In this document: positions 1-64,000 of the stretch, piece by piece
Layout of the letters: every line of letters begins with the position of its first letter
Numbering within the stretch: position 1 is the stretch's first letter
IMG/VR virus record: IMGVR_UViG_3300032116_000001
Coordinates: 62,001-126,000 of that record
Strand: one strand, 5' to 3'
Length of the DNA stretch: 64,000 nucleotides
Made by a program: the position numbers and the translations under genes
Notes under the pieces: model-generated
What the model saw: the letters and a program-made list of their open reading frames with translations, nothing else
Databases searched by the model: none
What the model was told of the DNA's origin: nothing

Positions 1-2
1 TT

Positions 3-512
3 TTGGAGCGCCTTTTGGCTAGCAATTTGTGCATCAAATGCGCTAAGTGTTTTGATACCAAATTCGAGTGATTGTTTGCTTGATTTCAGATGTTGTTCAA
101 GCGCGGCTCTTGTTTCTGATACGTTCTTGCCTTTTCTTGTGATCGCGTCGAATGCCCAGCCAAGATATCTTTTAATAAGTTCATTTTCTGGAGTAGTGGC
201 TTGTGCTGGTTGCTGTGCATTGGGATTTTGCATAAAGTTCTGCAAAGACTGAGGGGCTTGTACATTTGCTGGCAATGTGTATACGGGACTGGCTAGAGCA
301 GGAGTTTGAGGAATATTCACCGATCTTAAATCAACTGGTGCCAATGGATTGTAGGAATTTTGCTGTGGCATTTGTTGTGTAAACGGCATGGGGCTAAATT
401 GCGCCACTCTTTTCATAACATCCGTGACTACATCTGCTTCTTTGGTCATATTTTGATTATCGAGATCAGATGCGATCCCTGCCAGAGTTTCGAGAATATC
501 TTTGTTTTCCAT
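3..512 (-). CDS. Hypothetical Q/P-rich protein with N-terminal LxxIAxxLDxxxxxxEAD...KRVAQ tag (putative virion protein); runs off the left edge
   Basis: Not in the ORF track. ATG at 512 gives MENKDILETLAGIASDLDNQNMTKEADVVTDVMKRVAQF..., open to the window edge. SigH-like promoter at 543-567. Confidence 0.8.
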   Translation of the reverse strand, partial: MENKDILETLAGIASDLDNQNMTKEADVVTDVMKRVAQFSPMPFTQQMPQQNSYNPLAPVDLRSVNIPQTPALASPVYTLPANVQAPQSLQNFMQNPNAQQPAQATTPENELIKRYLGWAFDAITRKGKNVSETRAALEQHLKSSKQSLEFGIKTLSAFDAQIASQKALQ

Positions 513-548
513 TTTTATCACCGTGGAGAAGTTATTATATATTTTCTT

Positions 549-1859
549 TTATTGATTATGAATCCCTTCTTTATTTGGTCTTCCGATAGAATAATATTCA
601 TATCCGATTCGTTTCATTTCTTCTTCTTCGAACATATTTCTTCCGTCAAAAATCCGCGGATTTCTCATTTTCTGTTTAATTTCGCGCCATTTAATGTCTT
701 TGAATTCTTTCCATTCTGTAATGATCAGTATCGCGTCTGTGTTTTCGGCTAGTTCTTCGATAGTGTTAGTCCATTGCACATTCGTTAATATTTTTTCAGC
801 ATTATGTTTGGCCACGGGATCATATACTTTAACGATGGCTCCTTCCTTGACAAGTTTTTGAATAATTGGAATTGACCTAGCGTCTCTCATATCATCAGTA
901 TCGGGTTTAAATGCAACTCCGAGCACTCCGATAATTTTGTCATTGACTCCATTGAGATTCGTTTGAATTTTTTGGATAAATTCTTTAGGCATTTGTTCAT
1001 TAATTTCTTTAGTTGCTTTAAGCATTTTGAAATCATATCCGATTTGATCGGCGATATGGATAAGTGCGCTTGTATCTTTCCCGAAGCAGCTTCCACCCCA
1101 TCCTATTCCAGCCCCGAGGAATTTATCTCCGATTCTATGATCGAGTCCCATTCCTCTTGCCACTTCTTTTACATCGGCCCCGACTTGTTCGCATATTTGT
1201 GCAATGGCGTTGATAAAGCTAATTTTCGTGGCGAGGAATGCGTTTGATGCATATTTAATCATTTCGGCGCTAATTGTATCTGTGAGGAAAACTTGTGTTT
1301 GTAGTTCTTGATATGCTTCGATCAATTTCTCCGCGGTTTTCCAGTTATCTGTTCCGATCACGATTCTATCTCCATTCATAGCGTCATGGATTGCGCATCC
1401 TTCTCTAAGGAATTCTGGATTACTTACGACATCGAATGTTGTTGGAAATTTTTGATATTTTTGAATAATTTCTTTGACTCTATGTGCTGTTCCAGGGGGT
1501 ACTGTGGATTTATTCACCACGATGATATGTTCTCTCATGGACTCTCCGATTTCTTTCGCAACATTATCAATATATTGCAGATCGGGGCTGCCGTCTTCTT
1601 TTTCTGGAGTTCCCACGCACACAAAGACAATTTCGCCCCAGTTTGCGGCTTGTTCCACCGTGTTTCCGTAGAATATTTGTGCTTTAGCGTCTTCGATCAT
1701 ATCTTGGAGTTCTGGCTCATAGATAGGGCATTCTCCATTTTTGAGTTTTTTAATTTTTTCTGGATCACTATCTACGCACATAACATCGTGCCCGATGTTT
1801 GCCATGATTGCTGTTTGCACGAGTCCCACATATCCTGCTCCGATCACGCTAATTCTCAT
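549..1859 (-). CDS. ugd: UDP-glucose 6-dehydrogenase
   Basis: Rossmann GAGYVG, CVGTP, NKSTVPPGT, SNPEFLREG, catalytic GGSCFGKD, FKPDTDDMR. Confidence 0.95.
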   Translation of the reverse strand: MRISVIGAGYVGLVQTAIMANIGHDVMCVDSDPEKIKKLKNGECPIYEPELQDMIEDAKAQIFYGNTVEQAANWGEIVFVCVGTPEKEDGSPDLQYIDNVAKEIGESMREHIIVVNKSTVPPGTAHRVKEIIQKYQKFPTTFDVVSNPEFLREGCAIHDAMNGDRIVIGTDNWKTAEKLIEAYQELQTQVFLTDTISAEMIKYASNAFLATKISFINAIAQICEQVGADVKEVARGMGLDHRIGDKFLGAGIGWGGSCFGKDTSALIHIADQIGYDFKMLKATKEINEQMPKEFIQKIQTNLNGVNDKIIGVLGVAFKPDTDDMRDARSIPIIQKLVKEGAIVKVYDPVAKHNAEKILTNVQWTNTIEELAENTDAILIITEWKEFKDIKWREIKQKMRNPRIFDGRNMFEEEEMKRIGYEYYSIGRPNKEGIHNQ

Positions 1860-1922
1860 ATTTACTACTTATACCTTATAATTGCTTATTTTTCCTAATT
1901 GATTATCGTATTACATTTAGTT

Positions 1923-2183
1923 ATGGACATGAAAACATTTATTAGTGAGTTGTCTGATGGCGAGGCTCTTTTTATTGATGGTTTTGACAATGCTTTATTG
2001 CACCCTTGTCATGTTTGGCATGGTTCCTCAGCAGTCACTGTTGCCGCGTATAGCCACAATCGTTTGATTGACATTTTATGTTCTCGTGATGGAATGTCAA
2101 TCGAGGATGCTGAAGAGTACATTTCTTTCAACATCCTCGGTGCTTACATGGGGACTCACACCCCTGTTGTTTTATTTGATTGA
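1923..2183 (+). CDS. Small conserved phage hypothetical protein
   Basis: DGFDNA...YS...DGMSxEDAEEYISFNILGAYMGxxTP pattern typical of a widespread phage family. Start refined to ATG 1923. Confidence 0.65.
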   Translation: MDMKTFISELSDGEALFIDGFDNALLHPCHVWHGSSAVTVAAYSHNRLIDILCSRDGMSIEDAEEYISFNILGAYMGTHTPVVLFD

Positions 2184-2311
2184 CTTATCGCTTCGAATTA
2201 AAGATTTCTATTGTTTGATAGATTTTGCTTTCCCACATGGCCGCGATTAGGCTTGGGTTTATGATCGCGGCAGTGATCGCTCCGATCACTAGAAGAACAT
2301 TGTGATTTATT

Positions 2312-2998
2312 TTATTCTGTGTCATCTTCATAATCTTCCTCATAGTATGAGTTAATGTATTGCATCCACGGATCATTTTCGGGTGGATTCATTTCTTTCA
2401 TAAGAAATGGTGCAACTTCTTGTGTAAGAAATTCAATAAAGTCTTCGACTTTGCTATCAATTTCCACCCATTCAATATTCCCCGTAAGTGCGGCGGTTCC
2501 GTTTCCAGAAAGTTCGAACTTATATGGTTTATACTGCATGATACCAAGTCTTGTGATCGGGAACAGATGCAAATCTCTGGGATCATTATTCATAAGCGCA
2601 TATGCATAAGCCTGCAGTTGTCTTGTATAGAACTGCATTTTCCCGCCTATATTATTGCTTGCTTTATAATCGATGACTCCAAATGTCCCGTCTTCAAATT
2701 GCAGAGCTGCATCAATTTTGCCTCTAATAATAAATTCGAATTGATCTTCGATCACGAGTGGTTTTGATTGCACCCATGCATCTGAGTGCACAATTTTCGC
2801 ATTAGGCAGGAGTGGATCAAGTTCTTTTAGGTTTTTATTTTCGAGGCATCCTTTCATCACGCCATCGATATCGCCAACGACCTTTGGCATATTCATTCGC
2901 GGTCTTCTAATGCCATGTTTATATTTTTCATAAAATGCCCACGGTTCTTTTTCCCACAGGAATGTAAAATCTGACGGACTAAATACAATTTGTCTCAT
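2312..2998 (-). CDS. PD-(D/E)XK nuclease (RecB/Cas4-like exonuclease family)
   Basis: N-terminal FSPS, IRGKIDAAL...VIDYKAS, YTRQLQAYAY motifs. Confidence 0.8.
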   Translation of the reverse strand: MRQIVFSPSDFTFLWEKEPWAFYEKYKHGIRRPRMNMPKVVGDIDGVMKGCLENKNLKELDPLLPNAKIVHSDAWVQSKPLVIEDQFEFIIRGKIDAALQFEDGTFGVIDYKASNNIGGKMQFYTRQLQAYAYALMNNDPRDLHLFPITRLGIMQYKPYKFELSGNGTAALTGNIEWVEIDSKVEDFIEFLTQEVAPFLMKEMNPPENDPWMQYINSYYEEDYEDDTE

Positions 2999-3060
2999 GT
3001 TGTTTTATTTTAGATGGAGTTCATCTTTTATTTATTCGTGCAAATAGGGTTAGATTTTCA

Positions 3061-3744
3061 TTATTTTTCTTCGATTTTTGGTAATGGCAGTGATCCTCTT
3101 TTTTCAATTATGTTTTCATTTGGATTTAGTTTTTGTTCAGCTACGATCATAATATCATGTAGCCACCATATTTTGTGATGCACTCCTACTATTGTGTCTG
3201 TCACATAGGGGTGGGTTTCTTTTTTAATTTGATATTGCGCCTTCATTGCGGCCAGGATGGATTTCATTTTGTCGTTACGTGCTTTTTCTGGAATTAGTTC
3301 CCATATTGCATCGATTTGGCCGCACATCAGGCGCATCATAATGTCACAGCTTTGTGTAACGAGTTGAAGTTCTTCTTCATTAACTTCATGTGTTTTGATT
3401 TCATTTGGTGTGCTTTTAAGCATCATGGCTTGGTTTTTGAATCTCTTATTGAGTCCTGTTGCCATTTGTCCTTTTTTACTGATTTTAAGTATATTTAGGT
3501 ATTTGCCTGGGGGCAATTGTGTGCAGAGTGTTTCTATGTTCATTAGTTCTAATCGTAGCGCCTGAATTGTTGCATCAAACTCTTGAGCCTCGACCTTGAG
3601 TCTTTTGATTTGTGCGGTTCTATTTTTTGCGATCAGATCGGCGACTTTGTTTAATTCTCCTCTTGCAATACATCGTGTTATTGCCATAGCTTCTGCTATG
3701 GTTTTGTATTGTATTCTATTCATGTGGAGTATATATTTTTTCAT
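3061..3744 (-). CDS. Hypothetical protein
   Basis: 227-aa ORF, co-oriented with neighbours, no recognisable motif. Confidence 0.7.
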   Translation of the reverse strand: MKKYILHMNRIQYKTIAEAMAITRCIARGELNKVADLIAKNRTAQIKRLKVEAQEFDATIQALRLELMNIETLCTQLPPGKYLNILKISKKGQMATGLNKRFKNQAMMLKSTPNEIKTHEVNEEELQLVTQSCDIMMRLMCGQIDAIWELIPEKARNDKMKSILAAMKAQYQIKKETHPYVTDTIVGVHHKIWWLHDIMIVAEQKLNPNENIIEKRGSLPLPKIEEK

Positions 3745-3777
3745 ATGATGTCGCAGCGTGTTTTTACAACCGAGGAG

Positions 3778-3811
3778 TTTTTAGGCCAGCCAAAAATGGC
3801 TGGCCTAAAAA
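3778..3811. repeat. 15-bp inverted repeat
   Basis: TTTTTAGGCCAGCCA / TGGCTGGCCTAAAAA. Confidence 0.8.
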
Positions 3812-3832
3812 CGAACGAGGATGTATTTTGTT

Positions 3833-4486
3833 TTATTGATTTATTAAGTCTTTGTTAATCCAGTTTTGATATATTTCTGGATACTTGTTGTCTCGAAATT
3901 CTTGTATACTATCATAATATTGATTTTTCTTATCATGGTAGATAATTATTGGTTCTTTTTCGCACGCCATAAGAAACCAATTGAGGATTAGTCTTCCAGT
4001 TCTTCCGTTGCCGTCCAGGAATGGATGTATGACTTCAAAGAGGTGGTGTGTATTCCACGCGGCTTCCACGGGGTCGATTTGATTATCTTGCGCTTGTTTA
4101 AGCCACGTTTGTGACATTGGCACCCAGAGTTCTCTCATGAGCGACGGCACTAAATAATGTTCGGGCGCGAATTTCCCATTAATTTTTACATTATGATTTC
4201 TATATGTCCCTCTTGCATTATTGAGTTCAAAAAAATCGACATTTTTCCCAAGTGTGGCATGTAGTGATCGTGGGATAATTTCTGTCACAACTTTGTTTTG
4301 TGTTTTGGCCAGTTCCATGGCTATTTCAAATGCATCTTTTTGATTGTCATAGAGTAATTCTCCTGGTTTGCTGCCAGGAATAAAATCTCCAAAGTAGCCA
4401 TATTGTGGGTCAATTTTATTGCTTTCTATTACGAAAGCATCAATATCAAATTTGTTCATTATAATTATATTACGTTTTATTTGCAT
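3833..4486 (-). CDS. Fic/Doc family protein (putative AMPylase)
   Basis: Intact Fic motif HPFLDGNGRTGR; ESNKI and GTYR elements. Confidence 0.9.
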   Translation of the reverse strand: MQIKRNIIIMNKFDIDAFVIESNKIDPQYGYFGDFIPGSKPGELLYDNQKDAFEIAMELAKTQNKVVTEIIPRSLHATLGKNVDFFELNNARGTYRNHNVKINGKFAPEHYLVPSLMRELWVPMSQTWLKQAQDNQIDPVEAAWNTHHLFEVIHPFLDGNGRTGRLILNWFLMACEKEPIIIYHDKKNQYYDSIQEFRDNKYPEIYQNWINKDLINQ

Positions 4487-4495
4487 CCAAAGTGC

Positions 4496-5080
4496 TCATT
4501 TCTGTTTGAAATTGTACTTTTTGATATTATTTTCCGTAATGTTAAAGATAATTATGGGTTTGATTTTTAGCATTGCGTCTTTGATTGCGTTTGCGGTCCC
4601 TCCCTTTTGTGTCCCCGACCACACTGCGATCACTGCGTCTGATTTTTCAATCATCCATTTATTTCTTTTATCCAGCCAGTTCACGGCCTCATAATATTGC
4701 CATTGTGGTGCATTTTCATTTAATTCAATGATTTCTTTTGCTTTAAATTTTTCATATTGTTTTTTATCTGGTTTATAGGCATGTATTTCATCTGCTTTTT
4801 GCACAATGTTATTCCAGTCATTTTTTTCTTTATTAGGGAATTGTTTAGTTTGTCCTGGGAACGGTATTGCTACGATCAGTTGAATATCGGGGAATTCTTG
4901 TTTCAATTCGATTACAATTTGCGCAGCGTACATATCAACTCCCATTGCCATCCCGCTAATGAATCGTCTATAATTCTTTTGATATGCTGCTCGAATTAAT
5001 TTTTCAAGTGTTTTTTTAACTAGTTCTTCTTTACCTTGCAGTTCTTTTGGTCTATGTCCAGTGAAGCAAATAGTTTTCAT
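4496..5080 (-). CDS. SLOG/YspA (DUF1273) family protein
   Basis: CFTGHRP, FISGMAMGVD, RNKWMIEKSD.VIAVW, GGTAN motifs. Confidence 0.85.
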   Translation of the reverse strand: MKTICFTGHRPKELQGKEELVKKTLEKLIRAAYQKNYRRFISGMAMGVDMYAAQIVIELKQEFPDIQLIVAIPFPGQTKQFPNKEKNDWNNIVQKADEIHAYKPDKKQYEKFKAKEIIELNENAPQWQYYEAVNWLDKRNKWMIEKSDAVIAVWSGTQKGGTANAIKDAMLKIKPIIIFNITENNIKKYNFKQK

Positions 5081-5206
5081 ATTTATGTATTAGTTAATTA
5101 TGATTTGAAATTCAGGATGTTGTTGTATAAATGTTTTTGTCTGTGCATGAGTCTAGATATTGCCCAGAACATTTCCAGTTATTCTGGACAGAGGTATAAA
5201 AACAAA

Positions 5207-5536
5207 ATGGATTCCAATAAATTTCAGATTTCTCCTCCCGATCCTAACGGTGCTGTTGATACAAGCGCGGCTCCAACGATCACTCCCGAGGAGTACAGAG
5301 AGATTATTCTGATGCGTCAGCAGGTTTTAGAGATCAAGGCTCAAAAGAGTGATCTTCAAGATTATCTTAGCGCAGTTCAGGCTCGGCTTTCTGAGGCTAA
5401 TGAAAAGATTACTAGTATTACAGAATCTTTGCAGTCCAAGGTTTCTGATATTGCAAAGCAGCATGGTATTACTGGGGAGTTTTCTATTTCTGAGACTGAG
5501 CCTCACACGATCAATATAATTACAAACCAAGATTAA
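5207..5536 (+). CDS. Small coiled-coil hypothetical protein
   Basis: Likely start ATG 5207 (MDSNKFQ), 6 nt after TATAAA; heptad-like middle region. Confidence 0.65.
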   Translation: MDSNKFQISPPDPNGAVDTSAAPTITPEEYREIILMRQQVLEIKAQKSDLQDYLSAVQARLSEANEKITSITESLQSKVSDIAKQHGITGEFSISETEPHTINIITNQD

Positions 5537-5553
5537 GGCATTGTTTTGGTTTC

Positions 5554-5596
5554 AATCTGCTTTCCGATTGTTTTCTATCGGCGGCAGATTTTTTTT
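5554..5596 (+). terminator. Terminator after 5207..5536
   Basis: AATCTGC..CCGAT / ATCGG..GCAGATT plus T8. Confidence 0.6.
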
Positions 5597-5656
5597 GACT
5601 CGATGCGGCGATGTTCCCGCCCAAAAGGGGCGCGGAACTAGTGGAGCATCGAGTCA
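5596..5656. repeat. GC-rich long hairpin element A
   Basis: TGACTCGATGC...GCATCGAGTCA outer stem; core CCCGCCCAAAAGGGGC. Confidence 0.65.
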
Positions 5657-5657
5657 T

Positions 5658-6176
5658 CTATTCTTTAAGGATTGGATAAAATTCTTTTTCAGACACGATG
5701 CCGACAAAGCTTGATGTCATATCAACGGGAACATCCCATAGTTTCCCTTTTGCCGCTTGTTCTTTTGTGACATCAAGATATTCGCTAACTGATTCAATAA
5801 ATTCATCATCAAGTTTCCACATAATGGGTTTTAGGCCCATGTGGTCAAGTATTTGAAGCGTATACCAAAGCATTTGAATATTTGGGTCACTAGATTTAAA
5901 GTCGGCAGAAAAAACTTCTATTTCAGATGATGCAGCAGCGATCATAATTTCTTTGTTTTCTTTGGTCATCTTTTTAATTTCTGCCTCACGCTTAAGGGCT
6001 TGAGATTTATTTGCTGCTTTTTCTTTCCATACTAGTTCGACTGGTCTTCTAGATTTGGTATACGCTGCCCCTTTTTTGCTTTGGTTATGTTCTTCGGTCC
6101 TTTTTTGCGGGTCTATTGCGATACCGCAATACAAGGAGTTATCTGCGCACCTAACTATATAAACCCACCATTCCAT
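5658..6176 (-). CDS. GIY-YIG nuclease (YhbQ/UPF0213-like) with C-terminal extension
   Basis: WVYIVRCADNSLYCGI...R..EHN..KGAAYTKSRRPVELV...ALKREAEIKK. Confidence 0.9.
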   Translation of the reverse strand: MEWWVYIVRCADNSLYCGIAIDPQKRTEEHNQSKKGAAYTKSRRPVELVWKEKAANKSQALKREAEIKKMTKENKEIMIAAASSEIEVFSADFKSSDPNIQMLWYTLQILDHMGLKPIMWKLDDEFIESVSEYLDVTKEQAAKGKLWDVPVDMTSSFVGIVSEKEFYPILKE

Positions 6177-6360
6177 CTTGTTGTATTTTTCCTATTAATT
6201 TAATTATTTAATTTTGTGCTCTTCGCACCGTAATGTCTAAATCAGTGTAATAGCTCGTTAAAACCTGCAAAGATTCTTTCAATTGATCGATTTCTTCATA
6301 TGCGGCAAAGATTTTCTCATCTGATTTATTTTTGCAGTCAATAATTTCGACTTTTCTAAT

Positions 6361-6975
6361 CTAGGGTGTTGGTTGTTCATTATTTTCTTCTCCTTGTTTT
6401 TTTGCTTCTCTTTTTTCTATTTTGCGTTTTTCTGCTGCTTCTTGCTCGGCTCTGTATTGTTCTTTCGGGTGTCTAAATCTTTTTATAACAATTTCCACTC
6501 TTGCATTTTCTTTATCAGGTGGTAGCATTGTGTGGCTGCCGTCATCTGTCCAATGAATCCACATATCGTTAGCTATAATGCCATGTTTTTCAATAATATC
6601 TCCGATAGATTGTTGGTATCCAGTTACGTCTCCCATAACCCATGTATCAACCACGACTTTGAGGCATACGCTCACGCCAAAATCAAGTGGTTCTTTGCCT
6701 AGATTTTTCCAAACTTCTTCACAAAAAGGCTTGCAGTATTTTTCATAACGTTCGTATTGTTCTGATGGAAGAATTCTGGTAAATCCTCCCATTTTGACAA
6801 CTCTTTGGTGTGTCTTTTTCGTTGCTGGTCTTCCTGGGATAGTAAATTCAAGAATTGTTTCTCCATCGGGGAGTAATTCTTCTGGAGTCACATTATGAAA
6901 AACAAATTCTTTTTTGACAGCTGGTTTTGCAGTTTTATTTGCTTTCTTTGGAGATTTTTTGTTTGATTTAGGCAT
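6361..6975 (-). CDS. RusA-like Holliday junction resolvase
   Basis: FTIPGRPATKK, DxxGYQQSIGDII...GIIANDMWI, ARVEIVI pattern. Confidence 0.7.
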   Translation of the reverse strand: MPKSNKKSPKKANKTAKPAVKKEFVFHNVTPEELLPDGETILEFTIPGRPATKKTHQRVVKMGGFTRILPSEQYERYEKYCKPFCEEVWKNLGKEPLDFGVSVCLKVVVDTWVMGDVTGYQQSIGDIIEKHGIIANDMWIHWTDDGSHTMLPPDKENARVEIVIKRFRHPKEQYRAEQEAAEKRKIEKREAKKQGEENNEQPTP

Positions 6976-7029
6976 GATAATGGCTCATAAGTTATTTAAA
7001 ACCTATGAGCCATTATACAATAAAACTTA

Positions 7030-7887
7030 TTAAAGCGGTGTTGTGAATCTGGTATATGTTTCAAAGTCAATTTTTGCTTTTGTTATTTGATTAGCGTTCA
7101 TTTGTCTTTCAACATTTTTTCTTATTTGTGTTTGCCCTAGTCCCAGGAATGTTGTTCCTATTTGCAACGATGTTGCGGCAGTTGTTGCAATTAACTGTCC
7201 TGGTTGTTGCAATCTAATATCGAGGTCGCTAAATTGTGCTGGTGTTGCCAGTGCTGTTACGCTTCCGCTGACGTGATATCCCTGTATGCCAAAATAAGGT
7301 GCTTGGCTACCAGTGTTAATTAAATAGTTTTCGCTAATAGTAAAGTTAATGTTTATGCTTCCTGTAAGAATTGCATAAGTTTGTGTTTCTTGTGAATCTT
7401 GTATTGTCAAGAATGTGTCATAAAATCTTGCTACTCGCGATATAAAATCTGGCGGCAAGACATCAACTGCATAGTGTGCATTAAACGCGCCTGGAATGCT
7501 TGACCAAAATTCTAGATCACATGTTACGCCTTCTTGTGCAATATTGATGGTCGCTTGCTTAAGTAGGTAGTTTTCGTTTCCCTGTGTTGTTGGGTCTCTT
7601 AAAAGATTAAAAGAGTATTTAATTAAATCAAAGGCGTCTGTTGTGGTGTCAGATGTATTTGGATTAAGTTCAATAATTAGCGCTGGGGTTTTAATTCGGG
7701 TTATCCACTTAACTCCACCAACGTTCATAACGTGCGTTCCAATATCTCCTTGCATAAGGAGTTTGGGTTCTACTTCTTGTGCTTGGGTTTCGCTCCAGCT
7801 TTCAAACAGCCTAATGAATCCCGCTCCATCGCGGAAATAATACCATGTTGAAATATATTCTGGCGGCAGGATGGGCATATTTTTCAC
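7030..7887 (-). CDS. Hypothetical protein, beta-rich/Thr-rich; possible tail-tube-like virion protein
   Basis: 285-aa ORF preceded by AGGG-N18-GAAA promoter. Structural role is inferred from composition only. Confidence 0.5.
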   Translation of the reverse strand: MKNMPILPPEYISTWYYFRDGAGFIRLFESWSETQAQEVEPKLLMQGDIGTHVMNVGGVKWITRIKTPALIIELNPNTSDTTTDAFDLIKYSFNLLRDPTTQGNENYLLKQATINIAQEGVTCDLEFWSSIPGAFNAHYAVDVLPPDFISRVARFYDTFLTIQDSQETQTYAILTGSININFTISENYLINTGSQAPYFGIQGYHVSGSVTALATPAQFSDLDIRLQQPGQLIATTAATSLQIGTTFLGLGQTQIRKNVERQMNANQITKAKIDFETYTRFTTPL

Positions 7888-7947
7888 CGATTGTTTTGAA
7901 AATTAAGCTAGTAGCGCCGTCAATGCGAAGCCAACAATCAGTATATT

Positions 7948-7973
7948 TTTCCACAGCTTTGTGTTTTTACCCT
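7948..7973 (-). promoter_or_regulatory. SigH-like promoter AGGG-N18-GAAA
   Basis: Upstream of 7030..7887. Confidence 0.55.
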
Positions 7974-10306
7974 GCGACGTAAGCCTTCCAATTAAAAGAT
8001 GATGTTTTCTTTGCGATGTTTTGTCCGCCGAGGATAATTTTAATCTTATCTCTGAGTTCGCTCGGTGTTAATTCCAATGTCCCGTTTCTTGAAGCTTCAA
8101 GAAGTTTGTTTAAGGATTCTGATCGTCTTTGGTAGCTTATATCATTGTTGATTTTTGATTGGAACTGATTATATATTTCTCCCGCTGGGGATTCATTAAG
8201 GTTGTTGTATTGTCTTCTAATCGTGGCGATTTCTCTTCGCACATCTCTGACTTCTTGGCTTTCTCCTTGCTCTTGATAAAGCGCTTGATATTTTTCCTGA
8301 AGTGCTTTCATTGAGTCAAAAAGTTGATTTCGGTGTTGAATATAAGACCAAAGTGTTTCTCGATTATATCTATTGTCATCTGAAAATGTTACAGATGGCA
8401 AGAAGGCGTATTTCATCTTTAAATCTGTAAATGCAGACAATATATATGCTTCTATTGGATCAACGGGTTTAATTTGTGGAGCTTGATTGCTATCATTCAC
8501 ATAGTTTCTTGATTGACAATCTGGCTTTGTGCATCCTGATTGGAGATGGGCGATCATTGTGTGCATAGCGACTGCGCACGTTTTGTCATTTGCTGGGCAT
8601 TTTTCCGAATTGTAAACAATGCCAAGTGCATCAAGCTGAGACATAAGCTTTCTTCTTGATGCTTCGAAAAGATCGTTTCTGCTTAAATGAAGTGCTTTGT
8701 TTCCAGTAATTTCAGCGACTGCTGTCTCCACCATTTTTTTCCATTCAGTTCTTAGTTTATATTTTTGTCCGACGGTTGTTTTAACGCCGCCTCGGAGTTC
8801 AACATCCTGGCCGTCTTGGTTTGTGGTTGCAACAGACCCGTCAGGCATCGTCCACACTTCTCCTTCAGGGATTTCTAATTCTTTAGACGAGTCGAATCCA
8901 AAATACTCACCAACAAAAACCACTTGTCTTTCAACAACGGGATGTCCTTCTTCATCCATGCCTACGAGGACATCACACGGAATTAAAAAGTCCACGACAA
9001 ATACCTGCGAGTTTGTAGGGCACCCCTGTGGCACTGGTATTTCCAAGGGATATGACACTGCTTGCAAGCCAAATTCTTGTCTTAAAACCCCTACGATCAG
9101 TTTTTCTTGTGCTGATCTAAAATTTAAGCCCATGCTTTTATAATCAGGATCGGGTATGGCTTGTTGTTTGTATATGTTTTCTATCAAATGTTCATATCCG
9201 ATTTCAGTCAGCAAAGATGCAAAAACTTGTTTTGATCTTCCGCAATAAGAACTCCACACCCAAAACAAAACTTTTTCAGGGTATGTATTAAAATCATCCA
9301 TGCGCGATCCATCATTAAAAATGAGTCCAAGCCCATTTCCATCCATGAATCCTTCAAGAATATCTTTAAGCCTTTGTATATTTTCGGGATTGTTAAAAAT
9401 CTCTGCAGTGTTGGCTTCTTTACCATCTTTAACAAAATAATCAGATGGTTTTCGCGGGAACTTTTCTTCTGAAAACCCAAGTTCTTTTAATACTGCGCCT
9501 TTGCTAAAGGGTTGCGGTGTTGGCCAAAGATTTCTTGCTTCTTGGCTTGTGTCAATGCCGCTCCATATAACACCCAAATTAGTTTTGTTTTTGTTGTTAA
9601 TATCTACATTGATTGATTTTATGATATTAAATACTGTTTTTTGATCTTCTGGGTTTGGAACTTTTTCGGTAAAGCCACCATGCCCCACATTATCATATGA
9701 CTTGATGCTTTCTGTCCACAAAAGATGTATGAATTCTACATCATCAATTTGATACTGTGATTGGAGTTGATTTCTTGCCGCAAGAATTCTTGTCCTAATT
9801 TGATTCAGCGCGTTGTCTCGGTCTTGCTGAATAAACTTGCGAACTTGCTCAAGATGTTCTGGCTTCTGAACACTCTTGAGCGCTTGAATATGTGATTCGT
9901 TTTTTCTTTGTGGCGGCAGAAATGATGCCAATTGAGGCACGTACTGTTGTTGAAATATTTCAACTGCTCTTGCGATAATTTCACCAACATCTCCATTGAA
10001 AGCTTCAAGAACATCAGCGGCTGCTTGCTGCTCTTTTATTAATAATTCAAATTGCTTTCTTTGATCTCTGACTTCTTCTGGCAGGCTATACAATATGCTC
10101 GTTGGCATATTGGGCATTACGATGGAATAAATTTGTTCAATTGTATATTTTCCTGTCGCAGCTAAATCGGCAATTTGCTGCTGAAGAAAAAGTTTTTTCT
10201 GTTCAGGCGTTTCCCCAGGCACATTGGACCAAGTAATGGCTTCTGCTATTACTTGCCTTCTGTGGTTATAGGATTTATTTTCAGCCCGAAACATTGAATG
10301 CCCCAT
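7967..10306 (-). CDS. Large protein with internal PD-(D/E)XK/Vsr-like nuclease-type domain; possible virion protein
   Basis: FRSAQEKLI...VVDFLIP...VGEYFGF...YKLRTEWKK block. Probable start is ATG 10294 (MFRAENK). Confidence 0.55.
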   Translation of the reverse strand: MGHSMFRAENKSYNHRRQVIAEAITWSNVPGETPEQKKLFLQQQIADLAATGKYTIEQIYSIVMPNMPTSILYSLPEEVRDQRKQFELLIKEQQAAADVLEAFNGDVGEIIARAVEIFQQQYVPQLASFLPPQRKNESHIQALKSVQKPEHLEQVRKFIQQDRDNALNQIRTRILAARNQLQSQYQIDDVEFIHLLWTESIKSYDNVGHGGFTEKVPNPEDQKTVFNIIKSINVDINNKNKTNLGVIWSGIDTSQEARNLWPTPQPFSKGAVLKELGFSEEKFPRKPSDYFVKDGKEANTAEIFNNPENIQRLKDILEGFMDGNGLGLIFNDGSRMDDFNTYPEKVLFWVWSSYCGRSKQVFASLLTEIGYEHLIENIYKQQAIPDPDYKSMGLNFRSAQEKLIVGVLRQEFGLQAVSYPLEIPVPQGCPTNSQVFVVDFLIPCDVLVGMDEEGHPVVERQVVFVGEYFGFDSSKELEIPEGEVWTMPDGSVATTNQDGQDVELRGGVKTTVGQKYKLRTEWKKMVETAVAEITGNKALHLSRNDLFEASRRKLMSQLDALGIVYNSEKCPANDKTCAVAMHTMIAHLQSGCTKPDCQSRNYVNDSNQAPQIKPVDPIEAYILSAFTDLKMKYAFLPSVTFSDDNRYNRETLWSYIQHRNQLFDSMKALQEKYQALYQEQGESQEVRDVRREIATIRRQYNNLNESPAGEIYNQFQSKINNDISYQRRSESLNKLLEASRNGTLELTPSELRDKIKIILGGQNIAKKTSSFNWKAYVAG

Positions 10307-10357
10307 TTTATGTTACATTGTTTTGGGCTGAAAACCTGTTGTGTGTTTGAGAGATTC

Positions 10358-10951
10358 TTACACTGATCGGGCAAACTCAGCAACTATTTCGAAAGACTCC
10401 ACTAGAGTGTTCCAATTTTTTCCATTCCAGGCTGCCGAAGAGTCATCGTCTTTGTGATTCAGTTCGTGAAGAATTTTTGATCGCAGGGCACATACTGATA
10501 TGTTGAAAAAGTGTGCGTCTGCGAGGAACTCTGGGCCGAGCTTTTCTACATGAAAATTATTATTTTTTCGACCTGTGCCATAAACTTCTCGGAAAAGAAT
10601 TAGCCCAAGCAGTGCATAATTGGCCAAATCGATTAGAGTGTCTGTGACTTTTTCATCATCCACTTCAAACTTTCCACGATTGATAAAGCTCGTGATGCGC
10701 TGTTTTTTGTCGCTCATGCGCAGAAGCACGGCCTTCCAAGCAGGAATTCCCAGGTGTTCGGAACCGCGCAGGTTGCCCATCGGCTTTCCGTTAGAGGCAT
10801 AGTCCTGGTCTTTTGCCTCGTATGTTTTGAGCATATCTTCCGTTATTTTGTTTGCCAATGCAGAAAACTGGGAGTCTGGCGTTCCGTAAAAAGAAGAAAC
10901 ATGATTACAAAGTTCTTGCAATAAGGAGTCGAATTCTGGGTTTCTTGACAT
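10358..10951 (-). CDS. Nucleotide-modification-associated domain 1 (DUF1599/Nmad1) protein
   Basis: KDQDYA...NLR...LLRMSDKKQRI...DEKVTDTLIDLANYALL. Confidence 0.8.
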   Translation of the reverse strand: MSRNPEFDSLLQELCNHVSSFYGTPDSQFSALANKITEDMLKTYEAKDQDYASNGKPMGNLRGSEHLGIPAWKAVLLRMSDKKQRITSFINRGKFEVDDEKVTDTLIDLANYALLGLILFREVYGTGRKNNNFHVEKLGPEFLADAHFFNISVCALRSKILHELNHKDDDSSAAWNGKNWNTLVESFEIVAEFARSV

Positions 10952-11013
10952 AATGTTACCTTTTCAGCTTTCGCTGATTATTTTTTTTGTTACAATTTTA
11001 TTGTCTAATTTTA

Positions 11014-11039
11014 AGGCCTTTTTTCAAAGAAACAAGAAA
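11014..11039 (+). promoter_or_regulatory. SigH-like promoter AGGC-N18-GAAA
   Basis: Upstream of 11047. Confidence 0.45.
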
Positions 11040-11046
11040 TTAATCT

Positions 11047-11922
11047 TTGATGCACAATGAATGTGCCATCAAAGAGGTTATGATGAAAACACTCGTTCGC
11101 CTCAGTCTAGCAGTGTTGCTAGCATGTTTTATTCCTGTGCTGGGGTATTCGTCCACTCCAAGGGGTGTTATTTATTTTCTTAACGTTCCAGAAACTATTA
11201 AAAAGCCTGGTGTTTTAATGAGCCAAAAAATCAATCCCTTGGAACGATCAAGGATTTTTTGGCATTATAAAAATGCCACGGGGCGAAGCCAGCTGTTTGA
11301 ATTGTCGGCTGATGGCATTGCCAAGCATTACAGGGCTGGATTTCATGTTTCTTCTGTTCCAGCAAACGCGGGAACAGAAGGCATGATGAATTTTCAACGA
11401 TTTCTGCCATCAATCACTGGACAAAGAATTAGTATAAAAGCCTGGGTGCCGTCAGGGTATACAATTTCAGGAGTTGCCGAAGGTGTATGGGACAAGGCGT
11501 CCAATCTTGTGGCAAAATTGGGCGCTGGCCCCGAAGTTGACGGCATTGCGAAGATTATTAGTCAACATCTTTTTTTGGAAGAAAAAATTATTTTTAGCGC
11601 CGCGCAACAAGGTGTGTTTAGAGTGGGCGAAAGCAGGCCAGGGCACATACCTGGTAATTATGGTTCCACGATAAGACTTTGGGCCAGATATTATGGTCCA
11701 ATACGAAAAAAGGCCAGGATATCTTTTAGCCCTCGTGGCGGAAATGCTGTTTTAATTTACAGACTTGACGGCAGGCTTGTGCGCACGTCGAAGGCCAGGG
11801 CCAAATCAGATTATTTTCTTTTTTACAAATGGCTCAATCCAGATGAATCTTTTTATATTGATGTGTACCCGATAGGTGGCTTTAATTATCCATTAGAACT
11901 TCGCGTTCGTGTGGCCAATTAA
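11047..11922 (+). CDS. Secreted hypothetical protein (signal peptide), bacterial-type
   Basis: MKTLVRLSLAVLLACFIPVLGYS signal-like segment; NVPE...FWHYKN...GNYG...SPRGG...GGFNYPL motifs. Confidence 0.6.
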   Translation: MMHNECAIKEVMMKTLVRLSLAVLLACFIPVLGYSSTPRGVIYFLNVPETIKKPGVLMSQKINPLERSRIFWHYKNATGRSQLFELSADGIAKHYRAGFHVSSVPANAGTEGMMNFQRFLPSITGQRISIKAWVPSGYTISGVAEGVWDKASNLVAKLGAGPEVDGIAKIISQHLFLEEKIIFSAAQQGVFRVGESRPGHIPGNYGSTIRLWARYYGPIRKKARISFSPRGGNAVLIYRLDGRLVRTSKARAKSDYFLFYKWLNPDESFYIDVYPIGGFNYPLELRVRVAN

Positions 11923-11957
11923 ATTTTGTATAAATTACAAACCACTGGTGCAAAAAC

Positions 11958-12839
11958 ATGAGCTATAACCTGAATCGCGGCAAAGAACTGTTCGAAAACA
12001 AAATTAATGAAATTTCTTGTCTCATTAATGATGAAAATAAAGACAAATTTTATTTTCTTGCTAATCATTTTAGCTCCAACGTGGGTGTAATGCAAGAAGG
12101 CAGTCTGGGTGGCGAATCCTTTACCCCTTCTTACTCTAGGCTTGCCACAAGTATAGCAGGTGCTGCACAATCTGGGATAGCTGACGAAGCTGCCCTTATA
12201 GAAGATGTCATGAGCAAATATTCCTCTGGCGGATGCGAGCATTATGATGTAAAGCGTACAAAAACCGTTAGCACACAACTGCAAATTGAAAATCAAATCG
12301 TCAACAACGCTGCTCACGAGGAATTATCAGAGCATGGTGTTCAAAAGAAAACCTGGACAGAAGTTGTTATTGTCCGCGATGAAAACGGGGATATAATTTA
12401 TGATGAAAACGGAGTTGTGAAAACAGACGTTATTGAAGTTTCAAATACCACGACTGTTTACACCATTGATGACGATGGTAATACAATCGAAGAAGAAATT
12501 TTGCTTGATGACATTGATTTGATGGAAGACTTTGATGAATCTGATATGACCACCGAAGGATTGCGATCCGCAGGTTTAATTGCCAGCGATCATGACACTC
12601 TCACTGGACACGACGCGGTTCGGACGGGCATTAAGGAAAGATTGCCTCTTGGGCAAATTGTAGCTGACGAAAATATTGGATGGAAAATTATTTGTCCATT
12701 TACAGGCAGCTCCGATGTTTACCAAATTAGAACTGACACATACGCAAGTTACTTAACCGATCAGCCTTTTAGAATTGACTTGTCCTTGGCTGATAACTTA
12801 AGTTCAGAAAACCCCTCTGATGACATTATATTGGAGTGA
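11958..12839 (+). CDS. Acidic hypothetical protein
   Basis: 293-aa D/E-rich ORF; GTATAAAT upstream. Confidence 0.7.
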   Translation: MSYNLNRGKELFENKINEISCLINDENKDKFYFLANHFSSNVGVMQEGSLGGESFTPSYSRLATSIAGAAQSGIADEAALIEDVMSKYSSGGCEHYDVKRTKTVSTQLQIENQIVNNAAHEELSEHGVQKKTWTEVVIVRDENGDIIYDENGVVKTDVIEVSNTTTVYTIDDDGNTIEEEILLDDIDLMEDFDESDMTTEGLRSAGLIASDHDTLTGHDAVRTGIKERLPLGQIVADENIGWKIICPFTGSSDVYQIRTDTYASYLTDQPFRIDLSLADNLSSENPSDDIILE

Positions 12840-12880
12840 ACTGCCCCGCCCACAAGGGGCAGAGCTTACCCTTTCACTCC
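12833..12880. repeat. GC-rich hairpin element B (IS200/IS605-end-like)
   Basis: GGAGTGAA-CTGCCCC...GGGGCAG...TTCACTCC; core CCCGCCCACAAGGGGC. Confidence 0.6.
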
Positions 12881-12951
12881 TATAAGGCCCAATCCAAGAA
12901 ATTTTCATTTAGATGGCATCGTATAATAACTGAGGTAAAAAAAATACTTTA

Positions 12952-13494
12952 ATGAAAAACACGATGTGGCTAATTGGAGTTGGCCTTTTAATTTTTTCGG
13001 CACTAATTGGATTCGCCTTGCATACAAGCTATAACAATAAGTATAACACGTTGGAATCTGAAGCTCGCGCAAGGCAAGAAGTCAGCAAGGTGACATTTGA
13101 CAACACTTGGAAGATTATTTCTTCTCAAGCCAAGGTCGCCGAGCGCGACCGAGAGTCATTCCAATCTACTTATGTATCAATTATGAATGCCAGAAGCCAA
13201 TCAGAAGGTGATTTGTTAATGAAGTGGAGTCAGGAGGCTCAGGTTCCCATCACTCCCGATCTCTACAAGACTCTTCAGCAATCCATTGAAAGTCAGCGAA
13301 ACACATTCACAACTGCTCAAAAGCAATTGATTGATATTCGCCGCGAAGCTGAAACAATGAAGCGCAATTTCCCTGGCAGTGTGTTTTTGAGTAGTCGAAA
13401 GGACATTCAAATTCAGGTTGTAACAAGTGATGTAACTGATGCCGCGTTTGCATCTGGTCAAGAAAATCAAGTTGACCCATTTCTGTCTAATTAA
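12952..13494 (+). CDS. LemA-like membrane-anchored protein
   Basis: N-terminal TM helix, SYNN, helical bundle, C-terminal FPGSVFL. Confidence 0.6.
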   Translation: MKNTMWLIGVGLLIFSALIGFALHTSYNNKYNTLESEARARQEVSKVTFDNTWKIISSQAKVAERDRESFQSTYVSIMNARSQSEGDLLMKWSQEAQVPITPDLYKTLQQSIESQRNTFTTAQKQLIDIRREAETMKRNFPGSVFLSSRKDIQIQVVTSDVTDAAFASGQENQVDPFLSN

Positions 13495-13500
13495 AATTTA

Positions 13501-14667
13501 ATGATTATTTGGTTTGCTCTTATAATTCCTGTGCTTACTGTATTTGCAATGGCGTACATGTGGCGGCACAAAATCACATGGGCTGAAATGTTTTTGCCAA
13601 TAGGTGTGAGCATTTTGCTTATCGGATGCAGTAAGTTTTTTTCTGAGATGTATCAGACTCGTGACATTGAGTATTGGAATAGCTATATTGTTCGCGCAAC
13701 TTATTATGAAGATTGGAATGAGAAAGTAAACTGTAGACATCCCAAATACAGGACAGAGACACGTACTCAAACGTACACAGATTCTTCTGGCCGAATAAGA
13801 ACGCGAACTTACACGGAGCAGGTTTTTGATGGCTATATGCATGCATATGACGTTGATTACCACCCGCCTCGATGGATTGCTTATACGAACATTGATGAAG
13901 AGATTTCTATTTCATCCCAAGCTTGGTCAAAGTATGCTGAAATCTTTGGTAATCAAAGTTTCAGAGAATTAAATAGAAACTTTTTCACCAAAGATGGGAA
14001 CGCCCATGATACATTCTGGGACAACAAGTTTGAAACACTACAGCATGTTGTAACAAAGCACAGTTATGAAAACAGAGTTCAGGCGTCTAATTCTATTTTT
14101 AATTATCGCGACTTAACTAAAGAGGAAAAATCACTTGTTTATGATTACCCTCGGGGTGGATATTTTGACACTCCTTCTGTGTTGCCAGTAGGATGGTCGG
14201 GGTCCAATCACATTGACAAAATGAACGCGCTTATTGGCAGTGATGAAGAAATAAGAGTGTGGATTTTAATTTTCCGCGATCAAAATCGAGAAGTGGCCAA
14301 ACTACAAGAGGCTCACTGGAAGGGTGGCAATAAAAATGAATTAGTAATTTGTGTTGGTGTCACAGGTCAGAATGATGTTCAGTGGGCTGAGGTTTTTAGT
14401 TGGACAAAGAAAGAAGATTTAAAAATAAGCATTAGAGACTACATTCAAGATCAAAAGCAGTTAAACTTGATTACATTGCGCCCTTGGCTTACTTCTGAAA
14501 TACAGTCCAAGTGGGAACGCAGAGATTTTCAGGAGTTTAGCTATCTGGAGGTTTCCCCGCCAAGTTGGTTTATTATTTTGGTTTACATCTTAACTCTAAT
14601 TGCAAGCATTGGCTCTGCAGTTTATGTTATCAAAAATGAAATAAACCCACAAAACGACGAAGAATAA
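13501..14667 (+). CDS. Membrane protein (2 N-terminal and 1 C-terminal TM), partner of the LemA-like gene
   Basis: Hydrophobic termini; WKGGNKNELVIC...VFSWT...WERRDF motifs; adjacent and co-oriented with the LemA-like gene. Confidence 0.6.
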   Translation: MIIWFALIIPVLTVFAMAYMWRHKITWAEMFLPIGVSILLIGCSKFFSEMYQTRDIEYWNSYIVRATYYEDWNEKVNCRHPKYRTETRTQTYTDSSGRIRTRTYTEQVFDGYMHAYDVDYHPPRWIAYTNIDEEISISSQAWSKYAEIFGNQSFRELNRNFFTKDGNAHDTFWDNKFETLQHVVTKHSYENRVQASNSIFNYRDLTKEEKSLVYDYPRGGYFDTPSVLPVGWSGSNHIDKMNALIGSDEEIRVWILIFRDQNREVAKLQEAHWKGGNKNELVICVGVTGQNDVQWAEVFSWTKKEDLKISIRDYIQDQKQLNLITLRPWLTSEIQSKWERRDFQEFSYLEVSPPSWFIILVYILTLIASIGSAVYVIKNEINPQNDEE

Positions 14668-14668
14668 A

Positions 14669-14980
14669 TTATTCTTCTTCGTCGTTTTCATCTTCTTCAT
14701 CGTCTTCTATATCTTCGTCGTCTTCAAACGCGGCTGCATAAATTGGAGAATTATGTTGGTATAGAAAATCGATTTTTTCTTCGATTTCGCCAAGTCTGTC
14801 ACTAATGCTTTTGAGGATGTCCTTGATTTCCAAGCTGTTTCGACTTGATGAGGCGAGTGTTCCTGCCGCGATTTCAACAACATCATTGAGAGTTGCTTTG
14901 TTTTCCTCGGCGGCTTGAATAATTTCATTAAGTCTTGATGGCCTCATGGATTTGCTTGGATTTGTTTCTACCTGCTTCAT
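14669..14980 (-). CDS. Small hypothetical protein with acidic tail
   Basis: 103-aa ORF in a minus-strand mini-operon. Confidence 0.65.
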   Translation of the reverse strand: MKQVETNPSKSMRPSRLNEIIQAAEENKATLNDVVEIAAGTLASSSRNSLEIKDILKSISDRLGEIEEKIDFLYQHNSPIYAAAFEDDEDIEDDEEDENDEEE

Positions 14981-14993
14981 AGTTTGCTTCCGT

Positions 14994-15389
14994 TTAAAGA
15001 TCGGGTCCGATGCTCACTTGGAAATCGCCCAATTGTTGTGTTATTGTATTGTTATTATTGTTTGTTTCAGATAAATTCTGTTGTGCTTGTTGTTGCTCAA
15101 GTACATATTGCCCTTGATCCATGTTATTGTCGCCATCGTTGTTAATTTGTTGACTTGGCACCTGATCGCCCATTGATTCCTCAATCTGCTTTAGCCTTTC
15201 GTTTAGTTGATTGACGCTAAACATAAGAGTTTGAACTTGTTTTTGCAATGGATTCGCCATGAGTTGCGCCAATTTTACGTTTAATTGGTCGGCCTGATCG
15301 GCAAAATTGGGATATCCAAGGTGATCAAACCGTTTTGCTATTTTTACTAAATCACGATTAATCCGAATAAAGTTTCTCATTGTTTTCAT
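14994..15389 (-). CDS. Q/N-rich protein with N-terminal LVKIAKRFDHLG...AD...KLAQ tag
   Basis: ORF track; tag matches those of 3..512 and 58465..58926. Confidence 0.7.
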   Translation of the reverse strand: MKTMRNFIRINRDLVKIAKRFDHLGYPNFADQADQLNVKLAQLMANPLQKQVQTLMFSVNQLNERLKQIEESMGDQVPSQQINNDGDNNMDQGQYVLEQQQAQQNLSETNNNNNTITQQLGDFQVSIGPDL

Positions 15390-15586
15390 CTGCCCCGAAT
15401 AGAAATTCTAGGAAAACCTGAGCCGTTGTCGTCCGAGGGCGCATTGCCAACCAAAGAAATAATTTGATCAATTTTTAATCTAGCCTCTTGGGTTTCATCA
15501 GCATCAACAACAATGTCCGTGATTTTTGCTCTTAATTCATAAAGCTCTGAAAGCAGCATTTGTTGATCCAGTCGAATAAACACCAT
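15386..15586 (-). CDS. Small hypothetical protein
   Basis: Likely start ATG 15586, 6 nt after the GAAAAT box of an AGGG-N18-GAAA promoter. ATGA overlap with the next gene. Confidence 0.55.
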   Translation of the reverse strand: MVFIRLDQQMLLSELYELRAKITDIVVDADETQEARLKIDQIISLVGNAPSDDNGSGFPRISIRGR

Positions 15587-15592
15587 GTGATT

Positions 15593-15620
15593 ATTTTCCA
15601 TTATCCTAAACCTGTGCCCT
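15593..15620 (-). promoter_or_regulatory. SigH-like promoter AGGG-N18-GAAAAT
   Basis: Heads the 15586-14669 mini-operon. Confidence 0.5.
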
Positions 15621-15633
15621 GTATAATTCAAAT

Positions 15634-16158
15634 ATGTCGCTGAAAATTAAGCCTGGGGCGATACAAAAACTTCCAGAAAACAGATTTGTTTCTTGTTTAT
15701 TGATGAGTGACTGCATAAGCCCAGGTAAATTCTTTGTTAATAAGGATGTTCTTAGAAAGTCGGTCATTGTTGGCGGCGAATGTCCTGTTTATTACAACGA
15801 AGCCATAGCTGGGTTGTTAAATAGTTTGGTTTTTGGTTTTAAAGACAACTGTCTTTATGGCTATGGAACTCTTCGGGACATTGATGAAGACATTGAAAAT
15901 TCAATAGTGCTTCCAGAATTTGATATTGTTGGTGTAGAATGTATTGTTTGCAAAAGGCTATTTAACAACGTTTCTGAAATTCCGTGTGGTTGCATTGGTT
16001 TGTCTCCGTGTTTAATTTTGCCCAAGGTTTGTATTCGTGGTGTGCATATTTACTCCGAATGGAACGAAGAAATACCCAGGTCTGGAATGATAAGTGAACA
16101 CCTGTTGAGGCAGTTTCCTGTTGTTGTGGATTATATTCAAATCGTTGATCCTATTTAA
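15634..16158 (+). CDS. Cys-rich hypothetical protein
   Basis: CIVC and PCGC motifs; TATAAT 6 nt before ATG; first gene of the replication block. Confidence 0.6.
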   Translation: MSLKIKPGAIQKLPENRFVSCLLMSDCISPGKFFVNKDVLRKSVIVGGECPVYYNEAIAGLLNSLVFGFKDNCLYGYGTLRDIDEDIENSIVLPEFDIVGVECIVCKRLFNNVSEIPCGCIGLSPCLILPKVCIRGVHIYSEWNEEIPRSGMISEHLLRQFPVVVDYIQIVDPI

Positions 16159-16172
16159 GACGCCATTAAATT

Positions 16173-17357
16173 ATGAAAAAAACTACAAAAAAAGAAGTTA
16201 CTGAAGCAAGTGAATCACGGTATATTACCCGTGTTCACATTGAAAATTTTCAGGACCATACTGATACTGTTATCAATCTTGAAAAGGGCATAAATCTGAT
16301 AACTGGAAGTTCAGACGCGGGCAAATCAGCGGCCTTAAGAGCCATTAATTTTGTGCTTCATAATCAGCCCCGAGGCGATGCGTTTGTCCAGCTGGGATCA
16401 AATGAAACCAGGGTGGCGATAGAGTTTTCTGATGGAACAGTGGCTCAGAGAATCAAGGGCAAAAGTCGAAACGCAATTGTTATTAATAATCCCAAGTGGG
16501 CCGAGCCAATAGCAAAAGATAATTTTGGCAACGAATACCCAGAAGACGTTATTAAAGCCTTGGGCAATCCGCCAGTAGACAAGGAGCAGGGGCCTATATC
16601 ATATGCCGATCAGATGTCTCCATTATTCCTTGTAAGCCTTAGTTCCACAGAGCTTCCAAGATGTCTTTCGAGACTAACTGGCATTGACGATTTTGAAGAA
16701 GCTGCAAAAATATTAAGCTCACAATCAAAAGACGCTGCAAAGCGAGCAAAAGAGAATGAAATAAGAATTAACCGCATTAATGAAGAACTTGATGATTACA
16801 AGAATATAGAAAACCAGATTTGTCAAATTGAATTTATTGATCGATTGGCCACACAGGTTTCTTCTTCTATGTCGGGCATCTCTGAGGCACAAGCGTTAAT
16901 TTCTCAAAACGAGTTAATTATGAGCCAGGGCAAAACGGCATTCTTGGCTTTGCAGGCGGCAAAAAATGTTCATGACATTGGAAAAGAATTTAGTCCAATT
17001 GAAGAAAAAATTGACAATTTAAACACTGGGCTTAGTCTTCTGAAAACACTGGAGTCTATTGAAGAGGACGCAACTGAGCACAAAATTCGTATTGAAGAAT
17101 TTAGCGCTATTTTAGATCACAAAAAAGAATTTGACAGTCTGGAAAAACAGATTAGCAGCATTTCATTGGGGCATGAAATGCTGAAAGAAAATGAAGATTT
17201 GCTTCAAAATGAGCAGAATTTAAATAATGAAATTAGAATTTGGACTCAAGAAATGAATTCAGCTAACAAAGAATATTCAGAATTGATTAAGGAAATGATG
17301 AGTCTAGGCGCATGGTGCGAGGCTTGTTCGCGCCCATTAGTCTTGGAGGATAAATAA
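16173..17357 (+). CDS. SbcC/Rad50-like ATPase, N-terminal half (Walker A, coiled coil, zinc hook)
   Basis: IENFQDH, Walker A GSSDAGKS, Q-loop-like ADQ, terminal CEACSRP hook. Confidence 0.85.
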   Translation: MKKTTKKEVTEASESRYITRVHIENFQDHTDTVINLEKGINLITGSSDAGKSAALRAINFVLHNQPRGDAFVQLGSNETRVAIEFSDGTVAQRIKGKSRNAIVINNPKWAEPIAKDNFGNEYPEDVIKALGNPPVDKEQGPISYADQMSPLFLVSLSSTELPRCLSRLTGIDDFEEAAKILSSQSKDAAKRAKENEIRINRINEELDDYKNIENQICQIEFIDRLATQVSSSMSGISEAQALISQNELIMSQGKTAFLALQAAKNVHDIGKEFSPIEEKIDNLNTGLSLLKTLESIEEDATEHKIRIEEFSAILDHKKEFDSLEKQISSISLGHEMLKENEDLLQNEQNLNNEIRIWTQEMNSANKEYSELIKEMMSLGAWCEACSRPLVLEDK

Positions 17358-18323
17358 ATGGGATTAAAAGTGCTTTTTATGGGAGATAATCATTGTGATA
17401 GTTTGCAGCCTCCCTGGAGAACAGATAACTATTGCTTAACAACTTCTCAGGAACTTCTTGAGTCTCTTGAGATTGCTCGGGACAATTCATGCGATGCATT
17501 TGTTTTATTGGGTGATGTATTTAACAGAGCAGAAGTTGGCGGTGAATGCCGCAATTTGGTATTAAAAACGTTAAAGAAGGGCAACAATGGCGATGGTTGG
17601 CCATTCCCCATTTATGTTGTCGTCGGGAACCATGACATCGCACATGACCCATCTAATCTTGGAAAATCGGCTTTAGGCACTATGATTGATGCTGATTTGC
17701 TGATTAAAACAGACTATGATGATGATTTAGGTATTGCATTTGGCCACTTTGTTCCTCATAACACAAAGTTAATTAAAGAGGGAGAGTTGATGAAAGAGCC
17801 CGCTTTGATCTGGGCCGTACATGCCTCGGTTACAACACGGAGCATTCATGGTGATTTCGTTTTATTTGAAGACGTGCCGCTTGCAAAGAAAACGAAATTG
17901 CTAATTGCGGGACACGTTCATTTTCCAATGGATCAAGTGCGCAAAGATGGCAAGCGTTTTATTAATCCTGGTAATGTTGGTAGGTATGATGCCACAAAAG
18001 ACAATATCAATCGGGAGATTAATGTTTTATTAGTTGATTACGAACGGGATGGTTCACGTATAGACACACAGCTTATACCACTTAAAACATGCCTTCCAGG
18101 GAAAGACATTTTCAAAATCGATAAAATACAGAAAAAGAAAGACAAAAAAGCAGAAGAAATGCAATTTATCAAGCAAACTGGTAAGCTTTCTGGTTGGGTA
18201 AATGTTTCATCTGGTGATAAATATGTCACTTTGCGCCAATCGGGCAAAATTAAAAAACTTGATGTTCGAGTTGTTGACAAGGCCGTGGAAACATTGCGTG
18301 AAGTTAATGACAAGCGAAAATAA
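17358..18323 (+). CDS. SbcD/Mre11-like metallophosphoesterase nuclease
   Basis: GDNH, LGDVF, GNHD, GHVH, NPG motifs. Confidence 0.9.
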   Translation: MGLKVLFMGDNHCDSLQPPWRTDNYCLTTSQELLESLEIARDNSCDAFVLLGDVFNRAEVGGECRNLVLKTLKKGNNGDGWPFPIYVVVGNHDIAHDPSNLGKSALGTMIDADLLIKTDYDDDLGIAFGHFVPHNTKLIKEGELMKEPALIWAVHASVTTRSIHGDFVLFEDVPLAKKTKLLIAGHVHFPMDQVRKDGKRFINPGNVGRYDATKDNINREINVLLVDYERDGSRIDTQLIPLKTCLPGKDIFKIDKIQKKKDKKAEEMQFIKQTGKLSGWVNVSSGDKYVTLRQSGKIKKLDVRVVDKAVETLREVNDKRK

Positions 18324-18336
18324 ATGACACAAATAT

Positions 18337-18349
18337 ACTAATATAAAAA
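18337..18349 (+). promoter_or_regulatory. ACTAATATAAAAA motif (copy 1 of 3 exact)
   Basis: Exact 13-mer also at 30458 and 41172; all three are intergenic and upstream of starts. Confidence 0.55.
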
Positions 18350-18351
18350 AC

Positions 18352-18630
18352 ATGAACGACAGCAAAATCAAAGATATTATCAATCGCAGCGAGGCTTTAA
18401 AACAAAAGTTTGCCTCTGCTGAGACAGAAATAAAGATTCGAACGCGGCAATTAGACGAACTTACCCCTAAGAAAAAAGATATTGACCGAAGGTGTAAGGA
18501 AAATTTTGGATGTAAAATTTCTGAATTGCCTAGCAAGCTTGAGGAAATTACTAAGCAAATAGAATCGGATATTGCAATAATTGAATCAAAACTAGAGGAA
18601 GCAAATCAATCCGAAGAGCAAGGTGATTAA
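18352..18630 (+). CDS. Small coiled-coil protein of the SbcCD cluster
   Basis: 92 aa with heptad pattern; TAATG overlap with the next gene. Confidence 0.7.
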   Translation: MNDSKIKDIINRSEALKQKFASAETEIKIRTRQLDELTPKKKDIDRRCKENFGCKISELPSKLEEITKQIESDIAIIESKLEEANQSEEQGD

Positions 18631-19379
18631 TGGATATTGAAAATATCATTGACAAGTGGGCAAAATTAGAGCCCAAAATAAACCGACTTCGCGGGCAAAT
18701 TGCTGAACGCAAGGGGGCTAGAGATCAGCTTTTGAAAAACAAGCAAAATGAAGAAAAAAATCAAATTTCTTTAAAAGAAGATCAGTTGTTAGCAGAACAA
18801 GCAAGCCTGTTTTTGCAATCAGAAATTGTAGAGCGAAGACAAAAGGCCACAGAAGCCATAGAATCTATTGGAACTTCTTCATTGCGAATGATTTATGGCG
18901 ATGATTATGCTCTTGTATTCAACACTTTTGACGAAAAGAGAGAAAAAGGCGAAAAGGGCGGATTTAAAATGGAAATTCAAATTAAATCCGATTTGAAAAA
19001 TCAGCCATTAATTACAGGATTGATGGGTGAACGGGGCGGAGGCGTTATAGAGGTTACTGCTTTTGGGCTACGCATTGCTGCTTTGGACTGGATGGATTAT
19101 GACGGACCATTAGTTCTTGACGAGGCATGGAAATCTATGTCTGCCGATTCAAAGATTGAGTCAGTTGCTGAATTTTTGAAGTTTTATTCCAAGCACAAAG
19201 ACCGCCAAATTATATTTGCCACTCACAGGGCCGATGTTTTTGGTAAATATGCTGATAATATCATAAGAATCTCCAAAGATAATGGGGTCGCGTCCGTTAG
19301 GCAGATGGAATATGATGAAATTATGCAAGAAGCCGCGCAACTTGCGGCCTCGACAGAAGAAATTGAGGATGATTTATGA
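18630..19379 (+). CDS. SbcC/Rad50-like ATPase, C-terminal half (signature, Walker B, H-loop)
   Basis: Coiled coil, then RGGG signature-like motif, LVLDEAW, IIFATHR. Confidence 0.85.
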   Translation: MDIENIIDKWAKLEPKINRLRGQIAERKGARDQLLKNKQNEEKNQISLKEDQLLAEQASLFLQSEIVERRQKATEAIESIGTSSLRMIYGDDYALVFNTFDEKREKGEKGGFKMEIQIKSDLKNQPLITGLMGERGGGVIEVTAFGLRIAALDWMDYDGPLVLDEAWKSMSADSKIESVAEFLKFYSKHKDRQIIFATHRADVFGKYADNIIRISKDNGVASVRQMEYDEIMQEAAQLAASTEEIEDDL

Positions 19380-20263
19380 AATCTAAAAGAGTGAACAAGG
19401 ATGACGTTGCTGCCGCGATTATTGAGAGGATCATGAGCCAGCCTGTCCCTGCAGAGGGGCAGCTAATGAATCCCCTCAATGCCGAAAAGAAAAACAGAAA
19501 ATCTTCTCAAGTTACAATATCCGACATAGACGCAGACAATCTGTCCCAGGACGTAAAGTCTTGGACTGTTCGAACATTTGTTGATTATTTTTCTAAAAAA
19601 TGGCAAAAAGAAACGGGCGGAAACTACAAAAAAACCTATACATCTGACCAAATTGTGTTTCAGGATATAGGCAAATTTATGGCAAGTAATGGTCTTGAAA
19701 AAAACGAATGGACTAAAAAGTTTATTGACTGGTGTTTTAAGAAAAGATCAGACATAACTAAGAAGTCTGGGCACTTTATGCCTCAAACCATTAGAAATTA
19801 TTTGAATCAGTTTTATCAAGATGTTGTTATGCCCATGGTTGAAGACGACAAGATTGACCGAACATATGTTGAGACTCCGATACTTGATGAGATCAAACAA
19901 GCCGACGCCGACGGCAAGGCTAGTGAGATATTCTTGAGATTTGGCATTCCTATTGCTGCTACTTATTTTGTTGTTTATCGAGGATTTAAAGAGCCAGTTG
20001 TAGAAAAGGGCCTCACCAAGATGATAGATTCTCTTTGTAAAGGGACTCCAGAAGAAAGAGAAAAACTATCGCTTATGTTCCGAAGATCAATAATCCGATC
20101 ACCATACCCGAAGTGGTTTGTGTTTCTAAATTGGAGAGAAATGTACAAATCCCAGTCTAGTTCATTCGTGGATGAAAATTGGTGGAGAGACTTAGATTAC
20201 AGAGGACAAGAGCTGCCAGAATATCTTAAGTTAAGGCCCGATGATAACGAAAACAATGAATAA
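19376..20263 (+). CDS. Hypothetical protein in replication operon
   Basis: 295-aa ORF overlapping both neighbours. Confidence 0.7.
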   Translation: MKSKRVNKDDVAAAIIERIMSQPVPAEGQLMNPLNAEKKNRKSSQVTISDIDADNLSQDVKSWTVRTFVDYFSKKWQKETGGNYKKTYTSDQIVFQDIGKFMASNGLEKNEWTKKFIDWCFKKRSDITKKSGHFMPQTIRNYLNQFYQDVVMPMVEDDKIDRTYVETPILDEIKQADADGKASEIFLRFGIPIAATYFVVYRGFKEPVVEKGLTKMIDSLCKGTPEEREKLSLMFRRSIIRSPYPKWFVFLNWREMYKSQSSSFVDENWWRDLDYRGQELPEYLKLRPDDNENNE

Positions 20264-21932
20264 TAACTTTACCGCACATCGCAATGCCATGAGAGAGTTT
20301 GATTGGCAAATACGTTCAAAAAGGCCACTTCTTTACATCATAAGCCACGAGGAGAAGCGTGTTCTAAACGCCATATCAACAGTTTGTGAGCGTGATGATA
20401 GGCGATGGAAATTGGCCACGTGGGATATCGCATCGGGGCTGCAGTCAAATTATGAAGATATTTTACCCAAAGATGATCTCGCGATGGATCAACTGGATAT
20501 TTTACAATGGTTTGAAGATCAGGCCATGCCAACAAATGATTTCTTAGTGCTTGTGCTTAAAGATTATCATAGATTTCTAGGAGTGGATGGCCAGGTTGGG
20601 CAAGTTGAAAGCAAAGTTATTAGAGCCTTAAGAAACATTAGTCAAGAATCTGCCACAAAACAGAAAGCTATCGTAATATTGTCGCCGTCTCTGCATATCC
20701 CTCAAGAAATAGAAAAAATAGTTAATGTGATCGACTGGCCTTTGCCAGAGACTGAACATATTAATGATCTTGTCTGTTCTATTCTTTCTGCGGCAGACAA
20801 TCGTCAAGATTTAAGAGATAAGTTTCAAGCGTCGGGATACAGTGATCAAGAAATGGAAGAAATAGTGCGAGCTTTTCAGGGCCTCACTATAGACGAAGTT
20901 GAGATGCTAATGTATTACAGCATGCTCACAACAGAAAAACTTGACCCTTCGCTTCTTGCATCACATAAAAGAGATATAATACGCAAAGCTGGTATTCTAG
21001 ACTGGATTGAAATTCAATCGGGGATGGACAGCGTGGGTGGTTTGGTTGCTTTGAAAGATTGGCTAAAAAAAAGACAGGGTGCATTTTCAAAAGAAGCCAT
21101 AGCCTATGGTTTGCCAGCTGACCCCAAGGGTGTTCTTTTGGTTGGTGTTCAGGGGGCTGGTAAATCACTTTGTGCCCAGGCAATTGCATCTTACTGGCGA
21201 CTTCCGTTATTAAGGCTGGATATGGGCAAGGTATTCAGCGGTATTGTTGGGTCATCAGAAGAAAACATCCGATCAGTTATTGCCATAGCCGAAAGCGTAA
21301 GTCCTTGTATTTTGTGGGCAGACGAGATTGATAAAGGTCTTTCTGGATCAGCAAGTTCAAATCAAACTGATGGCGGGACGGCAAGTCGTGTCTTTGGATC
21401 GCTTCTGACGTGGATGCAGGAAAAAAAGAAGCCTGTTTTTGTTGTTGCAACAGCCAATGACGTGTCTCAGCTTCCGCCCGAGCTATTAAGAAAGGGAAGG
21501 TTTGATGAAATATTTTTTGTTGATCTTCCTACTGAACAAGACAGAAAAGATATTTTTAAAATTCACATCCTTAAGCGTGATCGCGATCCGCAATTGTTTG
21601 ATATAAAGGCTTTGGCTGCAGAGTCGCAGTCTTTCACAGGTGCGGAAATCGAGGCGGCAATTATTAGCGCCATGTATGAAGCATTCGACGATAGTGCAAG
21701 GGAGTTTACCACTGCTGACATTCTTAAGTCTCTTCAGGAAACTGTTCCACTTGCAGTGACAATGAAGGAAAAGATCGAGATTTTAAGAACATGGGCCAAA
21801 ACAAGAGCAAGAAGTGCAAACTACATTAAGCCGATAATAGAGAGCGCGGAGATTACGCAAGCAAGACAAGACATTATGAAAGATATTGAAAACAAAATCC
21901 AATCTGATGACGTAGAAGAAGAGTATCTATGA
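20241..21932 (+). CDS. AAA+ ATPase, Ycf46/SpoVK type
   Basis: [11 protein letters not shown], Walker [42 protein letters not shown]. Confidence 0.9.
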
Positions 21933-22756
21933 GCAAAGACTCCGATGAAAACATTTTTTTAAAAAGCATGAATCTTAATGCTGATGATCTAAGGGCAAAA
22001 GATCAGGCCAGAAGAATGCGAGAAGACATTGGCTGCAGCGATTGCAATTACCTTGGTTATGTCCTTACCAGCAATGGTTCAGGGGCTTTGTGCAAGTGCA
22101 TGAAGAAAAAAACGTATCATAAGTTGTTTGATGAAGCTGCGATACCCAGGATTTGGTGGGAAAAAACTCTTGATGATTGGGACACTCGCCAAGACTCGAA
22201 GGGATATGATCTTGGCTCTCAACAAAATGTTAGCAAGAAAATCAAAAGACTTTTCGCCTTCTATGCCAAAAACTTAAAGAATATTGCTGCGGGATTCCCC
22301 CCGTCAATTACGCACAGCAGTGGTATTAAAGACAAATTACACTCTCTGGTTTTGGAAGGAGGAAACGGGAGTGGAAAAACATTCCTAATTGCAGTAATGC
22401 TTCAAGATGCTTTAAAAATGGGGCTTACAGCACATTTTATTGAGTGGAGCGATTTAATTGATGCCTGTCGATCCTTCCAAAAAGAAGACGAACTAAATCA
22501 CTTGCGTGATGTTTTTGAAAAATATGATTTGGTGGCCATTGATAACACCGTCCCTTATGACAACCTTCCAAATCATTGTTTTGTACAATTAGACAGATTT
22601 TTTAGAGCTAGGCTTAACTCTGGCAAACCAACTCTTATCGGGGCAGAACCTGGATGGGAAAATACTAATGCTGGCTCGGGATGGCGAGCTTTAACATCAA
22701 ATTGTCTTGTGGTGCATTTGCCACGAACAGACCAACGAACAAATTCGAGAATGTAA
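21929..22756 (+). CDS. DnaC/IstB-like helicase loader with N-terminal zinc ribbon
   Basis: CSDC...CKC, AAIP, Walker A GGNGSGKT, LVAIDN; directly upstream of the helicase. Confidence 0.7.
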   Translation: MSKDSDENIFLKSMNLNADDLRAKDQARRMREDIGCSDCNYLGYVLTSNGSGALCKCMKKKTYHKLFDEAAIPRIWWEKTLDDWDTRQDSKGYDLGSQQNVSKKIKRLFAFYAKNLKNIAAGFPPSITHSSGIKDKLHSLVLEGGNGSGKTFLIAVMLQDALKMGLTAHFIEWSDLIDACRSFQKEDELNHLRDVFEKYDLVAIDNTVPYDNLPNHCFVQLDRFFRARLNSGKPTLIGAEPGWENTNAGSGWRALTSNCLVVHLPRTDQRTNSRM

Positions 22757-22757
22757 A

Positions 22758-24326
22758 ATGAACTTAAGCCAACAAGATATTGAAATTGCAATTTTGGCAC
22801 ATATTACTCGCAATCCGAAGGCAATGGACAAAATTGAAGCGAGAAAAATCACAGAGGATCACTTTGTTTTTGTAGAAGATGGTGCTAAAAACTCATACAC
22901 CAAGGCTCTTTTTATTTTGGCTAGAAATTATTGGCGCGATTCAGGGGGGTCATTGTTAACGCAAAATGTTCTTGAAGCCAAGATGATTGAAAGCTCGATG
23001 AAAGACAAGTCGCGAGAAAAATTCCTGACTTTATGGGCAAATATTGATGACTTTGATGTAGACGACAATGATCTGTATGAATTTATTAGTCAATTAAAAA
23101 ACAGGCATTGTTTAAGAATTATCAATAATCTATTCAAAGAAGGCGCAACTACACTAACTGAAGACGGAATACCCGAAACACTTCAAGTAATTCAGAAGCA
23201 TGTTGATGCCGTTCATGAGCAAATTAATGAAATTGGCGGAGATATTGAAAGATTGGATATTTCAAATTCTCATGATTATTTTCAAGAGGAGTATCAAAAG
23301 CGCATCGATAAACCAGAGCTTTTCAGGGGCATCCCTTGCGGCTTAGATGAAATAGACTCCAAGACATTCGGCTGGCTACCAGGCCAAATTATTGTATTTT
23401 TGGCTCCTAGCTCGGGCGGGAAATCAGTCATGCTTTTAAACTCGGCGCTTCATGCTCATGCTCAAGGCAAGAATGTTTTATATTTCAGCTTTGAAATGAA
23501 CTCTTGGCTGTGTCTTTTGCGCCATTTATCTCTTCAGTTTAAAATTCCTTATGCACAGCTAAAAGACGTGACATGCACCCCAGAGCAAATGAAACAAATA
23601 TCTGATGGCTTATCACAAATGTCGTCAAATGGTGCATATTTTGAATATGATGTCAACATGGAAGACCCTACCCCAGAATATATTGATAGCCGAATTAGAG
23701 AACTGACGGCTACCAAGGGCAAGCCAGACATCTTAATTGTAGACTACATTGGAAATATGACTGTTAGAAATCCTCAGTCGAACTCAAAAGATTGGGAAAA
23801 TCAATCAAAGGCGGTTGAGCAGCTGTTTGTTATGAGCAAAAGATACTCCATACCAACATTAACAGCCCAGCAAATTAACAGAGACACAATTCGTGATGCA
23901 AGAAAACAAAAAGAAAACAATAAATTCATGAGTTATGACCAAGCCGCGGCGAGCGGTGGCCAAAAGTTGCTGCACCTTTGTACCTATGCTATCGCCATGG
24001 AGCCTTACAAAGAAGAAGGCGTATGCGTGTTCCATCCTGTGAAAATGCGAGACGCTTGGTTCCACCCATTTCCAGCACTGTTAAAGCGCGAATATAATGA
24101 AATTTCATCAATGGATGATGGTGAAAAAGAAGAGTGGATGAATCTGCATCGCATGAGCGCAGGGGGTGGTTCAACGAGTGACAAAGCTGATAACAATAAG
24201 ATTCATACGGTTAGAAATGAAGTTCGCAGAGCCAATGACGATGATGATGGCGGAGATGAAGGCTGGGTTGTTGAAGAAACAACATCCGATGAGAACCTTG
24301 ATCTTGGGGATTGGTCACTAGGGTAA
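22758..24326 (+). CDS. dnaB: Replicative DNA helicase, DnaB-like
   Basis: GIPCGLDEID, Walker A APSSGGKS, FSFEM, IVDYI, AQQINR; acidic tail. Confidence 0.85.
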   Translation: MNLSQQDIEIAILAHITRNPKAMDKIEARKITEDHFVFVEDGAKNSYTKALFILARNYWRDSGGSLLTQNVLEAKMIESSMKDKSREKFLTLWANIDDFDVDDNDLYEFISQLKNRHCLRIINNLFKEGATTLTEDGIPETLQVIQKHVDAVHEQINEIGGDIERLDISNSHDYFQEEYQKRIDKPELFRGIPCGLDEIDSKTFGWLPGQIIVFLAPSSGGKSVMLLNSALHAHAQGKNVLYFSFEMNSWLCLLRHLSLQFKIPYAQLKDVTCTPEQMKQISDGLSQMSSNGAYFEYDVNMEDPTPEYIDSRIRELTATKGKPDILIVDYIGNMTVRNPQSNSKDWENQSKAVEQLFVMSKRYSIPTLTAQQINRDTIRDARKQKENNKFMSYDQAAASGGQKLLHLCTYAIAMEPYKEEGVCVFHPVKMRDAWFHPFPALLKREYNEISSMDDGEKEEWMNLHRMSAGGGSTSDKADNNKIHTVRNEVRRANDDDDGGDEGWVVEETTSDENLDLGDWSLG

Positions 24327-24327
24327 T

Positions 24328-25002
24328 ATGAACAATTCAGACAATTCGCGATCATTGCTTCAGTCCTTGTCTGATGTTAAATCCAAGGGCAGGATAAGCA
24401 GTCAGGTTATTGATGAAATGCTTGCAGTTGCAGACATAAAAGAAATCTTGGAACAAGAGTATGATCTTTACTTTGACCCCAGCACAAATGGCTGGTGGAA
24501 TACTAATTGCCCAATGCCTGGCCACGATGATAAGTCCCCAAGTTTTGGTGTGCATCCTGAAAGCGGAATGTATAACTGTTTTGGATGCATGGAAAAAGGC
24601 ACTTTGCTGACATTTATTCAGAAAGTTGAGGGCCTAAGTTTCCCTGAGGCCGTGCAAAGGTTGTCGCAGATAACTGGGGTGAACATGGATGAAGCCCATG
24701 GCGAGCTTCACAGGACGGTCAGGGGCATTAATGAAGCAATTGAAGACTACTTAAACCGAACTGCACAAACTGATCTTCCAGGCGGAATGACAGAGGCTGC
24801 TTTTATGCGGGCAGTTGCTTCGCGCATAAAAGCGTTTGAGTTCAAAGCAGGATGTACCAATCAAGCCTATGATTTTTCAGAAGAAGTTTACAAAAACTTG
24901 GATGATATGATGTATGCTCAAGATTATAAAGGACTAAACAAACTTTGGCACGAGCTTGGAAAAAAAACGCGATTTGCACTAAAACTAACAAAAAAGGAAT
25001 AA
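24328..25002 (+). CDS. Stand-alone CHC2 zinc-finger protein (DnaG zinc-binding domain)
   Basis: CPMPGHDDKSPSF...YNCFGC...FIQKVEGLSFPEAVQRL; no Toprim domain follows. Confidence 0.85.
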   Translation: MNNSDNSRSLLQSLSDVKSKGRISSQVIDEMLAVADIKEILEQEYDLYFDPSTNGWWNTNCPMPGHDDKSPSFGVHPESGMYNCFGCMEKGTLLTFIQKVEGLSFPEAVQRLSQITGVNMDEAHGELHRTVRGINEAIEDYLNRTAQTDLPGGMTEAAFMRAVASRIKAFEFKAGCTNQAYDFSEEVYKNLDDMMYAQDYKGLNKLWHELGKKTRFALKLTKKE

Positions 25003-25006
25003 TGAT

Positions 25007-25291
25007 ATGATTGACGATCTTTATAATATGAATGAAACACCATCGCGAGGCGACATCGCAGAGAAGTTAAATGAATCGACACAAACATCACCAGAAGAAG
25101 TTACAATTCAAGTTGTGTTGTCTGGTGTTGGGGCGGCAAGATATAATTTTGTCAAAAGCCTGTTGATGATTTCTTTGGGTATGTCTGAGCGTGATGCGGA
25201 TGCGTATATTTGCAGAGTAGGAGCAGAAACAGAAATTAGCAAACTTGCTGAGCTGTGGAATAAAAAAGAAAACTCTAATGAAGGGCGCTGA
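25007..25291 (+). CDS. Small hypothetical protein
   Basis: 94-aa ORF in operon. Confidence 0.6.
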   Translation: MIDDLYNMNETPSRGDIAEKLNESTQTSPEEVTIQVVLSGVGAARYNFVKSLLMISLGMSERDADAYICRVGAETEISKLAELWNKKENSNEGR

Positions 25292-26258
25292 AGTCATAGT
25301 ATATCCCGAAATAGCAGCGAAAGCTTTAAAAATTGGCGAAGCTGATCTTTACGTCATGTGGCTGTTATTAAGAGCCATGAGCGCTCGCGGTGATGGTCGG
25401 GGCATCATCACCGTTGATGATATCAAGAATACTTGTGAAAAGGTTTTCGGAGTTACGCAAAAGTGGGCATACTCAAAAATCAATGACGGCATAGGTAAGT
25501 ATTGGCGTGCTCCCGACGGTAAAAAGGGCTCCAGAACGGTTGGCTTAATGGGGCAAAGGTTGGTTCACGATCACCTTAAACCAGAAATGACACGATCAGA
25601 GCCATTTGTTATTCCCGCGAGCTTATTCAAAGCGAGTGAAGGCTTGAATTTTAAAAAGATAAAGCAATTACTGATTGCCCTTATTGCAAGTCGCTTTGTT
25701 GACAATAGGCCAGTAACTATCGACCAGATTGTAGAGCATACGGGGCTTTCTGAGTCAACAATCAGAAATGCCCTTAAAGAATGTGCGCTAATTACAAAAG
25801 TTGCCAATTATGAAATTGTTCATAAGGCAAGTACCCACATAGAGGCCAAGGCCGTGCAACGAGCGTTATGTGTTCAAAGCAAGAAATTTCGCCTTGCTCA
25901 ACAAAATGGAACCTGGATTGTTGCCAAGCAGATGGGCAATACTTATAGGGTTCCCGAAACGAATCGACTTCCATTGCGTATAAGGCCAAAGGAACTAAAG
26001 AACTTCGACAAAGACAATGTTTCTTTATATGGAAAAAAGCGCTTTTATAACAAAAAATCTAAATCAAAACACAATGGAATTTATTGTGTAGACCACACTT
26101 ATGTAAGTGACCAAAAAGCAGCGCTATGGACAACAAAGGTTATTGAGTCTACAAAACTACCTCGAAGTCATGCTGGAAAATGGTGCAGGCTGATTAAATT
26201 CAGTGCTCGTGGGAAAAATCCATTAAACACGAGTGTCAAGACGCAAAATAATGACTAA
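25245..26258 (+). CDS. Basic HTH-containing DNA-binding protein (start uncertain)
   Basis: TIDQIVEHTGLSESTIRNALK helix-turn-helix. Confidence 0.6.
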   Translation: MLSCGIKKKTLMKGAEVIVYPEIAAKALKIGEADLYVMWLLLRAMSARGDGRGIITVDDIKNTCEKVFGVTQKWAYSKINDGIGKYWRAPDGKKGSRTVGLMGQRLVHDHLKPEMTRSEPFVIPASLFKASEGLNFKKIKQLLIALIASRFVDNRPVTIDQIVEHTGLSESTIRNALKECALITKVANYEIVHKASTHIEAKAVQRALCVQSKKFRLAQQNGTWIVAKQMGNTYRVPETNRLPLRIRPKELKNFDKDNVSLYGKKRFYNKKSKSKHNGIYCVDHTYVSDQKAALWTTKVIESTKLPRSHAGKWCRLIKFSARGKNPLNTSVKTQNND

Positions 26259-26333
26259 AATAAATTAAGAGTTATTTTCACACATAACTCAAACCAGATG
26301 AATGACTGCCGACGCGGCGTCTGGATATTAACC

Positions 26334-29300
26334 ATGTGTAATCAATGCAATAATATTAATCACAAGCAGGATTTTGTTCACCTGCACGCCCATACTCACT
26401 TTTCTGTACAGGATGCCCTGCCGTCGCCAACAAAATATGCTTTAAAGGCGAGAGAGATGGGTTTTCCCGCTGCTGCCATTACCGACCATGGCAAAATGGG
26501 CGGGGTTATCGAGTTTGTTGACGCATGTCGCGCTCCACATGAAAAATTCGCCCCGATTAAGCCACTGATCGGATGCGAGGTATACACATGTGAAGATAGA
26601 TTTGATAAATCCAAGGATGAAAATGGCGGGCGAAGAAAGCTTAATCACCTGACCCTCATTGCCCAAAATGAAGTCGGTTACAAAAATCTACTGAGAATGA
26701 CCGCAATCGGGGCCGATCCAGATGCATTTCATTATAGCCCGCGAATTGATTGGGAAGTACTAAAGGCTCACAGCGAGGGCGTCATTGCCCTTTCGGGATG
26801 TCTTGCGAGCGAACTTTCTCAAGCGCTATTAAAAGAAGATAGAGATTCAGCCAGTGAAATTGTGAAGAGATTTAAAGACGTATATGGCGAAAGATATTAT
26901 ATTGAACTTCAGTATCATGGAATTCCAGAGCAAAAACACAATTTGCCATTGCTCTGTGAAATGGCCAGGAAATATGATGTTCCTATGGTTGCGTCAAACG
27001 ATGTTCACTACATCAACAATGATGATTGGCAGTTACATGATGTTCTGATACAAATGCGAGACATTCGCGAAGACAAAGGAAGTGAAAAAAAGAACGGAAA
27101 GAAAGAAGCCTACGGGACGCATCAATTTTGGCTTAAATCAGAGCCTGAAATGCGCAGGATTTTCGAATCCAATGTTCCTGAGTCGATTACAAATACTGTG
27201 GCCCTGGCCGAAAGTGTCGAAGACTTTCTCAAGTTAGATGTCCCGCACTTGCTTCCCCCTGCCAATGTGCCCATGAATGATGAGCGGTTCTTAGGATTTT
27301 GGAAGTCTCACTTACCTCACCATAAGCCCAATGAAGCTTATCTAGCTTTTTTGACATTCGAGGGCATGAAGCGTCGGGAGCATGACCAAAATAAAGAATA
27401 TGTGAAAAGAGCCAAGTATGAGCTTACTCAAATTTGGAACATGGGTGTCACCGACTACTTTTTAATTCAAAGAGAAATGGTTGAGTTTATGAAATCTCAA
27501 AACATTTATTTTGGAATTCGTGGATCAGGCGTGGGCTCGTTGGTGAATTATTATCTTGAAGTTTGTTCAGTTGATCCAATAAGATGGAACTTGATGTTTG
27601 AGCGATTTTTAAACCCTGGCAGAGGCAATCAATACAAAATAAATTACGATGTTTTGCCAACATCAGAGTGGAAACAAACAAGTTTGGCCGAACAGGATCA
27701 ACAAGAAGCTGTTAAAAGATTGCGAAAGAATGCAAAAGAATTCCTGGCACAAAACCCTGATCTTGAGGATCGTGCTCCTGATATTTCTCGTGAGATTTGG
27801 GTTTTGGAAAACCAGGGGCTTGCTACATATTTGTGTGACCTTTCGGATCGAGGAATAACGTCTAAGACAAATGACAGCCATCTATGGACTGCATATATAA
27901 TGGGGATTACTCCCGAAAAACCTGATGGTGACATGATCGTTAAAAAAGTCGCCACCCTGCCTGACGTAGACACTGATATTGATGGTTCGCGCCGAGAAGA
28001 AGTAATCGACTGGGCAAAAGATAGATTTGGCCATGATCGCGTTGCACAAATCGGCACATGGGGGACTTATGCCGCCAAGGCCTCTGTTGTTGGCTCTCTT
28101 AAGACGAGCACTAAATTCAAAGAAAGGTTTCGTGACTCAACTCATGCCATGGCGCTAAGAGTTTCAGGTTCTATTCCCAAAAGACCAGGTATCACTATCG
28201 ATGAAGCCATTATGGAATCTGAGGATTTTGCCTATTATTATGGAACTTGGAAATCAGAAATTGACATTGCAAAACAGCTTGTCGGGACAATATCCAACCT
28301 CGGAGTTCATGCTGGCGGCGTTTTGGTTGCAAGCGAGCCCATTTGTGATCACAGTCCGATAGAAAACTCCAAGGGAACGCTTTGTTCTGGTTACGATATG
28401 AAATCAGTTGAGCGAGTTGGCCTAGTTAAGTATGATTATCTTGGGCTTGCAACATATGAACAAATATCCATCGCCTTGGGACTGATTAAAAACAGACATG
28501 GAATAGACATCATTTTAGACGAAATACCACTTGAAGACCCGAAAGTGTTTAAGAATATCTATGCAAAGGGCAAAACTAGCACAGTGTTTCAGTTCGCGTC
28601 CAAGGGAATGCAAGAAGCCCTAAGAATGGTTGAGGCATCTAATACAGAAGATTTAATTGCTGTGGCCGCTCTTTATCGTCCAGGGCCAATGGAATATATT
28701 CCTCAGTATGCAGAAGGAAAGAAAAAGCCAGAAGAAGTTCGCTATGCCCATCCGTTAATTAAGAAGAATTTGTCCGTTACTTACGGCATTATGGTATATC
28801 AAGAACAGGCTATGTTTTTGGCAAGAGACATGGCTGGATTTGACTGGAACGAAGTTGACAAACTGCGAAAGGCAATATCAAAGAAAAGTGGCAAAGACTT
28901 TGATGAAGCCTGCAATCTATTTAGAGAAAAGTCAATTAAACGCGGGATACCTGCAGCTGCGGTAAACGAAGTTTTGGGACTGATGTCTAAGTTTGGTGGC
29001 TATGCCTTTAATCGATCACATGCATGTTCTTACGCAATTTTGTCTTATTGGACCGCATGGCTTAGATATTATTATCCTTCAGAGTGGATCGCTGCTTGTA
29101 TTCAAGTAGACCGAGATGACGCTGACAAGATGGCTATTTTTTCTCGCGAGTGCAGAAACGAAGGTATTAATCTTTGTGCCGCAAATGTTAATGAGTCAGG
29201 GCTGAATACAACAGTAAACAAAAAAGGGGACATTATGCTGCCGCTTACCTCTATAAAAGGCGTGGGGCAAAAAGCCAGCGACATTATCGCGCATCAGCCT

Positions 29301-29642
29301 TTTGATTCTTTGAGAGATATGTGCTGGAGAACTAAAGCAAATCGCAAAATGGTTCAGTCTATGGCCGAAGGCGATGCACTTTATGTTTTCCCTGAAATCA
29401 ACGGAAATTCCGTGGATGAAATTATGGAAATTTGGGATGATTTGGTTAAAGAAAGAGTCTCAGAAGAGAAGCGCATAGAAAAAGAAAAGAAAATGCGCTA
29501 TAAAGTTGATTCGCCAATTCAACAATCCCATAGCACAGCGCCTAACACGAGGGCTACAAGAGCCTCTCGGCCTGCGCCGTCAAAGAAGAAGATCAAGGGG
29601 TCTATGAATCGTGTATTTTCGGATGAATTTTTTGGAGATTAA
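26334..29642 (+). CDS. dnaE: DNA polymerase III alpha subunit (C family) with palm insertion; lacks the C-terminal OB/tau-binding region
   Basis: PHP motifs HLHAHTHFS, TDHG, NDVHY; RGSGVGS, FERFLNP, PDVDTD, HAGG, KYDYLGL, YQEQ, FGGYAFNRSHA. Confidence 0.95.
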   Translation: MCNQCNNINHKQDFVHLHAHTHFSVQDALPSPTKYALKAREMGFPAAAITDHGKMGGVIEFVDACRAPHEKFAPIKPLIGCEVYTCEDRFDKSKDENGGRRKLNHLTLIAQNEVGYKNLLRMTAIGADPDAFHYSPRIDWEVLKAHSEGVIALSGCLASELSQALLKEDRDSASEIVKRFKDVYGERYYIELQYHGIPEQKHNLPLLCEMARKYDVPMVASNDVHYINNDDWQLHDVLIQMRDIREDKGSEKKNGKKEAYGTHQFWLKSEPEMRRIFESNVPESITNTVALAESVEDFLKLDVPHLLPPANVPMNDERFLGFWKSHLPHHKPNEAYLAFLTFEGMKRREHDQNKEYVKRAKYELTQIWNMGVTDYFLIQREMVEFMKSQNIYFGIRGSGVGSLVNYYLEVCSVDPIRWNLMFERFLNPGRGNQYKINYDVLPTSEWKQTSLAEQDQQEAVKRLRKNAKEFLAQNPDLEDRAPDISREIWVLENQGLATYLCDLSDRGITSKTNDSHLWTAYIMGITPEKPDGDMIVKKVATLPDVDTDIDGSRREEVIDWAKDRFGHDRVAQIGTWGTYAAKASVVGSLKTSTKFKERFRDSTHAMALRVSGSIPKRPGITIDEAIMESEDFAYYYGTWKSEIDIAKQLVGTISNLGVHAGGVLVASEPICDHSPIENSKGTLCSGYDMKSVERVGLVKYDYLGLATYEQISIALGLIKNRHGIDIILDEIPLEDPKVFKNIYAKGKTSTVFQFASKGMQEALRMVEASNTEDLIAVAALYRPGPMEYIPQYAEGKKKPEEVRYAHPLIKKNLSVTYGIMVYQEQAMFLARDMAGFDWNEVDKLRKAISKKSGKDFDEACNLFREKSIKRGIPAAAVNEVLGLMSKFGGYAFNRSHACSYAILSYWTAWLRYYYPSEWIAACIQVDRDDADKMAIFSRECRNEGINLCAANVNESGLNTTVNKKGDIMLPLTSIKGVGQKASDIIAHQPFDSLRDMCWRTKANRKMVQSMAEGDALYVFPEINGNSVDEIMEIWDDLVKERVSEEKRIEKEKKMRYKVDSPIQQSHSTAPNTRATRASRPAPSKKKIKGSMNRVFSDEFFGD

Positions 29643-29644
29643 TA

Positions 29645-30364
29645 ATGGAAAATAAAGAAACAAATAATGATCACGGCGGAATGTCTGAGCATGGCATGGC
29701 AGGTACTATATGGGACATTGTCGATCTTGATTATGAAATTACAGAAAGACACAAAGGCCCTTCAATTGAATCTTTTAAGAGTGATTACAAAGATTATGTT
29801 GATGCTATCAAATCTCTTCGGCAATACAACGAAAGCGCAATTAGAACCGAAATTGAAAATTGGGACCTTACGATTTCGGAAGAAAGTCTTTTTGATTTTC
29901 AATTAGCACAGTCATATTATGCGAAGTTAATATCATACAGAATAAGAATTACATATCTCCAAGATATAGTTAATCAGCACTATGAATTGCTTTCAGAATC
30001 TGTAAAAAGCTTAAAAACTATGGCTGTTAAGCTTTCGACTGGGGCCAAGCACGACAAAGAAGCCACCGCAACAAATATTATTCAGCCATTGGCCAAGGCC
30101 CTTGCTAATGCAACTAGATTTAAGGCCAGCCTAGACGGTGTTTACAGAAATATCGATTTCGTTTCATGGCAGATGGAAAAATTACTAAGAGAAAAACAAT
30201 CTATCTCCAGAATAAATAACGAACATGTGAGAGAGGGCATGAGCCATTCTTACACATCATTAAATGAAGAAAGAGAATCGCCTGAAAACAATTCTCAATT
30301 TACACAATTCAGTGGTGGCAAAAAAACAAAAACTGTTGTGAAAACTCGTTCAAAATCCTCTTAA
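29645..30364 (+). CDS. Helical hypothetical protein (possible UvsY-like recombination mediator)
   Basis: Coiled-coil character; upstream of SSB/RecA. Function is inferred. Confidence 0.5.
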   Translation: MENKETNNDHGGMSEHGMAGTIWDIVDLDYEITERHKGPSIESFKSDYKDYVDAIKSLRQYNESAIRTEIENWDLTISEESLFDFQLAQSYYAKLISYRIRITYLQDIVNQHYELLSESVKSLKTMAVKLSTGAKHDKEATATNIIQPLAKALANATRFKASLDGVYRNIDFVSWQMEKLLREKQSISRINNEHVREGMSHSYTSLNEERESPENNSQFTQFSGGKKTKTVVKTRSKSS

Positions 30365-30380
30365 TACATGATGCTTTAAG

Positions 30381-30406
30381 AGGATTTGACTTTCTTTTAG
30401 CAGAAT
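30381..30406 (+). promoter_or_regulatory. SigH-like promoter AGGA-N18-GAAT upstream of ssb
   Basis: Matches the sigma-H type -35 AGGA / -10 GAAT consensus. Confidence 0.6.
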
Positions 30407-30457
30407 ATAAAATATGTGAGCGGACGCAAAAAAAATGTGTAAATTCACAAATGTCAC

Positions 30458-30470
30458 ACTAATATAAAAA
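30458..30470 (+). promoter_or_regulatory. ACTAATATAAAAA motif (copy 2)
   Basis: Upstream of ssb. Confidence 0.55.
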
Positions 30471-30555
30471 CAGAGAGTGAAGCAAAAGCCAGCAGGCCAT
30501 ATTAATTGGCACTAAGAGCTTAAGTACAACTTTCACACAAAGGAGAAAAACCAAA

Positions 30556-31545
30556 ATGGCAAGACGTGTTACGCCAAAAACGTACAAAGAACAACAAACA
30601 TCGCAGTCAAGTGGCCGAAGCTACCCTAAGTTTTCGGACATTATTGTTAACCTTTCGGTTACAAATCTTGAGGTTGGAGAAGACAAGTCGGTACGACTTC
30701 GACTTGTCGGGCTTCCTATTACTTACAAGGAATATAACGACAAAAAGTGGGTCCCTGGACAAAAGGGCAAAACAGAACGTGTTCCTTTCCCTGACGCTCA
30801 TCTTAATAAGTCTTTGACTAGAATTGGGCATGATGATGAATCGCAATGTCCGTGGAAGGCCGAGGGTTATATTGCTTCGGCAAAGTATGCACAAAATGTG
30901 CTTGAGTATGATGCTGAAAATAAGACCTGGGTTCCAAAGATTCTCAACAAGGGGGCATCAATTTTTGATAAGTTCCAGCAATGGACCGATGGTCGCCTTG
31001 AGGAATACGAAGACCTCGACGAAGACGAAGCAGAGGATTTTATTACTCACCTTGGTGTAAGAATGTCGCCATGTGTTCGTATTAAGGCTTTGAAGAAGGG
31101 CGAAAAGGCACATGAAGTCGAGTACACAGTCACGGTTGAGTCAAAGCCCACCCCAATGACTGACGAGATGATTGAAATCCTCCGCAGTGCTGGAGAGCCT
31201 TCGGCGGAGCAAGCGGCAAAGATTCTTGCAGTCTATAAGCAAGATCAAGAAGATGACCCCACAATGCCCGAATGGGAAGACTTTTTTGCGCTTGGGCATG
31301 ATCTCGACCGAATCTTTAAGTTCACGCAAAAGAAGGACGAAGATTCGTCTGAGCCCGAAAAATCCACTTCTGAAGCTTCACTTGATTTGTCTACTGATGA
31401 CAATGACGATGATGATGAGGAAGAGGAAGTCGCAAAGCCAGTCGCAAAGGCCAAGACATCCGCCAAGACTAAGGCAAAGGTGTCTGAACCAGAGCCCAAC
31501 CCGTTTGATGACGAAGACGACGACGATTTGGACTGGACCAAATAA
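30556..31545 (+). CDS. Single-stranded DNA-binding protein, gp32-like
   Basis: VRLRLVG, CP, YAQNVL, KILNKGASIF, EYTV pattern; long acidic tail ending DDDDLDWTK; strong SD AAGGAG; next to RecA. Confidence 0.7.
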   Translation: MARRVTPKTYKEQQTSQSSGRSYPKFSDIIVNLSVTNLEVGEDKSVRLRLVGLPITYKEYNDKKWVPGQKGKTERVPFPDAHLNKSLTRIGHDDESQCPWKAEGYIASAKYAQNVLEYDAENKTWVPKILNKGASIFDKFQQWTDGRLEEYEDLDEDEAEDFITHLGVRMSPCVRIKALKKGEKAHEVEYTVTVESKPTPMTDEMIEILRSAGEPSAEQAAKILAVYKQDQEDDPTMPEWEDFFALGHDLDRIFKFTQKKDEDSSEPEKSTSEASLDLSTDDNDDDDEEEEVAKPVAKAKTSAKTKAKVSEPEPNPFDDEDDDDLDWTK

Positions 31546-31548
31546 CAT

Positions 31549-31589
31549 TTACTCTGAGGTTGTGTAAAAATTGCACAACCTCAGAGTAA
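31549..31589. repeat. 16-bp inverted repeat between ssb and recA
   Basis: TTACTCTGAGGTTGTG / CACAACCTCAGAGTAA, no U-tail. Confidence 0.8.
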
Positions 31590-31624
31590 CTCTACGTAAA
31601 AGGAATTTAATTACAAGAAATATC

Positions 31625-32869
31625 ATGGCTAAAAAAACAGACAAAAATCCTGAAAATGAATCGGAAAGCAAAATATTAGAATTTGAGAAAACAATTTTAA
31701 AACAAAAGTTAAAGGCACTTGGTGTCAGCGAAAAATGTGTAAAAACTGGGCGGACTGATAATGTCGCCTTCTGGCCAACTGGTGTTTTTGAGATTGATTC
31801 AATCCTGGGCGAAGGAGGCGGTATTCCAGAGGGCAGCCTCGTAGAGTTTTGTGGAGAATCTCAATCGGGAAAGACATGGCTTCTTTACAAGCTGATTGCA
31901 GAAGCACAAGCAAAGGGAAAGAAATGCGCATTCTTTAATATTGAAAACTCATATTTTCCTCCTCGGGCAGTGGCCTGTGGTGTAGATATAGATAATCTTA
32001 CTTTAGTTGAAAATATTGAGACCGCAGAGCAATATGGCGAAGTCTTAAAGCTAATGGTTGAAAGTGGGTTATATACCATTATTGGCGTAGACTCCATTAC
32101 AGCAATGATACCACAAGATGAAATTGCAAAATCACTAGAGCAAGTACAAACCATTGGCCTTCATGCACGTTTTGTAAAACGTCTTACAAGATCGCTGGTA
32201 GCCTTAACAGCTAAGTCGGGTACCATCTGTGTATTAATTAACCAGCTTTATATGGGACAAGGCAAGATGCCAGGAACCATGTCGCTAGGCGCTTCTGGCG
32301 GAAATGCAATGAATTATTTCACTCATATTCGCCTTTGGATTAACAAAATTAATGGTGCGGCTGGAAAAATTGTAAAAAAAGATGCTGATGGTAATGAAAT
32401 TATTGTTGGCGGAAAATCTCGGGCCTTACTGATGAAAACACGCTATGGAACGCCCAACGTTCATGCAGATTTTAAAATTATGTTTGTGGATGAAAAAACC
32501 AATATGGTGGATGAGTTCATTTACAGAGCAAAATCAAAGCCAGGGGAATACATTAAAGAGTCTCGAAAAAAGTTTTCTTATATTGTCTCTGAGACAGGCG
32601 AAGTGGTGGAATCCAAAGACCCAATTGAATTCATTAAAAAGCTTCAAGAAGTGCCTGCTCCCGAAAAACGCACCAGGGGCGACAATTCTACAACTGCTTT
32701 TGAATACATTTGCGGTAGGCTTAAAATCAGTGGAAAGCCGCTTGACGACCTGATCGAGTCATTGAATAATTCGGCGGATAATGATTTTGACGACAATGAT
32801 GATGATGAAATTGAAAACAGCAATGAAATGAGCTTCGAAGATGCTGCTTCGATTATGTTCGAAGATTAA
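31625..32869 (+). CDS. recA: RecA/UvsX-like recombinase
   Basis: PTGVFEIDSILG.GGIP.G, GESQSGKT, VDSI, INQL, SGGNAMNYF. Confidence 0.9.
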   Translation: MAKKTDKNPENESESKILEFEKTILKQKLKALGVSEKCVKTGRTDNVAFWPTGVFEIDSILGEGGGIPEGSLVEFCGESQSGKTWLLYKLIAEAQAKGKKCAFFNIENSYFPPRAVACGVDIDNLTLVENIETAEQYGEVLKLMVESGLYTIIGVDSITAMIPQDEIAKSLEQVQTIGLHARFVKRLTRSLVALTAKSGTICVLINQLYMGQGKMPGTMSLGASGGNAMNYFTHIRLWINKINGAAGKIVKKDADGNEIIVGGKSRALLMKTRYGTPNVHADFKIMFVDEKTNMVDEFIYRAKSKPGEYIKESRKKFSYIVSETGEVVESKDPIEFIKKLQEVPAPEKRTRGDNSTTAFEYICGRLKISGKPLDDLIESLNNSADNDFDDNDDDEIENSNEMSFEDAASIMFED

Positions 32870-32888
32870 TTAATTAATCATAAAATTA

Positions 32889-32939
32889 AATAAAAACACA
32901 AGGCATAATGTTTATCAAAGCATGCCTTGTGTTTTTATT
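32889..32939 (+). terminator. Hairpin/terminator after recA
   Basis: AATAAAAACACAAGGCAT / ATGCCTTGTGTTTTTATT, 18-bp inverted repeat. Confidence 0.7.
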
Positions 32940-33020
32940 GTTTGAAATCCACTAAAATAAATCATAAGTTTTGGGCATTGTCATATTTTACAAATCATAA
33001 CTGGAGCATAAGAATATTAA

Positions 33021-33827
33021 ATGGAAAGAAATCGTGAAGATGTTATCGTTGATGTTAATAAAACTATGCTTTCTGGCGAGGCAATGGCCTTGCAATTTAA
33101 CAAAAATCTCCTGAATAATAGCGGAGCGTTAGATTATGTTTTATCCCGCGGTATAAAAATGCATCAAATAGAGTCTGGTGCCGTCGGTTTTTGCCCGCCG
33201 TATTCTAGTCACTGGTTTCCGCTTCTAAAAGGAAGAATTACAGTACCCATAAGAGATGTTCATGGAAGGGTAATTGCCTTTGCGGGAAGACAATATGAGG
33301 GGATGCAAAGCCTTACTGAAAACGCACTTTGGGAAAAATACGGTGACAAACCCGCAAAGGCAGAGGAAAGAATTAAAAAGTGGCAAAAAAGCAAATGGAT
33401 TAATGAAACATATCCCAAAAATCGTCATCTTTATGGATTATATGAAGCTCGCAATTTCGTAAGAGAAATGGGATATATTGTTCTTGTTGAGGGGTATTTT
33501 GACGTCCTTGTGCAATCGTCAAGGCACCTTCCCAATACTGCTGCGCTTTGTGGCGTAGCCCTATCAGAATATCATTGTGCATTAATTTCTCGCTATACTC
33601 AAAATGTTGTTCTCATATTGGACGGGGATGATGCAGGCCATAAGGCGCTTGGAAAAATGATGCCCAAAATAGAAGAGGCGGATTTGCAGCCCTATATTGT
33701 TAAGTTGCCCAATGGTTACGATCCAGATAATTTTGTAATCAAATATGGCGGCAAGAATTTAAAAAGAATTTGCGATAAGTTAATTGCTGAGCAACAGAAA
33801 GAAATTCAAATAAATGTGAGAGATTAA
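33021..33827 (+). CDS. dnaG: DNA primase catalytic core (Toprim) without zinc-binding domain
   Basis: YVLSRGI, GRITVPIRD..GRVIAFAGR, LVEGYFDV, LDGDDAG, DPD. Confidence 0.9.
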   Translation: MERNREDVIVDVNKTMLSGEAMALQFNKNLLNNSGALDYVLSRGIKMHQIESGAVGFCPPYSSHWFPLLKGRITVPIRDVHGRVIAFAGRQYEGMQSLTENALWEKYGDKPAKAEERIKKWQKSKWINETYPKNRHLYGLYEARNFVREMGYIVLVEGYFDVLVQSSRHLPNTAALCGVALSEYHCALISRYTQNVVLILDGDDAGHKALGKMMPKIEEADLQPYIVKLPNGYDPDNFVIKYGGKNLKRICDKLIAEQQKEIQINVRD

Positions 33828-33830
33828 ATT

Positions 33831-34286
33831 ATGAGACCGTCTTGGGATTGTTATTTTATGGAAATGGCTATTTTGGCTAGAAAAAGGTCTACTTGTTCTA
33901 GCCGCAAAGTTGGTGCAGTCTTGGTGAAAGACAGGCATGTAATTTCCACTGGTTACAACGGATCGCCGCCTGGCATGCTGCATTGCGATGACCCTGGCAT
34001 TGGTTGCTTGTTACAAGATGGTAGATGCGTTAGAACAATTCATGCCGAGCAAAATGCCCTTCTGCAAGCGGCAAGAAAAGGCGTCAGTACGCTTGGGGCG
34101 ACGGTCTACACCACGCATCGACCCTGCGATGTTTGTTCCAAATTGTTGGCGGGAGCGGGAATTAGTCGTGTTGTTTATATAAATGGCACCATTGATGGTT
34201 GGGGAAAAGAAATTTTTGATGCATCTAATATTCAGGCAGATAAATTTTCATGCAACGAATGTGATTTTTTACTTTTTGAAGATTAA
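33831..34286 (+). CDS. dCMP deaminase
   Basis: RSTC, GYNG, HAEQNA, PCDVC. Confidence 0.92.
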   Translation: MRPSWDCYFMEMAILARKRSTCSSRKVGAVLVKDRHVISTGYNGSPPGMLHCDDPGIGCLLQDGRCVRTIHAEQNALLQAARKGVSTLGATVYTTHRPCDVCSKLLAGAGISRVVYINGTIDGWGKEIFDASNIQADKFSCNECDFLLFED

Positions 34287-34306
34287 ATAAACGAAATTAA
34301 AGTAAC

Positions 34307-36106
34307 ATGATTGAAACTGTTTGGGAAATTAAAAAGGCTAAACGCCAAATTGTAGATGAAATTGCCGATCATATGGAGTTGCCCATATCTGTGGCGTCTT
34401 TATTTGTGGCAAGAGGATTGGATACTCAAGACAAGATTGAAGATTTTACAAAAATAGGCACAAAATATTTGCACAATCCCTATATGCTTCCAGATATTAA
34501 GCCCGTATTATCAAGGCTTCATAAGGCCCTAGATAATAACGAAAAAATATTTGTTTGGGGAGACTATGATGTTGATGGCATTACTGCAACAAGTGTTGTT
34601 GTTACGACACTTAGAAAGCTCGGGGCCAATCTTGCATATAAAGTGCCTCACAGAATGGAGGATGGGTACGATATTAAAACACCATCGGTAGATCAGGCTA
34701 TTCAAGCTGGTGCTGATTTGCTTTTTTCTGTTGACTGTGGTATTGTTGCATTCGAAGCGGCCAATTACGCCAAAGAAAAAGGCTTGGACCTAATCATAAC
34801 CGATCACCACCACCCATCAAGCGACGGCAAAATTCCTGATTGCATCGGGGTTGTAAACCCAAACAGAGATGACCCTGAATATCCAGGAGAGCATTTTGCT
34901 TCATACGCAAAATCAGATTTCCAAAGATATCCTTTTGATAGCCTGGCAGGTGTAGGCATTGCATTTAAGGTGATGTTAGCCCTCGCTCACGAACGGGGCA
35001 TCCCAATGCGAGAAATGATGGATGAACTCATTGAGTACGTGGCATTAGGTACGGTTGCAGACGTTGCTCCCATGATTGATGAAAATCGAACCTTGGTGCA
35101 TCTTGGGTGTATGCGACTCACTAACACAGACAAGGTTGGTTTATCAGAGCTTCTTAAAGTAGCAGGTGTTAAAAACGTGACCACCACGAGTATTGGGTTC
35201 AATCTTGGCCCAAGAATTAATGCCATTGGGCGCTTGGATGATGCTGGCCTTGCACTTGATCTTTTGCTTGAAAAGAACGAAAGCCGAGCAAAGGCTTTGG
35301 CCATTCAGCTCGACACTGCAAATAAGCGCAGGCAACAACAACAAGAGCAAGTTACACAAGAAGCCATTGCAATGGTTGAAAGTGAATACGATATAGAAAA
35401 CACGCATATATTAGTTGTTGGAGCAAAGGGTTGGCACCCTGGGCTCATTGGTCTTGTTGCAGGCAAGCTTGCAGAAAAATACGGAAAACCAGCGCTTGTG
35501 TGTTCAATTAAAGAAGATGGATACGCCAAGGGAAGCTGCAGATCAACGCGACATTTTAATATTCTTGAGGCTCTTAAATCACCGCAGGCATGGTCACTCT
35601 TTAAGAAAAGAAATGATGGTTCAGTAGTTTGCGGAGGACATGCTTTTGCAGCTGGTTTTGAATTGCATTCTGATAATTTAAAACCCATGAGCAAGGCCTT
35701 AAATGATTATGCCAAAGATATTATTGGGGACGTAAAAAATCAAAGAGTAATAGATATTGATGCTAAAATACAACCTGGCGAGATAAGTGTTCAAACACAT
35801 GACGCAATGATGAGGCTTGCTCCTTTCGGGGCCGAAAACCCCCAGCCTGTTTTTATCGCAAAAAATATGATAATTATGTCATCCAAAACAATTACCGACG
35901 GCAAGCATTTAAAGCTCAAACTTAAGGGTAAAAACAGTACAAACTGGGTGGAAGCAAATGCCTGGAGAAGAGGTCATGAAGCTGACAAATTCTGTGAAGG
36001 TGCAGTGGTAGATGTAGTGTTTACAATGTCTGTCGAAGAATATGCTGGACGGACTTCTTTGGCCATGACTATTGAAGACATGCGTCTATCAGAGGCGGCT
36101 TCATAA
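34307..36106 (+). CDS. recJ: ssDNA-specific exonuclease RecJ
   Basis: GDYDVDG, VDCG, TDHH, GTVADV, PRINAIGR, GSCRS, GGHAFAAG, PFGAENP. Confidence 0.95.
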   Translation: MIETVWEIKKAKRQIVDEIADHMELPISVASLFVARGLDTQDKIEDFTKIGTKYLHNPYMLPDIKPVLSRLHKALDNNEKIFVWGDYDVDGITATSVVVTTLRKLGANLAYKVPHRMEDGYDIKTPSVDQAIQAGADLLFSVDCGIVAFEAANYAKEKGLDLIITDHHHPSSDGKIPDCIGVVNPNRDDPEYPGEHFASYAKSDFQRYPFDSLAGVGIAFKVMLALAHERGIPMREMMDELIEYVALGTVADVAPMIDENRTLVHLGCMRLTNTDKVGLSELLKVAGVKNVTTTSIGFNLGPRINAIGRLDDAGLALDLLLEKNESRAKALAIQLDTANKRRQQQQEQVTQEAIAMVESEYDIENTHILVVGAKGWHPGLIGLVAGKLAEKYGKPALVCSIKEDGYAKGSCRSTRHFNILEALKSPQAWSLFKKRNDGSVVCGGHAFAAGFELHSDNLKPMSKALNDYAKDIIGDVKNQRVIDIDAKIQPGEISVQTHDAMMRLAPFGAENPQPVFIAKNMIIMSSKTITDGKHLKLKLKGKNSTNWVEANAWRRGHEADKFCEGAVVDVVFTMSVEEYAGRTSLAMTIEDMRLSEAAS

Positions 36107-36158
36107 TAATTATTCTTTAAAGACAAAATAATCATAAAAAAAGCATGTCTTCTGACCT

Positions 36159-36207
36159 ATAATTATTTATGTGATTTCAAACAATATGCAATCACATAAA
36201 TAATTAT
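36159..36207. repeat. Perfect 18-bp AT-rich inverted repeat
   Basis: ATAATTATTTATGTGATT-N13-AATCACATAAATAATTAT. Confidence 0.85.
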
Positions 36208-36319
36208 CGTGGTAGATTAAACAATCACAATCAACAGACACGCACAGATTTTTTTATAATCTACAAGATGTCAAGCGTATTTATATCAACATAAACCACG
36301 GCTTTGTAATAAAAAGCCT

Positions 36320-37327
36320 ATGTCAAATATTATACCGAAAAACAAATCAAATATTTCTAAATCTGGCAAAAATCAGGCTAGGCAAAAGGAAATTTTGCAT
36401 TTTCAAGAGCGCCTTGAAAATGCAATCCTTAATTATCAACAGGCTTTGTCAGATAACAACTCTGTTTCAATAGAAAAATTTTATGCTCTAATTTGCGAAT
36501 TATATCCTCCGCAAAAACATATAGCAGAATGGTACAGTAAATATTATTTCCTATATGATACTGCTGAGGACTTTAATCAAGAATACGAAATGATTTTTTG
36601 CAAAGTGATTTCGAAATGGAAGCCACGAAATGAGAGGCGCGTAAGTCGTCACGAAGGCTCTGGCGAGTTTAAAAATTACTTTATGGGTGCTTTGCAAAAC
36701 CACTACACAAATCTTGTTAAGGCGAGTAGCGCAGGAAAAAGAAATATGGGCTGCAAATGTCCCATTTGTAATATATGGGTTAGCCCTCTTTCAAATCACC
36801 TGAGACAACATCATGTGGAACTTTTGTGGGAACAGCTGCTAAGTTTCGGGTATGATATTAATACTTTGACAGCCTGCCCATTTTGTAAATCTCACAAAGT
36901 TCCAAGACAAATTTTATGCGATCACCAAGAAGAAGGTGCATGTGATGTCTGCAAGTTTAAGGCAGAAAATGACGCGCTTCGTAAACACATGTTGTCTAAG
37001 CACTCGACGTATTTATTTCAAAGATTTAGTGAGCTTTATCCCAATCACAACACCATGAAACCAAAAGAGGTTAGTGTGTGGGTATCGGACGAAGATGAAA
37101 ATGGTGATGAAAACTGCTACTATGATTTAACGCCAGAAGAAAATAAAATCAACATTCTGATGAACCTAAATTTAACAGACATTGAGCAGTCTATATTAAC
37201 TATGGCTCTAAGCGGAAACAGTGTAATTACATATAAGTCCCATCTTTATAAATGTAGTGAAGAGGATTTTAACATTGCTTTAAACAGCCTTCGTGACAAA
37301 ATGTCACTAGCTGGTATAGAAGGGTAA
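36320..37327 (+). CDS. Sigma-factor-like protein with inserted C2H2/C4 zinc fingers
   Basis: Region-2-like FKNYFMGALQNHYTNL; CPIC..H...H, CPFC, CDVC..H...H; region-4-like LTDIEQSIL...ALNSLRDKM. Confidence 0.55.
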   Translation: MSNIIPKNKSNISKSGKNQARQKEILHFQERLENAILNYQQALSDNNSVSIEKFYALICELYPPQKHIAEWYSKYYFLYDTAEDFNQEYEMIFCKVISKWKPRNERRVSRHEGSGEFKNYFMGALQNHYTNLVKASSAGKRNMGCKCPICNIWVSPLSNHLRQHHVELLWEQLLSFGYDINTLTACPFCKSHKVPRQILCDHQEEGACDVCKFKAENDALRKHMLSKHSTYLFQRFSELYPNHNTMKPKEVSVWVSDEDENGDENCYYDLTPEENKINILMNLNLTDIEQSILTMALSGNSVITYKSHLYKCSEEDFNIALNSLRDKMSLAGIEG

Positions 37328-37330
37328 AAA

Positions 37331-37690
37331 ATGAGCGAAAATAACACAGAAACAAAAAATAAACAATTAGACCCACAAACACTGAGGGCGCGTGGAGGCG
37401 ATCCAAACAACCCAGACCCAAGTCGCAGACCCACCGATCCTGTTGGGCTTTCGCGAAGCATTATGCATGTTTTAGAGGATCATGAATATGTTAGGATTAA
37501 TTCTGTTGGTCCCGTCGCTTTGAATTCTGTCATGGCTGCTTTTCGCATAGCCTCAAGAGAAATAGAGAGCCGCACAACAGGGGCTGTATTGGTAATACGC
37601 CAATCAGAGTATCCCGCGACTATTGATGGCAAGCAAACAAAGGGAGTTTGTACTAGAATTTTTGCGATACCGATTAAATATGCCCAATAA
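37331..37690 (+). CDS. spoVS: SpoVS (Alba-like) family protein
   Basis: TDPVGLSRSI...INSVGPVALN...IDGKQTKGV aligns by eye with SpoVS (SNPNSVAGAL...IQAIGAGALNQ...IDGEERTAI). Confidence 0.7.
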   Translation: MSENNTETKNKQLDPQTLRARGGDPNNPDPSRRPTDPVGLSRSIMHVLEDHEYVRINSVGPVALNSVMAAFRIASREIESRTTGAVLVIRQSEYPATIDGKQTKGVCTRIFAIPIKYAQ

Positions 37691-37706
37691 ACAAGGAATA
37701 AATTAC

Positions 37707-38213
37707 ATGTTTAAATCCCCATTTTCTCGCAGCCTATCTGAAAGGCAACAGTGGTTAAACAAAGTGTTGCTTGAGGGCGAAAATCCATTTAAAATGGACG
37801 AAAATTCTTCTCAAAATTCAAAGGCCACAGATGATAAAAACATGAATAATATTTTCAACGCAAACAACTCATGGAGTGATCTTATTCAAAAAGCCAAACA
37901 ACAAAATGGGCCTGTAATCGTAAGAGACAATCAGATTTTAGTCGAAGGCAACGACCAAGCATCTGCGATTGCAATGGTGGGATTGAAAAAATGTCTTACT
38001 GGCCTTAAAACAGATATTGAAAATATAAGTGAATCAGAACTTCATGATTTGGTTTTGCGCCAGATTTCACAAAATAGAACAGCACGCAAGTCTTTGATGC
38101 TTACTTTAAGATTTTTAAGAGACTTAGATGCAGAAGCTTTTTTGGAAAACGAACATGAAATTAGGAGTCAGTCAGCCCTTCTGGCTCAAATAAAGGCTTT
38201 TAATCAGCAATAA
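37707..38213 (+). CDS. Hypothetical protein
   Basis: ATG 37707 with AAGGA upstream. Confidence 0.65.
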   Translation: MFKSPFSRSLSERQQWLNKVLLEGENPFKMDENSSQNSKATDDKNMNNIFNANNSWSDLIQKAKQQNGPVIVRDNQILVEGNDQASAIAMVGLKKCLTGLKTDIENISESELHDLVLRQISQNRTARKSLMLTLRFLRDLDAEAFLENEHEIRSQSALLAQIKAFNQQ

Positions 38214-38433
38214 GGCATAAATATAACTAAATATATGCGACACGATATACATTAAAAAACAAGATATTTTCAAGCAATGTCTCATTTTGATGAAAGTGTC
38301 GTTTTTATTTTTTTATCCGTGAATTGTTGACCAAAACCACACTAATTATATAACAGAAATAAGTTGTTTAAGGCAAAGCGGGCTGCCACTAATCAACTTG
38401 AAAAAAACAACACAAATTTTAAGGAGAATAACA

Positions 38434-41115
38434 TTGACATCACATATTTTTACACCAGTCGCACTAAAGCACGAGGCAAGATGGACCTATTCCGAGGCAT
38501 ATGACTCAAGCTTGGCATATTTTAATGGTGACGAATTGGCAGCTTCAACTTTTGTTAGTAAGTATGCCCTCAAAGACCCCAGAAATTCAAGTACGCCTTT
38601 CGCAGAAACTAATCCATCTCACATGCACAAAAGATTAGCAACGGAAATAGCCGTCAAAGACGTTAATTTTCAATGTGGCACCAATTATTGCAGCCTTGAG
38701 GAAATGACCCCTGAGCACAAATCTGTGTGGGAATCAAAATATCAAGAATATTTTGATGCATTTGATAATTTTAAATTTATCGTGCCTCAGGGAAGCCCAA
38801 TGTATGGAATAGGAAACCCATTTGTGAGAGTTTCTATTTCAAATTGTGTTGTTACTCAGTCGCCACAGGACAGCGTATCGGGAATTCTTGACACCTGCAA
38901 AGATCATGCCAATTTATTTAAGCGACGAGCTGGTGTTGGTACGGACTTGTCCACTCTTAGACCAGCTGGAACAGCAGTGTCAAATAGCGCTGGCACATCA
39001 ACAGGTGCATGGAGCTTTGCTGACTTGTTCTCAAGTGTTTGCAGAAAGATCGGTCAAAATGGTCGGCGTGGAGCCCTTATGCTAACAATGAATGTTAAGC
39101 ACCCAGATATTGACAGATTTACTGTAATGAAACATGACCTTACTGCGGTTACGGGGGCCAATGTTTCAATTATGCTGGAAGACGATTTTATGGTGGCTGT
39201 TGAAAATGACCAAGAATGGATGACAAAATGGCCTGTTGAAACTGTCGAAGAACTTGGAATTGTTGAATGTGATGTTGATGATCTTCTTTCAAAAGGCGGT
39301 GAGTGGGTAGAAGTTCCTGCTGACATAAATAATCCAATTGACTCAAAGATATGGCATTCTAATGATTTGTCAGAAAAGCGTGTGCTACGAATTTTTAAGG
39401 CACAGGATTTATGGAAGTTAATCAATACTAGCGCCTGCACCACCGCTGAGCCTGGGCTTATATTCTGGGGCAACTATACCAGAAACTTGCCTGCGCACAG
39501 ATATCCTGCATTTAAGACTATTTGCGTTAATCCATGTTCAGAAATTGGTCTTTCAGCTTTTGACTCCTGCCGCCTAACATCTTTGAATCTTAAGAACTTT
39601 GTGGTGCATCCATACACCAAGGATGCGTATTTTGACTACAATCTTTTTGAAAAGATAACACGATTAGGCATGAGAGTCATGGATAATATTGTTGAAATTG
39701 AAATTGACTATCTCAATAATATTATAAATGCAGTAGATGACCAGGATGAAAAAATTGTTTTTGAAAAGCTTCGAAACGCTGCTGTCCTTGGAAGAAGAAC
39801 GGGATTAGGCGTACATGCTTTGGCTGATGCTTTATCGGCATTAAACATCAGATATGACAGCGACGAATCCATAGAAGCGCTTCATAAAATATTTGCCTGC
39901 TTCCGAAATACGTCTTATGACGAATCCGTGAACCTGGCTATCGAACGCGGGGCGTTCGGGGCATTTGATTGGGAATTAGAAAAAGACTGTGAATTTATCA
40001 CCAGAATGCCTCAAGAACTTCAGGAAAAGATTCAAAAACATGGTCGCAGAAACATCAGCATCCTTACCGTTGCACCCACAGGGTCTGTAAGTATTGTTTC
40101 TCAAACAAGCTCTGGCATTGAACCTGTCTTCAAGTATTTCTATATGAGAAGAAAGAAAATTAATCCTAGTGACCCAAATGCAAAAATTGATTTTGTTGAT
40201 CAAAATGGCGACAAATGGGAAGAATTTATGGTTTTCCACCCCGCCCTTGCAGACTATTTTGCCATTGATTTAGAGGCAAAGCAAAAGTGGGAATCTATTC
40301 AGGCAGAAAAACCGAAAGGCGAGTGGGCGGCTGAATTAAATAAAATTCTACCGAGCTTTTTTGTTCAGGCGGAAGATGTCTTGGGAGAGCGGCGAGTAGA
40401 GGTCCAGGGTGTTATACAAATGTATATTGACCATGGTATTAGCTCAACTATCAACTTGCCTAAGGGCACAACCGCTGACCACGTGGCAAATCTTTATTTC
40501 AAGAGTTGGCAACATGGCCTAAAGGGCGTGACCGTTTATGTTGATGGTAGCCGAACTGGTGTTCTTGTGTCCGCAGACGCAACAAGCAAAACAAAAAATG
40601 CCACTTCAATTGTGGAAACAGAAGCGCCAAAGAGACCCAAATCACTTCCTTGCAAAATTCATCATGCTAGTATCGAGGGTCAAAAATGGACTGTTTTGGT
40701 TGGCTTGCTTGAAGGAAAGCCTTATGAGGTTTTTGGAGGCCTGTCCCACAATATTGAACTTCCGAAGAAGCTTTCTGAAGGATATTTAATTAAAAATAAA
40801 TGCCCCAAGGCAGACGCCAATGGCAGAAGATCATGTTATGATCTTGTTATCGGAGAAGATGGCGATGATCAGCTGGTCATTAGAGACATAGCTATGTCAT
40901 TCAACGATAATAATTATGCCTGGGCCACTAGAATGCTTTCTACAAGCCTTAGACATGGCACACCTTTGAGATTTGTAGTTGATCAGCTGCGTCGCGACAA
41001 AGCATCTGGATTGACAAGTTTTTCAAAGGTCATGGCAAGAGTTTTGTCAACTTATGTCATCGATGAAGAAACTGGGTTGCATGTTGATTATTGTAAAACT
41101 GGCAACTGCGAGTAA
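38434..41115 (+). CDS. nrdJ: Class II (adenosylcobalamin-dependent) ribonucleotide reductase
   Basis: SNC, RRGALM, NPCSE, RRTGLG, TVAPTGS, ISSTINL, KGVTVY; no beta subunit nearby; TTG start with SD AAGGAG. Confidence 0.9.
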   Translation: MTSHIFTPVALKHEARWTYSEAYDSSLAYFNGDELAASTFVSKYALKDPRNSSTPFAETNPSHMHKRLATEIAVKDVNFQCGTNYCSLEEMTPEHKSVWESKYQEYFDAFDNFKFIVPQGSPMYGIGNPFVRVSISNCVVTQSPQDSVSGILDTCKDHANLFKRRAGVGTDLSTLRPAGTAVSNSAGTSTGAWSFADLFSSVCRKIGQNGRRGALMLTMNVKHPDIDRFTVMKHDLTAVTGANVSIMLEDDFMVAVENDQEWMTKWPVETVEELGIVECDVDDLLSKGGEWVEVPADINNPIDSKIWHSNDLSEKRVLRIFKAQDLWKLINTSACTTAEPGLIFWGNYTRNLPAHRYPAFKTICVNPCSEIGLSAFDSCRLTSLNLKNFVVHPYTKDAYFDYNLFEKITRLGMRVMDNIVEIEIDYLNNIINAVDDQDEKIVFEKLRNAAVLGRRTGLGVHALADALSALNIRYDSDESIEALHKIFACFRNTSYDESVNLAIERGAFGAFDWELEKDCEFITRMPQELQEKIQKHGRRNISILTVAPTGSVSIVSQTSSGIEPVFKYFYMRRKKINPSDPNAKIDFVDQNGDKWEEFMVFHPALADYFAIDLEAKQKWESIQAEKPKGEWAAELNKILPSFFVQAEDVLGERRVEVQGVIQMYIDHGISSTINLPKGTTADHVANLYFKSWQHGLKGVTVYVDGSRTGVLVSADATSKTKNATSIVETEAPKRPKSLPCKIHHASIEGQKWTVLVGLLEGKPYEVFGGLSHNIELPKKLSEGYLIKNKCPKADANGRRSCYDLVIGEDGDDQLVIRDIAMSFNDNNYAWATRMLSTSLRHGTPLRFVVDQLRRDKASGLTSFSKVMARVLSTYVIDEETGLHVDYCKTGNCE

Positions 41116-41118
41116 ACC

Positions 41119-41168
41119 TTTTACACAAAAAAACCAGGCCGTAAAAAGCCTGGCTTTTTTGTGTAAAA
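41119..41168 (+). terminator. Intrinsic terminator after nrdJ
   Basis: CCAGGC/GCCTGG stem flanked by A and T tracts. Confidence 0.8.
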
Positions 41169-41171
41169 ATA

Positions 41172-41184
41172 ACTAATATAAAAA
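41172..41184 (+). promoter_or_regulatory. ACTAATATAAAAA motif (copy 3)
   Basis: Directly after the nrdJ terminator. Confidence 0.55.
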
Positions 41185-41198
41185 GGGGAAATATTGAT

Positions 41199-41690
41199 AT
41201 GAAATCACGAACTGTATCAAACTTTAAAAAAGAAAATCACAAACCTGGTCCGCCAGAAGTGAAGAGTTCCAGCCCTGAACCAAATTATCAAGAAAGGCTT
41301 CTTTATATCAAAGACGCCCATGTGGTGGAAGACGAGGGAACAGAAGAAGACCCAATTGTAAAAAAAACATTATGGCTGCTTCTGCAAGATTCTGAAACAA
41401 ATGCCATTATGCGCTGCCCGCTGACGCTTGAGGATGTGCAGTCTATAACAGGTATGAGCCGCAATTTATTGGGCAGAGAGCTTTATAAATTTGCAGATGA
41501 ACTCAAAATGAGGGACCATCCTGTGAAATTAATTGTTGATCTAAACCAGTCAACTTTTGACACAAATATGATATTAGCAAAAAAGCCCGCAAAATCATCA
41601 AAAAGCCAACGAGAAATTCGTCAAAAAACAAAGTTCAGTTTTGACCCCAAAAAAGCACAAGAAATACAAAAAAGAGTTAATCATGAGTAA
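41199..41690 (+). CDS. Hypothetical protein
   Basis: 163-aa ORF after the ACTAATATAAAAA motif. Confidence 0.7.
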   Translation: MKSRTVSNFKKENHKPGPPEVKSSSPEPNYQERLLYIKDAHVVEDEGTEEDPIVKKTLWLLLQDSETNAIMRCPLTLEDVQSITGMSRNLLGRELYKFADELKMRDHPVKLIVDLNQSTFDTNMILAKKPAKSSKSQREIRQKTKFSFDPKKAQEIQKRVNHE

Positions 41691-42174
41691 AAATACCATT
41701 CAAGTAAGAGCATTTCGCGACGGAGCTTCGATCCCCGAAAAGTCCACGGCCTTAGCGGCGGGCTATGACATTCGAGCATGGACAGCGCCTGTTGCTGGCG
41801 GTTCCCGACGCGAAGTAATTGCCATTAGTCCAGGTTCTAGTGCCATTATTAAAACGGGCCTGAATTTAAGCATTCCTGAGGGCTACGAAGTTCAAATTCG
41901 GCCCCGATCAGGCCTTGCTGCCAAAAAATCAATTGGAGTTTTAAATTCCCCTGGAACAATTGATGCAGATTACGATGGCGAAGGAGAAAATTTTGAAGTA
42001 GGAATTATCTTATTTAACCACGGGGATACACAGTTTGAAGTCAATCACGGTGATCGAATTGCCCAAATGGTGGTTTGTAAGTTGCCAGAAATAGAACTTG
42101 TAGAGGTTACTGACGAAAATCATCAAAGAAAAGAAAGCCAGAGAGAAGGCGGCTTTGGACACACGGGCGTTTAA
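41683..42174 (+). CDS. dut: Trimeric dUTPase
   Basis: AAGYD, RPRSGLA, GTIDADY, GDRIAQ, REGGFGHTG. Confidence 0.95.
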   Translation: MSKNTIQVRAFRDGASIPEKSTALAAGYDIRAWTAPVAGGSRREVIAISPGSSAIIKTGLNLSIPEGYEVQIRPRSGLAAKKSIGVLNSPGTIDADYDGEGENFEVGIILFNHGDTQFEVNHGDRIAQMVVCKLPEIELVEVTDENHQRKESQREGGFGHTGV

Positions 42175-42180
42175 TCGACA

Positions 42181-42315
42181 CAAATAGATGAATTAATTAT
42201 TTTTCTAGACTGCGGCGGAGTGCTAAACGATCATCAACAAAATGATAACGGTAATCACGGATTTGCATTGGACGATTATGATCTGTCTGTTAAGTTGACC
42301 GAATCTTATAAGTAA
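42181..42315 (+). pseudogene. Relic of a HAD-family phosphatase gene
   Basis: Frame reads LIIFLDCGGVLNDH...ALDDYDL (compare HAD motif I IFLDxDGVLN and motif IV DD); no start codon; middle missing. Confidence 0.45.
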
Positions 42316-42353
42316 AAACAATTTGAAACATACAACAAGATAGTTATTATGTT

Positions 42354-44099
42354 TCAAATTGTTTTTACCGCAGCAATTGAAGATGCGACTCTAATTGATT
42401 GATCAATAAAGTCGGCTGATTTAAAGTCACCATTTTCCTCAAAAAACACTGCAAGGCGATTCATATCATCGAGAACTTTTGCAATGCGTATGCAAATATT
42501 TTCCGAGGAGCTAACAGTTTGCATACCTTCGTCTTTTTGTTTTGTGAAGTATGGATAAGACGCATTTTCTCGAACAACAAGGCTTTTGTCTGATTTTCCA
42601 GATTTCCAATTTTGAAGCTCAATGTCCATGATTTTTTTTCTTTCTTCTTCTGGGGCATTGTTGTGCAAAAATCCAAATGTGTTATCATCGCGCCTTAAAG
42701 ACATTAATGTTCCATTATTGTATCCTAAATTATTATAGGCGTTGTCACGTATTTTTTGTGCTTCCTCATCGCTGATTTTGTCCCAGGGCTTGTCTCCAAA
42801 TTGTTCTTTTTTTATTTGGTTGTACTGAAAGTGCCGCAACAATTCATCCACACCAAAAAGCACACTTCTCCATTCTTTCGTATCGAGTCGAGATGCCCTG
42901 GCAATAATTTGATCACGTGTTGTTGCTTTGATTCCAGCTTCATCAAGTTTGTTTTTAAGCGTTATTAAGAAATCTTGCTGAAGCATGTTAATATTAACAA
43001 GTTTCTTTGTGCCTGCTTCTTTATTGCTTCGGCCCGCAACATCTGCGTGCAGTTTAGCCTCAAGCATTGACTCGTACATTATCTCCATTATTTTTCTTGC
43101 AGTTTGGGGGTCTGTAATTTCATATGCGCGTCTGAAAATAATATGCAACGGTAAGCGACCGTTTTGCTCGACCTGATATTGCTTCAGCTTATAAATGGGC
43201 AAGAAAGCGTTTTCGGCTACCCATTGCCCTGATCCTTGAAAATATCTTGCTCGATTATTAGCCTTTGTAACAACTTCATCTATGTCAGCGGTGTCTCGGC
43301 TGATTAATTGGCCCTTTCTTCTGCGCATAAGGCTTGCTGGTACTGGACCCAAAGATTTTTGTCCAGATTGCTGGGCCAAATCTGGATTATTGGGTTTTTG
43401 TTTGCTTTCAATTTGATTCCTTAAATTAATATCTTCTTCCCATTGTTTGAGATTTTCTAATTCTTCAAATTGAGATCGATTCATATTGGGATTAGATTCA
43501 ATTTCTTTAATCTTGAACTGAATCGTTCTTAAAAGAGCCACATAATCCACATATTGATCTTGCGCCATATAGTCAATATGTGGGGGCATTTTGGTATTTT
43601 CATCTGAAACAAACTTTGGGTGCGGGTTGACTAGTTCGTCATAAGATAAATGATTGTCGAGCGCATCTTTCGGAGCTAAGTTTTTTTGTTTGTATTGAAA
43701 TACGGCTGATTTAGCTGATAGTTTAGCTCTGTTTAAAAGCCAGTTGTAAGGAGATGACACTCCTGATTCGTTGCGTATATCATAAGTTTCCAGGCTAGAC
43801 TCAATGCCTCTTTTCCACATATAATACATGACCTTTGATGACAAATCTTCGGCAGAATGTTTCTCTATTTCAGGATGCACCGTATTAATATATTTTAACG
43901 CCGTCTCTTCAAGAAGTTGCAAAAAACCTGGCAAATTCTTGATTTTTTGCAAAATTTCTCCTGACCGAGGGCTTTCTGTTTTGTAGCGAAAAACCAGATC
44001 ATTTAATGCTGACTTCAGGGATGATTCCTGGGCATTTTTGATAAATTTTAAAAAATTCACCGCATATTTTGGAAGCGCCTGGCGCATTGTATAATGCAT
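42354..44099 (-). CDS. Large protein with sigma region-2-like segment and C-terminal tag; apparent paralog of 60356..62722
   Basis: AEDLSSKVMYYMW...YNWLLNRAK; KPWDKISDEE block shared with the 60356 protein; C-terminal LAVFFEENGDFKSADFID. Confidence 0.55.
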   Translation of the reverse strand: MHYTMRQALPKYAVNFLKFIKNAQESSLKSALNDLVFRYKTESPRSGEILQKIKNLPGFLQLLEETALKYINTVHPEIEKHSAEDLSSKVMYYMWKRGIESSLETYDIRNESGVSSPYNWLLNRAKLSAKSAVFQYKQKNLAPKDALDNHLSYDELVNPHPKFVSDENTKMPPHIDYMAQDQYVDYVALLRTIQFKIKEIESNPNMNRSQFEELENLKQWEEDINLRNQIESKQKPNNPDLAQQSGQKSLGPVPASLMRRRKGQLISRDTADIDEVVTKANNRARYFQGSGQWVAENAFLPIYKLKQYQVEQNGRLPLHIIFRRAYEITDPQTARKIMEIMYESMLEAKLHADVAGRSNKEAGTKKLVNINMLQQDFLITLKNKLDEAGIKATTRDQIIARASRLDTKEWRSVLFGVDELLRHFQYNQIKKEQFGDKPWDKISDEEAQKIRDNAYNNLGYNNGTLMSLRRDDNTFGFLHNNAPEEERKKIMDIELQNWKSGKSDKSLVVRENASYPYFTKQKDEGMQTVSSSENICIRIAKVLDDMNRLAVFFEENGDFKSADFIDQSIRVASSIAAVKTI

Positions 44100-44213
44100 A
44101 TGTGTATATTTGCAATTTAAATTAATTAGCACCTTTTTGCAAATTTTGCTTTTGATCACAAGTGCATTTTTGGCATTTTTTCACTATAAAATCAATGGGA
44201 GAAAACAAAACAT

Positions 44214-44720
44214 ATGCCCAAAGACATTACTTATGTACAATCTCTGGAACTTTACGAGATTGCTTTGAAATTAAAAGAACGATATTACCTTCATCTAGGT
44301 CACGTAGACTTGGATATTATTTATTTTGCCGAAAAACTTGGAGACAAGCCTAAGAAAGGCAAGATTGCTGAATTAAGCGGAATTTCTAATCCATGGGTAA
44401 AAGCCTTGCTTGCGAAAAATCAAAACGACAATAAGCTTTACTGCATGAGTGTTTGGTCTGCTGAATGGCTTGAGGTCACGCCAGCCAAGAAAGAATGGAT
44501 GGTCTTTAAGATGCTGTGCTCTGTGCACCCTCAGAACGACGGAAAGCTCAACAAGCCAGACATTTCCGACTTTGGTTATATTCAAGAGTTCTTTATGAAC
44601 GCTGGTGTTGGTCCTTATTGGGAATCTCAAGATGATTTGCCCTCGCTTTTGGGAACTGACCCGCTGGCCATTCCCCCTCCGCCTGACGACACGGATGAGG
44701 GCAGCACACTCGGAGAATAA
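44214..44720 (+). CDS. Phage metallopeptidase-like fold, zinc motif degenerate
   Basis: Family-like pattern ...W....KK..VFKMLCSVH...KPDISDF, with HExxH not retained. Confidence 0.5.
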   Translation: MPKDITYVQSLELYEIALKLKERYYLHLGHVDLDIIYFAEKLGDKPKKGKIAELSGISNPWVKALLAKNQNDNKLYCMSVWSAEWLEVTPAKKEWMVFKMLCSVHPQNDGKLNKPDISDFGYIQEFFMNAGVGPYWESQDDLPSLLGTDPLAIPPPPDDTDEGSTLGE

Positions 44721-44770
44721 ATAAAATATCTGCCCGCCTCAAATAATGTAATTTTTGGGGCGGGATATCA

Positions 44771-45511
44771 ATGTATAAACTTATGTCAAATTCAGCATAT
44801 ACTCAGTCAATAACAGAGCTTTTTGCAAAATTATACAAACCAAGATCGGAAGTTGTTCCTTTTAACAGGAGTGACTTGGAGACGATATGCCAAAAATATA
44901 ATGTTAAAAACATAGGAGATGTTTTGTATAGTTTTCGCAGCCGTCAGCAATTACCAAGTAGCATTAGAAGAACTGCAAAAAGAGGATTTCACTGGGTTAT
45001 TGAATTTAAGGGCAAGGGGAAATACCAATTTTCTCAATGGCCTGTTGCTTATATTAAGCCACAAATACTTGAGCCAACACTAATAAAAGATTGCACGCCC
45101 AAAATGATTAGCCAGTGTCTTGCGGATGATGAACAAGGCATGCTAACAAGAATGCGACACAATAATATACTGAGAAATTTTCTTGATCTTGATATTTATC
45201 ATCTTCAAAGCCATCTTAGAACATTTGTTCCTGGCGTTGGGCAAGTTGAAATTGATGATGTTTATGTTGGTGTTGATCAGCAAAGTAAACAATTTATCAT
45301 TCCTATTCAGGCCAAGTCATCTCATGATTTAATATCTGCGACACAATGTTCACAAGATATATTGTATTGCGAGTATTTTCATCCAAATTACAAATGTCGC
45401 TCGGTTGCAATAAAATCTATAGGAAATGAAACCTTGGCAGTTTTTGAATTAAAAGCAAAAGCCCCTGGCCATATTTGCATTGTAAATGAGCGTCATTTTC
45501 AATTTATTTAA
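44771..45511 (+). CDS. Type II restriction-endonuclease-like protein (PD-(D/E)XK), no adjacent methyltransferase
   Basis: KNIGDVLYSFR, DEQ, LQSHLRT.VPGVGQVEIDDVYVG...PIQAK. Confidence 0.6.
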   Translation: MYKLMSNSAYTQSITELFAKLYKPRSEVVPFNRSDLETICQKYNVKNIGDVLYSFRSRQQLPSSIRRTAKRGFHWVIEFKGKGKYQFSQWPVAYIKPQILEPTLIKDCTPKMISQCLADDEQGMLTRMRHNNILRNFLDLDIYHLQSHLRTFVPGVGQVEIDDVYVGVDQQSKQFIIPIQAKSSHDLISATQCSQDILYCEYFHPNYKCRSVAIKSIGNETLAVFELKAKAPGHICIVNERHFQFI

Positions 45512-45577
45512 AACTTTTTTATTAAACAAAACGTATAAATAAATACGTTGTCTTTAATAAGGCAAGGAAGGAACGAA

Positions 45578-46123
45578 ATAAACAACAACAATAATAATCG
45601 CAAATCGCGGCGAGAGCCGCCTCCGAACATTAATGAGCGTCTTCTCCGATTTGGAGAAATCAGAGTCATTAATGCAGATGGTGATCAAATAGGTATAATG
45701 ACGTCAAGAAAGGCGCTAGACTTGGCCTTGGAAGATGGCCTTGACTTGATTTTAATTGCTGAGTCTGCAAAGCCTCCTGTATGCAAAATTGCCGATTATG
45801 GTAAGCATAAATACATTGAGGCGAAGCGCAAGAAAACAAGCAACAGTAAAAAACCTCAAGAAACCAAGAGTCTTAAAATTAGCCCGAGAATTTCTGATCA
45901 CGATTTAGGTATTACGGCTAAAAAAGCCTCTAACTTTTTGGAGCATGGAGATAAAGTTAGACTAATGTGTTTATTCAAGGCCCGTGAGCTTTCGCACCCA
46001 GCGCTTGGAAAAGAAAGACTGGCAAAGCTTATTGATTGTCTTTCCAGCTCTGCAATACCCGAGGGTGAGCCTTTGTTGGAAGGCAAAGTAATGGCCGTGG
46101 TTTTGCGGCCCAAAGATAATTAA
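45578..46123 (+). CDS. infC: Translation initiation factor IF-3
   Basis: INER...IRVI..DG.QIGIM...LDL..IA..AKPPVCKIADYGKHKY...GDKVR. Probable ATA start at 45578 behind AAGGAAGG; alternative TTG at 45548. Confidence 0.92.
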   Translation: MNNNNNNRKSRREPPPNINERLLRFGEIRVINADGDQIGIMTSRKALDLALEDGLDLILIAESAKPPVCKIADYGKHKYIEAKRKKTSNSKKPQETKSLKISPRISDHDLGITAKKASNFLEHGDKVRLMCLFKARELSHPALGKERLAKLIDCLSSSAIPEGEPLLEGKVMAVVLRPKDN

Positions 46124-46138
46124 CGCACTCCAAAGCAC

Positions 46139-46180
46139 ACACAAAAAACATCATCTGTAAAAAGATGATGTTTTTTGTGT
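46139..46180 (+). terminator. Terminator after infC
   Basis: ACACAAAAAACATCATCT / AGATGATGTTTTTTGTGT. Confidence 0.7.
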
Positions 46181-46246
46181 TCAGATGATGCAGAATGCAC
46201 GAAAAACTATAAATGAGTATTTCTTCAGCGGAGAAAAAATCACATT

Positions 46247-47335
46247 ATGAGCCTTTATAATAAATACAGACCCTATCATTTTTCTGACGTGGCACAGGAG
46301 CATGTCTCTCGTGTGCTCAAGGCGCAAATTGCCACTGGAAACCACGTCAGTACTTATCTTTTTTCAGGTCCTCCAGGAACTGGTAAAACCACCCTTGCCA
46401 GAATTATGGCAATGGCTTTAATGTGTGAAAAAAGAATCGACGGCGAAAGCGAACCTGACCCAAGCAGCAAGTCTTCACAAATGATTCGAGAAGATCGCCA
46501 TCGCGATGTTATTGAGGTTAACTGTGCAACAAATGGCGGTGTTAATGAGATGCGAGAGCTAATTGCCGAAAAGATGCGCATTCAGCCATCAATGGGGAAT
46601 TATCGTGTGTTTATTTTGGACGAAGCACACATGCTTTCTACGGCTGCGCAAAACTCATTACTGAAAATCATGGAGGAACCGCCAAAGCATGTAGTTTTCT
46701 TTTTGTGCACAACTGATCCTCATAAAGTTTTGCCAGCAATACGCTCTCGCTGTCAGCATCATATGTTAAATCGCGTCTCTAACACAGATTGCAAGGAGAT
46801 TTTGCAAAAAGTTGTAAAAGAAGAATCGATGACCGCTGAAAATGCGGCCTTGGATGTTATCATTGATGCATCTCAGGGTAGCGTTCGGACTGCATTAGTC
46901 ATCCTAGAGCAAGTATCGCTAATCGGCGTGACAGAAGACAATGTCCGCGCTGTATTAGGACGTGGCCCAAAGGGGTTGGCAATTGATCTTTTAAAATCAA
47001 TTGGTAATTCAAACCATGGAGAAGCTTTTAGAATAATTAAATCTGCTCATGCTGAGGGTCGTGACTTAGGCGCACTTTTGGAGGACGCGAGTAGAATTTT
47101 AATGACTATGGCTGAATACAGGTTGCTCAAGGTTGACAAATCGGAACGAGACCCAGAGATTGCTGAAATGATTTCTGTTTTTCGAGGCCCTCAGATAGTG
47201 GAAATCACCAATCAACTTTTAGAAATCGCTAATAAGATACGGCAAAATGTGGCAGCAGATTTGGTAGTTCAATCAGGCTTGCTGCGGATTATTGATAGGT
47301 TTGCAAAGATTAAGGAAGCGCAAGCGGTAGTTTAA
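46247..47335 (+). CDS. dnaX: DNA polymerase III clamp loader subunit gamma/tau (short, gamma-like)
   Basis: LYNKYRP, GPPGTGKTT, DEAHML, LLKIMEEPP, IRSRC. Confidence 0.93.
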   Translation: MSLYNKYRPYHFSDVAQEHVSRVLKAQIATGNHVSTYLFSGPPGTGKTTLARIMAMALMCEKRIDGESEPDPSSKSSQMIREDRHRDVIEVNCATNGGVNEMRELIAEKMRIQPSMGNYRVFILDEAHMLSTAAQNSLLKIMEEPPKHVVFFLCTTDPHKVLPAIRSRCQHHMLNRVSNTDCKEILQKVVKEESMTAENAALDVIIDASQGSVRTALVILEQVSLIGVTEDNVRAVLGRGPKGLAIDLLKSIGNSNHGEAFRIIKSAHAEGRDLGALLEDASRILMTMAEYRLLKVDKSERDPEIAEMISVFRGPQIVEITNQLLEIANKIRQNVAADLVVQSGLLRIIDRFAKIKEAQAVV

Positions 47336-47409
47336 CTCCTCTGAGGCTTCAAACGACCAGGCAAACATTAATTTGCCACAGGGAGGTTTAAAAGCCGTGA
47401 GGAGCAAAA

Positions 47410-48102
47410 TTGGGACAAGACCTATATATATTACAACTAGTTAGAAGGGCCAAAACTGGAGATGAGCGAGCTTTTTCTAGGCTCCTGGATGAAATAGAGC
47501 CAGACCTTAAAAAGGTCGCTCATCAATATTTTATTCAAGGACAAGACAAAGAAGATGTTCTTCAAGAACTAAGAATTGCAGTCTATAAGGCCGTGGGTTC
47601 CTATGATGAATCCCAAAACACTACGTTTAAAAGCTTTTGCATCAATCTTGTGTGTAAAAGGCATATATCCACGGCAATACATTCTGCACTAAGACACAAA
47701 AACAAAACTCTCAACAATGCAGTATCTCTTGATGCTCCAGTGATAATGGGTGATGATGGAAATATGCAATCTCTATCCGAGTTCATTCCTGACAGAGACA
47801 ATCCTTTGGAAGAAGACCTTGGTGATCGAAATATATTAGACGATTTGATATCCAGAGAGGAGCTTGAGGACAACCGCAAGCTTCTTGCGCCAAGGCTTAC
47901 ATCATTAGAGGGCAGGATTTTTGAGCAATATGGCCACAGCTCTTCGTATAAGGATATTGCAGAGGCATTGGGAATAGAACCCAAATGTGTTGACAATGCT
48001 CTTATGAGGATACGCAAAAAAGCCAGTGAAGTTTTTGACCAAACAGACCCAGGCAGCAATGTCAAAGATAGCGGCCCCAAAAAAAGAAGAAAACGAATTT
48101 AA
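47410..48102 (+). CDS. sigH: RNA polymerase sigma factor, SigH (Spo0H)-like
   Basis: YFIQGQDKEDVLQE...FKSF...KR.I.TAI..A.R.K.K.LN..VSLD...SYKDIAE...KCVDNALMRIRKK; TTG start with SD GAGGAG. Confidence 0.85.
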   Translation: MGQDLYILQLVRRAKTGDERAFSRLLDEIEPDLKKVAHQYFIQGQDKEDVLQELRIAVYKAVGSYDESQNTTFKSFCINLVCKRHISTAIHSALRHKNKTLNNAVSLDAPVIMGDDGNMQSLSEFIPDRDNPLEEDLGDRNILDDLISREELEDNRKLLAPRLTSLEGRIFEQYGHSSSYKDIAEALGIEPKCVDNALMRIRKKASEVFDQTDPGSNVKDSGPKKRRKRI

Positions 48103-48194
48103 AACCGTTTCATATTCGCGCAAAATTAACTAAGAAAGATAAATAGCTATGTCAAAGTACATCAAGCTATTTATCTTTTGAATTTAGAGGCAAT

Positions 48195-49361
48195 ATGAAA
48201 TTTACCCTTACACGATCTACTGCTTTAACAGTGTTAAAGCAAGCACTAAAAACTTGCAATACTAAGGCAAAGGGGCAGGCTGATTCTGAGTTCCTTTTTA
48301 AGCCAGATGACAATGCCTTGTTGGTTACATCACTTAATGAAACATCGGAGCAAAATATTGTTTTACAGTGCAGCGACCTAGAATTTGAACAGGGAGAGAG
48401 CTTCTCCGTGTCGGGGCAGGCTCTTGTAGAATTTCTGCAACAATTCCCCGAAGAAGAGGTAAAGTGTCTTTACAACCCTGATGACTCATCGTTTGTTATA
48501 GGAAGTAAGAAAACTAGATTTGCATTTCCTACTGGTTCGGGATCAGATTTTGTTCCCTTTAATTTTCAGTCTCATGGTAAGGCAATTGAGCTGCCCAGCA
48601 GCTCGTTAAGAGAGGTTTTGAAATCGACCGCCTTCGCTGCATCTCACGACTATACACAAGCTCCATTAACGGCGGTGCATTTAAAAATTGCCGATGATGA
48701 AATCGTTGCCGAGGCCTGCGACACATTGCGCATAAGCAGGCATGTCACGCAAGTAAGCAGCTTGTCGGACGAAGCCGAATTGCTTCTTCCTTATGAAACA
48801 GCAGAAAATTTAGTTTCTCTTATTGAAGACGTGGGCGACATTACCATACAGCCTGGCCAACGTCATGTAAGATTTGCATGGGGCGACACAACATTCACGT
48901 CAACTTTGGAAAACACCATTGGGAAACCATATCCTGAGCTTTCCAAATTTATGCAAGGCAAAGAAATTGGAAGAGTCAAAATCAGTAAGGGGAACCTTTC
49001 CACATCACTAAAGCTGGCAGGTTTAGTAGCAAAAGATTCCTATGTTAATGTTGTTATTAAGCCGCTAGATAAGGATGGTCTGGGCGGAGGGCTTGTTATA
49101 TCAGCCAATGAGCAAGCTGGCATGAGCCTGGATACATTAATTGTTCAAGAGCAATCTGGCGAAGCAGAGGTAAATGTGGCGCATAGATTTTTCTCTAAGG
49201 CTGTAGATTTTGTTAACAATCCCTGGGTGATTATTTCTTTCAGAGAATTAAAAGAAAACACCATCGCCTTGGTGTTGGTAGACGGTGGGTTTGAGCACCT
49301 GATATTCCCAGTCACCCCAAATGCAACCCCAGATGTTGAAGATGAAGAATCAGAAGATTAA
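48195..49361 (+). CDS. dnaN: DNA polymerase III beta sliding clamp
   Basis: 388 aa; TAFAAS, ACDTLRI, KPYPEL, LIFPV; between dnaX and the delta-like gene. Confidence 0.8.
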   Translation: MKFTLTRSTALTVLKQALKTCNTKAKGQADSEFLFKPDDNALLVTSLNETSEQNIVLQCSDLEFEQGESFSVSGQALVEFLQQFPEEEVKCLYNPDDSSFVIGSKKTRFAFPTGSGSDFVPFNFQSHGKAIELPSSSLREVLKSTAFAASHDYTQAPLTAVHLKIADDEIVAEACDTLRISRHVTQVSSLSDEAELLLPYETAENLVSLIEDVGDITIQPGQRHVRFAWGDTTFTSTLENTIGKPYPELSKFMQGKEIGRVKISKGNLSTSLKLAGLVAKDSYVNVVIKPLDKDGLGGGLVISANEQAGMSLDTLIVQEQSGEAEVNVAHRFFSKAVDFVNNPWVIISFRELKENTIALVLVDGGFEHLIFPVTPNATPDVEDEESED

Positions 49362-50469
49362 CAGCCATAATAAGCAATGGGAAAAAGTTTATGTTGTATG
49401 TGGCGATCCTCTATTAAGTAGATTATTTATTCAGGGCATACAAGAAGACTTGAATACGCCATCAAAAAGAACATTTGACAAGGGAGATTCACCTAAGTCC
49501 ATTGTTAATGCACTTAAAGCTTTTGTAATGTTTGATACGCCAGATATGGTGGTGATTTACGACCCAAGCGCAGAGCAGATGCGAACTATTGAATCTTTTT
49601 TGGACGCGGAAGTTATGACAGCTTCCGCGTTGGTAATTGCCACATTGGGGGATTTGCCAGATGGAAGGTCCAAATTTATTCAAAAAGCAGAAAAACAAAA
49701 AAGAGTATTTTTTATGTCGCCGATTGAATACAAGGACACAAAAAGTCTTAAATCACATTTGCTTGAATGGGCGGAAGATGCACAAGTGTCCTTTGATAAA
49801 GACGCAATTAATTGGATATTATCGAATGCTCCTGCATGTGTGGGAAAGATCAAATCACCCAGTGGCAAAAAAGATTGCGAAGTTTATGATTTGCAATCTA
49901 TTGAAAATGAATTAGAAAAAATTAAAGTAATCAATAGCCTGGGAAATTACAAAATATGTGTTGCTGATCTTGAAAAGTATGTAAGATTTGATTATTACAT
50001 TGATATTTGGAGTTTTATTAATGTGGCAATTTCAAATGGCTCAAATGCAGGCGATGCATTAAAAATGATCCAGATTATTGCCAATAGTCAGGGCACTCAA
50101 GCTGCCTTGATCCTATTGGCATCTCAAATAGAATTTTTACTTTGCATTAAGTCATTGCAAAATAGAAATATTCAAAAAGCCGAGGCAATAGCAGAATTCA
50201 TGTCCATGGATTCCTATTTAGGTCGTTATCTTTTGCCCGATTGGACAGAAATTAACGAAATACCAACTTTACCCAAGCCGAATGCATGGCGCATTCGCAA
50301 GGCCATTGAATCGCCGATTCCCTCGACCGAGCGATTATCTTTATTGTATCAATCAGTATTATCGGCCATTCGTGATTTAAGATCGGGGCTGGATGAAAGA
50401 ATTGTTCTTCCGTATCTTGCTCTTTGCCTGGGCGGGCATAATTCCTATATCACACCCCTTAAACAATAG
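49321..50469 (+). CDS. Clamp loader delta (HolA)-like subunit
   Basis: VYVVCGD, DGRSKF, FDKDAINWIL, LQSIENELEKI, IWSFIN pattern. Confidence 0.6.
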   Translation: MQPQMLKMKNQKINSHNKQWEKVYVVCGDPLLSRLFIQGIQEDLNTPSKRTFDKGDSPKSIVNALKAFVMFDTPDMVVIYDPSAEQMRTIESFLDAEVMTASALVIATLGDLPDGRSKFIQKAEKQKRVFFMSPIEYKDTKSLKSHLLEWAEDAQVSFDKDAINWILSNAPACVGKIKSPSGKKDCEVYDLQSIENELEKIKVINSLGNYKICVADLEKYVRFDYYIDIWSFINVAISNGSNAGDALKMIQIIANSQGTQAALILLASQIEFLLCIKSLQNRNIQKAEAIAEFMSMDSYLGRYLLPDWTEINEIPTLPKPNAWRIRKAIESPIPSTERLSLLYQSVLSAIRDLRSGLDERIVLPYLALCLGGHNSYITPLKQ

Positions 50470-50529
50470 GTTCAAATCTTAGATTTGAAGAATTATATTG
50501 AGGAATTAATAAGTTTCGGAGGTAGTTTT

Positions 50530-51120
50530 GTGGAAGCCCATTATCAATATATTAATGATTTAGTAACAAAATCACAAAATGGGGACACAAATGCTTTGTC
50601 AGATATTGCAGAATTTTATAGCCCGCTCATATCTGCATCTATCCAAAGATGTATTCTTAGAGAACCCAGGCTTTTGAGATTCAAAGAAGATGTTGAAGCA
50701 GAAGTTTTTTTAATCCTTAAAAAGCTTGTAGAGAATTACGATCCCAATTTGTCTTATTTTTCTTATTATATATCCACTCGTTTAGATTATGCAATTATCA
50801 ATCAGTGTAGGCAAACAATCCTGGGCCTTAAATCTAATTCTCGATTCTGTGAGGAAGTTTCTTTTTCTGATATATCAGAAGATTTAGATATTGTCAACCA
50901 TGATGATCCTTTTGGTAAAATTCATGTTGCGCAGGCAATTCAAGGGGCGATTGATAAATTGAATCCTCGACAAAAAGAAGCAATAGAAGCTTACTTTTTT
51001 GACAACTTAACTCAGCAAGAAGCCGCGAAAAAACTTGGCATTACACAAGCTTCGTTTTGTAAAAGGCTTCAGCGAGGCCTGAACAGCATGAGAGAATTAT
51101 TATCCGAAGATTTTATTTAA
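50530..51120 (+). CDS. Sigma-70 family factor (regions 2 and 4)
   Basis: YSPLI, EDVEAE, YDPNLSYFSYYI, LNPRQKEAI...LTQQEAAKKLGITQ; GTG start with SD GGAGGT. Confidence 0.85.
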   Translation: MEAHYQYINDLVTKSQNGDTNALSDIAEFYSPLISASIQRCILREPRLLRFKEDVEAEVFLILKKLVENYDPNLSYFSYYISTRLDYAIINQCRQTILGLKSNSRFCEEVSFSDISEDLDIVNHDDPFGKIHVAQAIQGAIDKLNPRQKEAIEAYFFDNLTQQEAAKKLGITQASFCKRLQRGLNSMRELLSEDFI

Positions 51121-51297
51121 CAAAAGGAATATTTTTCACAATTTAATCCAACTATATTTCTATGCCGCATATTTTTATGGCAAATTTTGTCATAAAAATA
51201 TATTAACATATGTTTTAGCAGGATTTTGCTCAATCAATATGAAAATATATTATGCGGAGTATTTGAGGGACAATCCTTCGCCAAGGAGATTCAAGAC

Positions 51298-52023
51298 GTG
51301 TTTGCCGCCAAAGATGCTGATATCATCTACAACTGGAAAAATGAACTTCGCCAAACCAATAAAGGTGAAAAGACCGTAGCTGCACAAAGCGCATTAGATT
51401 TGCAAAGACGAGGCTTTAGCGCAGCGGAGGCCATAGAATTGCTAGCTGCCGACAAGTTTGGGCTCGATGTTGCCGAAAGCGCAGTTTATGAAATTTATGG
51501 CAAAGAGCAGCGGGAAGCTAGAAAAAACATTGTAAAAACCGCGATGGTCGTGCCAACATCTTATAATGACGTTGCTCCCATCATTGAGGAAACACTTTCG
51601 AGACTTTCTCCGAAAGAATTTGTCCATAAATTGGCTAGAAGCGAAATGCCAATTTTAAGAGTGTCTTCAAAAAACATCGAATCTTGGTACAGGCTCGCCA
51701 CGGCTGCTAAGGAATACGGCGGGCATGCTATGACCGTGTTGCATTCAGAACTTCGGCCCTGGGTTGAAGAAACTATGCTTAAATCAGTTCTTATCGCAGA
51801 AAAAGAAAACTCAAGTATTCAGAGGCTTTCTTCTGACAGAAAACAATTTAGAGTTGCCATGCAAAAAGAATCAGCAGATGTGGACTTGGACATGGGCGTT
51901 TCCACGGGAACAAGATTCCAGAAAGGCAATTTTTCTGACTTTGGCCTAGCTGATGAATTTATGATCCAGGCTGCTGATCATTCATCGCCTTATGAGCGCT
52001 TAAAACGCGCACTTAGCATGTAA
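51298..52023 (+). CDS. Hypothetical protein (late region)
   Basis: GTG start behind AAGGAG; AGGA-N17-GAAAAT promoter at 51220. Confidence 0.65.
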   Translation: MFAAKDADIIYNWKNELRQTNKGEKTVAAQSALDLQRRGFSAAEAIELLAADKFGLDVAESAVYEIYGKEQREARKNIVKTAMVVPTSYNDVAPIIEETLSRLSPKEFVHKLARSEMPILRVSSKNIESWYRLATAAKEYGGHAMTVLHSELRPWVEETMLKSVLIAEKENSSIQRLSSDRKQFRVAMQKESADVDLDMGVSTGTRFQKGNFSDFGLADEFMIQAADHSSPYERLKRALSM

Positions 52024-52034
52024 ATAAAAGTATC

Positions 52035-52090
52035 ATAATCAAACTCTGTTTCTGATTTTCAGATTAAAACAGAGTTTGATTATTTTTTTT
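52035..52090 (+). terminator. Terminator after 51298..52023
   Basis: ATAATCAAACTCTGTTT / AAACAGAGTTTGATTAT followed by a T run. Confidence 0.7.
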
Positions 52091-52148
52091 TAGACATGCT
52101 TTTTAAATTGTATAAAAAGCAATAGTTTAATAAGGAGACGGCAGCGAT

Positions 52149-52892
52149 TTGAGCGATAATGATCAGGAAAACTTTGACAGTCAAGAAATTATTGACGATC
52201 AAAGTAAAATAATAGATGTTTTAGACCTAGAAGATAAACAATCATTATCTATGCCCGAGGTGTCTGATGAAGAACTTAGGTTATTCAGAGACTTAAAAGA
52301 TGGGGAGAAGCCAATTATACCTATCCCAAAGGAATACCCCCTTTCTATTCACTATCCCCAATTTACTGAAAAAAGATGCGCAATTTGCTCTAGTCCATTC
52401 AGGGACCTTGCAGAACACGTATACATACACAATGCAAAAAAACCACAAGAAGTTATAAAGTTCTTTGAAAGACATTTTAATGCAAAGCTTAATTGGACAC
52501 AGGTCCAAAATCACATGGAAAGCCACTGCAATTTAAGAAACATTGCAGTTAAAGGCCTTGAAACATATCGCAACCGTGAAGAAGACGTTGCTGAATGGAT
52601 GGGCAGAGAGTATTATTTAGTAATGTTGGCGCTTTTAAGTGAACTTGACTCTGTTGCTGGTATCGATTGTTCAAAAAATCCCGAGCTTAAACTAAAAAGA
52701 GCCAGCATGGTAGAAAGACTGACAACAAAAATCAGGGAGCTTAAGAAAGACATGGATGATGTTATGGGAGCATTTAACATCTTTGAAATTTTGCTGAATT
52801 TGCACAATCAAATGGAAAGTGAATTTGATAAAAAAATGATTCGAGACGTAACCAGCGAATTAAGAAAGAAACTTCAAGAAAGACAAGGATAA
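52149..52892 (+). CDS. Putative terminase small subunit / zinc-HTH protein
   Basis: CAIC...NHMESH; helical C-terminus; immediately upstream of TerL. Confidence 0.5.
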   Translation: MSDNDQENFDSQEIIDDQSKIIDVLDLEDKQSLSMPEVSDEELRLFRDLKDGEKPIIPIPKEYPLSIHYPQFTEKRCAICSSPFRDLAEHVYIHNAKKPQEVIKFFERHFNAKLNWTQVQNHMESHCNLRNIAVKGLETYRNREEDVAEWMGREYYLVMLALLSELDSVAGIDCSKNPELKLKRASMVERLTTKIRELKKDMDDVMGAFNIFEILLNLHNQMESEFDKKMIRDVTSELRKKLQERQG

Positions 52893-52896
52893 CCAA

Positions 52897-55800
52897 ATGA
52901 AAAAAGGCAGGCCGTCAAAGCCCGAATATTTAAAGCAAGATAAAAAAACATCTCTAATGCAGCAACTAGCGGCGCTAGAAGATAGTTTTAAAAATCAAGG
53001 ATATGAGGGCGAATATGATGATGAAATTATGCCCAGTGTTCGGGCCGAAGTGATGCCTCCGCCAACGCCAGAAAAAACTAATTATAATCCTGATCAAATC
53101 GTAGATATTGTTACATTTATGGAGCATCCTTATTTTTGTAACCTTAAGCCATATCCGTGGCAAAGGCTTATATTAAAGTGTTTTTATATGGGCCAAGAAG
53201 GCAATACAAATTTAGAAATTCAGGATGTTGACCAAGATGTTCGGGAATCTGGAACTTGTGATGGATGTGTTTGGAAATATGTCCGTAACGATGAAGAAAA
53301 AGTTTACAAAGGCAGAAAAGATGGGAAGCAATTAAGAAATATATTTTCTGTTGTTAACTCTCCGTGTTTAACATGTGAACGATTTGATGACACCTTGCGA
53401 GAAGATAGGTACGTTGCAGCAAGGCACGAGGCAACAAACCCAGACGATTCCAGAAAGATTGACAATCTTATTAAGAGGCCCATATCTGATAATTATGAGA
53501 CAGAATATGATCTTTTGCATGCATCTGAATTTGACCCATTGCTAAGAAAGCAAGTTTTAGACAAATGCACAAATCGTTATAAGTTTCAAGAATTGATTCT
53601 TGTTTTAGGCAGAAGATCGGGCAAGGCCTTGGCCTTAGATACTCCTGTGCTCACTACTAAAGGATGGAAGACTATGGGCACATTGCAAGTCGGCGATTAC
53701 GTGTTTGGCGACGATGGATTTCCCACACGCATCATTGCGGCCACAGAACCTATGGAAGGGCGAATATGCTACAGGATGAGATTCTCCAATGGAGACACAA
53801 TCGTGGCCGATGAACAACATCAGTGGCGTGTCGTAAGCAAGCGCGAGCGCAAAAATCAGCCACGCGCTCGGATTCCTCGCGAGCTGCGCCAAGAAATCAA
53901 AACAACCAAAGAAATAGCTCAAACGCTTTTACATGGACGTTCCCGCACAATAGTGGATTGCAAAACGGGGAAATCTCGCATTATGGGCGCAGAGAGGAAT
54001 TGGTCCGTGGAATTAGCTTCACCTTTGCAAATGCCAGAGGCCGATCTACCTATTGCTCCCTACCTAATGGGAGCTTGGTTAGGAGACGGCTGTTCAACAC
54101 ACGGTCATATAACTAGCAACACAATCGAAGTAATAGATCGCATTCGTGAAACAACTTCCTATAATCCATGGAAGCAAGCTTGCAATCCGTTTGGTTACTG
54201 CATCGGTAAGGACGCAAACGAAGTTTCTTTCAAGGAAAGGCTTCGAGATTTGGGGCTGCTTGGCAAGGGTCGAAAACACATACCTACCGCATATCTTCTT
54301 GCTTCAGAACATCAGCGATTAGAGTTGTTGCGCGGATTGGTGGATACAGATGGTCACGTTTGCGCAAGATCGGGCCGTATCGAGATAACAACTGTTTATG
54401 ACGATCTTGCACGAGGCATTCACTCGCTTGTGTGCTCACTTGGGCAGAAAGCCACCATTTTAACGGGTGATGCTACGCTTAATGGCAAGTTTGTTTCCAA
54501 AAAATACCGCATCTGTTTTACGCCTAGAAATGGATTATTGCCAGCCACACTGTCATACAAGCGGGATCGCGTTAGTCATGCTAAAAAGTCTGATGTCGGT
54601 CGTATATTCATTGAAAAGGTTGAAAAATTGGCGGAATCAGTGCCTGTCCGCTGCATTCAAGTAGATAATGCAAGTAATATGTTCCTGGCTGGCAAAAGTC
54701 TAGTGCCGACGCACAACAGCTTTCTTGTCTCTGTGATGGCTCTTTACGAGTTGTACCGACTGCTTGCAATGGGTCACCCCCAGGCTCGATACGGCTTGAT
54801 GGAGTTTGATGAAATAGTCTTGCTTAATGTGGCCCGAAACGAAGAGCAGGCCAAAAAAGCCATCTTTTCCAAAATCAAACAAACGGTTCTGGCTTCGCCA
54901 TTTTTCCAGCCCTATGTTGGAAAAGACACAGAGCTGGAAATGCGATTCTTTACCGATCATGACAAAAAAGAAAATGAACGTCGGGCCGAAAATGGAATTA
55001 ATTTATTTTCTGGTTCATTAGTACTTAGATGTGGCTCTTCTAATGCCTCTGGATTGGTGGGATTAACTTGTTGGTCAATCATCATGGACGAGGTTGCAGC
55101 CATGGCAGGAGATAATCCTGATTCTGGCCTAGACTATGCACTATATGATGATTTAAAGCCCTCGGGCGCTACCTTTGGTAAAGATTTCAAAATGATGATG
55201 CTATCCAACCCAAAGGGTCCGATAGGGTTGCTTTACGATCTGCATGAAAATCGCCAAGATGATCCGACAACACTTGTAATGCGGCTTGCAACCTGGTTGA
55301 CAAACCCCAGCATCGACCAAGAGTGGCTTGAAGAACAAAAGCGCAAAGACCCCACTGAGTTCCAGATGCAATTTGGTGCAGAATTTGGGGCTGCATCAAG
55401 TGATCCGATGTTCACAGTGGATCAAGTGAATGGCATGTGGGCTATGACCTCAACAACGCCACGGGCCGAACATGGCCAGCCGCTTATTGAATATTACGCT
55501 CACCTTGATCCAGCGAGAACAAGCGACTATTATGCATTAGTGGTCTCTCACGCTGAACAAATTTATCCAATTCAAATCGGGCCAGATAATAAGCCATTAA
55601 AGCGAGTTGTTATTGATCATATACATTTTTGGAATCCCCGCACAAAGAATCAGCCCGTCTCTGAAAAAGAAGTGGAAGATTATTTAATAGAATTGCATCA
55701 AAAATTTAAGTTTAAGCAAGTAAGTTTTGACCAATGGCATAGTCAATCATCAATCATTAGACTAAAGAGCATGGGCATTAATGCCGTTGAAAGACAATTT

Positions 55801-56121
55801 AATCAAGAATACAAAGGAAAAATTTATTCTGAATTAATGCAATTAATCAGAGAACAAAGAATAGATATTTATGGAATTTCTGGTGGCACCTATCAAGATG
55901 CCAAGGGCGTGGTTCAAGACCTTAACGAAATTGCTGAGGCTAAAATTCAATTTACATTTTTGCAAAAAGTTTGGAAAGGCAAAAGATTTGAGATCAAAGC
56001 ACTGTCTGGATACAAAGACGACATATGTGATGCTGTTGCGGCAGCGGCATATGAATGTTTGACGGCAAGGGTGCTAAGCAGTTTTCCAAAATCGAGAGTG
56101 GCCAGAACTGGCGCTAGATAA
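52897..56121 (+). CDS. terL: Terminase large subunit, intein-containing
   Basis: YPWQ, Walker A GRRSGK|S, IMDEVA, LSNP, QFGAEF, HLDPA, SFDQW, KDDICDAVA. Confidence 0.9.
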   Translation: MKKGRPSKPEYLKQDKKTSLMQQLAALEDSFKNQGYEGEYDDEIMPSVRAEVMPPPTPEKTNYNPDQIVDIVTFMEHPYFCNLKPYPWQRLILKCFYMGQEGNTNLEIQDVDQDVRESGTCDGCVWKYVRNDEEKVYKGRKDGKQLRNIFSVVNSPCLTCERFDDTLREDRYVAARHEATNPDDSRKIDNLIKRPISDNYETEYDLLHASEFDPLLRKQVLDKCTNRYKFQELILVLGRRSGKALALDTPVLTTKGWKTMGTLQVGDYVFGDDGFPTRIIAATEPMEGRICYRMRFSNGDTIVADEQHQWRVVSKRERKNQPRARIPRELRQEIKTTKEIAQTLLHGRSRTIVDCKTGKSRIMGAERNWSVELASPLQMPEADLPIAPYLMGAWLGDGCSTHGHITSNTIEVIDRIRETTSYNPWKQACNPFGYCIGKDANEVSFKERLRDLGLLGKGRKHIPTAYLLASEHQRLELLRGLVDTDGHVCARSGRIEITTVYDDLARGIHSLVCSLGQKATILTGDATLNGKFVSKKYRICFTPRNGLLPATLSYKRDRVSHAKKSDVGRIFIEKVEKLAESVPVRCIQVDNASNMFLAGKSLVPTHNSFLVSVMALYELYRLLAMGHPQARYGLMEFDEIVLLNVARNEEQAKKAIFSKIKQTVLASPFFQPYVGKDTELEMRFFTDHDKKENERRAENGINLFSGSLVLRCGSSNASGLVGLTCWSIIMDEVAAMAGDNPDSGLDYALYDDLKPSGATFGKDFKMMMLSNPKGPIGLLYDLHENRQDDPTTLVMRLATWLTNPSIDQEWLEEQKRKDPTEFQMQFGAEFGAASSDPMFTVDQVNGMWAMTSTTPRAEHGQPLIEYYAHLDPARTSDYYALVVSHAEQIYPIQIGPDNKPLKRVVIDHIHFWNPRTKNQPVSEKEVEDYLIELHQKFKFKQVSFDQWHSQSSIIRLKSMGINAVERQFNQEYKGKIYSELMQLIREQRIDIYGISGGTYQDAKGVVQDLNEIAEAKIQFTFLQKVWKGKRFEIKALSGYKDDICDAVAAAAYECLTARVLSSFPKSRVARTGAR
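53626..54717 (+). mobile_element. Class 3 intein (364 aa) with LAGLIDADG homing endonuclease, in the TerL P-loop
   Basis: Starts ALALDTPV (Ala1); block B ADEQHQW; LAGLIDADG motifs GAWLGDG and LRGLVDTDG; block F VRCIQV; ends PTHN|S. Confidence 0.92.
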
Positions 56122-56141
56122 TTTGTGTAATTTTGTTGTCA

Positions 56142-56167
56142 AGGATATTTTAGCGATCAGGTAGAAT
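56142..56167 (+). promoter_or_regulatory. SigH-like promoter AGGA-N18-GAAT
   Basis: Intergenic after terL; same spacing as the other copies. Confidence 0.65.
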
Positions 56168-56206
56168 ATCCTAATTAAATTTGTTCTAAACAAAGGGAGA
56201 TGCTTT

Positions 56207-57301
56207 ATGTCAACAAACAAGTCTAGTCAAGGCCCAATGGAACGCCAATCACAATATGGTGGGGTTGGCGGAGGGCAATCTCCTTTTGCGCCTGGGGGCT
56301 CGCCGATGGGCAGAGGCTACGGGTCTGGTGGTGGCTTAGATATAAATAAATACGTGGTGGACGAAAGTTTCGACGCGGTTCTTGAGCAAGTACACAATCC
56401 TGCGCCGATTGACCCCGAAAGAAATATTGAAAAAAGACTTGAAGAACAACATGTTTTTGCCGAGGAAAATGCAATACCTTATGATCTTAGTTTTGAAGAG
56501 CGACAAAGATTAAAAATTAGGAATGAAATTAGAAGAAGAGAACAATTTTACGAAGATGCGGCAAAAAGCATTGCCAAAAACTCCCCATCTTACATCCAAA
56601 ATAATTTCCAGCCTAGTGAATCTCATATTACACCCTTTAATGTCCTGTTGCAATCGAGACGAAAAAACAATGACGAATCATACGTAAGAGACCCAAGAGA
56701 GGATGATATCCCGCCCCAAATTAAACCAACAAGATATCATCCTGTTTTGTCCAGTAATGGCCATGATCGATTGGCTTATTTAATAAGCAGGCCAAATGAA
56801 ATTAATGACGAAGATTCAGATGAAGTAAACTGGGCCAACAAAGCGCGTGTGACATTTCCGCTTGGACTTGGGAGCACCCCCGTTTTAAATTTAGGTTCAG
56901 AACTTGATGAATATTTAGATCAAGTTTCAAAACAAAATTGGGGCGGGCAAAAAAGCACGTCAAACGAGCCGTCTGTTGGATTTGACTTTCATGAGCCAGA
57001 TGAATTCACATTATTGCACGAACCAGACACAAAAAACCTGCCATCAAGCATTGGTGAACTGGCTGAAGATGTAGTTAATGGCATGGGAAGACTTGATAAA
57101 GAAAATGATTATGGAATTGTTGACAGCCCATTTGTTACACTTGAGGCAAAGTTAGAAGCCACAAATCGCGCCGAGCCAGAGAGAAGCCCCAGCGACGTAT
57201 TTCCAGGCAATAAGTGGCAACTACACAAAGATGAGCCCGCAGGCATATTGGATAGCTATCAGCAAAAATTTGAGGGCCAGGGCTCTCCTTGGAAAATTTA
57301 A
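56207..57301 (+). CDS. Hypothetical late protein (Gly-rich N-terminus, low complexity)
   Basis: 364 aa; AGGA-N18-GAAT promoter and GGGAG SD upstream. Confidence 0.7.
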   Translation: MSTNKSSQGPMERQSQYGGVGGGQSPFAPGGSPMGRGYGSGGGLDINKYVVDESFDAVLEQVHNPAPIDPERNIEKRLEEQHVFAEENAIPYDLSFEERQRLKIRNEIRRREQFYEDAAKSIAKNSPSYIQNNFQPSESHITPFNVLLQSRRKNNDESYVRDPREDDIPPQIKPTRYHPVLSSNGHDRLAYLISRPNEINDEDSDEVNWANKARVTFPLGLGSTPVLNLGSELDEYLDQVSKQNWGGQKSTSNEPSVGFDFHEPDEFTLLHEPDTKNLPSSIGELAEDVVNGMGRLDKENDYGIVDSPFVTLEAKLEATNRAEPERSPSDVFPGNKWQLHKDEPAGILDSYQQKFEGQGSPWKI

Positions 57302-57323
57302 AAACGCCTGTATAAACATAATC

Positions 57324-58436
57324 ATGTACGATTATCTAATCGTCGGTGCGGGATTGTATGGAGCTGTTTTTGCTCGTGAAGCGACTGATCGTGGAAAACG
57401 AGTTTTAGTAATAGACAAGCGTAAGCATATTGGTGGGAATTGTCACACTGAAATTATAGACAGCATTCCTGTGCATCAATATGGACCTCATTGTTTCCAT
57501 ACTTCCCAGGATTATATCTGGAATTATGTTCGAAAATTTGCCGATTTTAATCATTTTAGTCTTAGAACACGCGCAAATTTTAAGGGCAAATTATATTCAC
57601 TTCCAATAAATCTGTCTACGATGCATCAGGTTTGGCCCGAAGTTGTAACCCCGAGTCAGGCTGCCGCTAAATTGGCGGCGGAAACCGCGCCGTACATCGG
57701 GATTAATCCATCAAATCTTGAAGAACATGCGTTAAGTCAGGTTGGGCCAACTTTATATGAAATGTTTATCAAGGGATACACTACTAAACAATGGGGCAGA
57801 GACCCAAGAGAGCTTCCCTCTTCGATTATAAAAAGACTTCCCGTCAGGCTGACAATGAATGATAGATACTTTCATGATTCTCATAGATATGAGGGAATTC
57901 CAATTGGGGGTTACACGGCTATGATTTCAAATATGTTTAAAGGCATAGATGTTAGACTTGGGGTGGATTACCTAATTAACAGAGAGGAATTAAAAAAAGT
58001 AAGCAAAAAGATTGTTTACACTGGGGCCATAGACGCTATGTATGATTTTTGCTATGGAAAACTAGAGTATAGATCATTGCAATTTGAACATGAAATGCTT
58101 GATGGGGATTTTCAAGGCAACGCTATTGTAAATTACACAGAAGATACTGTTCCCTATACCAGAATCGTTGAGCATAAGCACTTTGAGTTTTTAAATCTTC
58201 CACACACTATAATTACTAAAGAATTTCCATCGGCACTAAATCAAAGTTTGGAACCTTTTTATCCAGTAAATGACAGCGCAAATAACGCACTGTTTGACAA
58301 ATATCGTGAGCGTGCTGAGTTCGAAAAAAATCTCATACTTGGGGGGCGATTGGCAAATTATAGATATTATGATATGGATGCCACTGTCGCAAATGCTCTT
58401 TCTGCAATCAGAAAAGAATTTTGTTGCGCAGGATGA
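57324..58436 (+). CDS. glf: UDP-galactopyranose mutase
   Basis: VGAGLYG, HIGGN, YGPHCFHT, GYTTKQWG, YRSL, YTRIVEHKHF, GRLANYRYYDMD. Confidence 0.95.
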   Translation: MYDYLIVGAGLYGAVFAREATDRGKRVLVIDKRKHIGGNCHTEIIDSIPVHQYGPHCFHTSQDYIWNYVRKFADFNHFSLRTRANFKGKLYSLPINLSTMHQVWPEVVTPSQAAAKLAAETAPYIGINPSNLEEHALSQVGPTLYEMFIKGYTTKQWGRDPRELPSSIIKRLPVRLTMNDRYFHDSHRYEGIPIGGYTAMISNMFKGIDVRLGVDYLINREELKKVSKKIVYTGAIDAMYDFCYGKLEYRSLQFEHEMLDGDFQGNAIVNYTEDTVPYTRIVEHKHFEFLNLPHTIITKEFPSALNQSLEPFYPVNDSANNALFDKYRERAEFEKNLILGGRLANYRYYDMDATVANALSAIRKEFCCAG

Positions 58437-58464
58437 CCAGCCACAATTATAGGATTATAATTAT

Positions 58465-58926
58465 ATGAACAAAGTTGCAGCAATTCAATCATTGATCGAA
58501 ATGGCAAATCACCTAGATGATACTGGAATGATTCTGGAAGCGAATAATTTAACAGATATAGCCAAACGTATTGCGCAATATGTTCCAAAGACATGGGACA
58601 TCGACCCGAACCGTCACTATGAAAATTTTGTTGTTCCTTTTAAGTCACTGGAAGATGAGTTTAAGGAAAACGATGACTTAAGACAAAAGCAGCCCAGATA
58701 TCGAGCCCCTGATTACAGAAACCTGGTTGGTGATGAGGATGAAAACATAGAGGGATTATTACATGGTCCCGATTCGGTTCCTGGCCCTGCATATGTTGAT
58801 CCAGGTAGTATAGCATCTAATCCTGGTATGGCAATGGGTGACCTAAGCGATTTCACATGGGAAAACTCTTATGAAGCCAATAATGATTCTACCAATAGAT
58901 GGAAAAATCTTATTCCCAATCGATAG
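58465..58926 (+). CDS. Hypothetical protein with N-terminal LIEMANHLDDTG...EAN...KRIAQ tag
   Basis: ORF track; best copy of the shared tag. Confidence 0.75.
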   Translation: MNKVAAIQSLIEMANHLDDTGMILEANNLTDIAKRIAQYVPKTWDIDPNRHYENFVVPFKSLEDEFKENDDLRQKQPRYRAPDYRNLVGDEDENIEGLLHGPDSVPGPAYVDPGSIASNPGMAMGDLSDFTWENSYEANNDSTNRWKNLIPNR

Positions 58927-58956
58927 TGTTTTTCAAAAAACGCTAGTTGAGCTGAT

Positions 58957-58982
58957 AGGACAAAACTATTTTTGTGCAGAAA
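58957..58982 (+). promoter_or_regulatory. SigH-like promoter AGGA-N18-GAAA
   Basis: Intergenic, upstream of 59014. Confidence 0.6.
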
Positions 58983-59013
58983 GTTAACTATTAGTTAGTT
59001 TTCGGAGAAAAGC

Positions 59014-59538
59014 ATGCCCTATCCCATTAAACCCGTTCATAAACTTGATCTTCATGAAGAAATTTTTGATTCTCCCAGCATTGAGGCAGATTTAGCATCG
59101 ATATCTGCATTGCAAATGCAGTTTTTTGGTAATTCTGGGGTCCGAGAAGCCAAAGTAAAGTTATCTGACAGAATGATTGAAATGCTAAGGGCTATTGAAC
59201 AATCTCAGGATGAAATTGTTACCGCAGCCCAATCATTAACAACTTTGAATAAAACTGGTGATGCAATTTACAGAGTCCCAATGTCAATCACTGATCATGA
59301 TTTACTTGGGCTGAAAACAGCTGAACTGGTGCGGGGCCATGGCCGTGCCGTGACTCTTACAGAAAAGGGGCGCATTGCCTTGCGCGATCATTATCTAAAT
59401 CAGCCTGTTAATGAATTTAGAAAGGCTAGAACCAAGCCTAAATTTGATCTAAATGCTGCTCAAGCTATAACGGCGTCAAACGAAAGTGCCCGAGTTGCTA
59501 CTGCTTCTAAGTTTAGACGCAGCAATGATGTAGAATAA
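59014..59538 (+). CDS. Winged-helix-like protein
   Basis: LxGLKTAELV....VTLTEKGR wing motif; AGGA-N18-GAAA promoter. Confidence 0.55.
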   Translation: MPYPIKPVHKLDLHEEIFDSPSIEADLASISALQMQFFGNSGVREAKVKLSDRMIEMLRAIEQSQDEIVTAAQSLTTLNKTGDAIYRVPMSITDHDLLGLKTAELVRGHGRAVTLTEKGRIALRDHYLNQPVNEFRKARTKPKFDLNAAQAITASNESARVATASKFRRSNDVE

Positions 59539-59544
59539 ATAATT

Positions 59545-60333
59545 ATGGAACGCTTTAGTATCGCAAAAAACGCCGAGGCTTTGGCTGATAAGATGCACGA
59601 ACTTGCTGTATGGAGCAAGACGCATCCCAATTCGTCAAAGTTTAAACGCGGTATATTCAAGCTGCCGCCAGTATTTTCAAGCGACAAACATGGTGATCCG
59701 AGAAAAAATTTAATTGCCATGATAAAGACGCTAGCAGATTACGAAGAGTCAGATGCTGCGCCAAAGCTTGCTGAGCTTCCGTCTAGATATAATCAGTATG
59801 GCGGCGGACCAGAATTAAACGAAAAAGATTTGCGCAAAATTCACAACTGGCTTCAGCAAGTTGGTTTTGGTATTAGGGCAGCAATGTTGATTAATGAGAT
59901 GGAAAATCCAACAGAAAGTATGTCTCACTTAGATGTACCAGAAAGAGTTTTTCATATGTTATTTGCGAATCACCCAAGGCGAACATTTGTTACATATGCT
60001 TCGGACAACAAATATGAGCTTAGGCCATTAAGATATGCAGACTCTAAAGCAAAATTAAGATGGCTGAAAGAAGAATTTGCTCAACTAAATAATAAAAGAG
60101 TAATTACTGCAGGCGGATTTGGAGTTAGGCCAACTCAGCAAGAATGGGATACATTTGGGCTGAGGGGACAGACAAAAACTGCTTTAGCATCAGTTAATTC
60201 GCAAATAGATAATTTAGTAGGCCAGGCTAAAGCATTAGATTTTGAAGGAAAATTTACAGAAGCTGATATTTTAGATTTTAAATTAAATCAGTTGAGTAAA
60301 AATTTAGAAGGCTTTGATCAAGTCCAAATTTAA
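59545..60333 (+). CDS. Hypothetical protein with C-terminal tag (LVGQAKALDFEGKFTEADILD)
   Basis: ORF track; motif match. Confidence 0.7.
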   Translation: MERFSIAKNAEALADKMHELAVWSKTHPNSSKFKRGIFKLPPVFSSDKHGDPRKNLIAMIKTLADYEESDAAPKLAELPSRYNQYGGGPELNEKDLRKIHNWLQQVGFGIRAAMLINEMENPTESMSHLDVPERVFHMLFANHPRRTFVTYASDNKYELRPLRYADSKAKLRWLKEEFAQLNNKRVITAGGFGVRPTQQEWDTFGLRGQTKTALASVNSQIDNLVGQAKALDFEGKFTEADILDFKLNQLSKNLEGFDQVQI

Positions 60334-60355
60334 CATTCAAAAAGGAAAACAATCC

Positions 60356-62722
60356 ATGAAATTTCAACGTAATTATTGTCCCTCGATAAGTCAAATTCTC
60401 TCAGATGAAAGCCTAAAGCGATTATCGGCTATAACAGCATATTTAAATTTGTATTCTACAGGAGACAATACAAGTAATGCTAATTTTCGCCTAAGTTCAA
60501 GCTTGGAGTCAATGAAGAGAATTATAATCTCGTCTGAAATTGAAACATTACATCGCAAGACTGTTAAAGAGGATATTGATCGCATTAAGCATGCCTTGAA
60601 AAAAGCTTACTCTTTGGGTAAAGAATCATATGAAGCCTATGTTGACGCAAATAGTTCTGAAATTATAGCAGCGTTCTGGGCATGGATGATGACCCAAAAG
60701 CAATCTTTGTTTACAGGCATTAGTAATCAAAATAAATCTCTTTTAAGGAATTATCATGTCGGGCAAAGCGAGATCGATGACATGATCGAAGCGGCCATAC
60801 ACGAATTTATCACTCGGACAGAAGGAAAAACTAATCTTCTTGCGTCTGTTAAAAACTGGTCGCCTAGCGGAGGCGCAGATTTACATACATGGGTTCTTAA
60901 TGGTGCTAAAAACATGTTGGATATCACTGTCACCAAGCAAAGGCACCAAATCGTTAATCGCGGCAAATCTCTGGACGAAAATCTTAAAGGAAAAGACGGC
61001 GATGGAGACTCGCTTGGTGATATGATTGTTGATCCAAAATCCTCAACAGATGCAAAAGAATCTTATGATATTACAAACTATGACGAATTAGTTGAAGCTT
61101 TTGTGGAGGCCTTGCCTGAAAAAATTAGCGAACAGCCAGATTATATACGTGGGTTAATTGATAGAGGATTTAGGGCCATGAAGGTTCAGGCACAAAATGC
61201 AGAAGACCCCGAAAGTGAAAATAATTTTTACGAAATGTCCTTAAAGACTGCTAATGAGCTTTTTCAAAATGTTATGAATAGCTTTGAAGAGCTTAAGCGC
61301 TCTGTAAAAGTGATGATTTCAGACAAAACTGATGAAAATAGAGAAATTGCCATGAAGGCAAGAGAAGCTTATGACAGGCGTGTTTATTCACTGTTGAGAA
61401 ATTTGGTTGAGTCCTTTAATCCAAGTATAGCAAATAAAAAGAAAACTCAAAGAAATTTAAGCAATGTGGATGAGAATAACAAGGAAAACGAAAACAATTT
61501 CATTGACAATGAAGACAAGCAAGTTAACCAAGCCCCAAAAATTCGTTCCAGAGACTTGATTAAACCCGAAGATGAAGTCGGCAAAGAGACGGCGACTCCA
61601 GAAGAACTTATGGTAAGAAAAATGAAGCTGGACGAATTCAGAAAACAGCTTTTGCCATATTATTATCAAGTCGGTTCATTCCCAAAAACCAAATATAGAG
61701 ATGGTAAAATAACGCCATATGCCCTTAGTGAATATGGAATTGGATTAATTAGACCATACACACACTTTTTTTCAGGCATAGATTCGCCCGAAGACATAAA
61801 AGCTATGTTTGGCACTGACGAGGACAAAATAAATTCCCTGTCTCCCACAGCTTTATTTTCTCGGTTGCTAATTGAGAGTGGCTTAAAGGCTCATGAGGAC
61901 TACACCCTTGAAAACAAATTTAAAGTTCCAGGGTCAACAATGGGCAAAAACGAAGTTCAAAGATTTAGGGATTATTTCATTGACCAAATTGACACCAATC
62001 CAATGTTTACAAGACACAAAGATGTGCTTTTGCAAATGCTAGAAAGTTTCTTTTTAAACAAAAACAACAAACCATCTGATGAAAAAGTAAAAGAAATGAT
62101 CGAAAACCTTGATGCTCATACACGAATGGCCTCTTATGAGTGGGCTAGACATCAGTTAATGGGCGGTGATGGTGAACCGAAAGCATGGGCAGATTTAAGC
62201 CCTGATGAACTCAAGGCCATTGCTGTGAAGGCCTGGGAATCTTTATACGCTGATGGTTTTAGACTTTTTAGAATTCAAGAAATTAATGAACGTGGCGAGC
62301 CACATAGAAAAGGCCCTGTTATGCCATTGAGCAGATGGGTTAAGCCCGATGTCTTTTTGCCAATTATGGAAGAGGAAGTAAACAATATACAACGCATGCA
62401 GGCCAACAAAGCGGCAGTTAAAAAGGGTTATAGCCCCATTGCACAACGAAGCCGACTTGACCCCAGTATTAATCTTCAGAATATTGGTCAAAAAAGGCGT
62501 GAGATTTTGGACATTGCTAGAAATAATCAGGAAGTTCAGCAAAGCGATGTGCCTAAAACCTTTATCGAAGACAACTCTGTTGAGGATTCTAAAGATGCGT
62601 TGCAGTCACATGCAAGTGTGCTAGATAGAATGCTTCTCAAAATTAGTTCCATGGAGCAATCTGGTGATTACAAAAATGCAGACATTGAAATGTCAAGGCT
62701 AGAATCTATTTTAAGAGGATAA
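60356..62722 (+). CDS. Large protein with sigma region 2/3-like segment and C-terminal tag
   Basis: DDMIEAA...LHTWVLNGAKNMLD...KSLDENL...GDSLGDMIVD; C-terminal MEQSGDYKNAD. Confidence 0.6.
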   Translation: MKFQRNYCPSISQILSDESLKRLSAITAYLNLYSTGDNTSNANFRLSSSLESMKRIIISSEIETLHRKTVKEDIDRIKHALKKAYSLGKESYEAYVDANSSEIIAAFWAWMMTQKQSLFTGISNQNKSLLRNYHVGQSEIDDMIEAAIHEFITRTEGKTNLLASVKNWSPSGGADLHTWVLNGAKNMLDITVTKQRHQIVNRGKSLDENLKGKDGDGDSLGDMIVDPKSSTDAKESYDITNYDELVEAFVEALPEKISEQPDYIRGLIDRGFRAMKVQAQNAEDPESENNFYEMSLKTANELFQNVMNSFEELKRSVKVMISDKTDENREIAMKAREAYDRRVYSLLRNLVESFNPSIANKKKTQRNLSNVDENNKENENNFIDNEDKQVNQAPKIRSRDLIKPEDEVGKETATPEELMVRKMKLDEFRKQLLPYYYQVGSFPKTKYRDGKITPYALSEYGIGLIRPYTHFFSGIDSPEDIKAMFGTDEDKINSLSPTALFSRLLIESGLKAHEDYTLENKFKVPGSTMGKNEVQRFRDYFIDQIDTNPMFTRHKDVLLQMLESFFLNKNNKPSDEKVKEMIENLDAHTRMASYEWARHQLMGGDGEPKAWADLSPDELKAIAVKAWESLYADGFRLFRIQEINERGEPHRKGPVMPLSRWVKPDVFLPIMEEEVNNIQRMQANKAAVKKGYSPIAQRSRLDPSINLQNIGQKRREILDIARNNQEVQQSDVPKTFIEDNSVEDSKDALQSHASVLDRMLLKISSMEQSGDYKNADIEMSRLESILRG

Positions 62723-62727
62723 AAATC

Positions 62728-63222
62728 ATGACAGAGGGCACAAAATTTAGAATAAGATTTGTTGCTGACAATGATGAAAAAAGAACCAAGGGGCTCATGC
62801 ATGCAGAGCCCCTTGAAGATGATGAAGTTGTTCTTTTTATATTCCCTCATCCAGATAGATATGGTTTTTGGAATAAGAATGTTTCTTTTGGATTAAGTCT
62901 GGCATTTTGTGACGCCAATGGTAAAATTGTACATTTTTCAGACATGAAGCCTAATGACCCAACAAAAGTTGGACCAGAAAACGATAATGTAATGTTTGTG
63001 GTTGAGGCTAAAGAAGGGGCTTTTTCAAAGATCGGCGCGAAGAAAGGTGATCTAATCAATTACTCTAATAATTTACTCACTGTGCACAAGACATCATCAA
63101 GGCATGCTCAAAATAATGAAAAAAATAATTTTCAAAAAAATGGCATTAAAAAAACAGGTATAGACATTAACAAGTTGGAAGTTAATCTTTTAGCAGGGTC
63201 TCTTAAGGAGGACTATAAATAA
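62728..63222 (+). CDS. DUF192 family protein
   Basis: VAD...R.KGLM....L...VLFIF......FWNKNV...L...F.D..G.IV...VVE. Confidence 0.85.
   Translation: MTEGTKFRIRFVADNDEKRTKGLMHAEPLEDDEVVLFIFPHPDRYGFWNKNVSFGLSLAFCDANGKIVHFSDMKPNDPTKVGPENDNVMFVVEAKEGAFSKIGAKKGDLINYSNNLLTVHKTSSRHAQNNEKNNFQKNGIKKTGIDINKLEVNLLAGSLKEDYK
63156..63181 (+). promoter_or_regulatory. SigH-like promoter AGGT-N18-GAAG
   Basis: Upstream of the strong-SD gene at 63224. Confidence 0.55.
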
Positions 63223-63223
63223 T

Positions 63224-64000
63224 ATGGCAGATCGAATTTTCCCCACACAAATCCAAGGCGATGGCCTTGATTCGGAAAAAGTTTTCACTGGTATCAACTG
63301 GGACGATTTTGGTTCACGTCTTGCGCAAGTTCGCGAAGCCGAAGGTACCGAAATGTCTCCTGAAGTGAGAGAATATCTTGATTCACTCAAAAACGATGAA
63401 TCTGATTTTGCTTACGAAGATGATGTAACAGCTGAAAACGAAAGCTCCAATGTCACGACCGCAAAGCGTGAACTTCCCGAAGCACTGGTAGAGCACCAAT
63501 TTAAGTCCAAGGACGAAGACGAAAATGACGAGCAAGAAGAGTCTAAAATTGTAAGAGGCAAAGAGGCTTCTGCTCAAAACAGAAGAGTAGTCTTCTCTAG
63601 CGCCAAGCAGCTGACTGCCGAGGCTATTGAAGAGGCTAAGGCCAAGGGTGATCAGGGGCTGGTTAATGCAATTTTGGCTGCCAGAAATGATCGAAGAACC
63701 GCTCTTGCGGCCAAGATCGCGGAAGCCGCCAAAGAGCAGGTAGACAAGAATGTTCGCATTGCTGAGCGAAATGCTTATCGTATGTCGATTGTGAATTCTG
63801 TTGAAGAAACCTCTAAAAAAATTACAGAAGCTGCGGCAAGTAACAACACCAAGGTTGCCTCTGACAATGATGGTTTTGTGAAAATTTCTGACCTCAAGGG
63901 GCAAGAAAGACAGGCATTTATTAAGAAGTGCGCCAGCCAGGGCTTCCCCGAGGAATATGTTTCTGCAATGCTTGGTGAAACACTGCAGGCAAATGCTGAT
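63224..64000 (+). CDS. Acidic/Ala-rich hypothetical protein (possible scaffold or head protein); runs off the right edge
   Basis: Not in the track. SD AAGGAGG at 63205-63211, ATG 63224 (MADRIFPTQIQG...), open to the end; AGGT-N18-GAAG promoter. Confidence 0.8.
   Translation, partial: MADRIFPTQIQGDGLDSEKVFTGINWDDFGSRLAQVREAEGTEMSPEVREYLDSLKNDESDFAYEDDVTAENESSNVTTAKRELPEALVEHQFKSKDEDENDEQEESKIVRGKEASAQNRRVVFSSAKQLTAEAIEEAKAKGDQGLVNAILAARNDRRTALAAKIAEAAKEQVDKNVRIAERNAYRMSIVNSVEETSKKITEAAASNNTKVASDNDGFVKISDLKGQERQAFIKKCASQGFPEEYVSAMLGETLQANAD

What the first reader, a model, noticed from the sequence alone, without database searches (positions are those of the whole stretch)
396..62722. A shared ~28-aa terminal tag on six proteins: candidate virion-targeting/processing signal
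Seen: the same helical-hairpin motif sits at an extreme terminus of six proteins. N-terminal copies: LAGIASDLDNQNMTKEADVVTDVMKRVAQ (3..512), LIEMANHLDDTGMILEANNLTDIAKRIAQ (58465), LVKIAKRFDHLGYPNFADQADQLNVKLAQ (15389). C-terminal copies: LVGQAKALDFEGKFTEADILD (59545), MNRLAVFFEENGDFKSADFIDQSIRVAS (42354), and a weaker MLLKISSMEQSGDYKNADIE (60356). Consensus L-x3-A-x2-[LF][DE]-x2-G-x4-A[DN]-x2-[DT]. All three N-terminal copies end in [KR]-x-A-Q. None of the recognisable replication or metabolic enzymes has it, and carriers lie behind the AGG-N19-GAAW-type promoter or in its operons. Known: T4 internal proteins use an N-terminal capsid-targeting sequence removed by the prohead protease. Inference: a modular tag that loads diverse cargo into the head for later ejection, with cleavage after K/R-x-A.
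Basis: partly seen in the sequence, partly recalled or inferred. Interest (0 to 1): 0.85.

Follow-up and report, generated by a model that had tools for sequence, protein, structure and literature searches.

The report
Portable helical-hairpin tag on phage proteins
A roughly 30-residue two-helix module, resembling a single TPR repeat, is attached by floppy linkers to at least twelve unrelated proteins of this uncultured 379-kb phage and to many proteins of other uncultured phages. It looks like a docking tag, and gene neighbourhoods hint, without proving, that it delivers its carriers to the assembling phage head.

Summary
All six copies are at the stated coordinates. A profile built only from sequences of other phages ranks four of the six as the top four of 624 window ORFs, and the completed profile later found new carriers it had never seen. 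The module is a solitary TPR-like helix-turn-helix with no Pfam family. This phage has at least 12 carriers, and a pattern scan of viral contigs gave 58 distinct copies.

- C5 and C6 are paralogues, so their tags are not independent acquisitions. Both are giant proteins with a sigma-70 region 2/3.0-like segment.
- C3 is not statistically supported.
- In other phages the module can be internal or repeated.
- The literal AGG-N19-GAAW pattern is not enriched.
- The K/R-x-A-Q ending looks like the end of helix B, not a demonstrated cleavage site.

The virion-loading idea is only partly supported. In its favour:
- Carriers cluster in head-morphogenesis neighbourhoods (terminase to portal, and upstream of a protease-domain giant protein).
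- Carriers include an ART-PolyVal ADP-ribosyltransferase, a LysM cell-wall hydrolase and the sigma-like proteins.

There is no direct evidence of packaging or cleavage. Docking to the transcription machinery, and tag-to-tag association, remain live alternatives.

The parts
3..512 (-). C1 carrier, cut by the window edge (full length 173 aa). The N-terminal tag is at 399-485, followed by a P/Q-rich linker and a short helical C-terminal domain.
   Evidence: Exact string match. Full gene in L003:11348-11869. Leave-family-out score 17.4 bits.
14994..15389 (-). C3, a candidate carrier of 131 aa. The putative N-terminal tag is at 15264-15350. This is the weakest member.
   Evidence: String present. 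Leave-out score only 0.8 bits. No divergent homologues. No Pfam family reaches its curated cut-off.
42354..44159 (-). C5 carrier, about 580 aa, with a probable ATG start near 44099. The C-terminal tag is at 42378-42464. It is a shorter paralogue of C6.
   Evidence: hhalign against the C6 family gives 97.4% probability and E 1.2e-11 over residues 427-590, tag included. The N-terminal part aligns collinearly but weakly with the sigma-like region. Scores 11.6 bits with the external C6-family tag profile.
58465..58926 (+). C2 carrier, 153 aa. The N-terminal tag is at 58492-58578. The rest is acidic and mostly disordered-looking, with conserved short motifs such as PGPAYVDP.
   Evidence: Orthologues in L007, L013, L018, L040, L059, L069, L072 and L074 keep the tag. 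Leave-out score 10.4 bits.
59014..59538 (+). An untagged 174-aa protein always found between C2 and C4. Its C-terminal half reads like a winged helix (my reading of the sequence).
   Evidence: Conserved position in L007, L013, L040, L059, L069, L071 and L072. No Pfam or PHROG hit.
59545..60333 (+). C4 carrier, 262 aa. The C-terminal tag is at 60214-60300.
   Evidence: C4-like tags in relatives score 13-28 bits with a profile built only from C6-family tags. Leave-out score 8.7 bits.
60356..62722 (+). C6 carrier, 788 aa from the ATG at 60356. It has a sigma-70 region 2/3.0-like segment at about 60758-61051, a long helical body, a disordered linker, and the C-terminal tag at 62630-62716.
   Evidence: Orthologues and remote homologues all end in the hairpin. 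AlphaFold2 gives helices 743-769 and 772-787 after a low-confidence linker at 688-746. The domain profile matches sigma factors in PDB in 26 of 29 hits, best E 5.8e-4.
62728..63222 (+). An untagged DUF192 protein that always follows the C6 gene. It marks the end of the conserved C2-C4-C6 block.
   Evidence: Pfam PF02643, E 7e-22. Conserved synteny.

Best explanation
**What it is.** The motif is a small autonomous domain. It is one TPR-like helix-turn-helix with consensus L-[VIL]-[KR]-x-A-x-x-[LYF]-D-x-x-G-x-[YF]-x-E-A-D-x-[ILV]-[DT]-x-x-[LI]-x-[KR]-[ILM]-[AS]. It has been copied onto the N- or C-terminus of many unrelated phage proteins and is tethered to them by flexible linkers. In other phages it also occurs inside proteins.

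**How it most likely works.** It acts as a docking tag that brings all its carriers to one shared partner. The most likely destination is the interior of the assembling head. The carriers would then be co-packaged and probably ejected with the DNA. Those carriers are two giant sigma-70-like proteins, an ART-PolyVal ADP-ribosyltransferase, several small disordered proteins, and in other phages a LysM cell-wall hydrolase.

**Shown.**
- The module exists, its copies are homologous, and it is portable and tethered.
- It is associated with head-gene neighbourhoods.

**Inferred.**
- That it binds a common partner.
- That the partner is a head or prohead component.

**Not supported.** Proteolytic removal at K/R-x-A.
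For: **Homology across families and ends.**
- A C6-family-only tag profile detects C5, C1 and C2 in the window.
- It also detects C4-like and C2-like tags in relatives.
- Carriers C9 and C10 were found out of sample.
- Leave-family-out scores are 8.7-19.2 bits for seven carriers.

**Conservation down to 16-22% protein identity.** Remote C6 homologues all end in the hairpin.

**Tethering.** In the AlphaFold2 model the C6 hairpin has pLDDT about 75 and follows a linker of about 50 residues with pLDDT below 50.

**Modular gain.** Only the closest ~7 of 80 ART-PolyVal homologues carry the tag, after a conserved junction.

**Spread.** 58 distinct copies at 15 bits or more were found in IMG/VR contigs of 7-479 kb, often in runs of three to five (about seven in L060 at a 12-bit cut-off) consecutive genes.

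**Head context.**
- The block terminase, p364, C2, 174-aa protein, C4, C6, DUF192 lies upstream of the portal; the block itself recurs in L040, L069 and L074.
- C8 lies in the block just downstream of the major capsid gene.
- Carrier clusters lie directly upstream of the protease-domain giant gene in L032, L060 and L062.
- A three-tag protein lies two genes after the portal in L043.
- No tags were found on tail proteins or in the early-promoter region.

**Cargo logic.** ARTs of polyvalent proteins and T4 Alt are packaged or injected effectors (PMC5512222). In Tunturi_5 the ART is fused into a structural-block polyvalent protein, and no tags are found there.
Against: - There is no virion proteomics, no structure of a complex and no expression data for any carrier. 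All relatives are metagenomic.
- C5, C1/C7 and C3 lie outside the structural block.
- C5 and C6 carry a sigma-like segment, and the conserved neighbour looks like a winged-helix protein. Both fit a transcription role at least as well.
- No tag was found on the proteins next to the capsid gene that would be scaffold candidates (612 aa and 208 aa).
- A standalone ArdC-N/MPTase-PolyVal effector has no tag.
- Phage G and Tunturi_5, the nearest cultured relatives by portal or ART, lack the tag in the regions scanned. The idea therefore cannot be checked against existing proteomes.
- Only about 135 kb of the 379-kb genome was scanned systematically.
Confidence: 0.45

Rival explanations
1. **Transcription-hub docking.** The hairpin docks its carriers onto host RNA polymerase or a phage transcription complex. 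The sigma-like C5 and C6 would use it in place of a region-4 contact. The ART would be recruited to modify the polymerase. The small N-tagged proteins would be co-factors or competitors. This is analogous in logic to the shared clamp-binding tails of T4 gp33, gp55 and gp43.
For: - The C6 family has a sigma-70 region 2/3.0-like segment. 26 of 29 PDB profile hits are sigma factors, best E 5.8e-4.
- hhalign against the phage's own sigma factor gives E 9e-4.
- Atlas protein-language-model neighbours include sigma clusters.
- No region 4 was detected in C6.
- The conserved untagged neighbour reads like a winged helix.
- The phage encodes two canonical sigma factors beside its clamp and clamp loader.
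- T4 ARTs target RNA polymerase (PMC5512222).
Against: - A LysM cell-wall hydrolase carrier has no obvious business on RNA polymerase.
- Clusters of three to seven tagged genes sit inside head modules next to portal and protease-domain genes.
- The sigma assignment rests on weak profile scores. Foldseek found nothing significant and Pfam found nothing.
Confidence: 0.2
2. **Tag-to-tag association.** Solitary TPR-like hairpins from different proteins stack on each other as an intermolecular TPR array or helical bundle. Possibly N-type pairs with C-type. This would assemble the carriers into hetero-oligomers or a condensate-like core. It could be the physical basis of either head loading or another complex.
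For: - A single TPR unit is not expected to be stable or functional alone.
- The tag profile matches consensus TPR proteins, MamA and Hop TPR1.
- No multi-repeat receptor resembling the tag was found in about 135 kb.
- There are many carriers per genome.
- Both N- and C-terminal versions occur in the same operon, as with C2 alongside C4 and C6.
- Some proteins in other phages carry two or three spaced copies, which would allow cross-linking.
Against: - There is no structural test.
- N-type and C-type tags show no clean complementary signature.
- Two thirds of the genome was not scanned systematically, so a dedicated receptor could lie there.
Confidence: 0.15
3. **No shared function.** The hairpin is a generic, easily evolved amphipathic TPR-like capping element, or a chaperone handle. 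Some tag-bearing phages encode Hsp70 and DnaJ, and C7 has a J-domain-like stretch. On this view it is not a targeting device.
For: - It resembles generic TPR consensus sequences.
- C3 and the window's C5 and C6 copies are weak matches.
- Hsp70 and DnaJ genes lie near tagged genes in L027 and L028.
Against: - Cross-family profile detection is far above the shuffled controls.
- The bias towards protein ends is strong.
- The tag was gained on a subclade of an otherwise untagged enzyme family.
- It is conserved while the adjoining linker diverges.
- One TPR unit cannot form the three-repeat carboxylate clamp that binds Hsp70 tails (established knowledge of TPR co-chaperones).
Confidence: 0.08

Closest known systems
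Tetratricopeptide repeat (TPR) motif
   Same: It is a helix-turn-helix of about 30-34 residues. It has the small-large-Gly-aromatic-Ala signature: tag positions A5, L8, G12, Y14 and A17 correspond to TPR positions 8, 11, 15, 17 and 20. Helix B ends in A...P. The tag profile hits consensus TPR proteins, MamA and Hop TPR1 in PDB.
   Different: It is solitary, not in tandem arrays of three or more. Where a protein has several copies they are about 200 residues apart. It is tethered at protein ends. No Pfam TPR model detects it.
Phage T4 capsid targeting sequence (CTS) of internal proteins and Alt
   Same: It would be a portable signal shared by otherwise unrelated proteins, including an ADP-ribosyltransferase, that end up in the head and are injected (PMC3012670, listed and otherwise from my own knowledge; PMC5512222).
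   Different: The T4 CTS is a short (~10 aa) N-terminal peptide removed by the gp21 protease at L/I-x-E (my knowledge of the T4 literature). This tag is a folded hairpin of about 30 aa found at N-termini, C-termini and internally. It shows no sequence similarity to the CTS, and neither cleavage nor packaging has been demonstrated.
C-terminal helix-turn-helix coat-binding domain of P22-type scaffolding proteins (used in engineering to load cargo into P22 capsids)
   Same: It is a two-helix hairpin at a protein end that could dock on the inner capsid surface. That would be the same mechanical idea as scaffold-fusion cargo loading.
   Different: The P22 domain is basic and sits only on the scaffolding protein (my knowledge). 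The tags here are on average slightly acidic, with mean net charge -1.4. They sit on many proteins, and the scaffold candidates next to the capsid gene lack them.
Encapsulin cargo-loading peptides
   Same: It is a terminal tag at either end, joined by a flexible linker, that could direct varied cargo into an HK97-fold shell.
   Different: Encapsulin peptides are short linear motifs (my knowledge). This tag is a folded hairpin, and its binding to the capsid protein is untested.
Polyvalent proteins of phages (MuF- or portal-linked multi-effector proteins)
   Same: They carry the same effector repertoire, ART-PolyVal. They have the same genomic setting next to portal and head genes. They have the same presumed purpose of delivering effectors with the DNA (PMC5512222; Tunturi_5 gp321).
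   Different: In polyvalent proteins the effectors are covalently fused into one giant protein. Here the ART is free-standing and carries the hairpin, which suggests non-covalent docking in place of fusion. That step is an inference.

Membership tests
TPR repeat superfamily | Helix-turn-helix with the conserved small/large residue pattern at TPR positions 8, 11, 15, 17, 20, 24 and 27. | tested here: met
   The column profile of 27 tags gives A5 24/27, L/Y/F8 25/27, G12 24/27, Y/F14 18/27 and A17 26/27. AlphaFold2 predicts two helices. The tag profile hits consensus TPR proteins in PDB, E 2.6e-5 summed over four repeats.
TPR repeat superfamily | Occurs as tandem arrays, usually three or more adjacent repeats forming a superhelix. 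| tested here: not met
   Every carrier in this phage has one copy. Multiple copies in other phages are spaced about 200 aa apart. No Pfam TPR repeat family (TPR_1 type) hits any carrier; one sub-threshold hit on C3 is to the unrelated nucleoprotein-TPR family.
T4-type capsid targeting sequence | A short N-terminal peptide, present only at the N-terminus of head-internal proteins. | tested here: not met
   The tags are about 30 aa long. In IMG/VR, 34 copies are N-terminal, 13 C-terminal and 11 internal.
T4-type capsid targeting sequence | Removed by the prohead protease at a defined site, with carriers present in virions. | not testable with these tools
   No proteomics exists for any tagged phage. 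The K/R-x-A-Q ending is conserved but reads as the end of helix B.
P22-type scaffold coat-binding helix-turn-helix | A basic C-terminal helix-turn-helix on the scaffolding protein that binds coat protein. | tested here: not met
   Mean tag charge is -1.4. The tag is present on many proteins and at N-termini. It is absent from the 612-aa and 208-aa proteins upstream of the capsid gene.
UVR domain (UvrB/UvrC hairpin) | The A-x2-L-x-F-E-x-A-A-x2-R-D spacing, and detection by the Pfam UVR model. | tested here: not met
   The loop is four residues longer here (read directly from the sequences). No UVR hit appears at E up to 1.
Sigma-70 family (for carriers C5 and C6) | Region 2 (core binding and -10 recognition) followed by the region 3.0 'SLD..iG....LGD.I.D' segment. 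| tested here: inconclusive
   The C6-family domain profile hits sigma factors in 26 of 29 PDB matches, best E 5.8e-4, in two collinear segments. hhalign against the phage sigma gives E 9e-4 and probability 23%. Pfam finds nothing. Foldseek is not significant.
Sigma-70 family (for carriers C5 and C6) | A region 4 helix-turn-helix (flap binding and -35 recognition). | tested here: not met
   No Sigma70_r4 hit in any of 12 family members. The two canonical phage sigma factors do hit it.
ART-PolyVal (PF18760), for carrier C8 outside the window | Pfam model match above the gathering threshold. | tested here: met
   70.3 bits against a cut-off of 31.2. All 80 homologues carry PF18760.

The most novel reading that the evidence does not exclude
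A widespread group of uncultured phages, from about 20 kb to about 480 kb, uses one recognisable folded hairpin as a natural cargo-loading tag. The set of proteins a phage packs into its head and injects could then be read directly from sequence. In this jumbo phage that set would include two giant sigma-70-like proteins and a free-standing ADP-ribosyltransferase. The phage would therefore arrive with its own promoter-specificity factors.
Probability: 0.3. Interest if true: 0.85.

Novelty: new variant of a known kind. Interest (0 to 1): 0.68.

Why it matters
Most genes of large phages have no assigned function, and proteins delivered with the DNA are especially hard to recognise. A portable, profile-detectable tag shared by dozens of otherwise orphan proteins gives a handle on a whole functional class.

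- If the tag means 'load into the head', it would allow sequence-based prediction of ejected proteins.
- It would point to injected sigma-like factors, which I know of no precedent for.
- It would offer a natural encapsidation tag for engineering.
- If instead it docks on RNA polymerase or on itself, it still defines an unnamed interaction module and a new family of giant sigma-like proteins.

Tried and rejected
- **Six-seed profile.** It is circular. The leave-one-out test on six seeds was weak, and N-only and C-only mini-profiles did not cross-detect. This was resolved only after collecting homologues from elsewhere.
- **Searches with C6 or the C6 alignment.** IMG/VR and metagenome scans found few relatives. 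The exhaustive profile search was what opened up the family.
- **Pfam and PHROGs.** They found nothing on any carrier except ART-PolyVal on C8.
- **Foldseek.** Neither the full C6 model nor its sigma-like domain gave a significant match. The sigma assignment rests on sequence profiles.
- **Atlas searches.** They gave sigma-like leads for C6, nothing for C4, and only unnamed viral clusters for the tag.
- **Phage G.** It is the closest cultured relative by portal. It has no tag in its first 40 kb, and its gp7 is not detectably related to C6.
- **Literal promoter pattern.** It is not enriched. A different and strong bipartite motif, AAAAATCCC..N..CGGATATATAA, marks an early-looking region left of the window, and it carries no tagged genes.
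- **The search for related loci with the tag alignment.** A degenerate DNA pattern worked instead.
- **Large proteins next to the carrier clusters in L060 and L076.** They are not portals.
- **Motif strings in the literature.** They are not found in any relevant paper.
- **UVR domain and EF-hand readings.** Rejected on spacing, judged by eye.

Full report
**Source and setting.** The window is part of IMGVR_UViG_3300032116_000001, a 378,848-bp uncultured phage contig. Window position 1 is about contig position 62,001. The same phage recurs in many freshwater metagenomes, once as a 421-kb contig. The window encodes:
- a DnaE-type polymerase;
- a beta clamp, a clamp loader, ribonucleotide reductase and a large terminase interrupted by a LAGLIDADG intein;
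- two canonical sigma-70 factors, IF3 and dUTPase.

Downstream of the window lie the portal, a 1426-aa protein with a maturation-protease-like N-domain, and the major capsid protein. The nearest cultured relative by portal is Bacillus phage G, at 30% identity.

- C6 has three orthologues at 40-44% identity. An exhaustive profile search of 1.84 billion proteins found further homologues at 16-22% identity. All of them end in the same hairpin, although the segment just before it is unconserved.
- A profile made only from those foreign C-terminal hairpins ranks C5, C1, C6 and C2 as the top four of 624 window ORFs, each at exactly the tag position.
- In relatives it hits C4-like C-terminal tags at 28, 17 and 13 bits and a C2-like N-terminal tag at 16 bits.
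- With all tags pooled, walking along the genome turned up carriers the profile had never seen. C9 scored 19.7 bits and C10 scored 18.1 bits. The best of 20 shuffles scored 7.3, and the best non-carrier ORF about 3.
- Leave-family-out scores are 8.7-19.2 bits for C1, C2, C4, C7, C8, C9 and C10.
- C3 is not supported. It scores 0.8 bits and has no divergent homologues.
- The window's own C5 and C6 copies are divergent. They are validated through their families.

**What the module is.** The consensus is L-[VIL]-[KR]-x-A-x-x-[LYF]-D-x-x-G-x-[YF]-x-E-A-D-x-[ILV]-[DT]-x-x-[LI]-x-[KR]-[ILM]-[AS].
- The AlphaFold2 model of C6 gives two helices, 743-769 and 772-787, at pLDDT about 75. They follow a linker of about 50 residues with pLDDT below 50.
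- The tag profile searched against PDB sequences returns consensus TPR proteins, MamA, Hop TPR1 and Mad3.
- The conserved positions map onto TPR positions 8, 11, 15, 17 and 20.
- It is therefore a solitary TPR-like hairpin.
- No Pfam family covers it, either in my scans or in the precomputed annotations of relatives.

**How many carriers, and what are they?** About 135 kb of this genome was scanned systematically, 121.5 kb of it as one contiguous stretch. Pattern hits elsewhere on the contig were added to that. Together they give at least twelve carriers.
- N-terminal tag: C7 (148 aa, next to C1), C1, C3 (doubtful), C2, C9, C10, and ORFs in L042 and L079.
- C-terminal tag: C4, C5, C6 and C8.

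C5 is a paralogue of the C-terminal third of C6, hairpin included (hhalign probability 97%, E 1.2e-11). Its N-terminal part aligns collinearly but weakly with C6.

The C6 family has a segment resembling sigma-70 region 2 plus the start of region 3, 'SLD.piG....LGDmI.D'.
- A profile of that segment returns sigma factors in 26 of 29 PDB hits, best E 5.8e-4, in two collinear pieces.
- hhalign against the phage's own sigma gives E 9e-4.
- Atlas protein-language-model neighbours include sigma clusters.
- Pfam and Foldseek do not confirm this, and no region 4 is seen.
- I rate 'sigma-like' as probable, not proven.

C8 lies in the block just downstream of the capsid gene, immediately after a ParB-like nuclease gene. 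It is an ART-PolyVal ADP-ribosyltransferase (70 bits against a cut-off of 31) with the hairpin near its C-terminus. Its tag region matches the C4-like tag of a distant relative at 52% identity over 48 residues. The small N-tagged proteins are low-complexity or acidic and have no known domains.

**Modularity.** Of 80 ART-PolyVal homologues, only the closest seven or so carry the hairpin, always after a conserved 'NNGLYDP.NP.ITA' junction. The rest end without it. In the cultured Tunturiibacter phage Tunturi_5, the homologous ART is one domain of a 1362-aa polyvalent protein. That protein combines SprT-like, 2H phosphoesterase, ART and GNAT domains and is encoded in the structural block. No hairpins are found in that 50 kb.

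**Spread.** A degenerate DNA pattern for A-x2-L-D-x2-G-x-[YF]-x-E-A-D was scanned against IMG/VR. It returned 50 stretches in contigs from 7 to 479 kb.
- The profile finds 58 distinct hairpins at 15 bits or more in them: 34 near an N-terminus, 13 near a C-terminus and 11 internal.
- They often occur in runs of consecutive genes, for example in L060, L076 and L075.
- Some proteins carry two or three copies about 200 residues apart, as in L043, L044 and L036.
- One carrier is N-tag plus LysM plus a cell-wall hydrolase.

**Where the genes sit.**
- C2, the untagged 174-aa protein, C4, C6 and DUF192 form a block between terminase and portal. The terminase-to-portal layout is seen in the relatives whose loci reach the portal, and the block itself recurs in further contigs.
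- In L032, L060 and L062 the carrier clusters lie directly upstream of the gene whose N-domain matches that of the 1426-aa protein. Homologues of that domain in cultured phages are annotated as capsid maturation protease or structural protein.
- In L043 a three-tag protein lies two genes after the portal.
- In L027 and L028 a tagged ART and a tagged 187-aa protein precede a tail-tube gene.
- No tags occur on the large tail proteins.
- No tags occur in the region left of the window, which is full of small genes behind a strong AAAAATCCC...CGGATATATAA motif.
- C5, C1/C7 and C3 lie outside the structural block.

**Mechanism.**
- Firmly supported: a portable, tethered interaction domain. The same folded unit appears at either end of unrelated proteins behind flexible linkers. 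That is how docking or targeting modules look.
- Most likely, at about 0.45: the partner is part of the assembling head, so that carriers are packaged and ejected. The grounds are the gene neighbourhoods, the cargo types, and the contrast between fusion in Tunturi_5 and a tag here. The cargo types are an ART as in T4 Alt and polyvalent proteins (PMC5512222), a cell-wall hydrolase, and polymerase-directed proteins.
- Rivals: docking on the transcription machinery (about 0.2), mutual stacking of solitary TPR units (about 0.15, and compatible with either destination), and no common function (about 0.08).
- The proposed cleavage after K/R-x-A has no support. Many copies, N- and C-terminal alike, end helix B in [KR]-x-A/S. 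The ending resembles the A...P end of a TPR helix B. It would not remove a C-terminal tag.

**What was not possible.** There was no multimer modelling and no proteome or expression data. Two thirds of the genome was not scanned systematically.

Noticed in passing
window 60356-62722 and 42354-44159: C6 and C5 form a previously unnamed family of giant proteins (about 580-850 aa). They have a sigma-70 region 2/3.0-like segment, no detectable region 4, and an invariant MKFxR N-terminus in the C6 orthologues. Only 13 relatives were found among 1.84 billion representative proteins.
   Followed up: partly
window 52897-56121: The large terminase is 1074 aa, against 711-713 aa in relatives. It carries a LAGLIDADG/Hom_end insert around residues 474-542, so it probably contains an intein.
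   Followed up: partly
L001:18166-20628 (just right of the window): The portal protein has a C-terminal HNH/DUF559-type endonuclease extension at residues ~692-807. The extension is also present in relatives.
   Followed up: no
left of the window (L003, L026; about 3.5-19 kb upstream of window position 1): A strong bipartite upstream motif, AAAAATCCC(C)T followed about 14 nt later by AATCGGATATATAA, precedes at least 14 small genes on both strands. It looks like the early promoter class of this phage. None of the tagged genes has it.
   Followed up: partly
window 47410-48102, 48195-49361, 50485-51120, 46247-47335: Two canonical sigma-70-family genes flank the beta-clamp gene, and the clamp loader is next door. 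The clamp, 377/382-aa protein, sigma order is conserved in a relative. This arrangement invites a T4-like link between the clamp and late transcription.
   Followed up: no
window 45548-46123: A phage-encoded translation initiation factor IF3, with both Pfam domains.
   Followed up: no
window 549-1859 and 57231-58436; L024:14723-17297: Sugar-nucleotide genes (UDP-glucose dehydrogenase, UDP-galactopyranose mutase) and, by eye, likely glycosyltransferases. One of the sugar genes is embedded in the terminase-to-portal block, which hints at glycosylation of virion or host components.
   Followed up: no
L003:11869-12315 (carrier C7, just left of the window): After its hairpin, C7 repeats the 'DVMKRLAQ' ending. 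It then has a stretch resembling helices I-II of a J-domain (FYVLGISPNATPEEAEEAYFKMI) but lacks the HPD motif.
   Followed up: no
window 59014-59538: The untagged 174-aa protein always found between C2 and C4 has a C-terminal segment, LLGLKTAELVRGHGRAVTLTEKGRIALR, that reads like a winged-helix DNA-binding motif.
   Followed up: no
L024:11305-12483 (right of the window): An ORF that by eye resembles a TnpB-type (IS200/IS605-like) transposon protein sits among the genes downstream of the capsid block.
   Followed up: no
window 3833-4486, 4496-5080, 5658-6176; L026:12374-13249: Standalone Fic, YpsA and GIY-YIG proteins lie inside the window. An ArdC-N/MPTase-PolyVal protein lies left of it. That polyvalent-type effector has an early-type promoter and no hairpin.
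   Followed up: no
L027 and L028 (other jumbo phages with tagged ART): These phages encode Hsp70, DnaJ, a trypsin-like protease and a subtilisin-like protease close to the tagged genes.
   Followed up: no

What the first reader, a model, noticed from the sequence alone, without database searches (positions are those of the whole stretch)
543..63181. SigH-type promoter (AGG-N19-GAAW) at about 13 sites defines a probable late regulon read by the phage SigH-like factor
Seen, plus strand: 11014 AGGC-N18-GAAA, 30381 AGGA-N18-GAAT, 51220 AGGA-N17-GAAAAT, 56142 AGGA-N18-GAAT, 58430 AGGA-N18-GGAT, 58957 AGGA-N18-GAAA, 60309 AGGC-N18-TAACAT, 63156 AGGT-N18-GAAG. Minus strand: 567 AGGG-N17-GAAAAT, 7973 AGGG-N18-GAAA, 10337 AGGT-N18-TAACAT, 15620 AGGG-N18-GAAAAT, 44134 AGGT-N18-CAAAT. 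All lie shortly upstream of starts, mostly of tagged or structural-type genes. Known: Bacillus sigma-H recognises AGGA/GAAT boxes. Inference: the phage sigma at 47410 is the late sigma factor. Caveat: the motif is short and I looked for it only near gene starts.
Basis: partly seen in the sequence, partly recalled or inferred. Interest (0 to 1): 0.7.

Follow-up and report, generated by a model that had tools for sequence, protein, structure and literature searches.

The report
Sigma-H-type promoters of a jumbo phage
A strict two-block signal (AGG, exactly 19 bases, GAA) marks about 30-40 gene starts in this 379-kb uncultivated freshwater phage and its relatives; it is most likely the promoter read by the phage's own sigma-H-like factor, but it is a broad middle-to-late class rather than a purely late one.

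Summary
All 13 strings are at the stated coordinates, but only the exact form AGG-N19-GAA is more than chance.

- **Enrichment.** In oriented upstream DNA of the whole 378,848-bp genome, outside the first 60 kb, it occurs 38 times. Other spacings average about 6. It is the top dyad in an unbiased scan.
- **Strictness.** N18, N20 and every single-base variant are not enriched.
Seven fit: 7973-, 11014+, 15620-, 30381+, 56142+, 58957+, 63156+. Six do not: 567, 10337, 44134, 51220, 58430, 60309. One strict site was missed: 50468, in front of the second sigma gene.
- **Conservation.** The N19 spike recurs in three related phage genomes (33-55% GC), upstream of orthologous genes.
- **Which sigma.** The motif equals the invariant core and spacing of the Bacillus/Listeria sigma-H consensus. 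The protein at 47410 is specifically sigma-H-like. The other two phage sigmas are not, and both of their genes carry the motif, which suggests a cascade.
- **"Late" is not supported.** Downstream genes include a RecA operon, RNA ligase, a CCA-adding enzyme, PhoH and the sigma genes, as well as head and tail genes.
- **Untested.** No transcription start data exist, and the host is unknown.

The parts
47410..48102 (+). sigma1: sigma-H-like phage sigma factor (230 aa), proposed reader of the motif. It lies between the clamp-loader and beta-clamp genes and has no AGG-N19-GAA in front of it.
   Evidence: Pfam Sigma70_r2 and r4_2. NCBIfam's top five hits are sigma-H models at 86-112 bits, all below their cut-offs. 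31.5% identity to Listeria SigH, E 1e-31. Shared recognition helix. PDB profile best hit 3mzy, sigma-H, E 6e-19. Upstream sequence read.
50485..51120 (+). sigma2: second phage sigma factor of generic sigma-70/ECF type. Its likely start is the GTG at 50530. It is a target of the motif.
   Evidence: Pfam Sigma70_r4. NCBIfam gives only the generic superfamily. E 0.25 against Listeria SigH.
50468..50492 (+).
   Evidence: The orthologous site AGGTTCAA...GAAGAA is conserved in the 55%-GC relative.
56142..56166 (+). Strict site (AGGA...CAGGTAGAAT) upstream of gene 56207-57301.
   Evidence: Orthologs in G001 and G004 carry a strict site.
58957..58981 (+). Strict site upstream of gene 59014-59538.
   Evidence: The ortholog in G004 carries a strict site.
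63156..63180 (+). Strict site inside the 3' end of gene 62728-63222, upstream of gene 63224 onward.
   Evidence: Orthologs in G001, G002 and G004 all carry a strict site.
30381..30405 (+). Strict site 150 nt upstream of gene 30556-31545, which is followed 25 nt later by RecA (31571-32869).
   Evidence: Strict sites lie upstream of the orthologs in G001 and G002.
11014..11038 (+). Strict site in the divergent intergenic region upstream of gene 11083-11922.
   Evidence: Not conserved in G001 or G002.
7949..7973 (-). Strict site upstream of gene 7030-7887(-).
   Evidence: Not conserved in G001 or G002.
15596..15620 (-). Strict site with an ATG 9 nt after GAA (leaderless type), for the small gene ending at 15386(-).
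   Evidence: Not conserved in G001 or G002.
51220..51243 (+). Off-spacing (N18) candidate upstream of gene 51226/51298-52023. Possibly functional.
   Evidence: N18 is not enriched, but the orthologous position in G004 holds a strict N19 site within clearly homologous flanks.

Best explanation
AGG-N19-GAA(W) is a promoter class specific to this phage and its relatives.

**Proposed mechanism**
1. sigma1 (window 47410-48102) is a sigma-H-like factor made from the replication-gene cluster.
2. It binds host core RNA polymerase.
3. Its region-4 helix reads AGG at -35, and region 2 reads GAA(W) at -10, exactly 19 nt downstream.
4. Transcription starts about 9-10 nt after GAA. In roughly a quarter of cases this falls on the ATG itself, giving a leaderless mRNA. 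Otherwise the leader is at least 19 nt and carries a Shine-Dalgarno sequence.

**Regulon**
- About 30-40 promoters across genome 62-379 kb, with 8 strict sites in the window.
- It includes the genes of the two other phage sigmas. sigma1 would therefore head a cascade that covers middle and some late functions, not only virion genes.

**Shown versus inferred**
- Shown: the motif's statistics, its strictness, its conservation in relatives and upstream of orthologs, and the sigma-H likeness of sigma1.
- Inferred: that it is a promoter, where transcription starts, which sigma reads it, and when.
For: **Motif statistics**
- Top spacing-specific dyad in an unbiased scan: 38 against 6.
- No spike in coding DNA or in the first 60 kb.
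- Orientation bias of 38 sense against 16 antisense.

**Conservation**
- The same N19 spike appears in relatives: G001 20 against about 7, G002 14 against about 6, G004 7 against about 1.8. As pre-specified tests, p = 4e-5, 3e-3 and 3e-3.
- Orthologous genes keep the motif: Fisher p = 0.001, 0.008 and 1e-4.

**Start-site proxy**
- The GAA-to-ATG distance is bimodal. Sites fall at 5-13 nt (peak 9-10) or at 19 nt and beyond, with none at 14-18.

**Match to sigma-H**
- The consensus RMAGGRWWW-N11-12-RRMGAAW (PMC4754846) equals AGG-N18/19-GAAW.
- sigma1's best matches are sigma-H models and structure.
- sigma1 shares the helix K-x-[VI]-DNAL-x-R-[IV]-[RK]-KK with Listeria SigH. sigma2 and sigma3 do not.

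**Cascade**
- sigma2 and sigma3 are each preceded by the motif. sigma1 is not.
Against: - There are no transcription start or expression data, and no RNA run was listed.
- sigma1 scores far below every sigma-H cut-off (105 against 294.8 bits; 112 against 212).
- The bases flanking AGG and GAA carry little information, about 13-14 bits in all, so individual sites cannot be called with certainty. About 6 of the 38 are expected by chance.
- sigma1, sigma2 and the motif always occur together in the relatives examined, so phyletic pattern cannot say which sigma reads it.
- The host is unknown, so a host sigma cannot be excluded.
- Three window sites (7973, 11014, 15620) are not conserved in the distant relatives.
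Confidence: 0.6

Rival explanations
1. The motif is a real promoter class but is read by another phage sigma: sigma2 (window 50485-51120) or sigma3 (genome 302715-303413). That factor would then autoregulate.
For: sigma2 co-occurs with sigma1 and with the motif in every relative examined. Both sigma2 and sigma3 carry the motif upstream, which would fit positive autoregulation.
Against: Neither resembles sigma-H. Against Listeria SigH the E-values are 0.25 and 1e-10, compared with 1e-31 for sigma1. Their region-4 helices differ. NCBIfam gives them only generic or FliA-like matches. The motif matches the sigma-H consensus, not ECF or FliA consensus sequences.
Confidence: 0.15
2. The motif is read by a host alternative sigma of the sigma-H type. 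The phage sigma1 would then have another or a redundant role.
For: The motif equals the bacterial sigma-H core consensus. The host is unidentified, so a sigma-H-bearing host cannot be excluded.
Against: The sigma1 family is 100% viral in the Atlas clusters. It is syntenic in more than 50 phage contigs. The motif spike follows these phages across 33-55% GC. These phages are common in freshwater metagenomes, whereas the sigma-H family is described as a Firmicutes family (PMC3364868). Carrying a conserved sigma-H-like gene would be unnecessary if the host factor were enough.
Confidence: 0.12
3. The signal is not a promoter. It would be the bipartite binding site of a phage regulator, or an RNA-level signal.
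For: Only six bases are fixed, and there is no direct evidence of transcription initiation.
Against: - The spacing is that of -35 and -10 elements.
- The sites are oriented toward genes.
- The GAA-to-ATG distance is bimodal with a forbidden 14-18 nt zone, as expected for leaderless or Shine-Dalgarno-bearing transcripts.
- The match to a known sigma consensus is exact.
- The sites have no dyad symmetry.
Confidence: 0.06
4. The motif is a chance pattern produced by looking only near gene starts.
For: The whole-window count is below the shuffle expectation.
Against: Corrected p is about 1.5e-12 in the genome. The spike replicates in three relatives, and the motif is kept upstream of orthologs.
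Confidence: 0.01

Closest known systems
Sigma-H (Spo0H/SigH) promoters of Bacillus subtilis and Listeria monocytogenes, consensus RMAGGRWWW-N11-12-RRMGAAW (PMC4754846)
   Same: The invariant AGG and GAA(W) cores are the same. The AGG-to-GAA distance of 19 nt is the long end of the 18-19 range. There is a weak preference for R and M before AGG. The factor has only sigma-2 and sigma-4 domains, and its region-4 helix is shared with Listeria SigH.
   Different: Only N19 is used; N18 is not enriched. There is no purine or A/T preference after AGG. Position -2 before GAA prefers pyrimidine rather than purine. The factor is phage-encoded, about 31% identical to SigH, and below all equivalog cut-offs. 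The regulon consists of phage genes. Many transcripts appear leaderless.
Phage-encoded sigma cascades that redirect host RNA polymerase, such as Bacillus phage SPO1 with its middle and late sigma factors (PMC9429907); the sigma names gp28 and gp33/34 are from my own knowledge
   Same: Several phage sigma genes are present. There is a promoter class distinct from the host housekeeping type. Genes for later sigmas appear to sit behind the promoter of an earlier one.
   Different: The sigma family and promoter sequence differ. The lineage is different: uncultivated freshwater jumbo phages with a bacterial-type Pol III replisome. Temporal order has not been measured.
Sigma factors of jumbo phages in general (Iyer et al. 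2021, PMC7824862)
   Same: Jumbo phages that lack their own RNA polymerase encode sigma factors to recruit the host core enzyme.
   Different: That survey does not mention SigH (no occurrence of the term). Here the cognate promoter and regulon can be read from the sequence.

Membership tests
Sigma-H-type promoter (RMAGGRWWW-N11-12-RRMGAAW) | Invariant AGG in the -35 block and GAA(A/T) in the -10 block | tested here: met
   Only exact AGG and GAA are enriched. All 18 single-base variants are at background. The fourth base is A or T in 32 of 38 sites.
Sigma-H-type promoter (RMAGGRWWW-N11-12-RRMGAAW) | 18-19 nt between AGG and GAA | tested here: met
   N19 gives 38 sites against about 6. N18 gives 9, which is background. 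Only the longer spacing is used.
Sigma-H-type promoter (RMAGGRWWW-N11-12-RRMGAAW) | Flanking preferences: R M before AGG, R W W W after it, R R M before GAA | tested here: inconclusive
   Before AGG: position -2 is A or G in 26 of 38 and position -1 is A or C in 27 of 38. After AGG there is no preference. Position -1 before GAA is A or C in 24 of 38, but position -2 is C or T in 29 of 38.
Sigma-H-type promoter (RMAGGRWWW-N11-12-RRMGAAW) | Transcription starts a few bases downstream of the -10 block and depends on the sigma factor | not testable with these tools
   No RNA run was listed. The only evidence is indirect: ATG clusters 9-10 nt after GAA and no sites fall at 14-18 nt.
Bacterial SigH/Spo0H equivalog (TIGR02859, NF006145-8) | Score above the curated cut-off of a sigma-H model | tested here: not met
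   111.6 bits against a cut-off of 212, and 105.3 against 294.8. As a control, Listeria SigH scores 396.5 against 212.
Bacterial SigH/Spo0H equivalog (TIGR02859, NF006145-8) | Closer to sigma-H than to any other sigma subfamily | tested here: met
   The five best NCBIfam hits are sigma-H models at 86-112 bits. The next hit is the generic superfamily at 59 bits, and the others are below 40. The PDB profile search gives 3mzy sigma-H at E 6e-19 and the next hit at 2e-5.
Bacterial SigH/Spo0H equivalog (TIGR02859, NF006145-8) | Conserved region-4 recognition helix and the R-x-K-N/H-x-x-LN-x-x-x-SLD-x-P segment | tested here: met
   Alignment with Listeria SigH shows KCVDNALMRIRKK against KAIDNALQRVKKK, and RHKNKTLNNAVSLDAP against RQKNIPLNNSVSLDTP. 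These residues are invariant in 27 phage homologs.
Phage sigma cascade (SPO1-like logic) | Genes for later sigma factors lie behind the promoter class of an earlier phage sigma | tested here: inconclusive
   Strict sites precede sigma2 (50468) and sigma3 (genome 302702) but not sigma1. The sigma2 site is conserved in G004 but not in G001 or G002. No expression data exist.
Late (virion-gene) regulon | Targets are predominantly structural or lysis genes | tested here: not met
   Targets include the RecA operon, RNA ligase, tRNA nucleotidyltransferase, PhoH, a transposase and two sigma genes. They also include a prohead-protease-domain protein, a minor-tail operon and a weak baseplate-hub match. 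The window targets have no PHROG hits.

The most novel reading that the evidence does not exclude
A widespread clade of uncultivated freshwater jumbo phages, with more than 50 contigs and genomes of 300-380 kb, may run its development on a three-sigma cascade. A virus-only branch of the sigma-H family would head it, using a six-base promoter of exact spacing (AGG-N19-GAA). Much of the output would be leaderless mRNA, possibly in hosts outside the Firmicutes, where sigma-H-type recognition has not been described.
Probability: 0.3. Interest if true: 0.6.

Novelty: new member of a known kind. Interest (0 to 1): 0.5.

Why it matters
The result gives a sequence-level handle on gene regulation in an abundant but uncultivated jumbo-phage lineage: a promoter class, a candidate regulon, a candidate reader and a possible sigma cascade.

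It extends sigma-H-type promoter recognition to a virus-only branch of the family.

It also yields a compact, strict promoter and sigma pair that can be tested in vitro without culturing the phage.

For annotation, the strict motif together with the ATG 9-10 nt after GAA helps to fix gene starts and operon boundaries in these genomes.

Tried and rejected
1. **Loose motif versions.** N18, N20 and single mismatches are not enriched.
2. **Sigma-70-type promoter scan of 42-61 kb.** It found 55 matches against 49.9 expected, which is uninformative.
3. **Near-identity DNA search in the phage collection.** No match.
4. **Pooled +/-10 kb loci of 51 relatives.** No clear N19 spike (12 against about 8), because few sites lie there and the loci are not independent. 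Whole genomes were needed.
5. **An independent gut contig with a sigma-H-like gene (MT835476).** No spike. It is probably not comparable.
6. **RNA runs for start-site mapping.** None was listed, and read laying was not used.
7. **Complex prediction of sigma1 with promoter DNA.** The tool did not fold it, so it counts neither for nor against binding.
8. **Host identification.** Only one mis-binnable 7-kb contig in a 'Bacteroidetes' MAG was found, which is not evidence of the host.
9. **'Moraphage' paper (PMC12619734).** It appears to describe a different lineage that lacks much of this phage's gene machinery.
Full report
**Context**

The window is bases 62001-126000 of a single 378,848-bp IMG/VR virus record, rated complete. 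Near-identical DNA is held in many freshwater metagenome runs.

The window is mainly a replication, recombination and nucleotide-metabolism module:
- an SbcC-like ATPase, an AAA ATPase, a DnaB-type helicase, Pol III alpha and RecA;
- a clamp loader and a beta clamp;
- by synteny with a relative, RecJ, ribonucleotide reductase and dUTPase.

It also holds two sigma-factor genes, at 47410-48102 (sigma1) and 50485-51120 (sigma2). A third, sigma3, lies outside the window at genome 302715-303413.

**Check of the observation**

The pattern is short, however. AGG-N19-GAA anywhere in the window occurs 26 times against 33.9 +/- 6.1 in shuffles.

I called genes across the genome with a codon-usage model. 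I then counted AGG-Nx-GAAW for spacers of 10-29. Only N19 stands out, and only in non-coding DNA: 41 hits against about 12.

An unbiased scan covered all 3-mer pairs at spacers 8-30, in oriented upstream regions beyond the first 60 kb. AGG-N19-GAA was the top dyad:
- 38 sense hits against a mean of 6.0 at other spacers, z = 12.1, and 16 antisense;
- Poisson p = 1.6e-17, about 1.5e-12 after correction for 94,208 tests.

The motif is strict. N18 (9), N20 (4) and all 18 single-base variants are at background. Outside the six fixed bases there is little information. The fourth base of the -10 block is A or T in 32 of 38 sites, and the -10 block weakly reads Y-A-GAA-W. The first 60 kb shows no spike. 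The window alone shows 5 at N19 against about 0.9.

|---|---|---|
| 7973-, 11014+, 15620-, 30381+, 56142+, 58957+, 63156+ | strict N19 | fits the supported form |
| 567-, 51220+ | N18 | does not fit |
| 58430+ | GGA in place of GAA | does not fit |
| 60309+, 10337- | TAA in place of GAA | does not fit |
| 44134- | CAA in place of GAA | does not fit |

A strict site at 50468+, just upstream of sigma2, was missed.

**Comparative evidence**

sigma1 has hundreds of homologs at 52-77% identity. All those examined lie in phage contigs with the same gene order: clamp loader, sigma1, clamp, an unknown gene, then sigma2.

I fetched three relatives whole. Each shows the N19 spike in upstream DNA; p-values are.

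| Relative | Size | GC | N19 count | Other spacers | p |
|---|---|---|---|---|---|
| G001 | 358 kb | 33.7% | 20 | about 7 | 4e-5 |
| G002 | 316 kb | 33.3% | 14 | about 6 | 3e-3 |
| G004 | 46-kb fragment | 54.6% | 7 | about 1.8 | 3e-3 |

Reciprocal-best-hit orthologs keep the motif far more often than expected:
- G001: 10 shared genes, p = 0.001;
- G002: 8 shared genes, p = 0.008;
- G004: 5 of 5, p = 1e-4.

Conservation of the window sites:
- 63156 is conserved in all three relatives.
- 56142 is conserved in G001 and G004.
- 30381 is conserved in G001 and G002.
- 58957 and 50468 are conserved in G004.
- The off-spacing 51220 site aligns with a strict N19 site in G004, so it may still work.
- The four base-variant sites have no conserved counterpart.

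**What it is**

The signal behaves as a promoter. It points toward genes. Its geometry is that of -35 and -10 elements.

The distance from GAA to the next ATG is bimodal across the four genomes. Sites cluster at 5-13 nt, with a peak at 9-10, or lie at 19 nt and beyond. None falls at 14-18 nt. ATG at 8-13 nt occurs in 18 of 79 sites, against 37 of 384 for control spacers (p = 0.002).

This fits a start about 9-10 nt after GAA, giving either a leaderless mRNA or a leader long enough for a Shine-Dalgarno sequence. It is an inference. No RNA run was listed.

**Who reads it**

The published sigma-H consensus is (A/G)(A/C)AGG(A/G)(A/T)(A/T)(A/T)-N11-12-(A/G)(A/G)(A/C)GAA(A/T) (PMC4754846). This is AGG-N18/19-GAAW. 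The phage motif therefore equals its invariant core at the longer spacing.

sigma1 is specifically sigma-H-like:
- Its five best NCBIfam matches are sigma-H models at 86-112 bits. The next is the generic superfamily at 59 bits. All are below their equivalog cut-offs.
- A profile of 27 homologs finds PDB 3mzy, 'RNA polymerase sigma-H factor', at E 6e-19. The next chain is at 2e-5.
- A Listeria SigH recovered from a phage-collection contig was confirmed at 396 bits against a cut-off of 212. It aligns with sigma1 at 31.5% identity over 200 residues, E 1e-31. The same comparison gives E 0.25 for sigma2 and 1e-10 for sigma3.
- The region-4 recognition helix (KCVDNALMRIRKK against KAIDNALQRVKKK) and the RxKNxxLNxxVSLDxP segment are shared. 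Both are invariant in the phage family.

sigma2 and sigma3 each have a strict site in front of them, and sigma1 does not. This fits a cascade headed by sigma1. It does not exclude autoregulation by sigma2 or sigma3, or reading by a host factor. The host is unknown. The only bacterial hit was a 7-kb contig binned as a Bacteroidetes MAG.

**Is it a late regulon?**

No.

Non-structural targets outside the window:
- a transposase, an RNA ligase, a tRNA nucleotidyltransferase, a protease and PhoH;
- sigma3.

Structural or possibly structural targets outside the window:
- a 1426-aa protein with a prohead-protease domain, next to the portal gene;
- an operon ending in a minor tail protein;
- a weak baseplate-hub match.

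In the window, the targets are genes without PHROG matches, sigma2, and the gene directly upstream of RecA. The class is best described as the general sigma1-dependent class, covering middle and some late genes. Timing has not been measured.

**Comparison and novelty**

Phage sigma factors that redirect the host core enzyme, and multi-sigma phages such as SPO1 and SP10, are well known (PMC7824862; PMC9429907). This is a new member of that kind:
- It is a virus-only branch of the sigma-H family; the Atlas clusters are 100% viral.
- Its cognate promoter and regulon can be read from sequence.
- It belongs to a widespread uncultivated jumbo-phage clade.

It is not a SigH equivalog, because the cut-offs are not met. 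It most likely works like one.

**Limits**

- Gene starts come from my own simple caller.
- About 6 of the 38 genome-wide sites are expected by chance.
- Sites 7973, 11014 and 15620 lack support from conservation.
- Complex prediction did not fold the protein-DNA pair, so it gives no evidence.

Noticed in passing
outside the window: genome 1.9-59.5 kb (both strands): About 45 copies of a highly conserved block, AAAAAT(C)CC..T.T-N11-ATCGGATATATAA, with an ATG 3-4 nt after TATATAA and no room for a Shine-Dalgarno sequence. It sits in front of about 100 small genes. It looks like a second, very uniform promoter class giving leaderless mRNAs, possibly early genes. The same sequence is absent from relatives G001, G002 and G004.
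   Followed up: partly
window 7019(-), 11927(+), 52109(+), 57309(+); 18 intergenic copies genome-wide: (T)TGTATAA is enriched in upstream DNA: 16 copies against 1.5 expected, and 1 antisense. It resembles an extended -10 element. Several copies have an ATG 6-12 nt downstream, including one at the portal gene. Others are followed by hairpins. It may be a third promoter class.
   Followed up: partly
window 53653-54718 (inside gene 52897-56121): Residues 253-607 of this 1074-aa protein carry a LAGLIDADG homing-endonuclease domain. They are absent from the 703-713-aa orthologs in three relatives, whose flanks are 56-88% identical. This looks like an intein insertion.
   Followed up: partly
window 47360-47377: A hairpin, GGCAAA-CATTAA-TTTGCC, lies just upstream of the sigma1 ribosome-binding site. 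The 55%-GC relative has AGCAAA...TTTGCT at the same place, a compensatory G-C to A-U change. Fold z-score is -2.1. It may control sigma1 translation or mRNA stability.
   Followed up: partly
window 46143-46176: A strong terminator-like hairpin with a T run lies between gene 45548-46123 and the clamp-loader gene. It implies a separate, unidentified promoter for the clamp loader, sigma1 and clamp unit. CTATAAAT lies 25 nt upstream of the clamp-loader start.
   Followed up: no
outside the window: genome 302715-303413: A third sigma factor (sigma3). Its best subfamily match is FliA/WhiG at 60 bits, below the cut-off. A strict AGG-N19-GAA site at 302702 precedes it.
   Followed up: partly
relatives L011-L047, upstream of an ortholog near locus position 6870: In the 33%-GC relatives, several genes start with TGGTAAAAT-N7-ATG, an extended -10-like element followed by an ATG. 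This suggests that leaderless starts are common across the clade.
   Followed up: no
window 549-1859(-); genome 290577-292217: The phage encodes a UDP-glucose/GDP-mannose dehydrogenase and a GroEL-type chaperonin.
   Followed up: no

Follow-up and report, generated by a model that had tools for sequence, protein, structure and literature searches.

A freshwater jumbo phage of 379 kb carries a solitary type II restriction endonuclease gene in a genome purged of CCGG and about thirteen further palindromic sites, and our analysis suggests that this gene probably encodes a methylase-less CGATCG-type IIP restriction endonuclease, captured by a phage that was already free of the site through a host-driven purge. 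The loss of CCGG is the largest component of the purge and shows no association with the presence of the nuclease. The window referred to below is the whole stretch of 64,000 nucleotides that was analysed and corresponds to bases 62,001-126,000 of one 378,848-bp viral record (G000), rated 100% complete by CheckV. Other nuclease-bearing viral records are designated G001, G002 and G003, while G132, G136 and G142 are relatives of the phage. The locus is nearly identical in sequencing runs from 12 studies (2017-2025), mostly freshwater metagenomes, and is therefore no assembly artefact; the identical nuclease protein was seen on 21 contigs. A 10-kb query had no megablast match in the phage collection, and no tRNA genes were found in the 64-kb window. 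An attempt to infer the host from the phage UDP-glucose dehydrogenase was unsuccessful, as the best cellular matches were approximately 53% identical and came from mixed phyla.

The original prediction, made from the nucleotide letters, had described a type II restriction endonuclease-like gene, and this description was borne out by a full-length PADLOC match, a PD-(D/E)xK fold and retained catalytic residues. The protein matched the PADLOC REase_II profile PDLC03404 with an E value of 1.3e-67 (its residues 6-245 aligned to positions 2-244 of the 260-position profile), and a cellular member of the family (P0080) matched the same profile with an E value of 1.4e-111. Only PADLOC recognised the open reading frame, as sequence searches of Pfam, PHROGs, NCBIfam and the PDB returned no match to it. 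Other gene callers place its start at Met5 (position 44783), which yields a protein of 242 aa (P0001). Homologs of the nuclease number at least 136 and are typically about 265 aa in length. The phage protein retains 35-42% identity to the cellular members and lacks a 3-residue segment and a C-terminal tail that are present in them. G000 and G003 have preserved every one of the 30 residues that are invariant in the family, and none of the four phage copies has lost any of the catalytic set.

An AF2 model built from 45 homologs (mean pLDDT 95.2, pTM 0.89) was used for structural comparison. At the domain level, to which the VIA-align matches are restricted, the predicted winged-helix portion resembled the winged-helix domain of DpnI, the MCM WH domain and cullin WHB (Z 5.3-6.5). 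The predicted nuclease portion resembled NucS/EndoMS (Z 8.1), Hjc (Z 6.8-7.4) and the restriction enzymes BpuSI, DrdV and SdaI (Z 5.3-6.5). A Foldseek search of the PDB returned no match at E <=0.001, its weak matches being Cas4/ACE1, AddB and EndoMS. The open reading frame is a genuine homolog of type II restriction endonucleases, with its catalytic residues intact, and the enzyme is presumably active. The coordinates of the gene, its predicted domains and its neighbors are collected in Table 1.

Table 1. Positions of the nuclease gene, its motifs and flanking genes within the 64-kb window.
Feature	Position	Strand	Basis
Solitary type II restriction endonuclease gene	44771..45511	+	246 aa; PADLOC REase_II, homologs, AF2 model
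Predicted N-terminal winged-helix domain (residues ~1-91), likely DNA-recognition module	44771..45043	+	VIA-align
Predicted C-terminal PD-(D/E)xK nuclease domain (residues ~110-246)	45098..45508	+	VIA-align, Foldseek
E121-Q122, helix acidic residue of active site	45131..45136	+	Invariant in 45-sequence alignment; all four phage copies
E160-x-D162, first catalytic motif	45248..45256	+	Invariant in alignment; kept in G000, G001, G002, G003
Q180-A181-K182, second catalytic motif, (D/E/Q)xK part	45308..45316	+	A181 and K182 invariant; Q180 >=90% conserved; all phage copies
Phage metallopeptidase gene, upstream boundary of insertion	44214..44720	+	PF18894, E 3e-08
Translation initiation factor IF3 homolog	45548..46123	+	IF3_N E 1.2e-24, IF3_C E 1.2e-21
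Clamp-loader (DnaX/delta'-like) gene, downstream boundary of insertion	46247..47335	+	PF13177, E 9e-38
Window without CCGG and ~13 further palindromic sites, part of genome-wide purge	1..64000	.	Word counts, nulls

Restriction-modification pairing was found for the cellular homologs and not for the phage copy, which is a solitary member of the family. In species-representative bacterial genomes, 80 of 80 homolog loci place the nuclease gene directly downstream of an orthologous methyltransferase gene. The partner is a C5 enzyme (PF00145, ~430 aa) at 48 of these loci and an N4/N6-type enzyme (PF01555, ~450 aa) at the other 32. Each type forms a coherent orthologous group, with 56-69% identity over the full length among the C5 partners and 58-59% among the N4 partners. 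The earlier observation that the window contains no methyltransferase was extended to the whole phage, as none of the families PF01555, PF00145, PF02086 and PF02384 had a match in the complete G000 genome. Three further viral records have solitary copies. One is G003 (46 kb, 55% GC), in which the locus shows synteny with the window and the nuclease is 59% identical; the others are G001 (198.5 kb, 58% GC, nuclease 38% identical), which has a near-duplicate in G004, and G002 (191 kb, 63% GC, nuclease 32-34% identical). G001 does encode one C5 methylase, approximately 6 kb from the nuclease gene, and this enzyme has only generic motifs in common with the cognate partners. Its alignment with M.HhaI (E 1e-64) spans the full length, and it is therefore probably GCGC-specific. 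G002 encodes two PF01555 enzymes, which are unrelated to the N4 partners of the cellular homologs. A quick maximum-likelihood tree resolved the phage nucleases into two long-branched clades, the stem of the G000 clade measuring 2.8 substitutions per site, a topology that points to roughly two acquisitions from cellular systems.

The absence of CCGG was evaluated against several null models. The original prediction had reported no CCGG in a manual scan of about the first 30 kb, the GC-richer intein and spot checks elsewhere, together with common GGCC, CGCG and GATC, and word counts agree on each point. In the 64-kb window CCGG occurs 0 times, as compared to 74 expected from a second-order Markov model, 88 from a first-order model and 98 from base composition, and in the complete 378,848-bp genome it occurs 0 times against 519-626 expected. 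The window has 385 cases of CCG preceding A, C or T and none of CCG preceding G. Normal frequencies were found for GGCC, GCGC, CGCG and GATC. A codon-preserving null was generated from 100 synonymous-codon shuffles within each of 302 open reading frames, with the proteins and the per-gene codon usage held fixed. These shuffles gave an expectation for CCGG in coding DNA of 454 +/- 16, the minimum among the 100 being 405, while none was observed. Control palindromes (GGCC, CCGCGG, TGGCCA and CTGCAG) were at or above expectation under the same shuffle. Composition, Markov and codon-preserving nulls all put the expected count of CCGG far above the observed one; its loss is hence a real and selected feature of the whole genome.

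The purge reaches well past this one site. Among 6-mers with a first-order expectation of at least 15 in the whole genome, fourteen had a count of zero, and these comprise 12 palindromes (ACGCGT, AGATCT, GGATCC, CCTAGG, CGATCG, CGCGCG, CGGCCG, CGTACG, CTCGAG, GCGCGC, GGCGCC and GGGCCC) and the complementary pair AGATCC/GGATCT, which completes RGATCY alongside AGATCT and GGATCC. Every missing word is a type II-like palindrome or part of RGATCY. GTCGAC (1 copy) and GAGCTC (2 copies) are near zero in the genome; after these, the lowest observed/expected ratio among 6-mers is 0.24, and the gap up to this ratio makes the 6-mer distribution bimodal. CGGWCCG is at 0 versus 10.5 expected, and the only missing 5-mers are those that contain CCGG. 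Expressed as recognition sites, the purged set besides CCGG includes RGATCY, CGATCG and the sites of XhoI, SacI, SalI, MluI, AvrII and EagI, in addition to those of BsiWI, NarI, ApaI and BssHII. Summed over about 14 specificities, the synonymous-shuffle null predicts approximately 1,080 sites that are missing from the genome. CCGG is the largest of these ~14 purged palindromes and does not mark a CCGG-specific event. The earlier suggestion that the phage avoids a host system acting on CCGG is upheld insofar as the loss is total, survives the codon-preserving null and touches palindromes only, and relatives show purges of their own lineages (CTAG in G132, GGCC and CCGG in G136); it needs amendment in that some 14 sites are involved. 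Host-driven restriction-site avoidance is the established explanation for such losses (Rusinov et al. 2018, PMC6286503), and the multi-site purge in G000 is best attributed to restriction pressure from freshwater hosts. Restriction-site purging is seen in this phage in an unusually clear natural form, and purge sets of this kind could fingerprint the restriction repertoires of uncultured freshwater hosts.

Solitary nuclease copies, if active, could be borne only by genomes that lack their recognition site. Across G000, G001, G002 and G003, the words with zero occurrences (or 1-2 copies in G000) were RGATCY, CGATCG, CTCGAG, GAGCTC, GTCGAC, CCCGGG and GCCGGC. CGATCG is at 0 in all carriers, with expectations of 47-101 in G000, 155 in G001, 178 in G002 and 20 in G003, and under the synonymous shuffle 37.5 copies would be expected in G000. 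The nuclease-free relative G136 retains CGATCG (3 versus 7 expected) and is purged of CTCGAG and GTCGAC. The literature on CGATCG methylation provides a second line of comparison. Cyanobacterial CGATCG methylases are mostly m5C enzymes that form one coherent group with DmtC, M.Ssp6803I and M.XorII, with m4C enzymes taking their place in some cyanobacterial lineages, and the methylases are found in nearly the same set of genomes as the HIP1 repeat GCGATCGC (Elhai 2015, PMC4390886). The same report describes, in Calothrix PCC 7103, a truncated gene resembling 'CGATCG-specific endonucleases' adjoining the methylase gene (PMC4390886). The slr0214 product generates m5CGATCG, and its presence likewise correlates with HIP1 (Hagemann et al. 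2018, PMC6105098).

The partner methylases of the nuclease family show the same distribution. Among 121 Cyanobacteriota genomes, 36 contain one full-length ortholog of the C5 partner (46-72% identity). All 36 of these carriers are HIP1-rich (1,673-10,195 copies), as compared to 19 of the 85 non-carriers (Fisher p 3.6e-17); phylogeny partly confounds the correlation with HIP1. The C5 partner is an orphan in 31 carriers, and in the remaining 5 the nuclease is present, always adjacent and once as a truncated remnant. N4-partner homologs were found in three genomes, all of them HIP1-rich cyanobacteria without the C5 type (p 0.003), and in 16 HIP1-rich genomes both partner types are absent. When the C5 partner was used in a name search, it retrieved only close homologs with generic names and nothing on specificity. 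We consider it probable that the cellular family is of the PvuI/XorII type and recognises CGATCG, an assignment that draws on distribution, literature description and site absence. The specificity of the phage enzyme could have drifted, given its long branches and its missing 3-residue segment and C-terminal tail. The family is very widespread, occurring in at least 586 species genomes, and has neither a Pfam family nor a solved structure; CGATCG offers a sequence-to-specificity hypothesis for it.

Comparison of the locus among relatives places the gene in its genomic setting. The metallopeptidase and clamp-loader genes are immediate neighbors in G136 and G132, while in G000 and G003 the nuclease and IF3 genes lie between the two. 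The junction is empty in G136 and G132, and the nuclease is therefore a lineage-specific insertion in the replication module, which here contains genes for Pol III alpha, DnaB, the beta clamp, the clamp loader, RecA, RecJ, RNR and sigma factors. The gene order at IF3 is syntenic in G003 and different in G136 and G142. The sequence of events that we judge most probable begins with host restriction pressure, which would have removed CGATCG and other sites from the phage genome. An endonuclease gene for a type IIP enzyme of the winged-helix and PD-(D/E)xK architecture would have been captured from a bacterial restriction-modification operon without its methyltransferase. The gene could be kept unprotected because the phage genome lacks CGATCG. 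In infected cells, the enzyme would attack the DNA of the host, of plasmids or of competing phages at unmethylated CGATCG and spare that of the phage. In a host that methylates CGATCG, as many cyanobacteria do, the host DNA would be immune and the target would be other DNA. This biological role is one that we infer. A wider generalization, that jumbo phages scrubbed of sites by host pressure capture methylase-less restriction endonucleases, turn them without risk to themselves on the DNA of hosts, plasmids or rival phages, and have done so at least twice with this one CGATCG-type family (G000/G003 and G001/G002), is possible, and we put it forward only tentatively. G000 may have more such enzymes among its unannotated genes.

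The original prediction had tied the orphan nuclease to the loss of CCGG, and one form of that link supposes that an HpaII/MspI-like nuclease recognises CCGG and that the site was purged so that the enzyme could be used against host or competitor DNA. CCGG is indeed absent from G000, as expected of an unprotected carrier, and from the nuclease-bearing G003 (0 copies), and the copy in the G000 clade is so highly diverged that a change of specificity is conceivable. MspI is also similar to the phage nuclease in protein size. However, the intact copies in G001 and G002 reside in genomes with 1,157 and 2,120 CCGG, near expectation, and these genomes have neither a cognate nor a CCGG-type methylase. 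Relatives of G000, found through the Pol III alpha gene (54-64% identity), complete the comparison, as the nuclease was absent from all 16 records searched. One of them, G136 (347 kb, 99% complete), has 2 CCGG versus 151 expected, in addition to 9 GGCC versus 360, and the partial record G142 has 0 CCGG versus 77 expected. A third nuclease-free relative, G132 (88% complete), has normal CCGG (85 versus 90 expected) and is free of CTAG (0 versus 788). All four combinations of nuclease presence or absence with CCGG loss or retention are therefore seen. Since G001 and G002 keep CCGG and G136 and G142 have lost it without the nuclease, the proposed link is unsupported; CCGG loss is not associated with the nuclease, and the purge is independent of the gene. 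Neither RE_HpaII (PF09561) nor Endonuc-MspI (PF09208) matched the open reading frame in Pfam or any part of the G000 genome, and neither family is among the fold matches listed. Around 107 cellular restriction-modification loci, the pooled observed/expected ratio for CCGG is 1.00; these pooled counts had no control set and were used only to show that CCGG is undepleted, although they pointed to GGGCCC, CGATCG (ratio 0.42) and GGATCC (0.47). The distribution of the partner methylases, moreover, fits CGATCG. Recognition of CCGG by the nuclease is highly improbable on these grounds. The more general part of the original idea, that the enzyme cuts a site which the phage has purged, is probably right, with CGATCG and not CCGG as the likely site. 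It is also very unlikely that the purge is self-imposed, each missing site being that of one of several unprotected phage restriction enzymes and not of a host system. At least one solitary enzyme is present with its inferred site purged, and jumbo phages are rich in unannotated genes. Nevertheless, G136, G142 and G132 are strongly purged without the nuclease, G000 has no HpaII/MspI-type gene to account for the largest purge, and avoidance driven by hosts is already the established explanation (PMC6286503).

Two further readings accept the nuclease as a restriction enzyme homolog and differ from CGATCG cleavage in its site or in its present function. An active solitary enzyme could instead recognise RGATCY, CTCGAG, GAGCTC, GTCGAC, CCCGGG or GCCGGC, words that are likewise at zero (1-2 copies in G000) in all four carriers. 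GGATCC is depleted in the pooled cellular loci (ratio 0.47), and one of the homolog-bearing genomes is a Dactylococcopsis, a genus with an RGATCY enzyme. On the other side, enzymes of the XhoI, SacI, BglII/BamHI and XamI types have Pfam families and the open reading frame matches none of them. The partner methylases are cytosine C5 or N4 enzymes whose distribution tracks HIP1/CGATCG, and the nuclease-free G136 keeps CGATCG (3 versus 7) yet is purged of CTCGAG and GTCGAC. We regard cleavage at one of these other words as unlikely. Equally doubtful in our view is a silenced or domesticated relic, either inactive without its methylase in the manner of PaeR7I, whose activity is abolished by methylase deletion (PMC3488263), or converted to a structure-specific nuclease of recombination or repair. 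Consistent with such a relic, the gene lies inside a replication/recombination module, SbcCD-like and ERF genes adjoin the nuclease in G001 and G002, the nearest solved folds are NucS and Hjc, and the branches are long. The retention of all 30 invariant positions, which extend beyond the catalytic ones, in G000 and G003 after deep divergence argues against decay, as do the kept winged-helix domain, the intactness of the gene across many samples and the absence of CGATCG from all four carriers. An active CGATCG-type enzyme in a genome already free of its site remains the reading that we prefer, and it provides a concrete, testable case for phage restriction endonucleases without methylases, in which a site-free genome carries the enzyme at no cost.

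The finding is an instance of two known phenomena, namely restriction-site avoidance and the tolerance of a solitary restriction endonuclease through site absence. Staphylococcus phage K, which reportedly lacks GATC, is an example of the former. As in the site avoidance described for other phages, short type II palindromes in G000 have been completely or nearly completely lost through synonymous choices (PMC6286503). The scale in G000 is larger, involving a 4-bp site with ~500 expected copies and ~13 six-base sites in a 379-kb genome, and the related jumbo phages examined here each bear a different purge set. Solitary restriction endonuclease genes have been counted in phages before, with 12 in 831 genomes (Oliveira et al. 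2014, PMC4176335), and the G000 gene resembles these in being a phage-borne restriction endonuclease gene without a methylase (PMC4176335). That survey counted the solitary genes without explaining them, while in the present case the inferred site is shown to be missing from the carriers, and the gene is found in at least two jumbo-phage clades that appear to have acquired it independently.

Among characterized enzymes, the closest parallel to the cellular family is with the PvuI/XorII-type systems, as the gene immediately upstream of each cellular homolog encodes a C5 or N4 cytosine methylase, and the absence of CGATCG from all phage carriers agrees with this. The cyanobacterial C5 partner also behaves like the published CGATCG methylases (PMC4390886) in being mostly an orphan and in occurring only in HIP1-rich genomes. 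The phage copy departs from PvuI/XorII-type systems in lacking a methylase and in being shorter and strongly diverged. HpaII and MspI provide a poorer comparison, with no family sequence match and with homolog-bearing phages that keep thousands of CCGG. PacI is a solitary enzyme that is tolerated by a host genome without a PacI site (PMC3488263), and the phage nuclease is comparable to it in that an unprotected type II enzyme is made compatible with its own genome by the absence of the site (PMC3488263). PacI, however, is an HNH enzyme of a bacterium with an 8-bp site, the absence of which is close to chance. Unlike PacI, the phage enzyme is of the PD-(D/E)xK type with a probable 6-bp site, of which 37-101 copies would be expected in the genome and whose removal was clearly selected.

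Analysis of a related nuclease-free jumbo phage (G132) demonstrated the total purge of a different 4-mer: its genome contains no CTAG against an expectation of 788. CGCG is also lowered in this genome (7 versus 34 expected), and its CCGG count is normal. A second nuclease-free relative (G136) maintains 9 copies of GGCC where 360 are expected and 2 of CCGG where 151 are expected, and is devoid of CCATGG, AGGCCT and TGGCCA. The IMG/VR record of G136 carries a provirus flag, which might offer a route to its host.

Among the nuclease carriers, the jumbo phage genome under study (G000) and G003 (loci L054-L056) are syntenic, with clamp loaders that are 86% identical and nucleases that are 59% identical. 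Despite a 14-point difference in GC content (54.6% in G003 versus 40.6% in G000), the sets of purged sites in these two genomes are nearly the same. Both registers of the alternating CG hexamer are absent from the whole of G000 (CGCGCG, 0 versus 27 expected; GCGCGC, 0 versus 39 expected), although CGCG and GCGC occur at normal counts; G003 contains 22 and 42 copies of the two hexamers, respectively. No common 6-bp enzyme is known to recognize CGCGCG. Another carrier, G001, encodes a C5 methylase that aligns with M.HhaI over its full length (E 1e-64). GCGC is kept in this genome (1,060 copies) and AGCGCT is absent (48 expected); G001 thus seems to combine methylation with avoidance.

Features and relatives considered in this part of the analysis
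Feature	Location	Strand	Remark
UDP-glucose 6-dehydrogenase	window 549-1859	-	sugar-nucleotide enzyme
Translation initiation factor IF3	window 45548-46123	+	both domains; directly 3' of nuclease
1,074-aa ORF	window 52897-56121	+	LAGLIDADG homing-endonuclease segment, residues ~474-542
UDP-galactopyranose mutase	window 57231-58436	+	sugar-nucleotide enzyme
C5 methylase, 309 aa	G001 172407-173336 (L042:12407-13336)	-
Truncated nuclease remnant	G042:C9:79597-79839		cyanobacterial genome; residues 168-248 only; adjoins intact DmtC-type methylase
G132	loci L239-L254		relative, 315,852 bp
G136	loci L215-L232		relative, 347,392 bp

The location of the phage-encoded IF3 gene varies across the relatives. 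In G142 it precedes the metallopeptidase gene, in G136 it occupies another location, and a search of G132 did not find it. Further along the window, the LAGLIDADG segment is consistent with the intein named in the original prediction, and its host protein returned no Pfam match. The two sugar-nucleotide enzymes may target the host surface or glycosylation. Besides freshwater metagenomes, the locus occurs in five runs labelled 'fungus metagenome' (X2-X5 and X8), all of which match 100% of the words sampled from it; one possibility is that these are lake samples so labelled.

A survey of 121 Cyanobacteriota genomes identified 16 that are rich in the HIP1 repeat and encode neither the C5 nor the N4 type of methylase found directly upstream of cellular nuclease homologs. 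Some of these may match exceptions already described in the literature, for example Synechococcus elongatus, and in others a third family of methylases may be at work. The pairing of nuclease remnant and methylase in cyanobacterial genome G042 resembles the case of Calothrix PCC 7103 in Elhai 2015 (PMC4390886).

What the first reader, a model, noticed from the sequence alone, without database searches (positions are those of the whole stretch)
45548..46123. Phage-encoded IF-3 that appears to keep a non-canonical AUA start codon
Seen: there is no in-frame ATG before the conserved N-domain. An SD-like AAGGAAGG (45564-45571) lies 6 nt before an in-frame ATA (45578). The track's TTG at 45548 has no SD. 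Known: bacterial infC autoregulates through a non-canonical start (AUU in E. coli) that IF-3 discriminates against, and IF-3 level affects leaderless translation. Inference: the phage copy acts as a sensor, made only when cellular IF-3 activity falls, and tunes initiation selectivity.
Basis: partly seen in the sequence, partly recalled or inferred. Interest (0 to 1): 0.6.

Follow-up and report, generated by a model that had tools for sequence, protein, structure and literature searches.

The report
Phage IF-3 gene starting at AUA
A 379-kb freshwater phage carries a full copy of bacterial translation initiation factor IF-3, and its close relatives all keep the rare AUA/AUU start codon that bacteria use to make IF-3 limit its own synthesis, so this phage probably doses the factor rather than flooding the cell with it.

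Summary
The window lies in a 378,848-bp virus record that CheckV rates complete. ORF 45548..46123 is a two-domain IF-3 that passes Pfam and the NCBIfam infC equivalog.

The annotated TTG (45548) has no Shine-Dalgarno. It lies inside a conserved hairpin and is absent from every relative.

ATA 45578 sits 6 nt after AAGGAAGG, one of the strongest SDs in the genome. It gives a 181-aa product, against 180 aa for E. coli IF-3.

Eight related phage loci (56-69% identity, mostly syntenic) all have SD + 6-7 nt + ATA, or ATT in one. None has ATG/GTG/TTG between the upstream in-frame stop and the conserved domain.

About 85% of 78 bacterial infC loci show the same SD+ATH layout, with ATA the commonest. 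Eleven other phage IF-3 genes of separate lineages start at ATG or GTG.

So this is an ordinary infC-type start kept under selection in one phage clade. IF-3-dependent feedback is inferred, not shown.

Also found: an ECF-type promoter, a covarying 5' hairpin and a strong terminator.

The parts
45510..45535 (+). ECF-type promoter-like motif: -35 AAAAC (45510-45514), T-tract (45515-45520), 17-nt spacer in all, -10 CGTA (45532-45535). The -35 overlaps the stop codon of the upstream gene.
   Evidence: ACGTA.AA is invariant in six relatives. The two-block motif [GA][CA]AAC-N16-18-CGTA[TGA][AT] has 27 genome hits, 14 of them in the 7.8% that is intergenic; permuted controls give 0-3. It matches the B. 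subtilis ECF consensus tGAAACnTTTt...CGTA (PMC5758882). Function is inferred.
45548..45565 (+). 5' stem-loop directly before the SD: stem 45548-45554 pairs with 45559-45565, loop 45555-45558. It contains the annotated TTG (45548-45550).
   Evidence: MFE folds. RNAalifold consensus of 7 pairs, 5 with compensatory changes in relatives. The stem is present in all members at 61% identity or more and absent in L101.
45548..45550 (+). TTG used by gene callers as the start (191-aa product). Rejected as the start.
   Evidence: No SD (+0.6 kcal/mol). Not present in any of eight relatives. Lies in the hairpin stem. A genuine TTG start in this phage, the sigma gene at 47410, has GAGGAG 5 nt upstream.
45564..45571 (+). 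Shine-Dalgarno AAGGAAGG
   Evidence: -7.6 kcal/mol against the anti-SD, top 7% of this genome's ORF starts. Conserved as GGAAGG, GGAGGG or AAGGAG in relatives, -7.3 to -9.8 kcal/mol.
45578..45580 (+). AUA start codon, presumably read as fMet
   Evidence: Invariant ATA in seven distinct relatives and ATT in L101. The tail from the start to the conserved N-I-N motif is a constant 16 codons (15 in L101). No ATG/GTG/TTG lies between the in-frame stop and the domain in any relative. Only 4 of 33 third-codon positions nearby are invariant.
45578..46123 (+). infC coding sequence, 181 codons plus TAA. IF3_N is about 45644-45838, the Lys-rich linker follows, and IF3_C is about 45860-46114.
   Evidence: Pfam, NCBIfam TIGR00168, PHROG 9787. 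PDB IF-3 of G. stearothermophilus, E = 7e-36, and of E. coli, E = 4e-30, with N-tails of matching length.
46139..46180 (+). 18-bp hairpin flanked by an A-run and a T-run: intrinsic terminator-like, possibly bidirectional
   Evidence: MFE -26.6 kcal/mol, z = -5.7, 0 of 200 shuffles fold as well.

Best explanation
This is a functional phage copy of bacterial infC. Translation starts at AUA 45578, 6 nt after a strong SD, and not at the annotated TTG. The product is 181 aa, the size of E. coli IF-3. The gene entered an ancestor of this freshwater huge-phage clade from a bacterium together with the usual infC start architecture (SD + AUH). The nearest cellular relative found is an Armatimonadota IF-3. 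The clade has kept AUH although a single base change would give AUG. The most likely reason is the one established for bacterial infC. IF-3 destabilises initiation complexes on AUH codons, so synthesis of phage IF-3 falls as total IF-3 activity (host plus phage) rises. The phage thus tops up or takes over the IF-3 pool at a bounded level instead of over-producing a factor that is harmful in excess. The gene looks like its own transcription unit: ECF-type promoter, a short 5' leader beginning with a stem-loop, SD, AUA, ORF, terminator. Shown here: gene identity, phage origin, the start-site architecture and its conservation. Inferred: use of AUA in vivo, IF-3 feedback, and promoter and hairpin function.
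For: Identity and phage context. SD strength and lack of SD at the TTG. Conservation: eight related loci (56-69% aa identity, shared neighbours metallopeptidase, unknown gene, clamp loader, sigma) all have SD + 6-7 nt + ATA or ATT. In-frame stops lie 6-23 codons upstream, and no canonical start occurs before the N-I-N motif. Synonymous sites are near saturation (4 of 33 invariant), yet the start codon's third base never becomes G. Gene callers truncated the relatives to 138-158 aa at internal ATG/GTG/TTG, removing part of IF3_N. Among 78 bacterial infC loci the best-SD start is ATH in 66 (ATA 29, ATT 21, ATC 16), and 25 have no canonical start at all. The nearest relative, L020, shows GAGGTGA + 6 nt + ATA. 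The clade groups together (SH-aLRT 90) next to that Fimbriimonadaceae sequence (86) in a quick tree. The N-tail length equals that of E. coli IF-3. R25 and Q33 are kept and R66 is K (PMC9723500). Literature: AUU/AUC autoregulation (PMC5499595), ATA-start infC in Deinococcus-Thermus (PMC2830850), IF-3 sensitivity of AUA reporters (PMC9723500).
Against: There is no direct mapping of the initiation site and no IF-3 titration. The window itself does offer a TTG 10 codons upstream. The host is unknown, so its IF-3 stringency towards AUA is unknown. Only about six independent sequence variants support the conservation argument. Eleven other phage IF-3 genes work with ATG or GTG, so feedback is not required of a phage IF-3. 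AUH could be retained for weak expression alone. RNA evidence is two 151-nt contigs inside the gene from metatranscriptome runs, which could be DNA carry-over. The tree is a quick search with moderate support.
Confidence: 0.65

Rival explanations
1. The AUA start is real but carries no feedback role in the phage. It is either a relic that came with the transferred gene, or simply a weak start that keeps expression low.
For: The same architecture is the norm in bacterial infC, so it arrives by default with the gene. Other phage IF-3 lineages use ATG or GTG without apparent harm. Only a handful of independent lineages are available.
Against: ATA to ATG is one transition. Synonymous sites nearby are almost saturated. 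The clade has diverged to 56% identity, yet 9 of 9 sequences keep ATH, with one ATA/ATT switch that preserves non-canonical status. A very strong SD paired with a poor codon is the infC signature, not that of a generally weak gene.
Confidence: 0.2
2. One reading: phage IF-3 is a sensor made only when host IF-3 activity drops, and its purpose is to retune start-codon and leaderless-mRNA selectivity.
For: IF-3 represses AUH starts (PMC5499595, PMC9723500). The phage protein differs from E. coli IF-3 at R66 (K) and has a clade-specific RREPPPNIN tail.
Against: AUU-started infC is well expressed at normal IF-3 levels in E. coli (PMC5499595). The strong SD and unstructured A-rich initiation region argue for substantial basal translation. 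Nothing in the sequence shows altered selectivity, and the IF-3 residues checked are conserved or conservatively replaced.
Confidence: 0.1
3. Translation starts at the annotated TTG 45548 (191 aa), or at another in-frame codon such as ATT 45629 or ATG 45698.
For: TTG is a canonical start, and it is what the gene callers chose.
Against: No SD. The TTG is paired in a conserved stem. It would lie about 2-6 nt from the predicted transcript 5' end (inferred from the CGTA position). It is absent from all relatives, two of which (L012, L014) have an in-frame stop only 6-7 codons before the ATA. ATG 45698 would delete the start of IF3_N. ATT 45629 has no SD.
Confidence: 0.05

Closest known systems
Bacterial infC with AUU/AUC/AUA start and IF-3 translational autoregulation (E. 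coli infC; ATA-start infC of Deinococcus-Thermus)
   Same: Two-domain IF-3 of about 180 aa. A strong SD is followed at 6 nt by an AUH codon, and no usable canonical start lies upstream of the domain. The architecture appears in 66 of 78 bacterial loci examined (PMC5499595, PMC2830850).
   Different: It is encoded by a 379-kb phage. It is not in the thrS-infC-rpmI-rplT operon; it stands alone between a phage gene of unknown function and a clamp-loader gene, behind an ECF-type promoter motif and a covarying 5' hairpin. Feedback would respond to host plus phage IF-3. Autoregulation was not tested.
IF-3 genes of other huge or jumbo phages (Agrobacterium phage Atu_ph07, Sinorhizobium phage Phosso, uncultured huge phages LR756501/04/11, IMG/VR loci L102-L107)
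   Same: Phage-encoded IF-3, already reported as a class (PMC7162821, PMC7824862, PMC11895373; PHROG 9787).
   Different: Those genes start at ATG or GTG, usually with an SD. They are only 33-40% identical to this protein and sit on long separate branches. The present clade is closer to bacterial IF-3 (51-54%) and keeps AUH.
Host infC inside 'phage' database records (e.g. Vibrio phage Va_90-11-286_p16)
   Same: IF-3 in a record labelled phage; the CDS call is truncated in the same way.
   Different: There the gene lies in an intact thrS-infC-rpmI-rplT block next to an integrase, so it is host DNA at a prophage border. Here the gene is 107 kb inside a phage genome and syntenic in related phages.
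B. subtilis ECF sigma (sigmaW/sigmaV-type) promoters
   Same: -35 ..AAC followed by a T-tract, 16-18 nt spacing, -10 CGTA (PMC5758882).
   Different: Found in a phage genome, before infC, tmRNA, tRNA clusters and several ORFs. The sigma that reads it is unknown. The neighbouring phage sigma is SigH-like and passes only the ECF-superfamily model.

Membership tests
Translation initiation factor IF-3 (infC; TIGR00168, PF05198 + PF00707) | N-terminal IF3_N domain | tested here: met
   PF05198 86.6 bits against cut-off 26.9, profile positions 5-69 of 70
Translation initiation factor IF-3 (infC; TIGR00168, PF05198 + PF00707) | C-terminal IF3_C domain | tested here: met
   PF00707 76.9 bits against cut-off 34.8, profile positions 2-86 of 86
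Translation initiation factor IF-3 (infC; TIGR00168, PF05198 + PF00707) | Full-length equivalog score above the curated cut-off | tested here: met
   TIGR00168 144.3 bits against cut-off 60. PDB IF-3 chains at E = 7e-36 and 4e-30 over nearly the full length.
Translation initiation factor IF-3 (infC; TIGR00168, PF05198 + PF00707) | NTD residues that contact the initiator-tRNA elbow (E. coli R25, Q33, R66) | tested here: met
   R, Q and K at the aligned positions (alignment; residues defined in PMC9723500). R66 to K is conservative.
Translation initiation factor IF-3 (infC; TIGR00168, PF05198 + PF00707) | 30S binding, subunit anti-association and start-codon proofreading | not testable with these tools
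   Needs biochemistry or complementation.
infC-type autoregulated start (non-canonical AUH) | AUH codon at proper distance from an SD, and no usable canonical start upstream of the conserved domain | tested here: met
   ATA lies 6 nt after AAGGAAGG. 8 of 8 relatives have no ATG/GTG/TTG there. The window's single TTG lacks an SD.
infC-type autoregulated start (non-canonical AUH) | AUH conserved at the homologous position among diverged homologues | tested here: met
   ATA in the window and seven relatives, ATT in L101. The tail to the N-I-N motif is a constant 16 (15) codons.
infC-type autoregulated start (non-canonical AUH) | Expression repressed by IF-3, with repression lost when AUH is changed to AUG | not testable with these tools
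   Defining experiment of Butler et al. 1987, as cited in PMC5499595. Not done for this gene.
infC-type autoregulated start (non-canonical AUH) | Usual operon context thrS-infC-rpmI-rplT (typical, not strictly defining) | tested here: not met
   Neighbours are PhageMetallopep, an unknown 246-aa gene, a clamp loader and a sigma factor.
ECF-type promoter | -35 AAC, 16-18 nt spacer, -10 CGTA, T-tract after the -35 | tested here: met
   Window 45510-45535. The motif class is enriched in intergenic DNA of the genome. Consensus from PMC5758882.
ECF-type promoter | Transcription start a few nt downstream, dependent on an ECF sigma | not testable with these tools
   The only RNA data were contigs, which cannot show 5' ends.

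The most novel reading that the evidence does not exclude
This phage clade runs a homeostatic takeover of initiation. A dedicated ECF-type promoter class drives a phage translation set (infC, tmRNA, tRNA clusters). The IF-3-sensitive AUA start lets phage IF-3 replace decaying host IF-3 while total IF-3 per ribosome stays constant. Phage lineages whose IF-3 genes start at ATG or GTG would instead raise IF-3 above the host set-point. On this reading phage IF-3 genes fall into two regulatory strategies, recognisable from the start codon alone.
Probability: 0.2. Interest if true: 0.65.

Novelty: new member of a known kind. Interest (0 to 1): 0.4.

Why it matters
What phage-encoded IF-3 does is an open question. 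Papers that report these genes say the function cannot be stated (PMC11895373, PMC7162821). This clade keeps the one feature that makes bacterial IF-3 self-limiting, while other phage lineages have replaced it with ATG or GTG. That gives a concrete, cheap test: native leader against an ATG reporter, with IF-3 titrated. It also suggests that at least some phages need IF-3 at a controlled dose, not in excess.

There is a practical point too. Standard gene callers mis-annotate these genes. The window's copy is extended to an unsupported TTG. Relatives are cut by about 23-43 residues into the N-domain. Catalogues of phage translation genes therefore carry wrong N-termini.

Tried and rejected
- A single-protein scan of IMG/VR found no relatives. 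An alignment query was needed.
- Rfam found nothing meaningful in 45400-45750; the best hit scored 16.8 bits against a gathering score of 224.5. The element is therefore not an L20-leader-type element.
- The sigma-70 promoter scan found no site in front of infC, and its terminator scan missed the AT-rich hairpin after the gene. Folding shows that hairpin.
- The conserved ACGTA.AA was first counted as a plain 8-mer and was not enriched. It made sense only as the -10 half of a two-block motif.
- I considered that the proline codons (CCGCCTCC) pair with the SD to mask it. The MFE and centroid folds leave the SD and AUA unpaired.
- TAG or TGA recoding, suggested by two tRNA-CUA genes: code 11 already gives 92% stop-to-stop coverage, with dips only in tRNA-rich regions. 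Standard code kept.
- Ribosomal protein S21 and IF-1 were not found in the genome.
- Metatranscriptomes gave only one 151-nt contig in each of two runs, both inside infC. This shows no 5' end and does not prove transcription.
- The careful maximum-likelihood search did not finish in the time allowed, so only the quick tree is reported. L002 and L102 were dropped from it because of stops in the tblastn segment.
The gut-metagenome contigs returned are bacterial metagenome contigs and were not used further.

Full report
**1. What is in the sequence.**
ORF 45548..46123 (+) is open from an in-frame TAA at 45536-45538. The in-frame start candidates before the conserved domain are ATA 45539, TTG 45548, ATA 45557 and ATA 45578. 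The first in-frame ATG is at 45698, inside the domain. The product has IF3_N (86.6 bits) and IF3_C (76.9 bits). It passes the NCBIfam infC equivalog at 144.3 bits against a cut-off of 60. It matches solved IF-3 structures over nearly its whole length, at E = 7e-36 and 4e-30.

**2. It is a phage gene.**
The window is bases 62001-126000 of a 378,848-bp IMG/VR virus record that CheckV rates 100% complete. That record holds a single IF3_N match. The window also encodes a large terminase, a DNA polymerase, ribonucleotide reductase, a DnaB-like helicase and a RecJ-like nuclease. The same DNA is found in freshwater metagenomes from 13 studies.

**3. Which codon starts translation.**
I scored pairing between the 17 nt upstream of each candidate and the anti-SD.
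- ATA 45578 scores -7.6 kcal/mol. That is in the top 7% of 323 first-ATG ORF starts of this genome and the top 1.8% of random positions.
- TTG 45548, ATA 45539 and ATA 45557 score +0.6 to +1.2, meaning no SD.
- A genuine TTG start in this phage, the sigma gene at 47410, has GAGGAG 5 nt upstream.
- Starting at ATA gives 181 aa. Its N-terminal tail has the same length as that of E. coli IF-3 (180 aa), with E. coli residue 11 aligned to residue 14 here.

**4. Relatives decide the matter.**
A word search found proteins 61-67% identical, called at only 138-158 aa. Their contigs share the neighbourhood PhageMetallopep, unknown gene, IF-3, then (dCMP deaminase), clamp loader and sigma. Extending each frame upstream shows, in every case, GGAAGG or GGAGGG, 6-7 nt, then an in-frame ATA. 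Alignment-based scans added three loci: L100 (68% identity, ATA), L113 (69%, ATA) and L101, a 112-kb viral contig (56%). L101 has AAGGAG + 6 nt + ATT at the same position.

Across the eight relatives:
- SD energies are -7.3 to -9.8 kcal/mol.
- The distance from the start to the conserved N-I-N motif is 16 codons (15 in L101).
- The upstream in-frame stop lies 6-23 codons before the ATH.
- No ATG, GTG or TTG lies between that stop and the N-I-N motif.

Only the window has a TTG there, which is why its gene call looks complete. The callers cut the relatives back to internal ATG/GTG/TTG codons, removing part of IF3_N.

In the six-sequence alignment only 4 of 33 third-codon positions at the 5' end of the gene are invariant. 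Another conserved Ile codon alternates between ATT and ATC. The start codon stays ATA. One transition would turn ATA into ATG, and it has not happened in any of nine sequences.

**5. Comparison with bacteria.**
I analysed 80 bacterial infC loci from many phyla; 78 were usable. The candidate with the best SD is ATH in 66 of them: ATA 29, ATT 21 and ATC 16. Twenty-five have no canonical start upstream of the domain at all. The closest cellular sequence is from a Fimbriimonadaceae (Armatimonadota) MAG at 51% identity. It has GAGGTGA + 6 nt + ATA and a similar basic, proline-rich tail.

The literature states that infC uses AUU or AUC (PMC5499595) and, in some bacteria, ATA (PMC2830850). It states that this codon is the target of IF-3 autoregulation. 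It also shows that IF-3 mutants raise initiation at AUA in E. coli (PMC9723500). The phage gene therefore carries the standard infC architecture.

**6. Comparison with other phages.**
Phage IF-3 genes are already known (PMC7162821, PMC7824862, PMC11895373; PHROG 9787). I inspected eleven from other lineages.
- Phosso and Atu_ph07 start at GTG with AAGGAG upstream.
- LR756501, LR756504, LR756511 and L102-L107 start at ATG.
- They are 33-40% identical to this protein.

In a quick maximum-likelihood tree they sit on long, separate branches. The present clade groups together (SH-aLRT 90) beside the Fimbriimonadaceae sequence (86). Support is moderate and the careful search was not finished. One "phage" record with IF-3, Vibrio phage Va_90-11-286_p16, simply contains the host thrS-infC-rpmI-rplT operon beside an integrase. 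My literature searches found no paper that notes the start codon of phage IF-3 genes.

**7. The rest of the unit.**
*Hairpin.* A stem-loop lies directly 5' of the SD, with 45548-45554 pairing with 45559-45565. The stem sequence differs among relatives but the pairing is kept. RNAalifold finds 7 pairs, 5 of them with compensatory changes. The annotated TTG forms the first three pairs of the stem. The hairpin is absent in L101.

*Promoter.* About 45 nt upstream of the ATA, ACGTA.AA is invariant. It is the -10 half of a two-block motif, [GA][CA]AAC + T/A-tract + N16-18 + CGTA.
- The extended pattern has 27 hits in the genome, 14 of them in the 7.8% that is intergenic. Permuted controls give 0-3.
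- The plain AAC-N16-18-CGTA has more intergenic hits (22) than any of the other 23 permutations of the tetramer (2-12).
- Other copies lie 17 nt before the tmRNA gene, near tRNA clusters and before several ORFs.
- The motif matches B. subtilis ECF promoters, tGAAACnTTTt...CGTA (PMC5758882).
- A SigH-like sigma of the ECF superfamily is encoded two genes downstream.

If transcription starts a few nt after the CGTA, the mRNA begins at about 45542-45546. The hairpin would then be 5'-terminal and the TTG would have no room for an SD. That step is inference.

*Terminator.* After the stop codon an 18-bp hairpin (46139-46180), flanked by A and T runs, folds at -26.6 kcal/mol, z = -5.7.

*Initiation region.* The SD, the AUA and the A-rich codons that follow are unpaired in both the MFE and centroid folds.

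**8. How it most likely works.**
*Shown:* this is a full IF-3 gene in a phage, with an SD+AUH start that is conserved and the only available start in its relatives.

*Inferred from established infC biology:* IF-3 rejects initiation complexes on AUH. Translation of the phage mRNA should therefore fall as total IF-3 rises, giving a bounded supply. Host shut-off and loss of host infC mRNA would raise the phage's share.

AUU-started infC is well expressed at normal IF-3 levels (PMC5499595), and this leader has one of the strongest SDs in the genome. IF-3 discrimination is also weaker in the cold (PMC5499595), which may matter in lake water.

Whether the phage protein has altered selectivity is unknown. 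R25 and Q33 are kept, R66 is K, and the clade has its own RREPPPNIN tail.

**9. Verdict.**
This is a new member of a known kind: infC with its autoregulatory start, in a phage. Its main value is the contrast with phage IF-3 genes that start at ATG or GTG, and the simple experiment this suggests.

Noticed in passing
window 45510-45535; genome (G000:C1) 293182, 294024, 312527, 316436, 318994, 323914, 324622, 326754, 338800 (+), 370561 and 377156 (-): A promoter-like two-block motif resembling ECF sigma promoters ([GA][CA]AAC, T-tract, N16-18, CGTA). It is enriched in intergenic DNA and precedes infC, the tmRNA gene (17 nt away), tRNA clusters and several ORFs. This hints at a shared transcription class for phage translation genes.
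   Followed up: partly
window 45548-45565 and the homologous sites in L002, L010, L012, L013, L014, L100, L113: A stem-loop immediately 5' of the infC SD, with compensatory changes between relatives. Its function is unknown: 5'-end stabiliser, processing site or protein-binding site.
   Followed up: partly
window 45611-45637 (codons for RREPPPNIN): A triple-proline motif in the N-terminal tail is invariant in the subclade at 61% identity or more (PAP in L101) and absent from E. coli and G. stearothermophilus IF-3. PPP motifs usually need EF-P, so translation of this IF-3 may depend on host EF-P.
   Followed up: no
G000:C1 294691-294763 and 294784-294858: Two tRNA genes with anticodon CUA (amber suppressors) sit next to a tmRNA gene (294065-294422, tag AENNFAFAA). 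Coding coverage gives no sign of TAG recoding (92% under code 11).
   Followed up: partly
G000:C1 complement 372471-372545: A tRNA-CAT whose acceptor stem (GCGGGG/CCCCGC) recalls bacterial initiator tRNA, by comparison from memory. It has a U1-A72 pair and only two of the three G-C pairs in the anticodon stem that IF-3 inspects. This is a possible phage initiator-like tRNA in a genome that also encodes IF-3.
   Followed up: no
G000:C1, whole record: 33 tRNA genes in two clusters (18-45 kb and 295-335 kb) plus the tmRNA. No S21 and no IF-1 were found. SD use across the genome is only moderate (median -3.0 kcal/mol against -1.5 at random positions), so the infC SD stands out.
   Followed up: partly
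L002, L010-L015 (proteins P0002-P0005, P0009) and L188 (MK672802.1): Public gene calls for these IF-3 genes are truncated to internal ATG/GTG/TTG codons (138-158 aa; 129 aa in the Vibrio record) because the callers do not allow ATH starts. The window's own call is over-extended to an unsupported TTG.
   Followed up: yes
window 46139-46180: A very stable 18-bp A/T-flanked hairpin between infC and the clamp-loader gene, likely a bidirectional intrinsic terminator. The simple terminator scan missed it.
   Followed up: partly
window 45586-45736 and 45820-45970: Two freshwater metatranscriptome runs each hold one 151-nt contig identical to the inside of infC and nothing from the flanking 1.1 kb. 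This is weak evidence of in-situ expression.
   Followed up: partly
window 44771-45511: The 246-aa gene upstream of infC has no Pfam match but is conserved (59-60% identity) and syntenic in related phages. Its stop codon overlaps the -35 element of the infC promoter motif.
   Followed up: no
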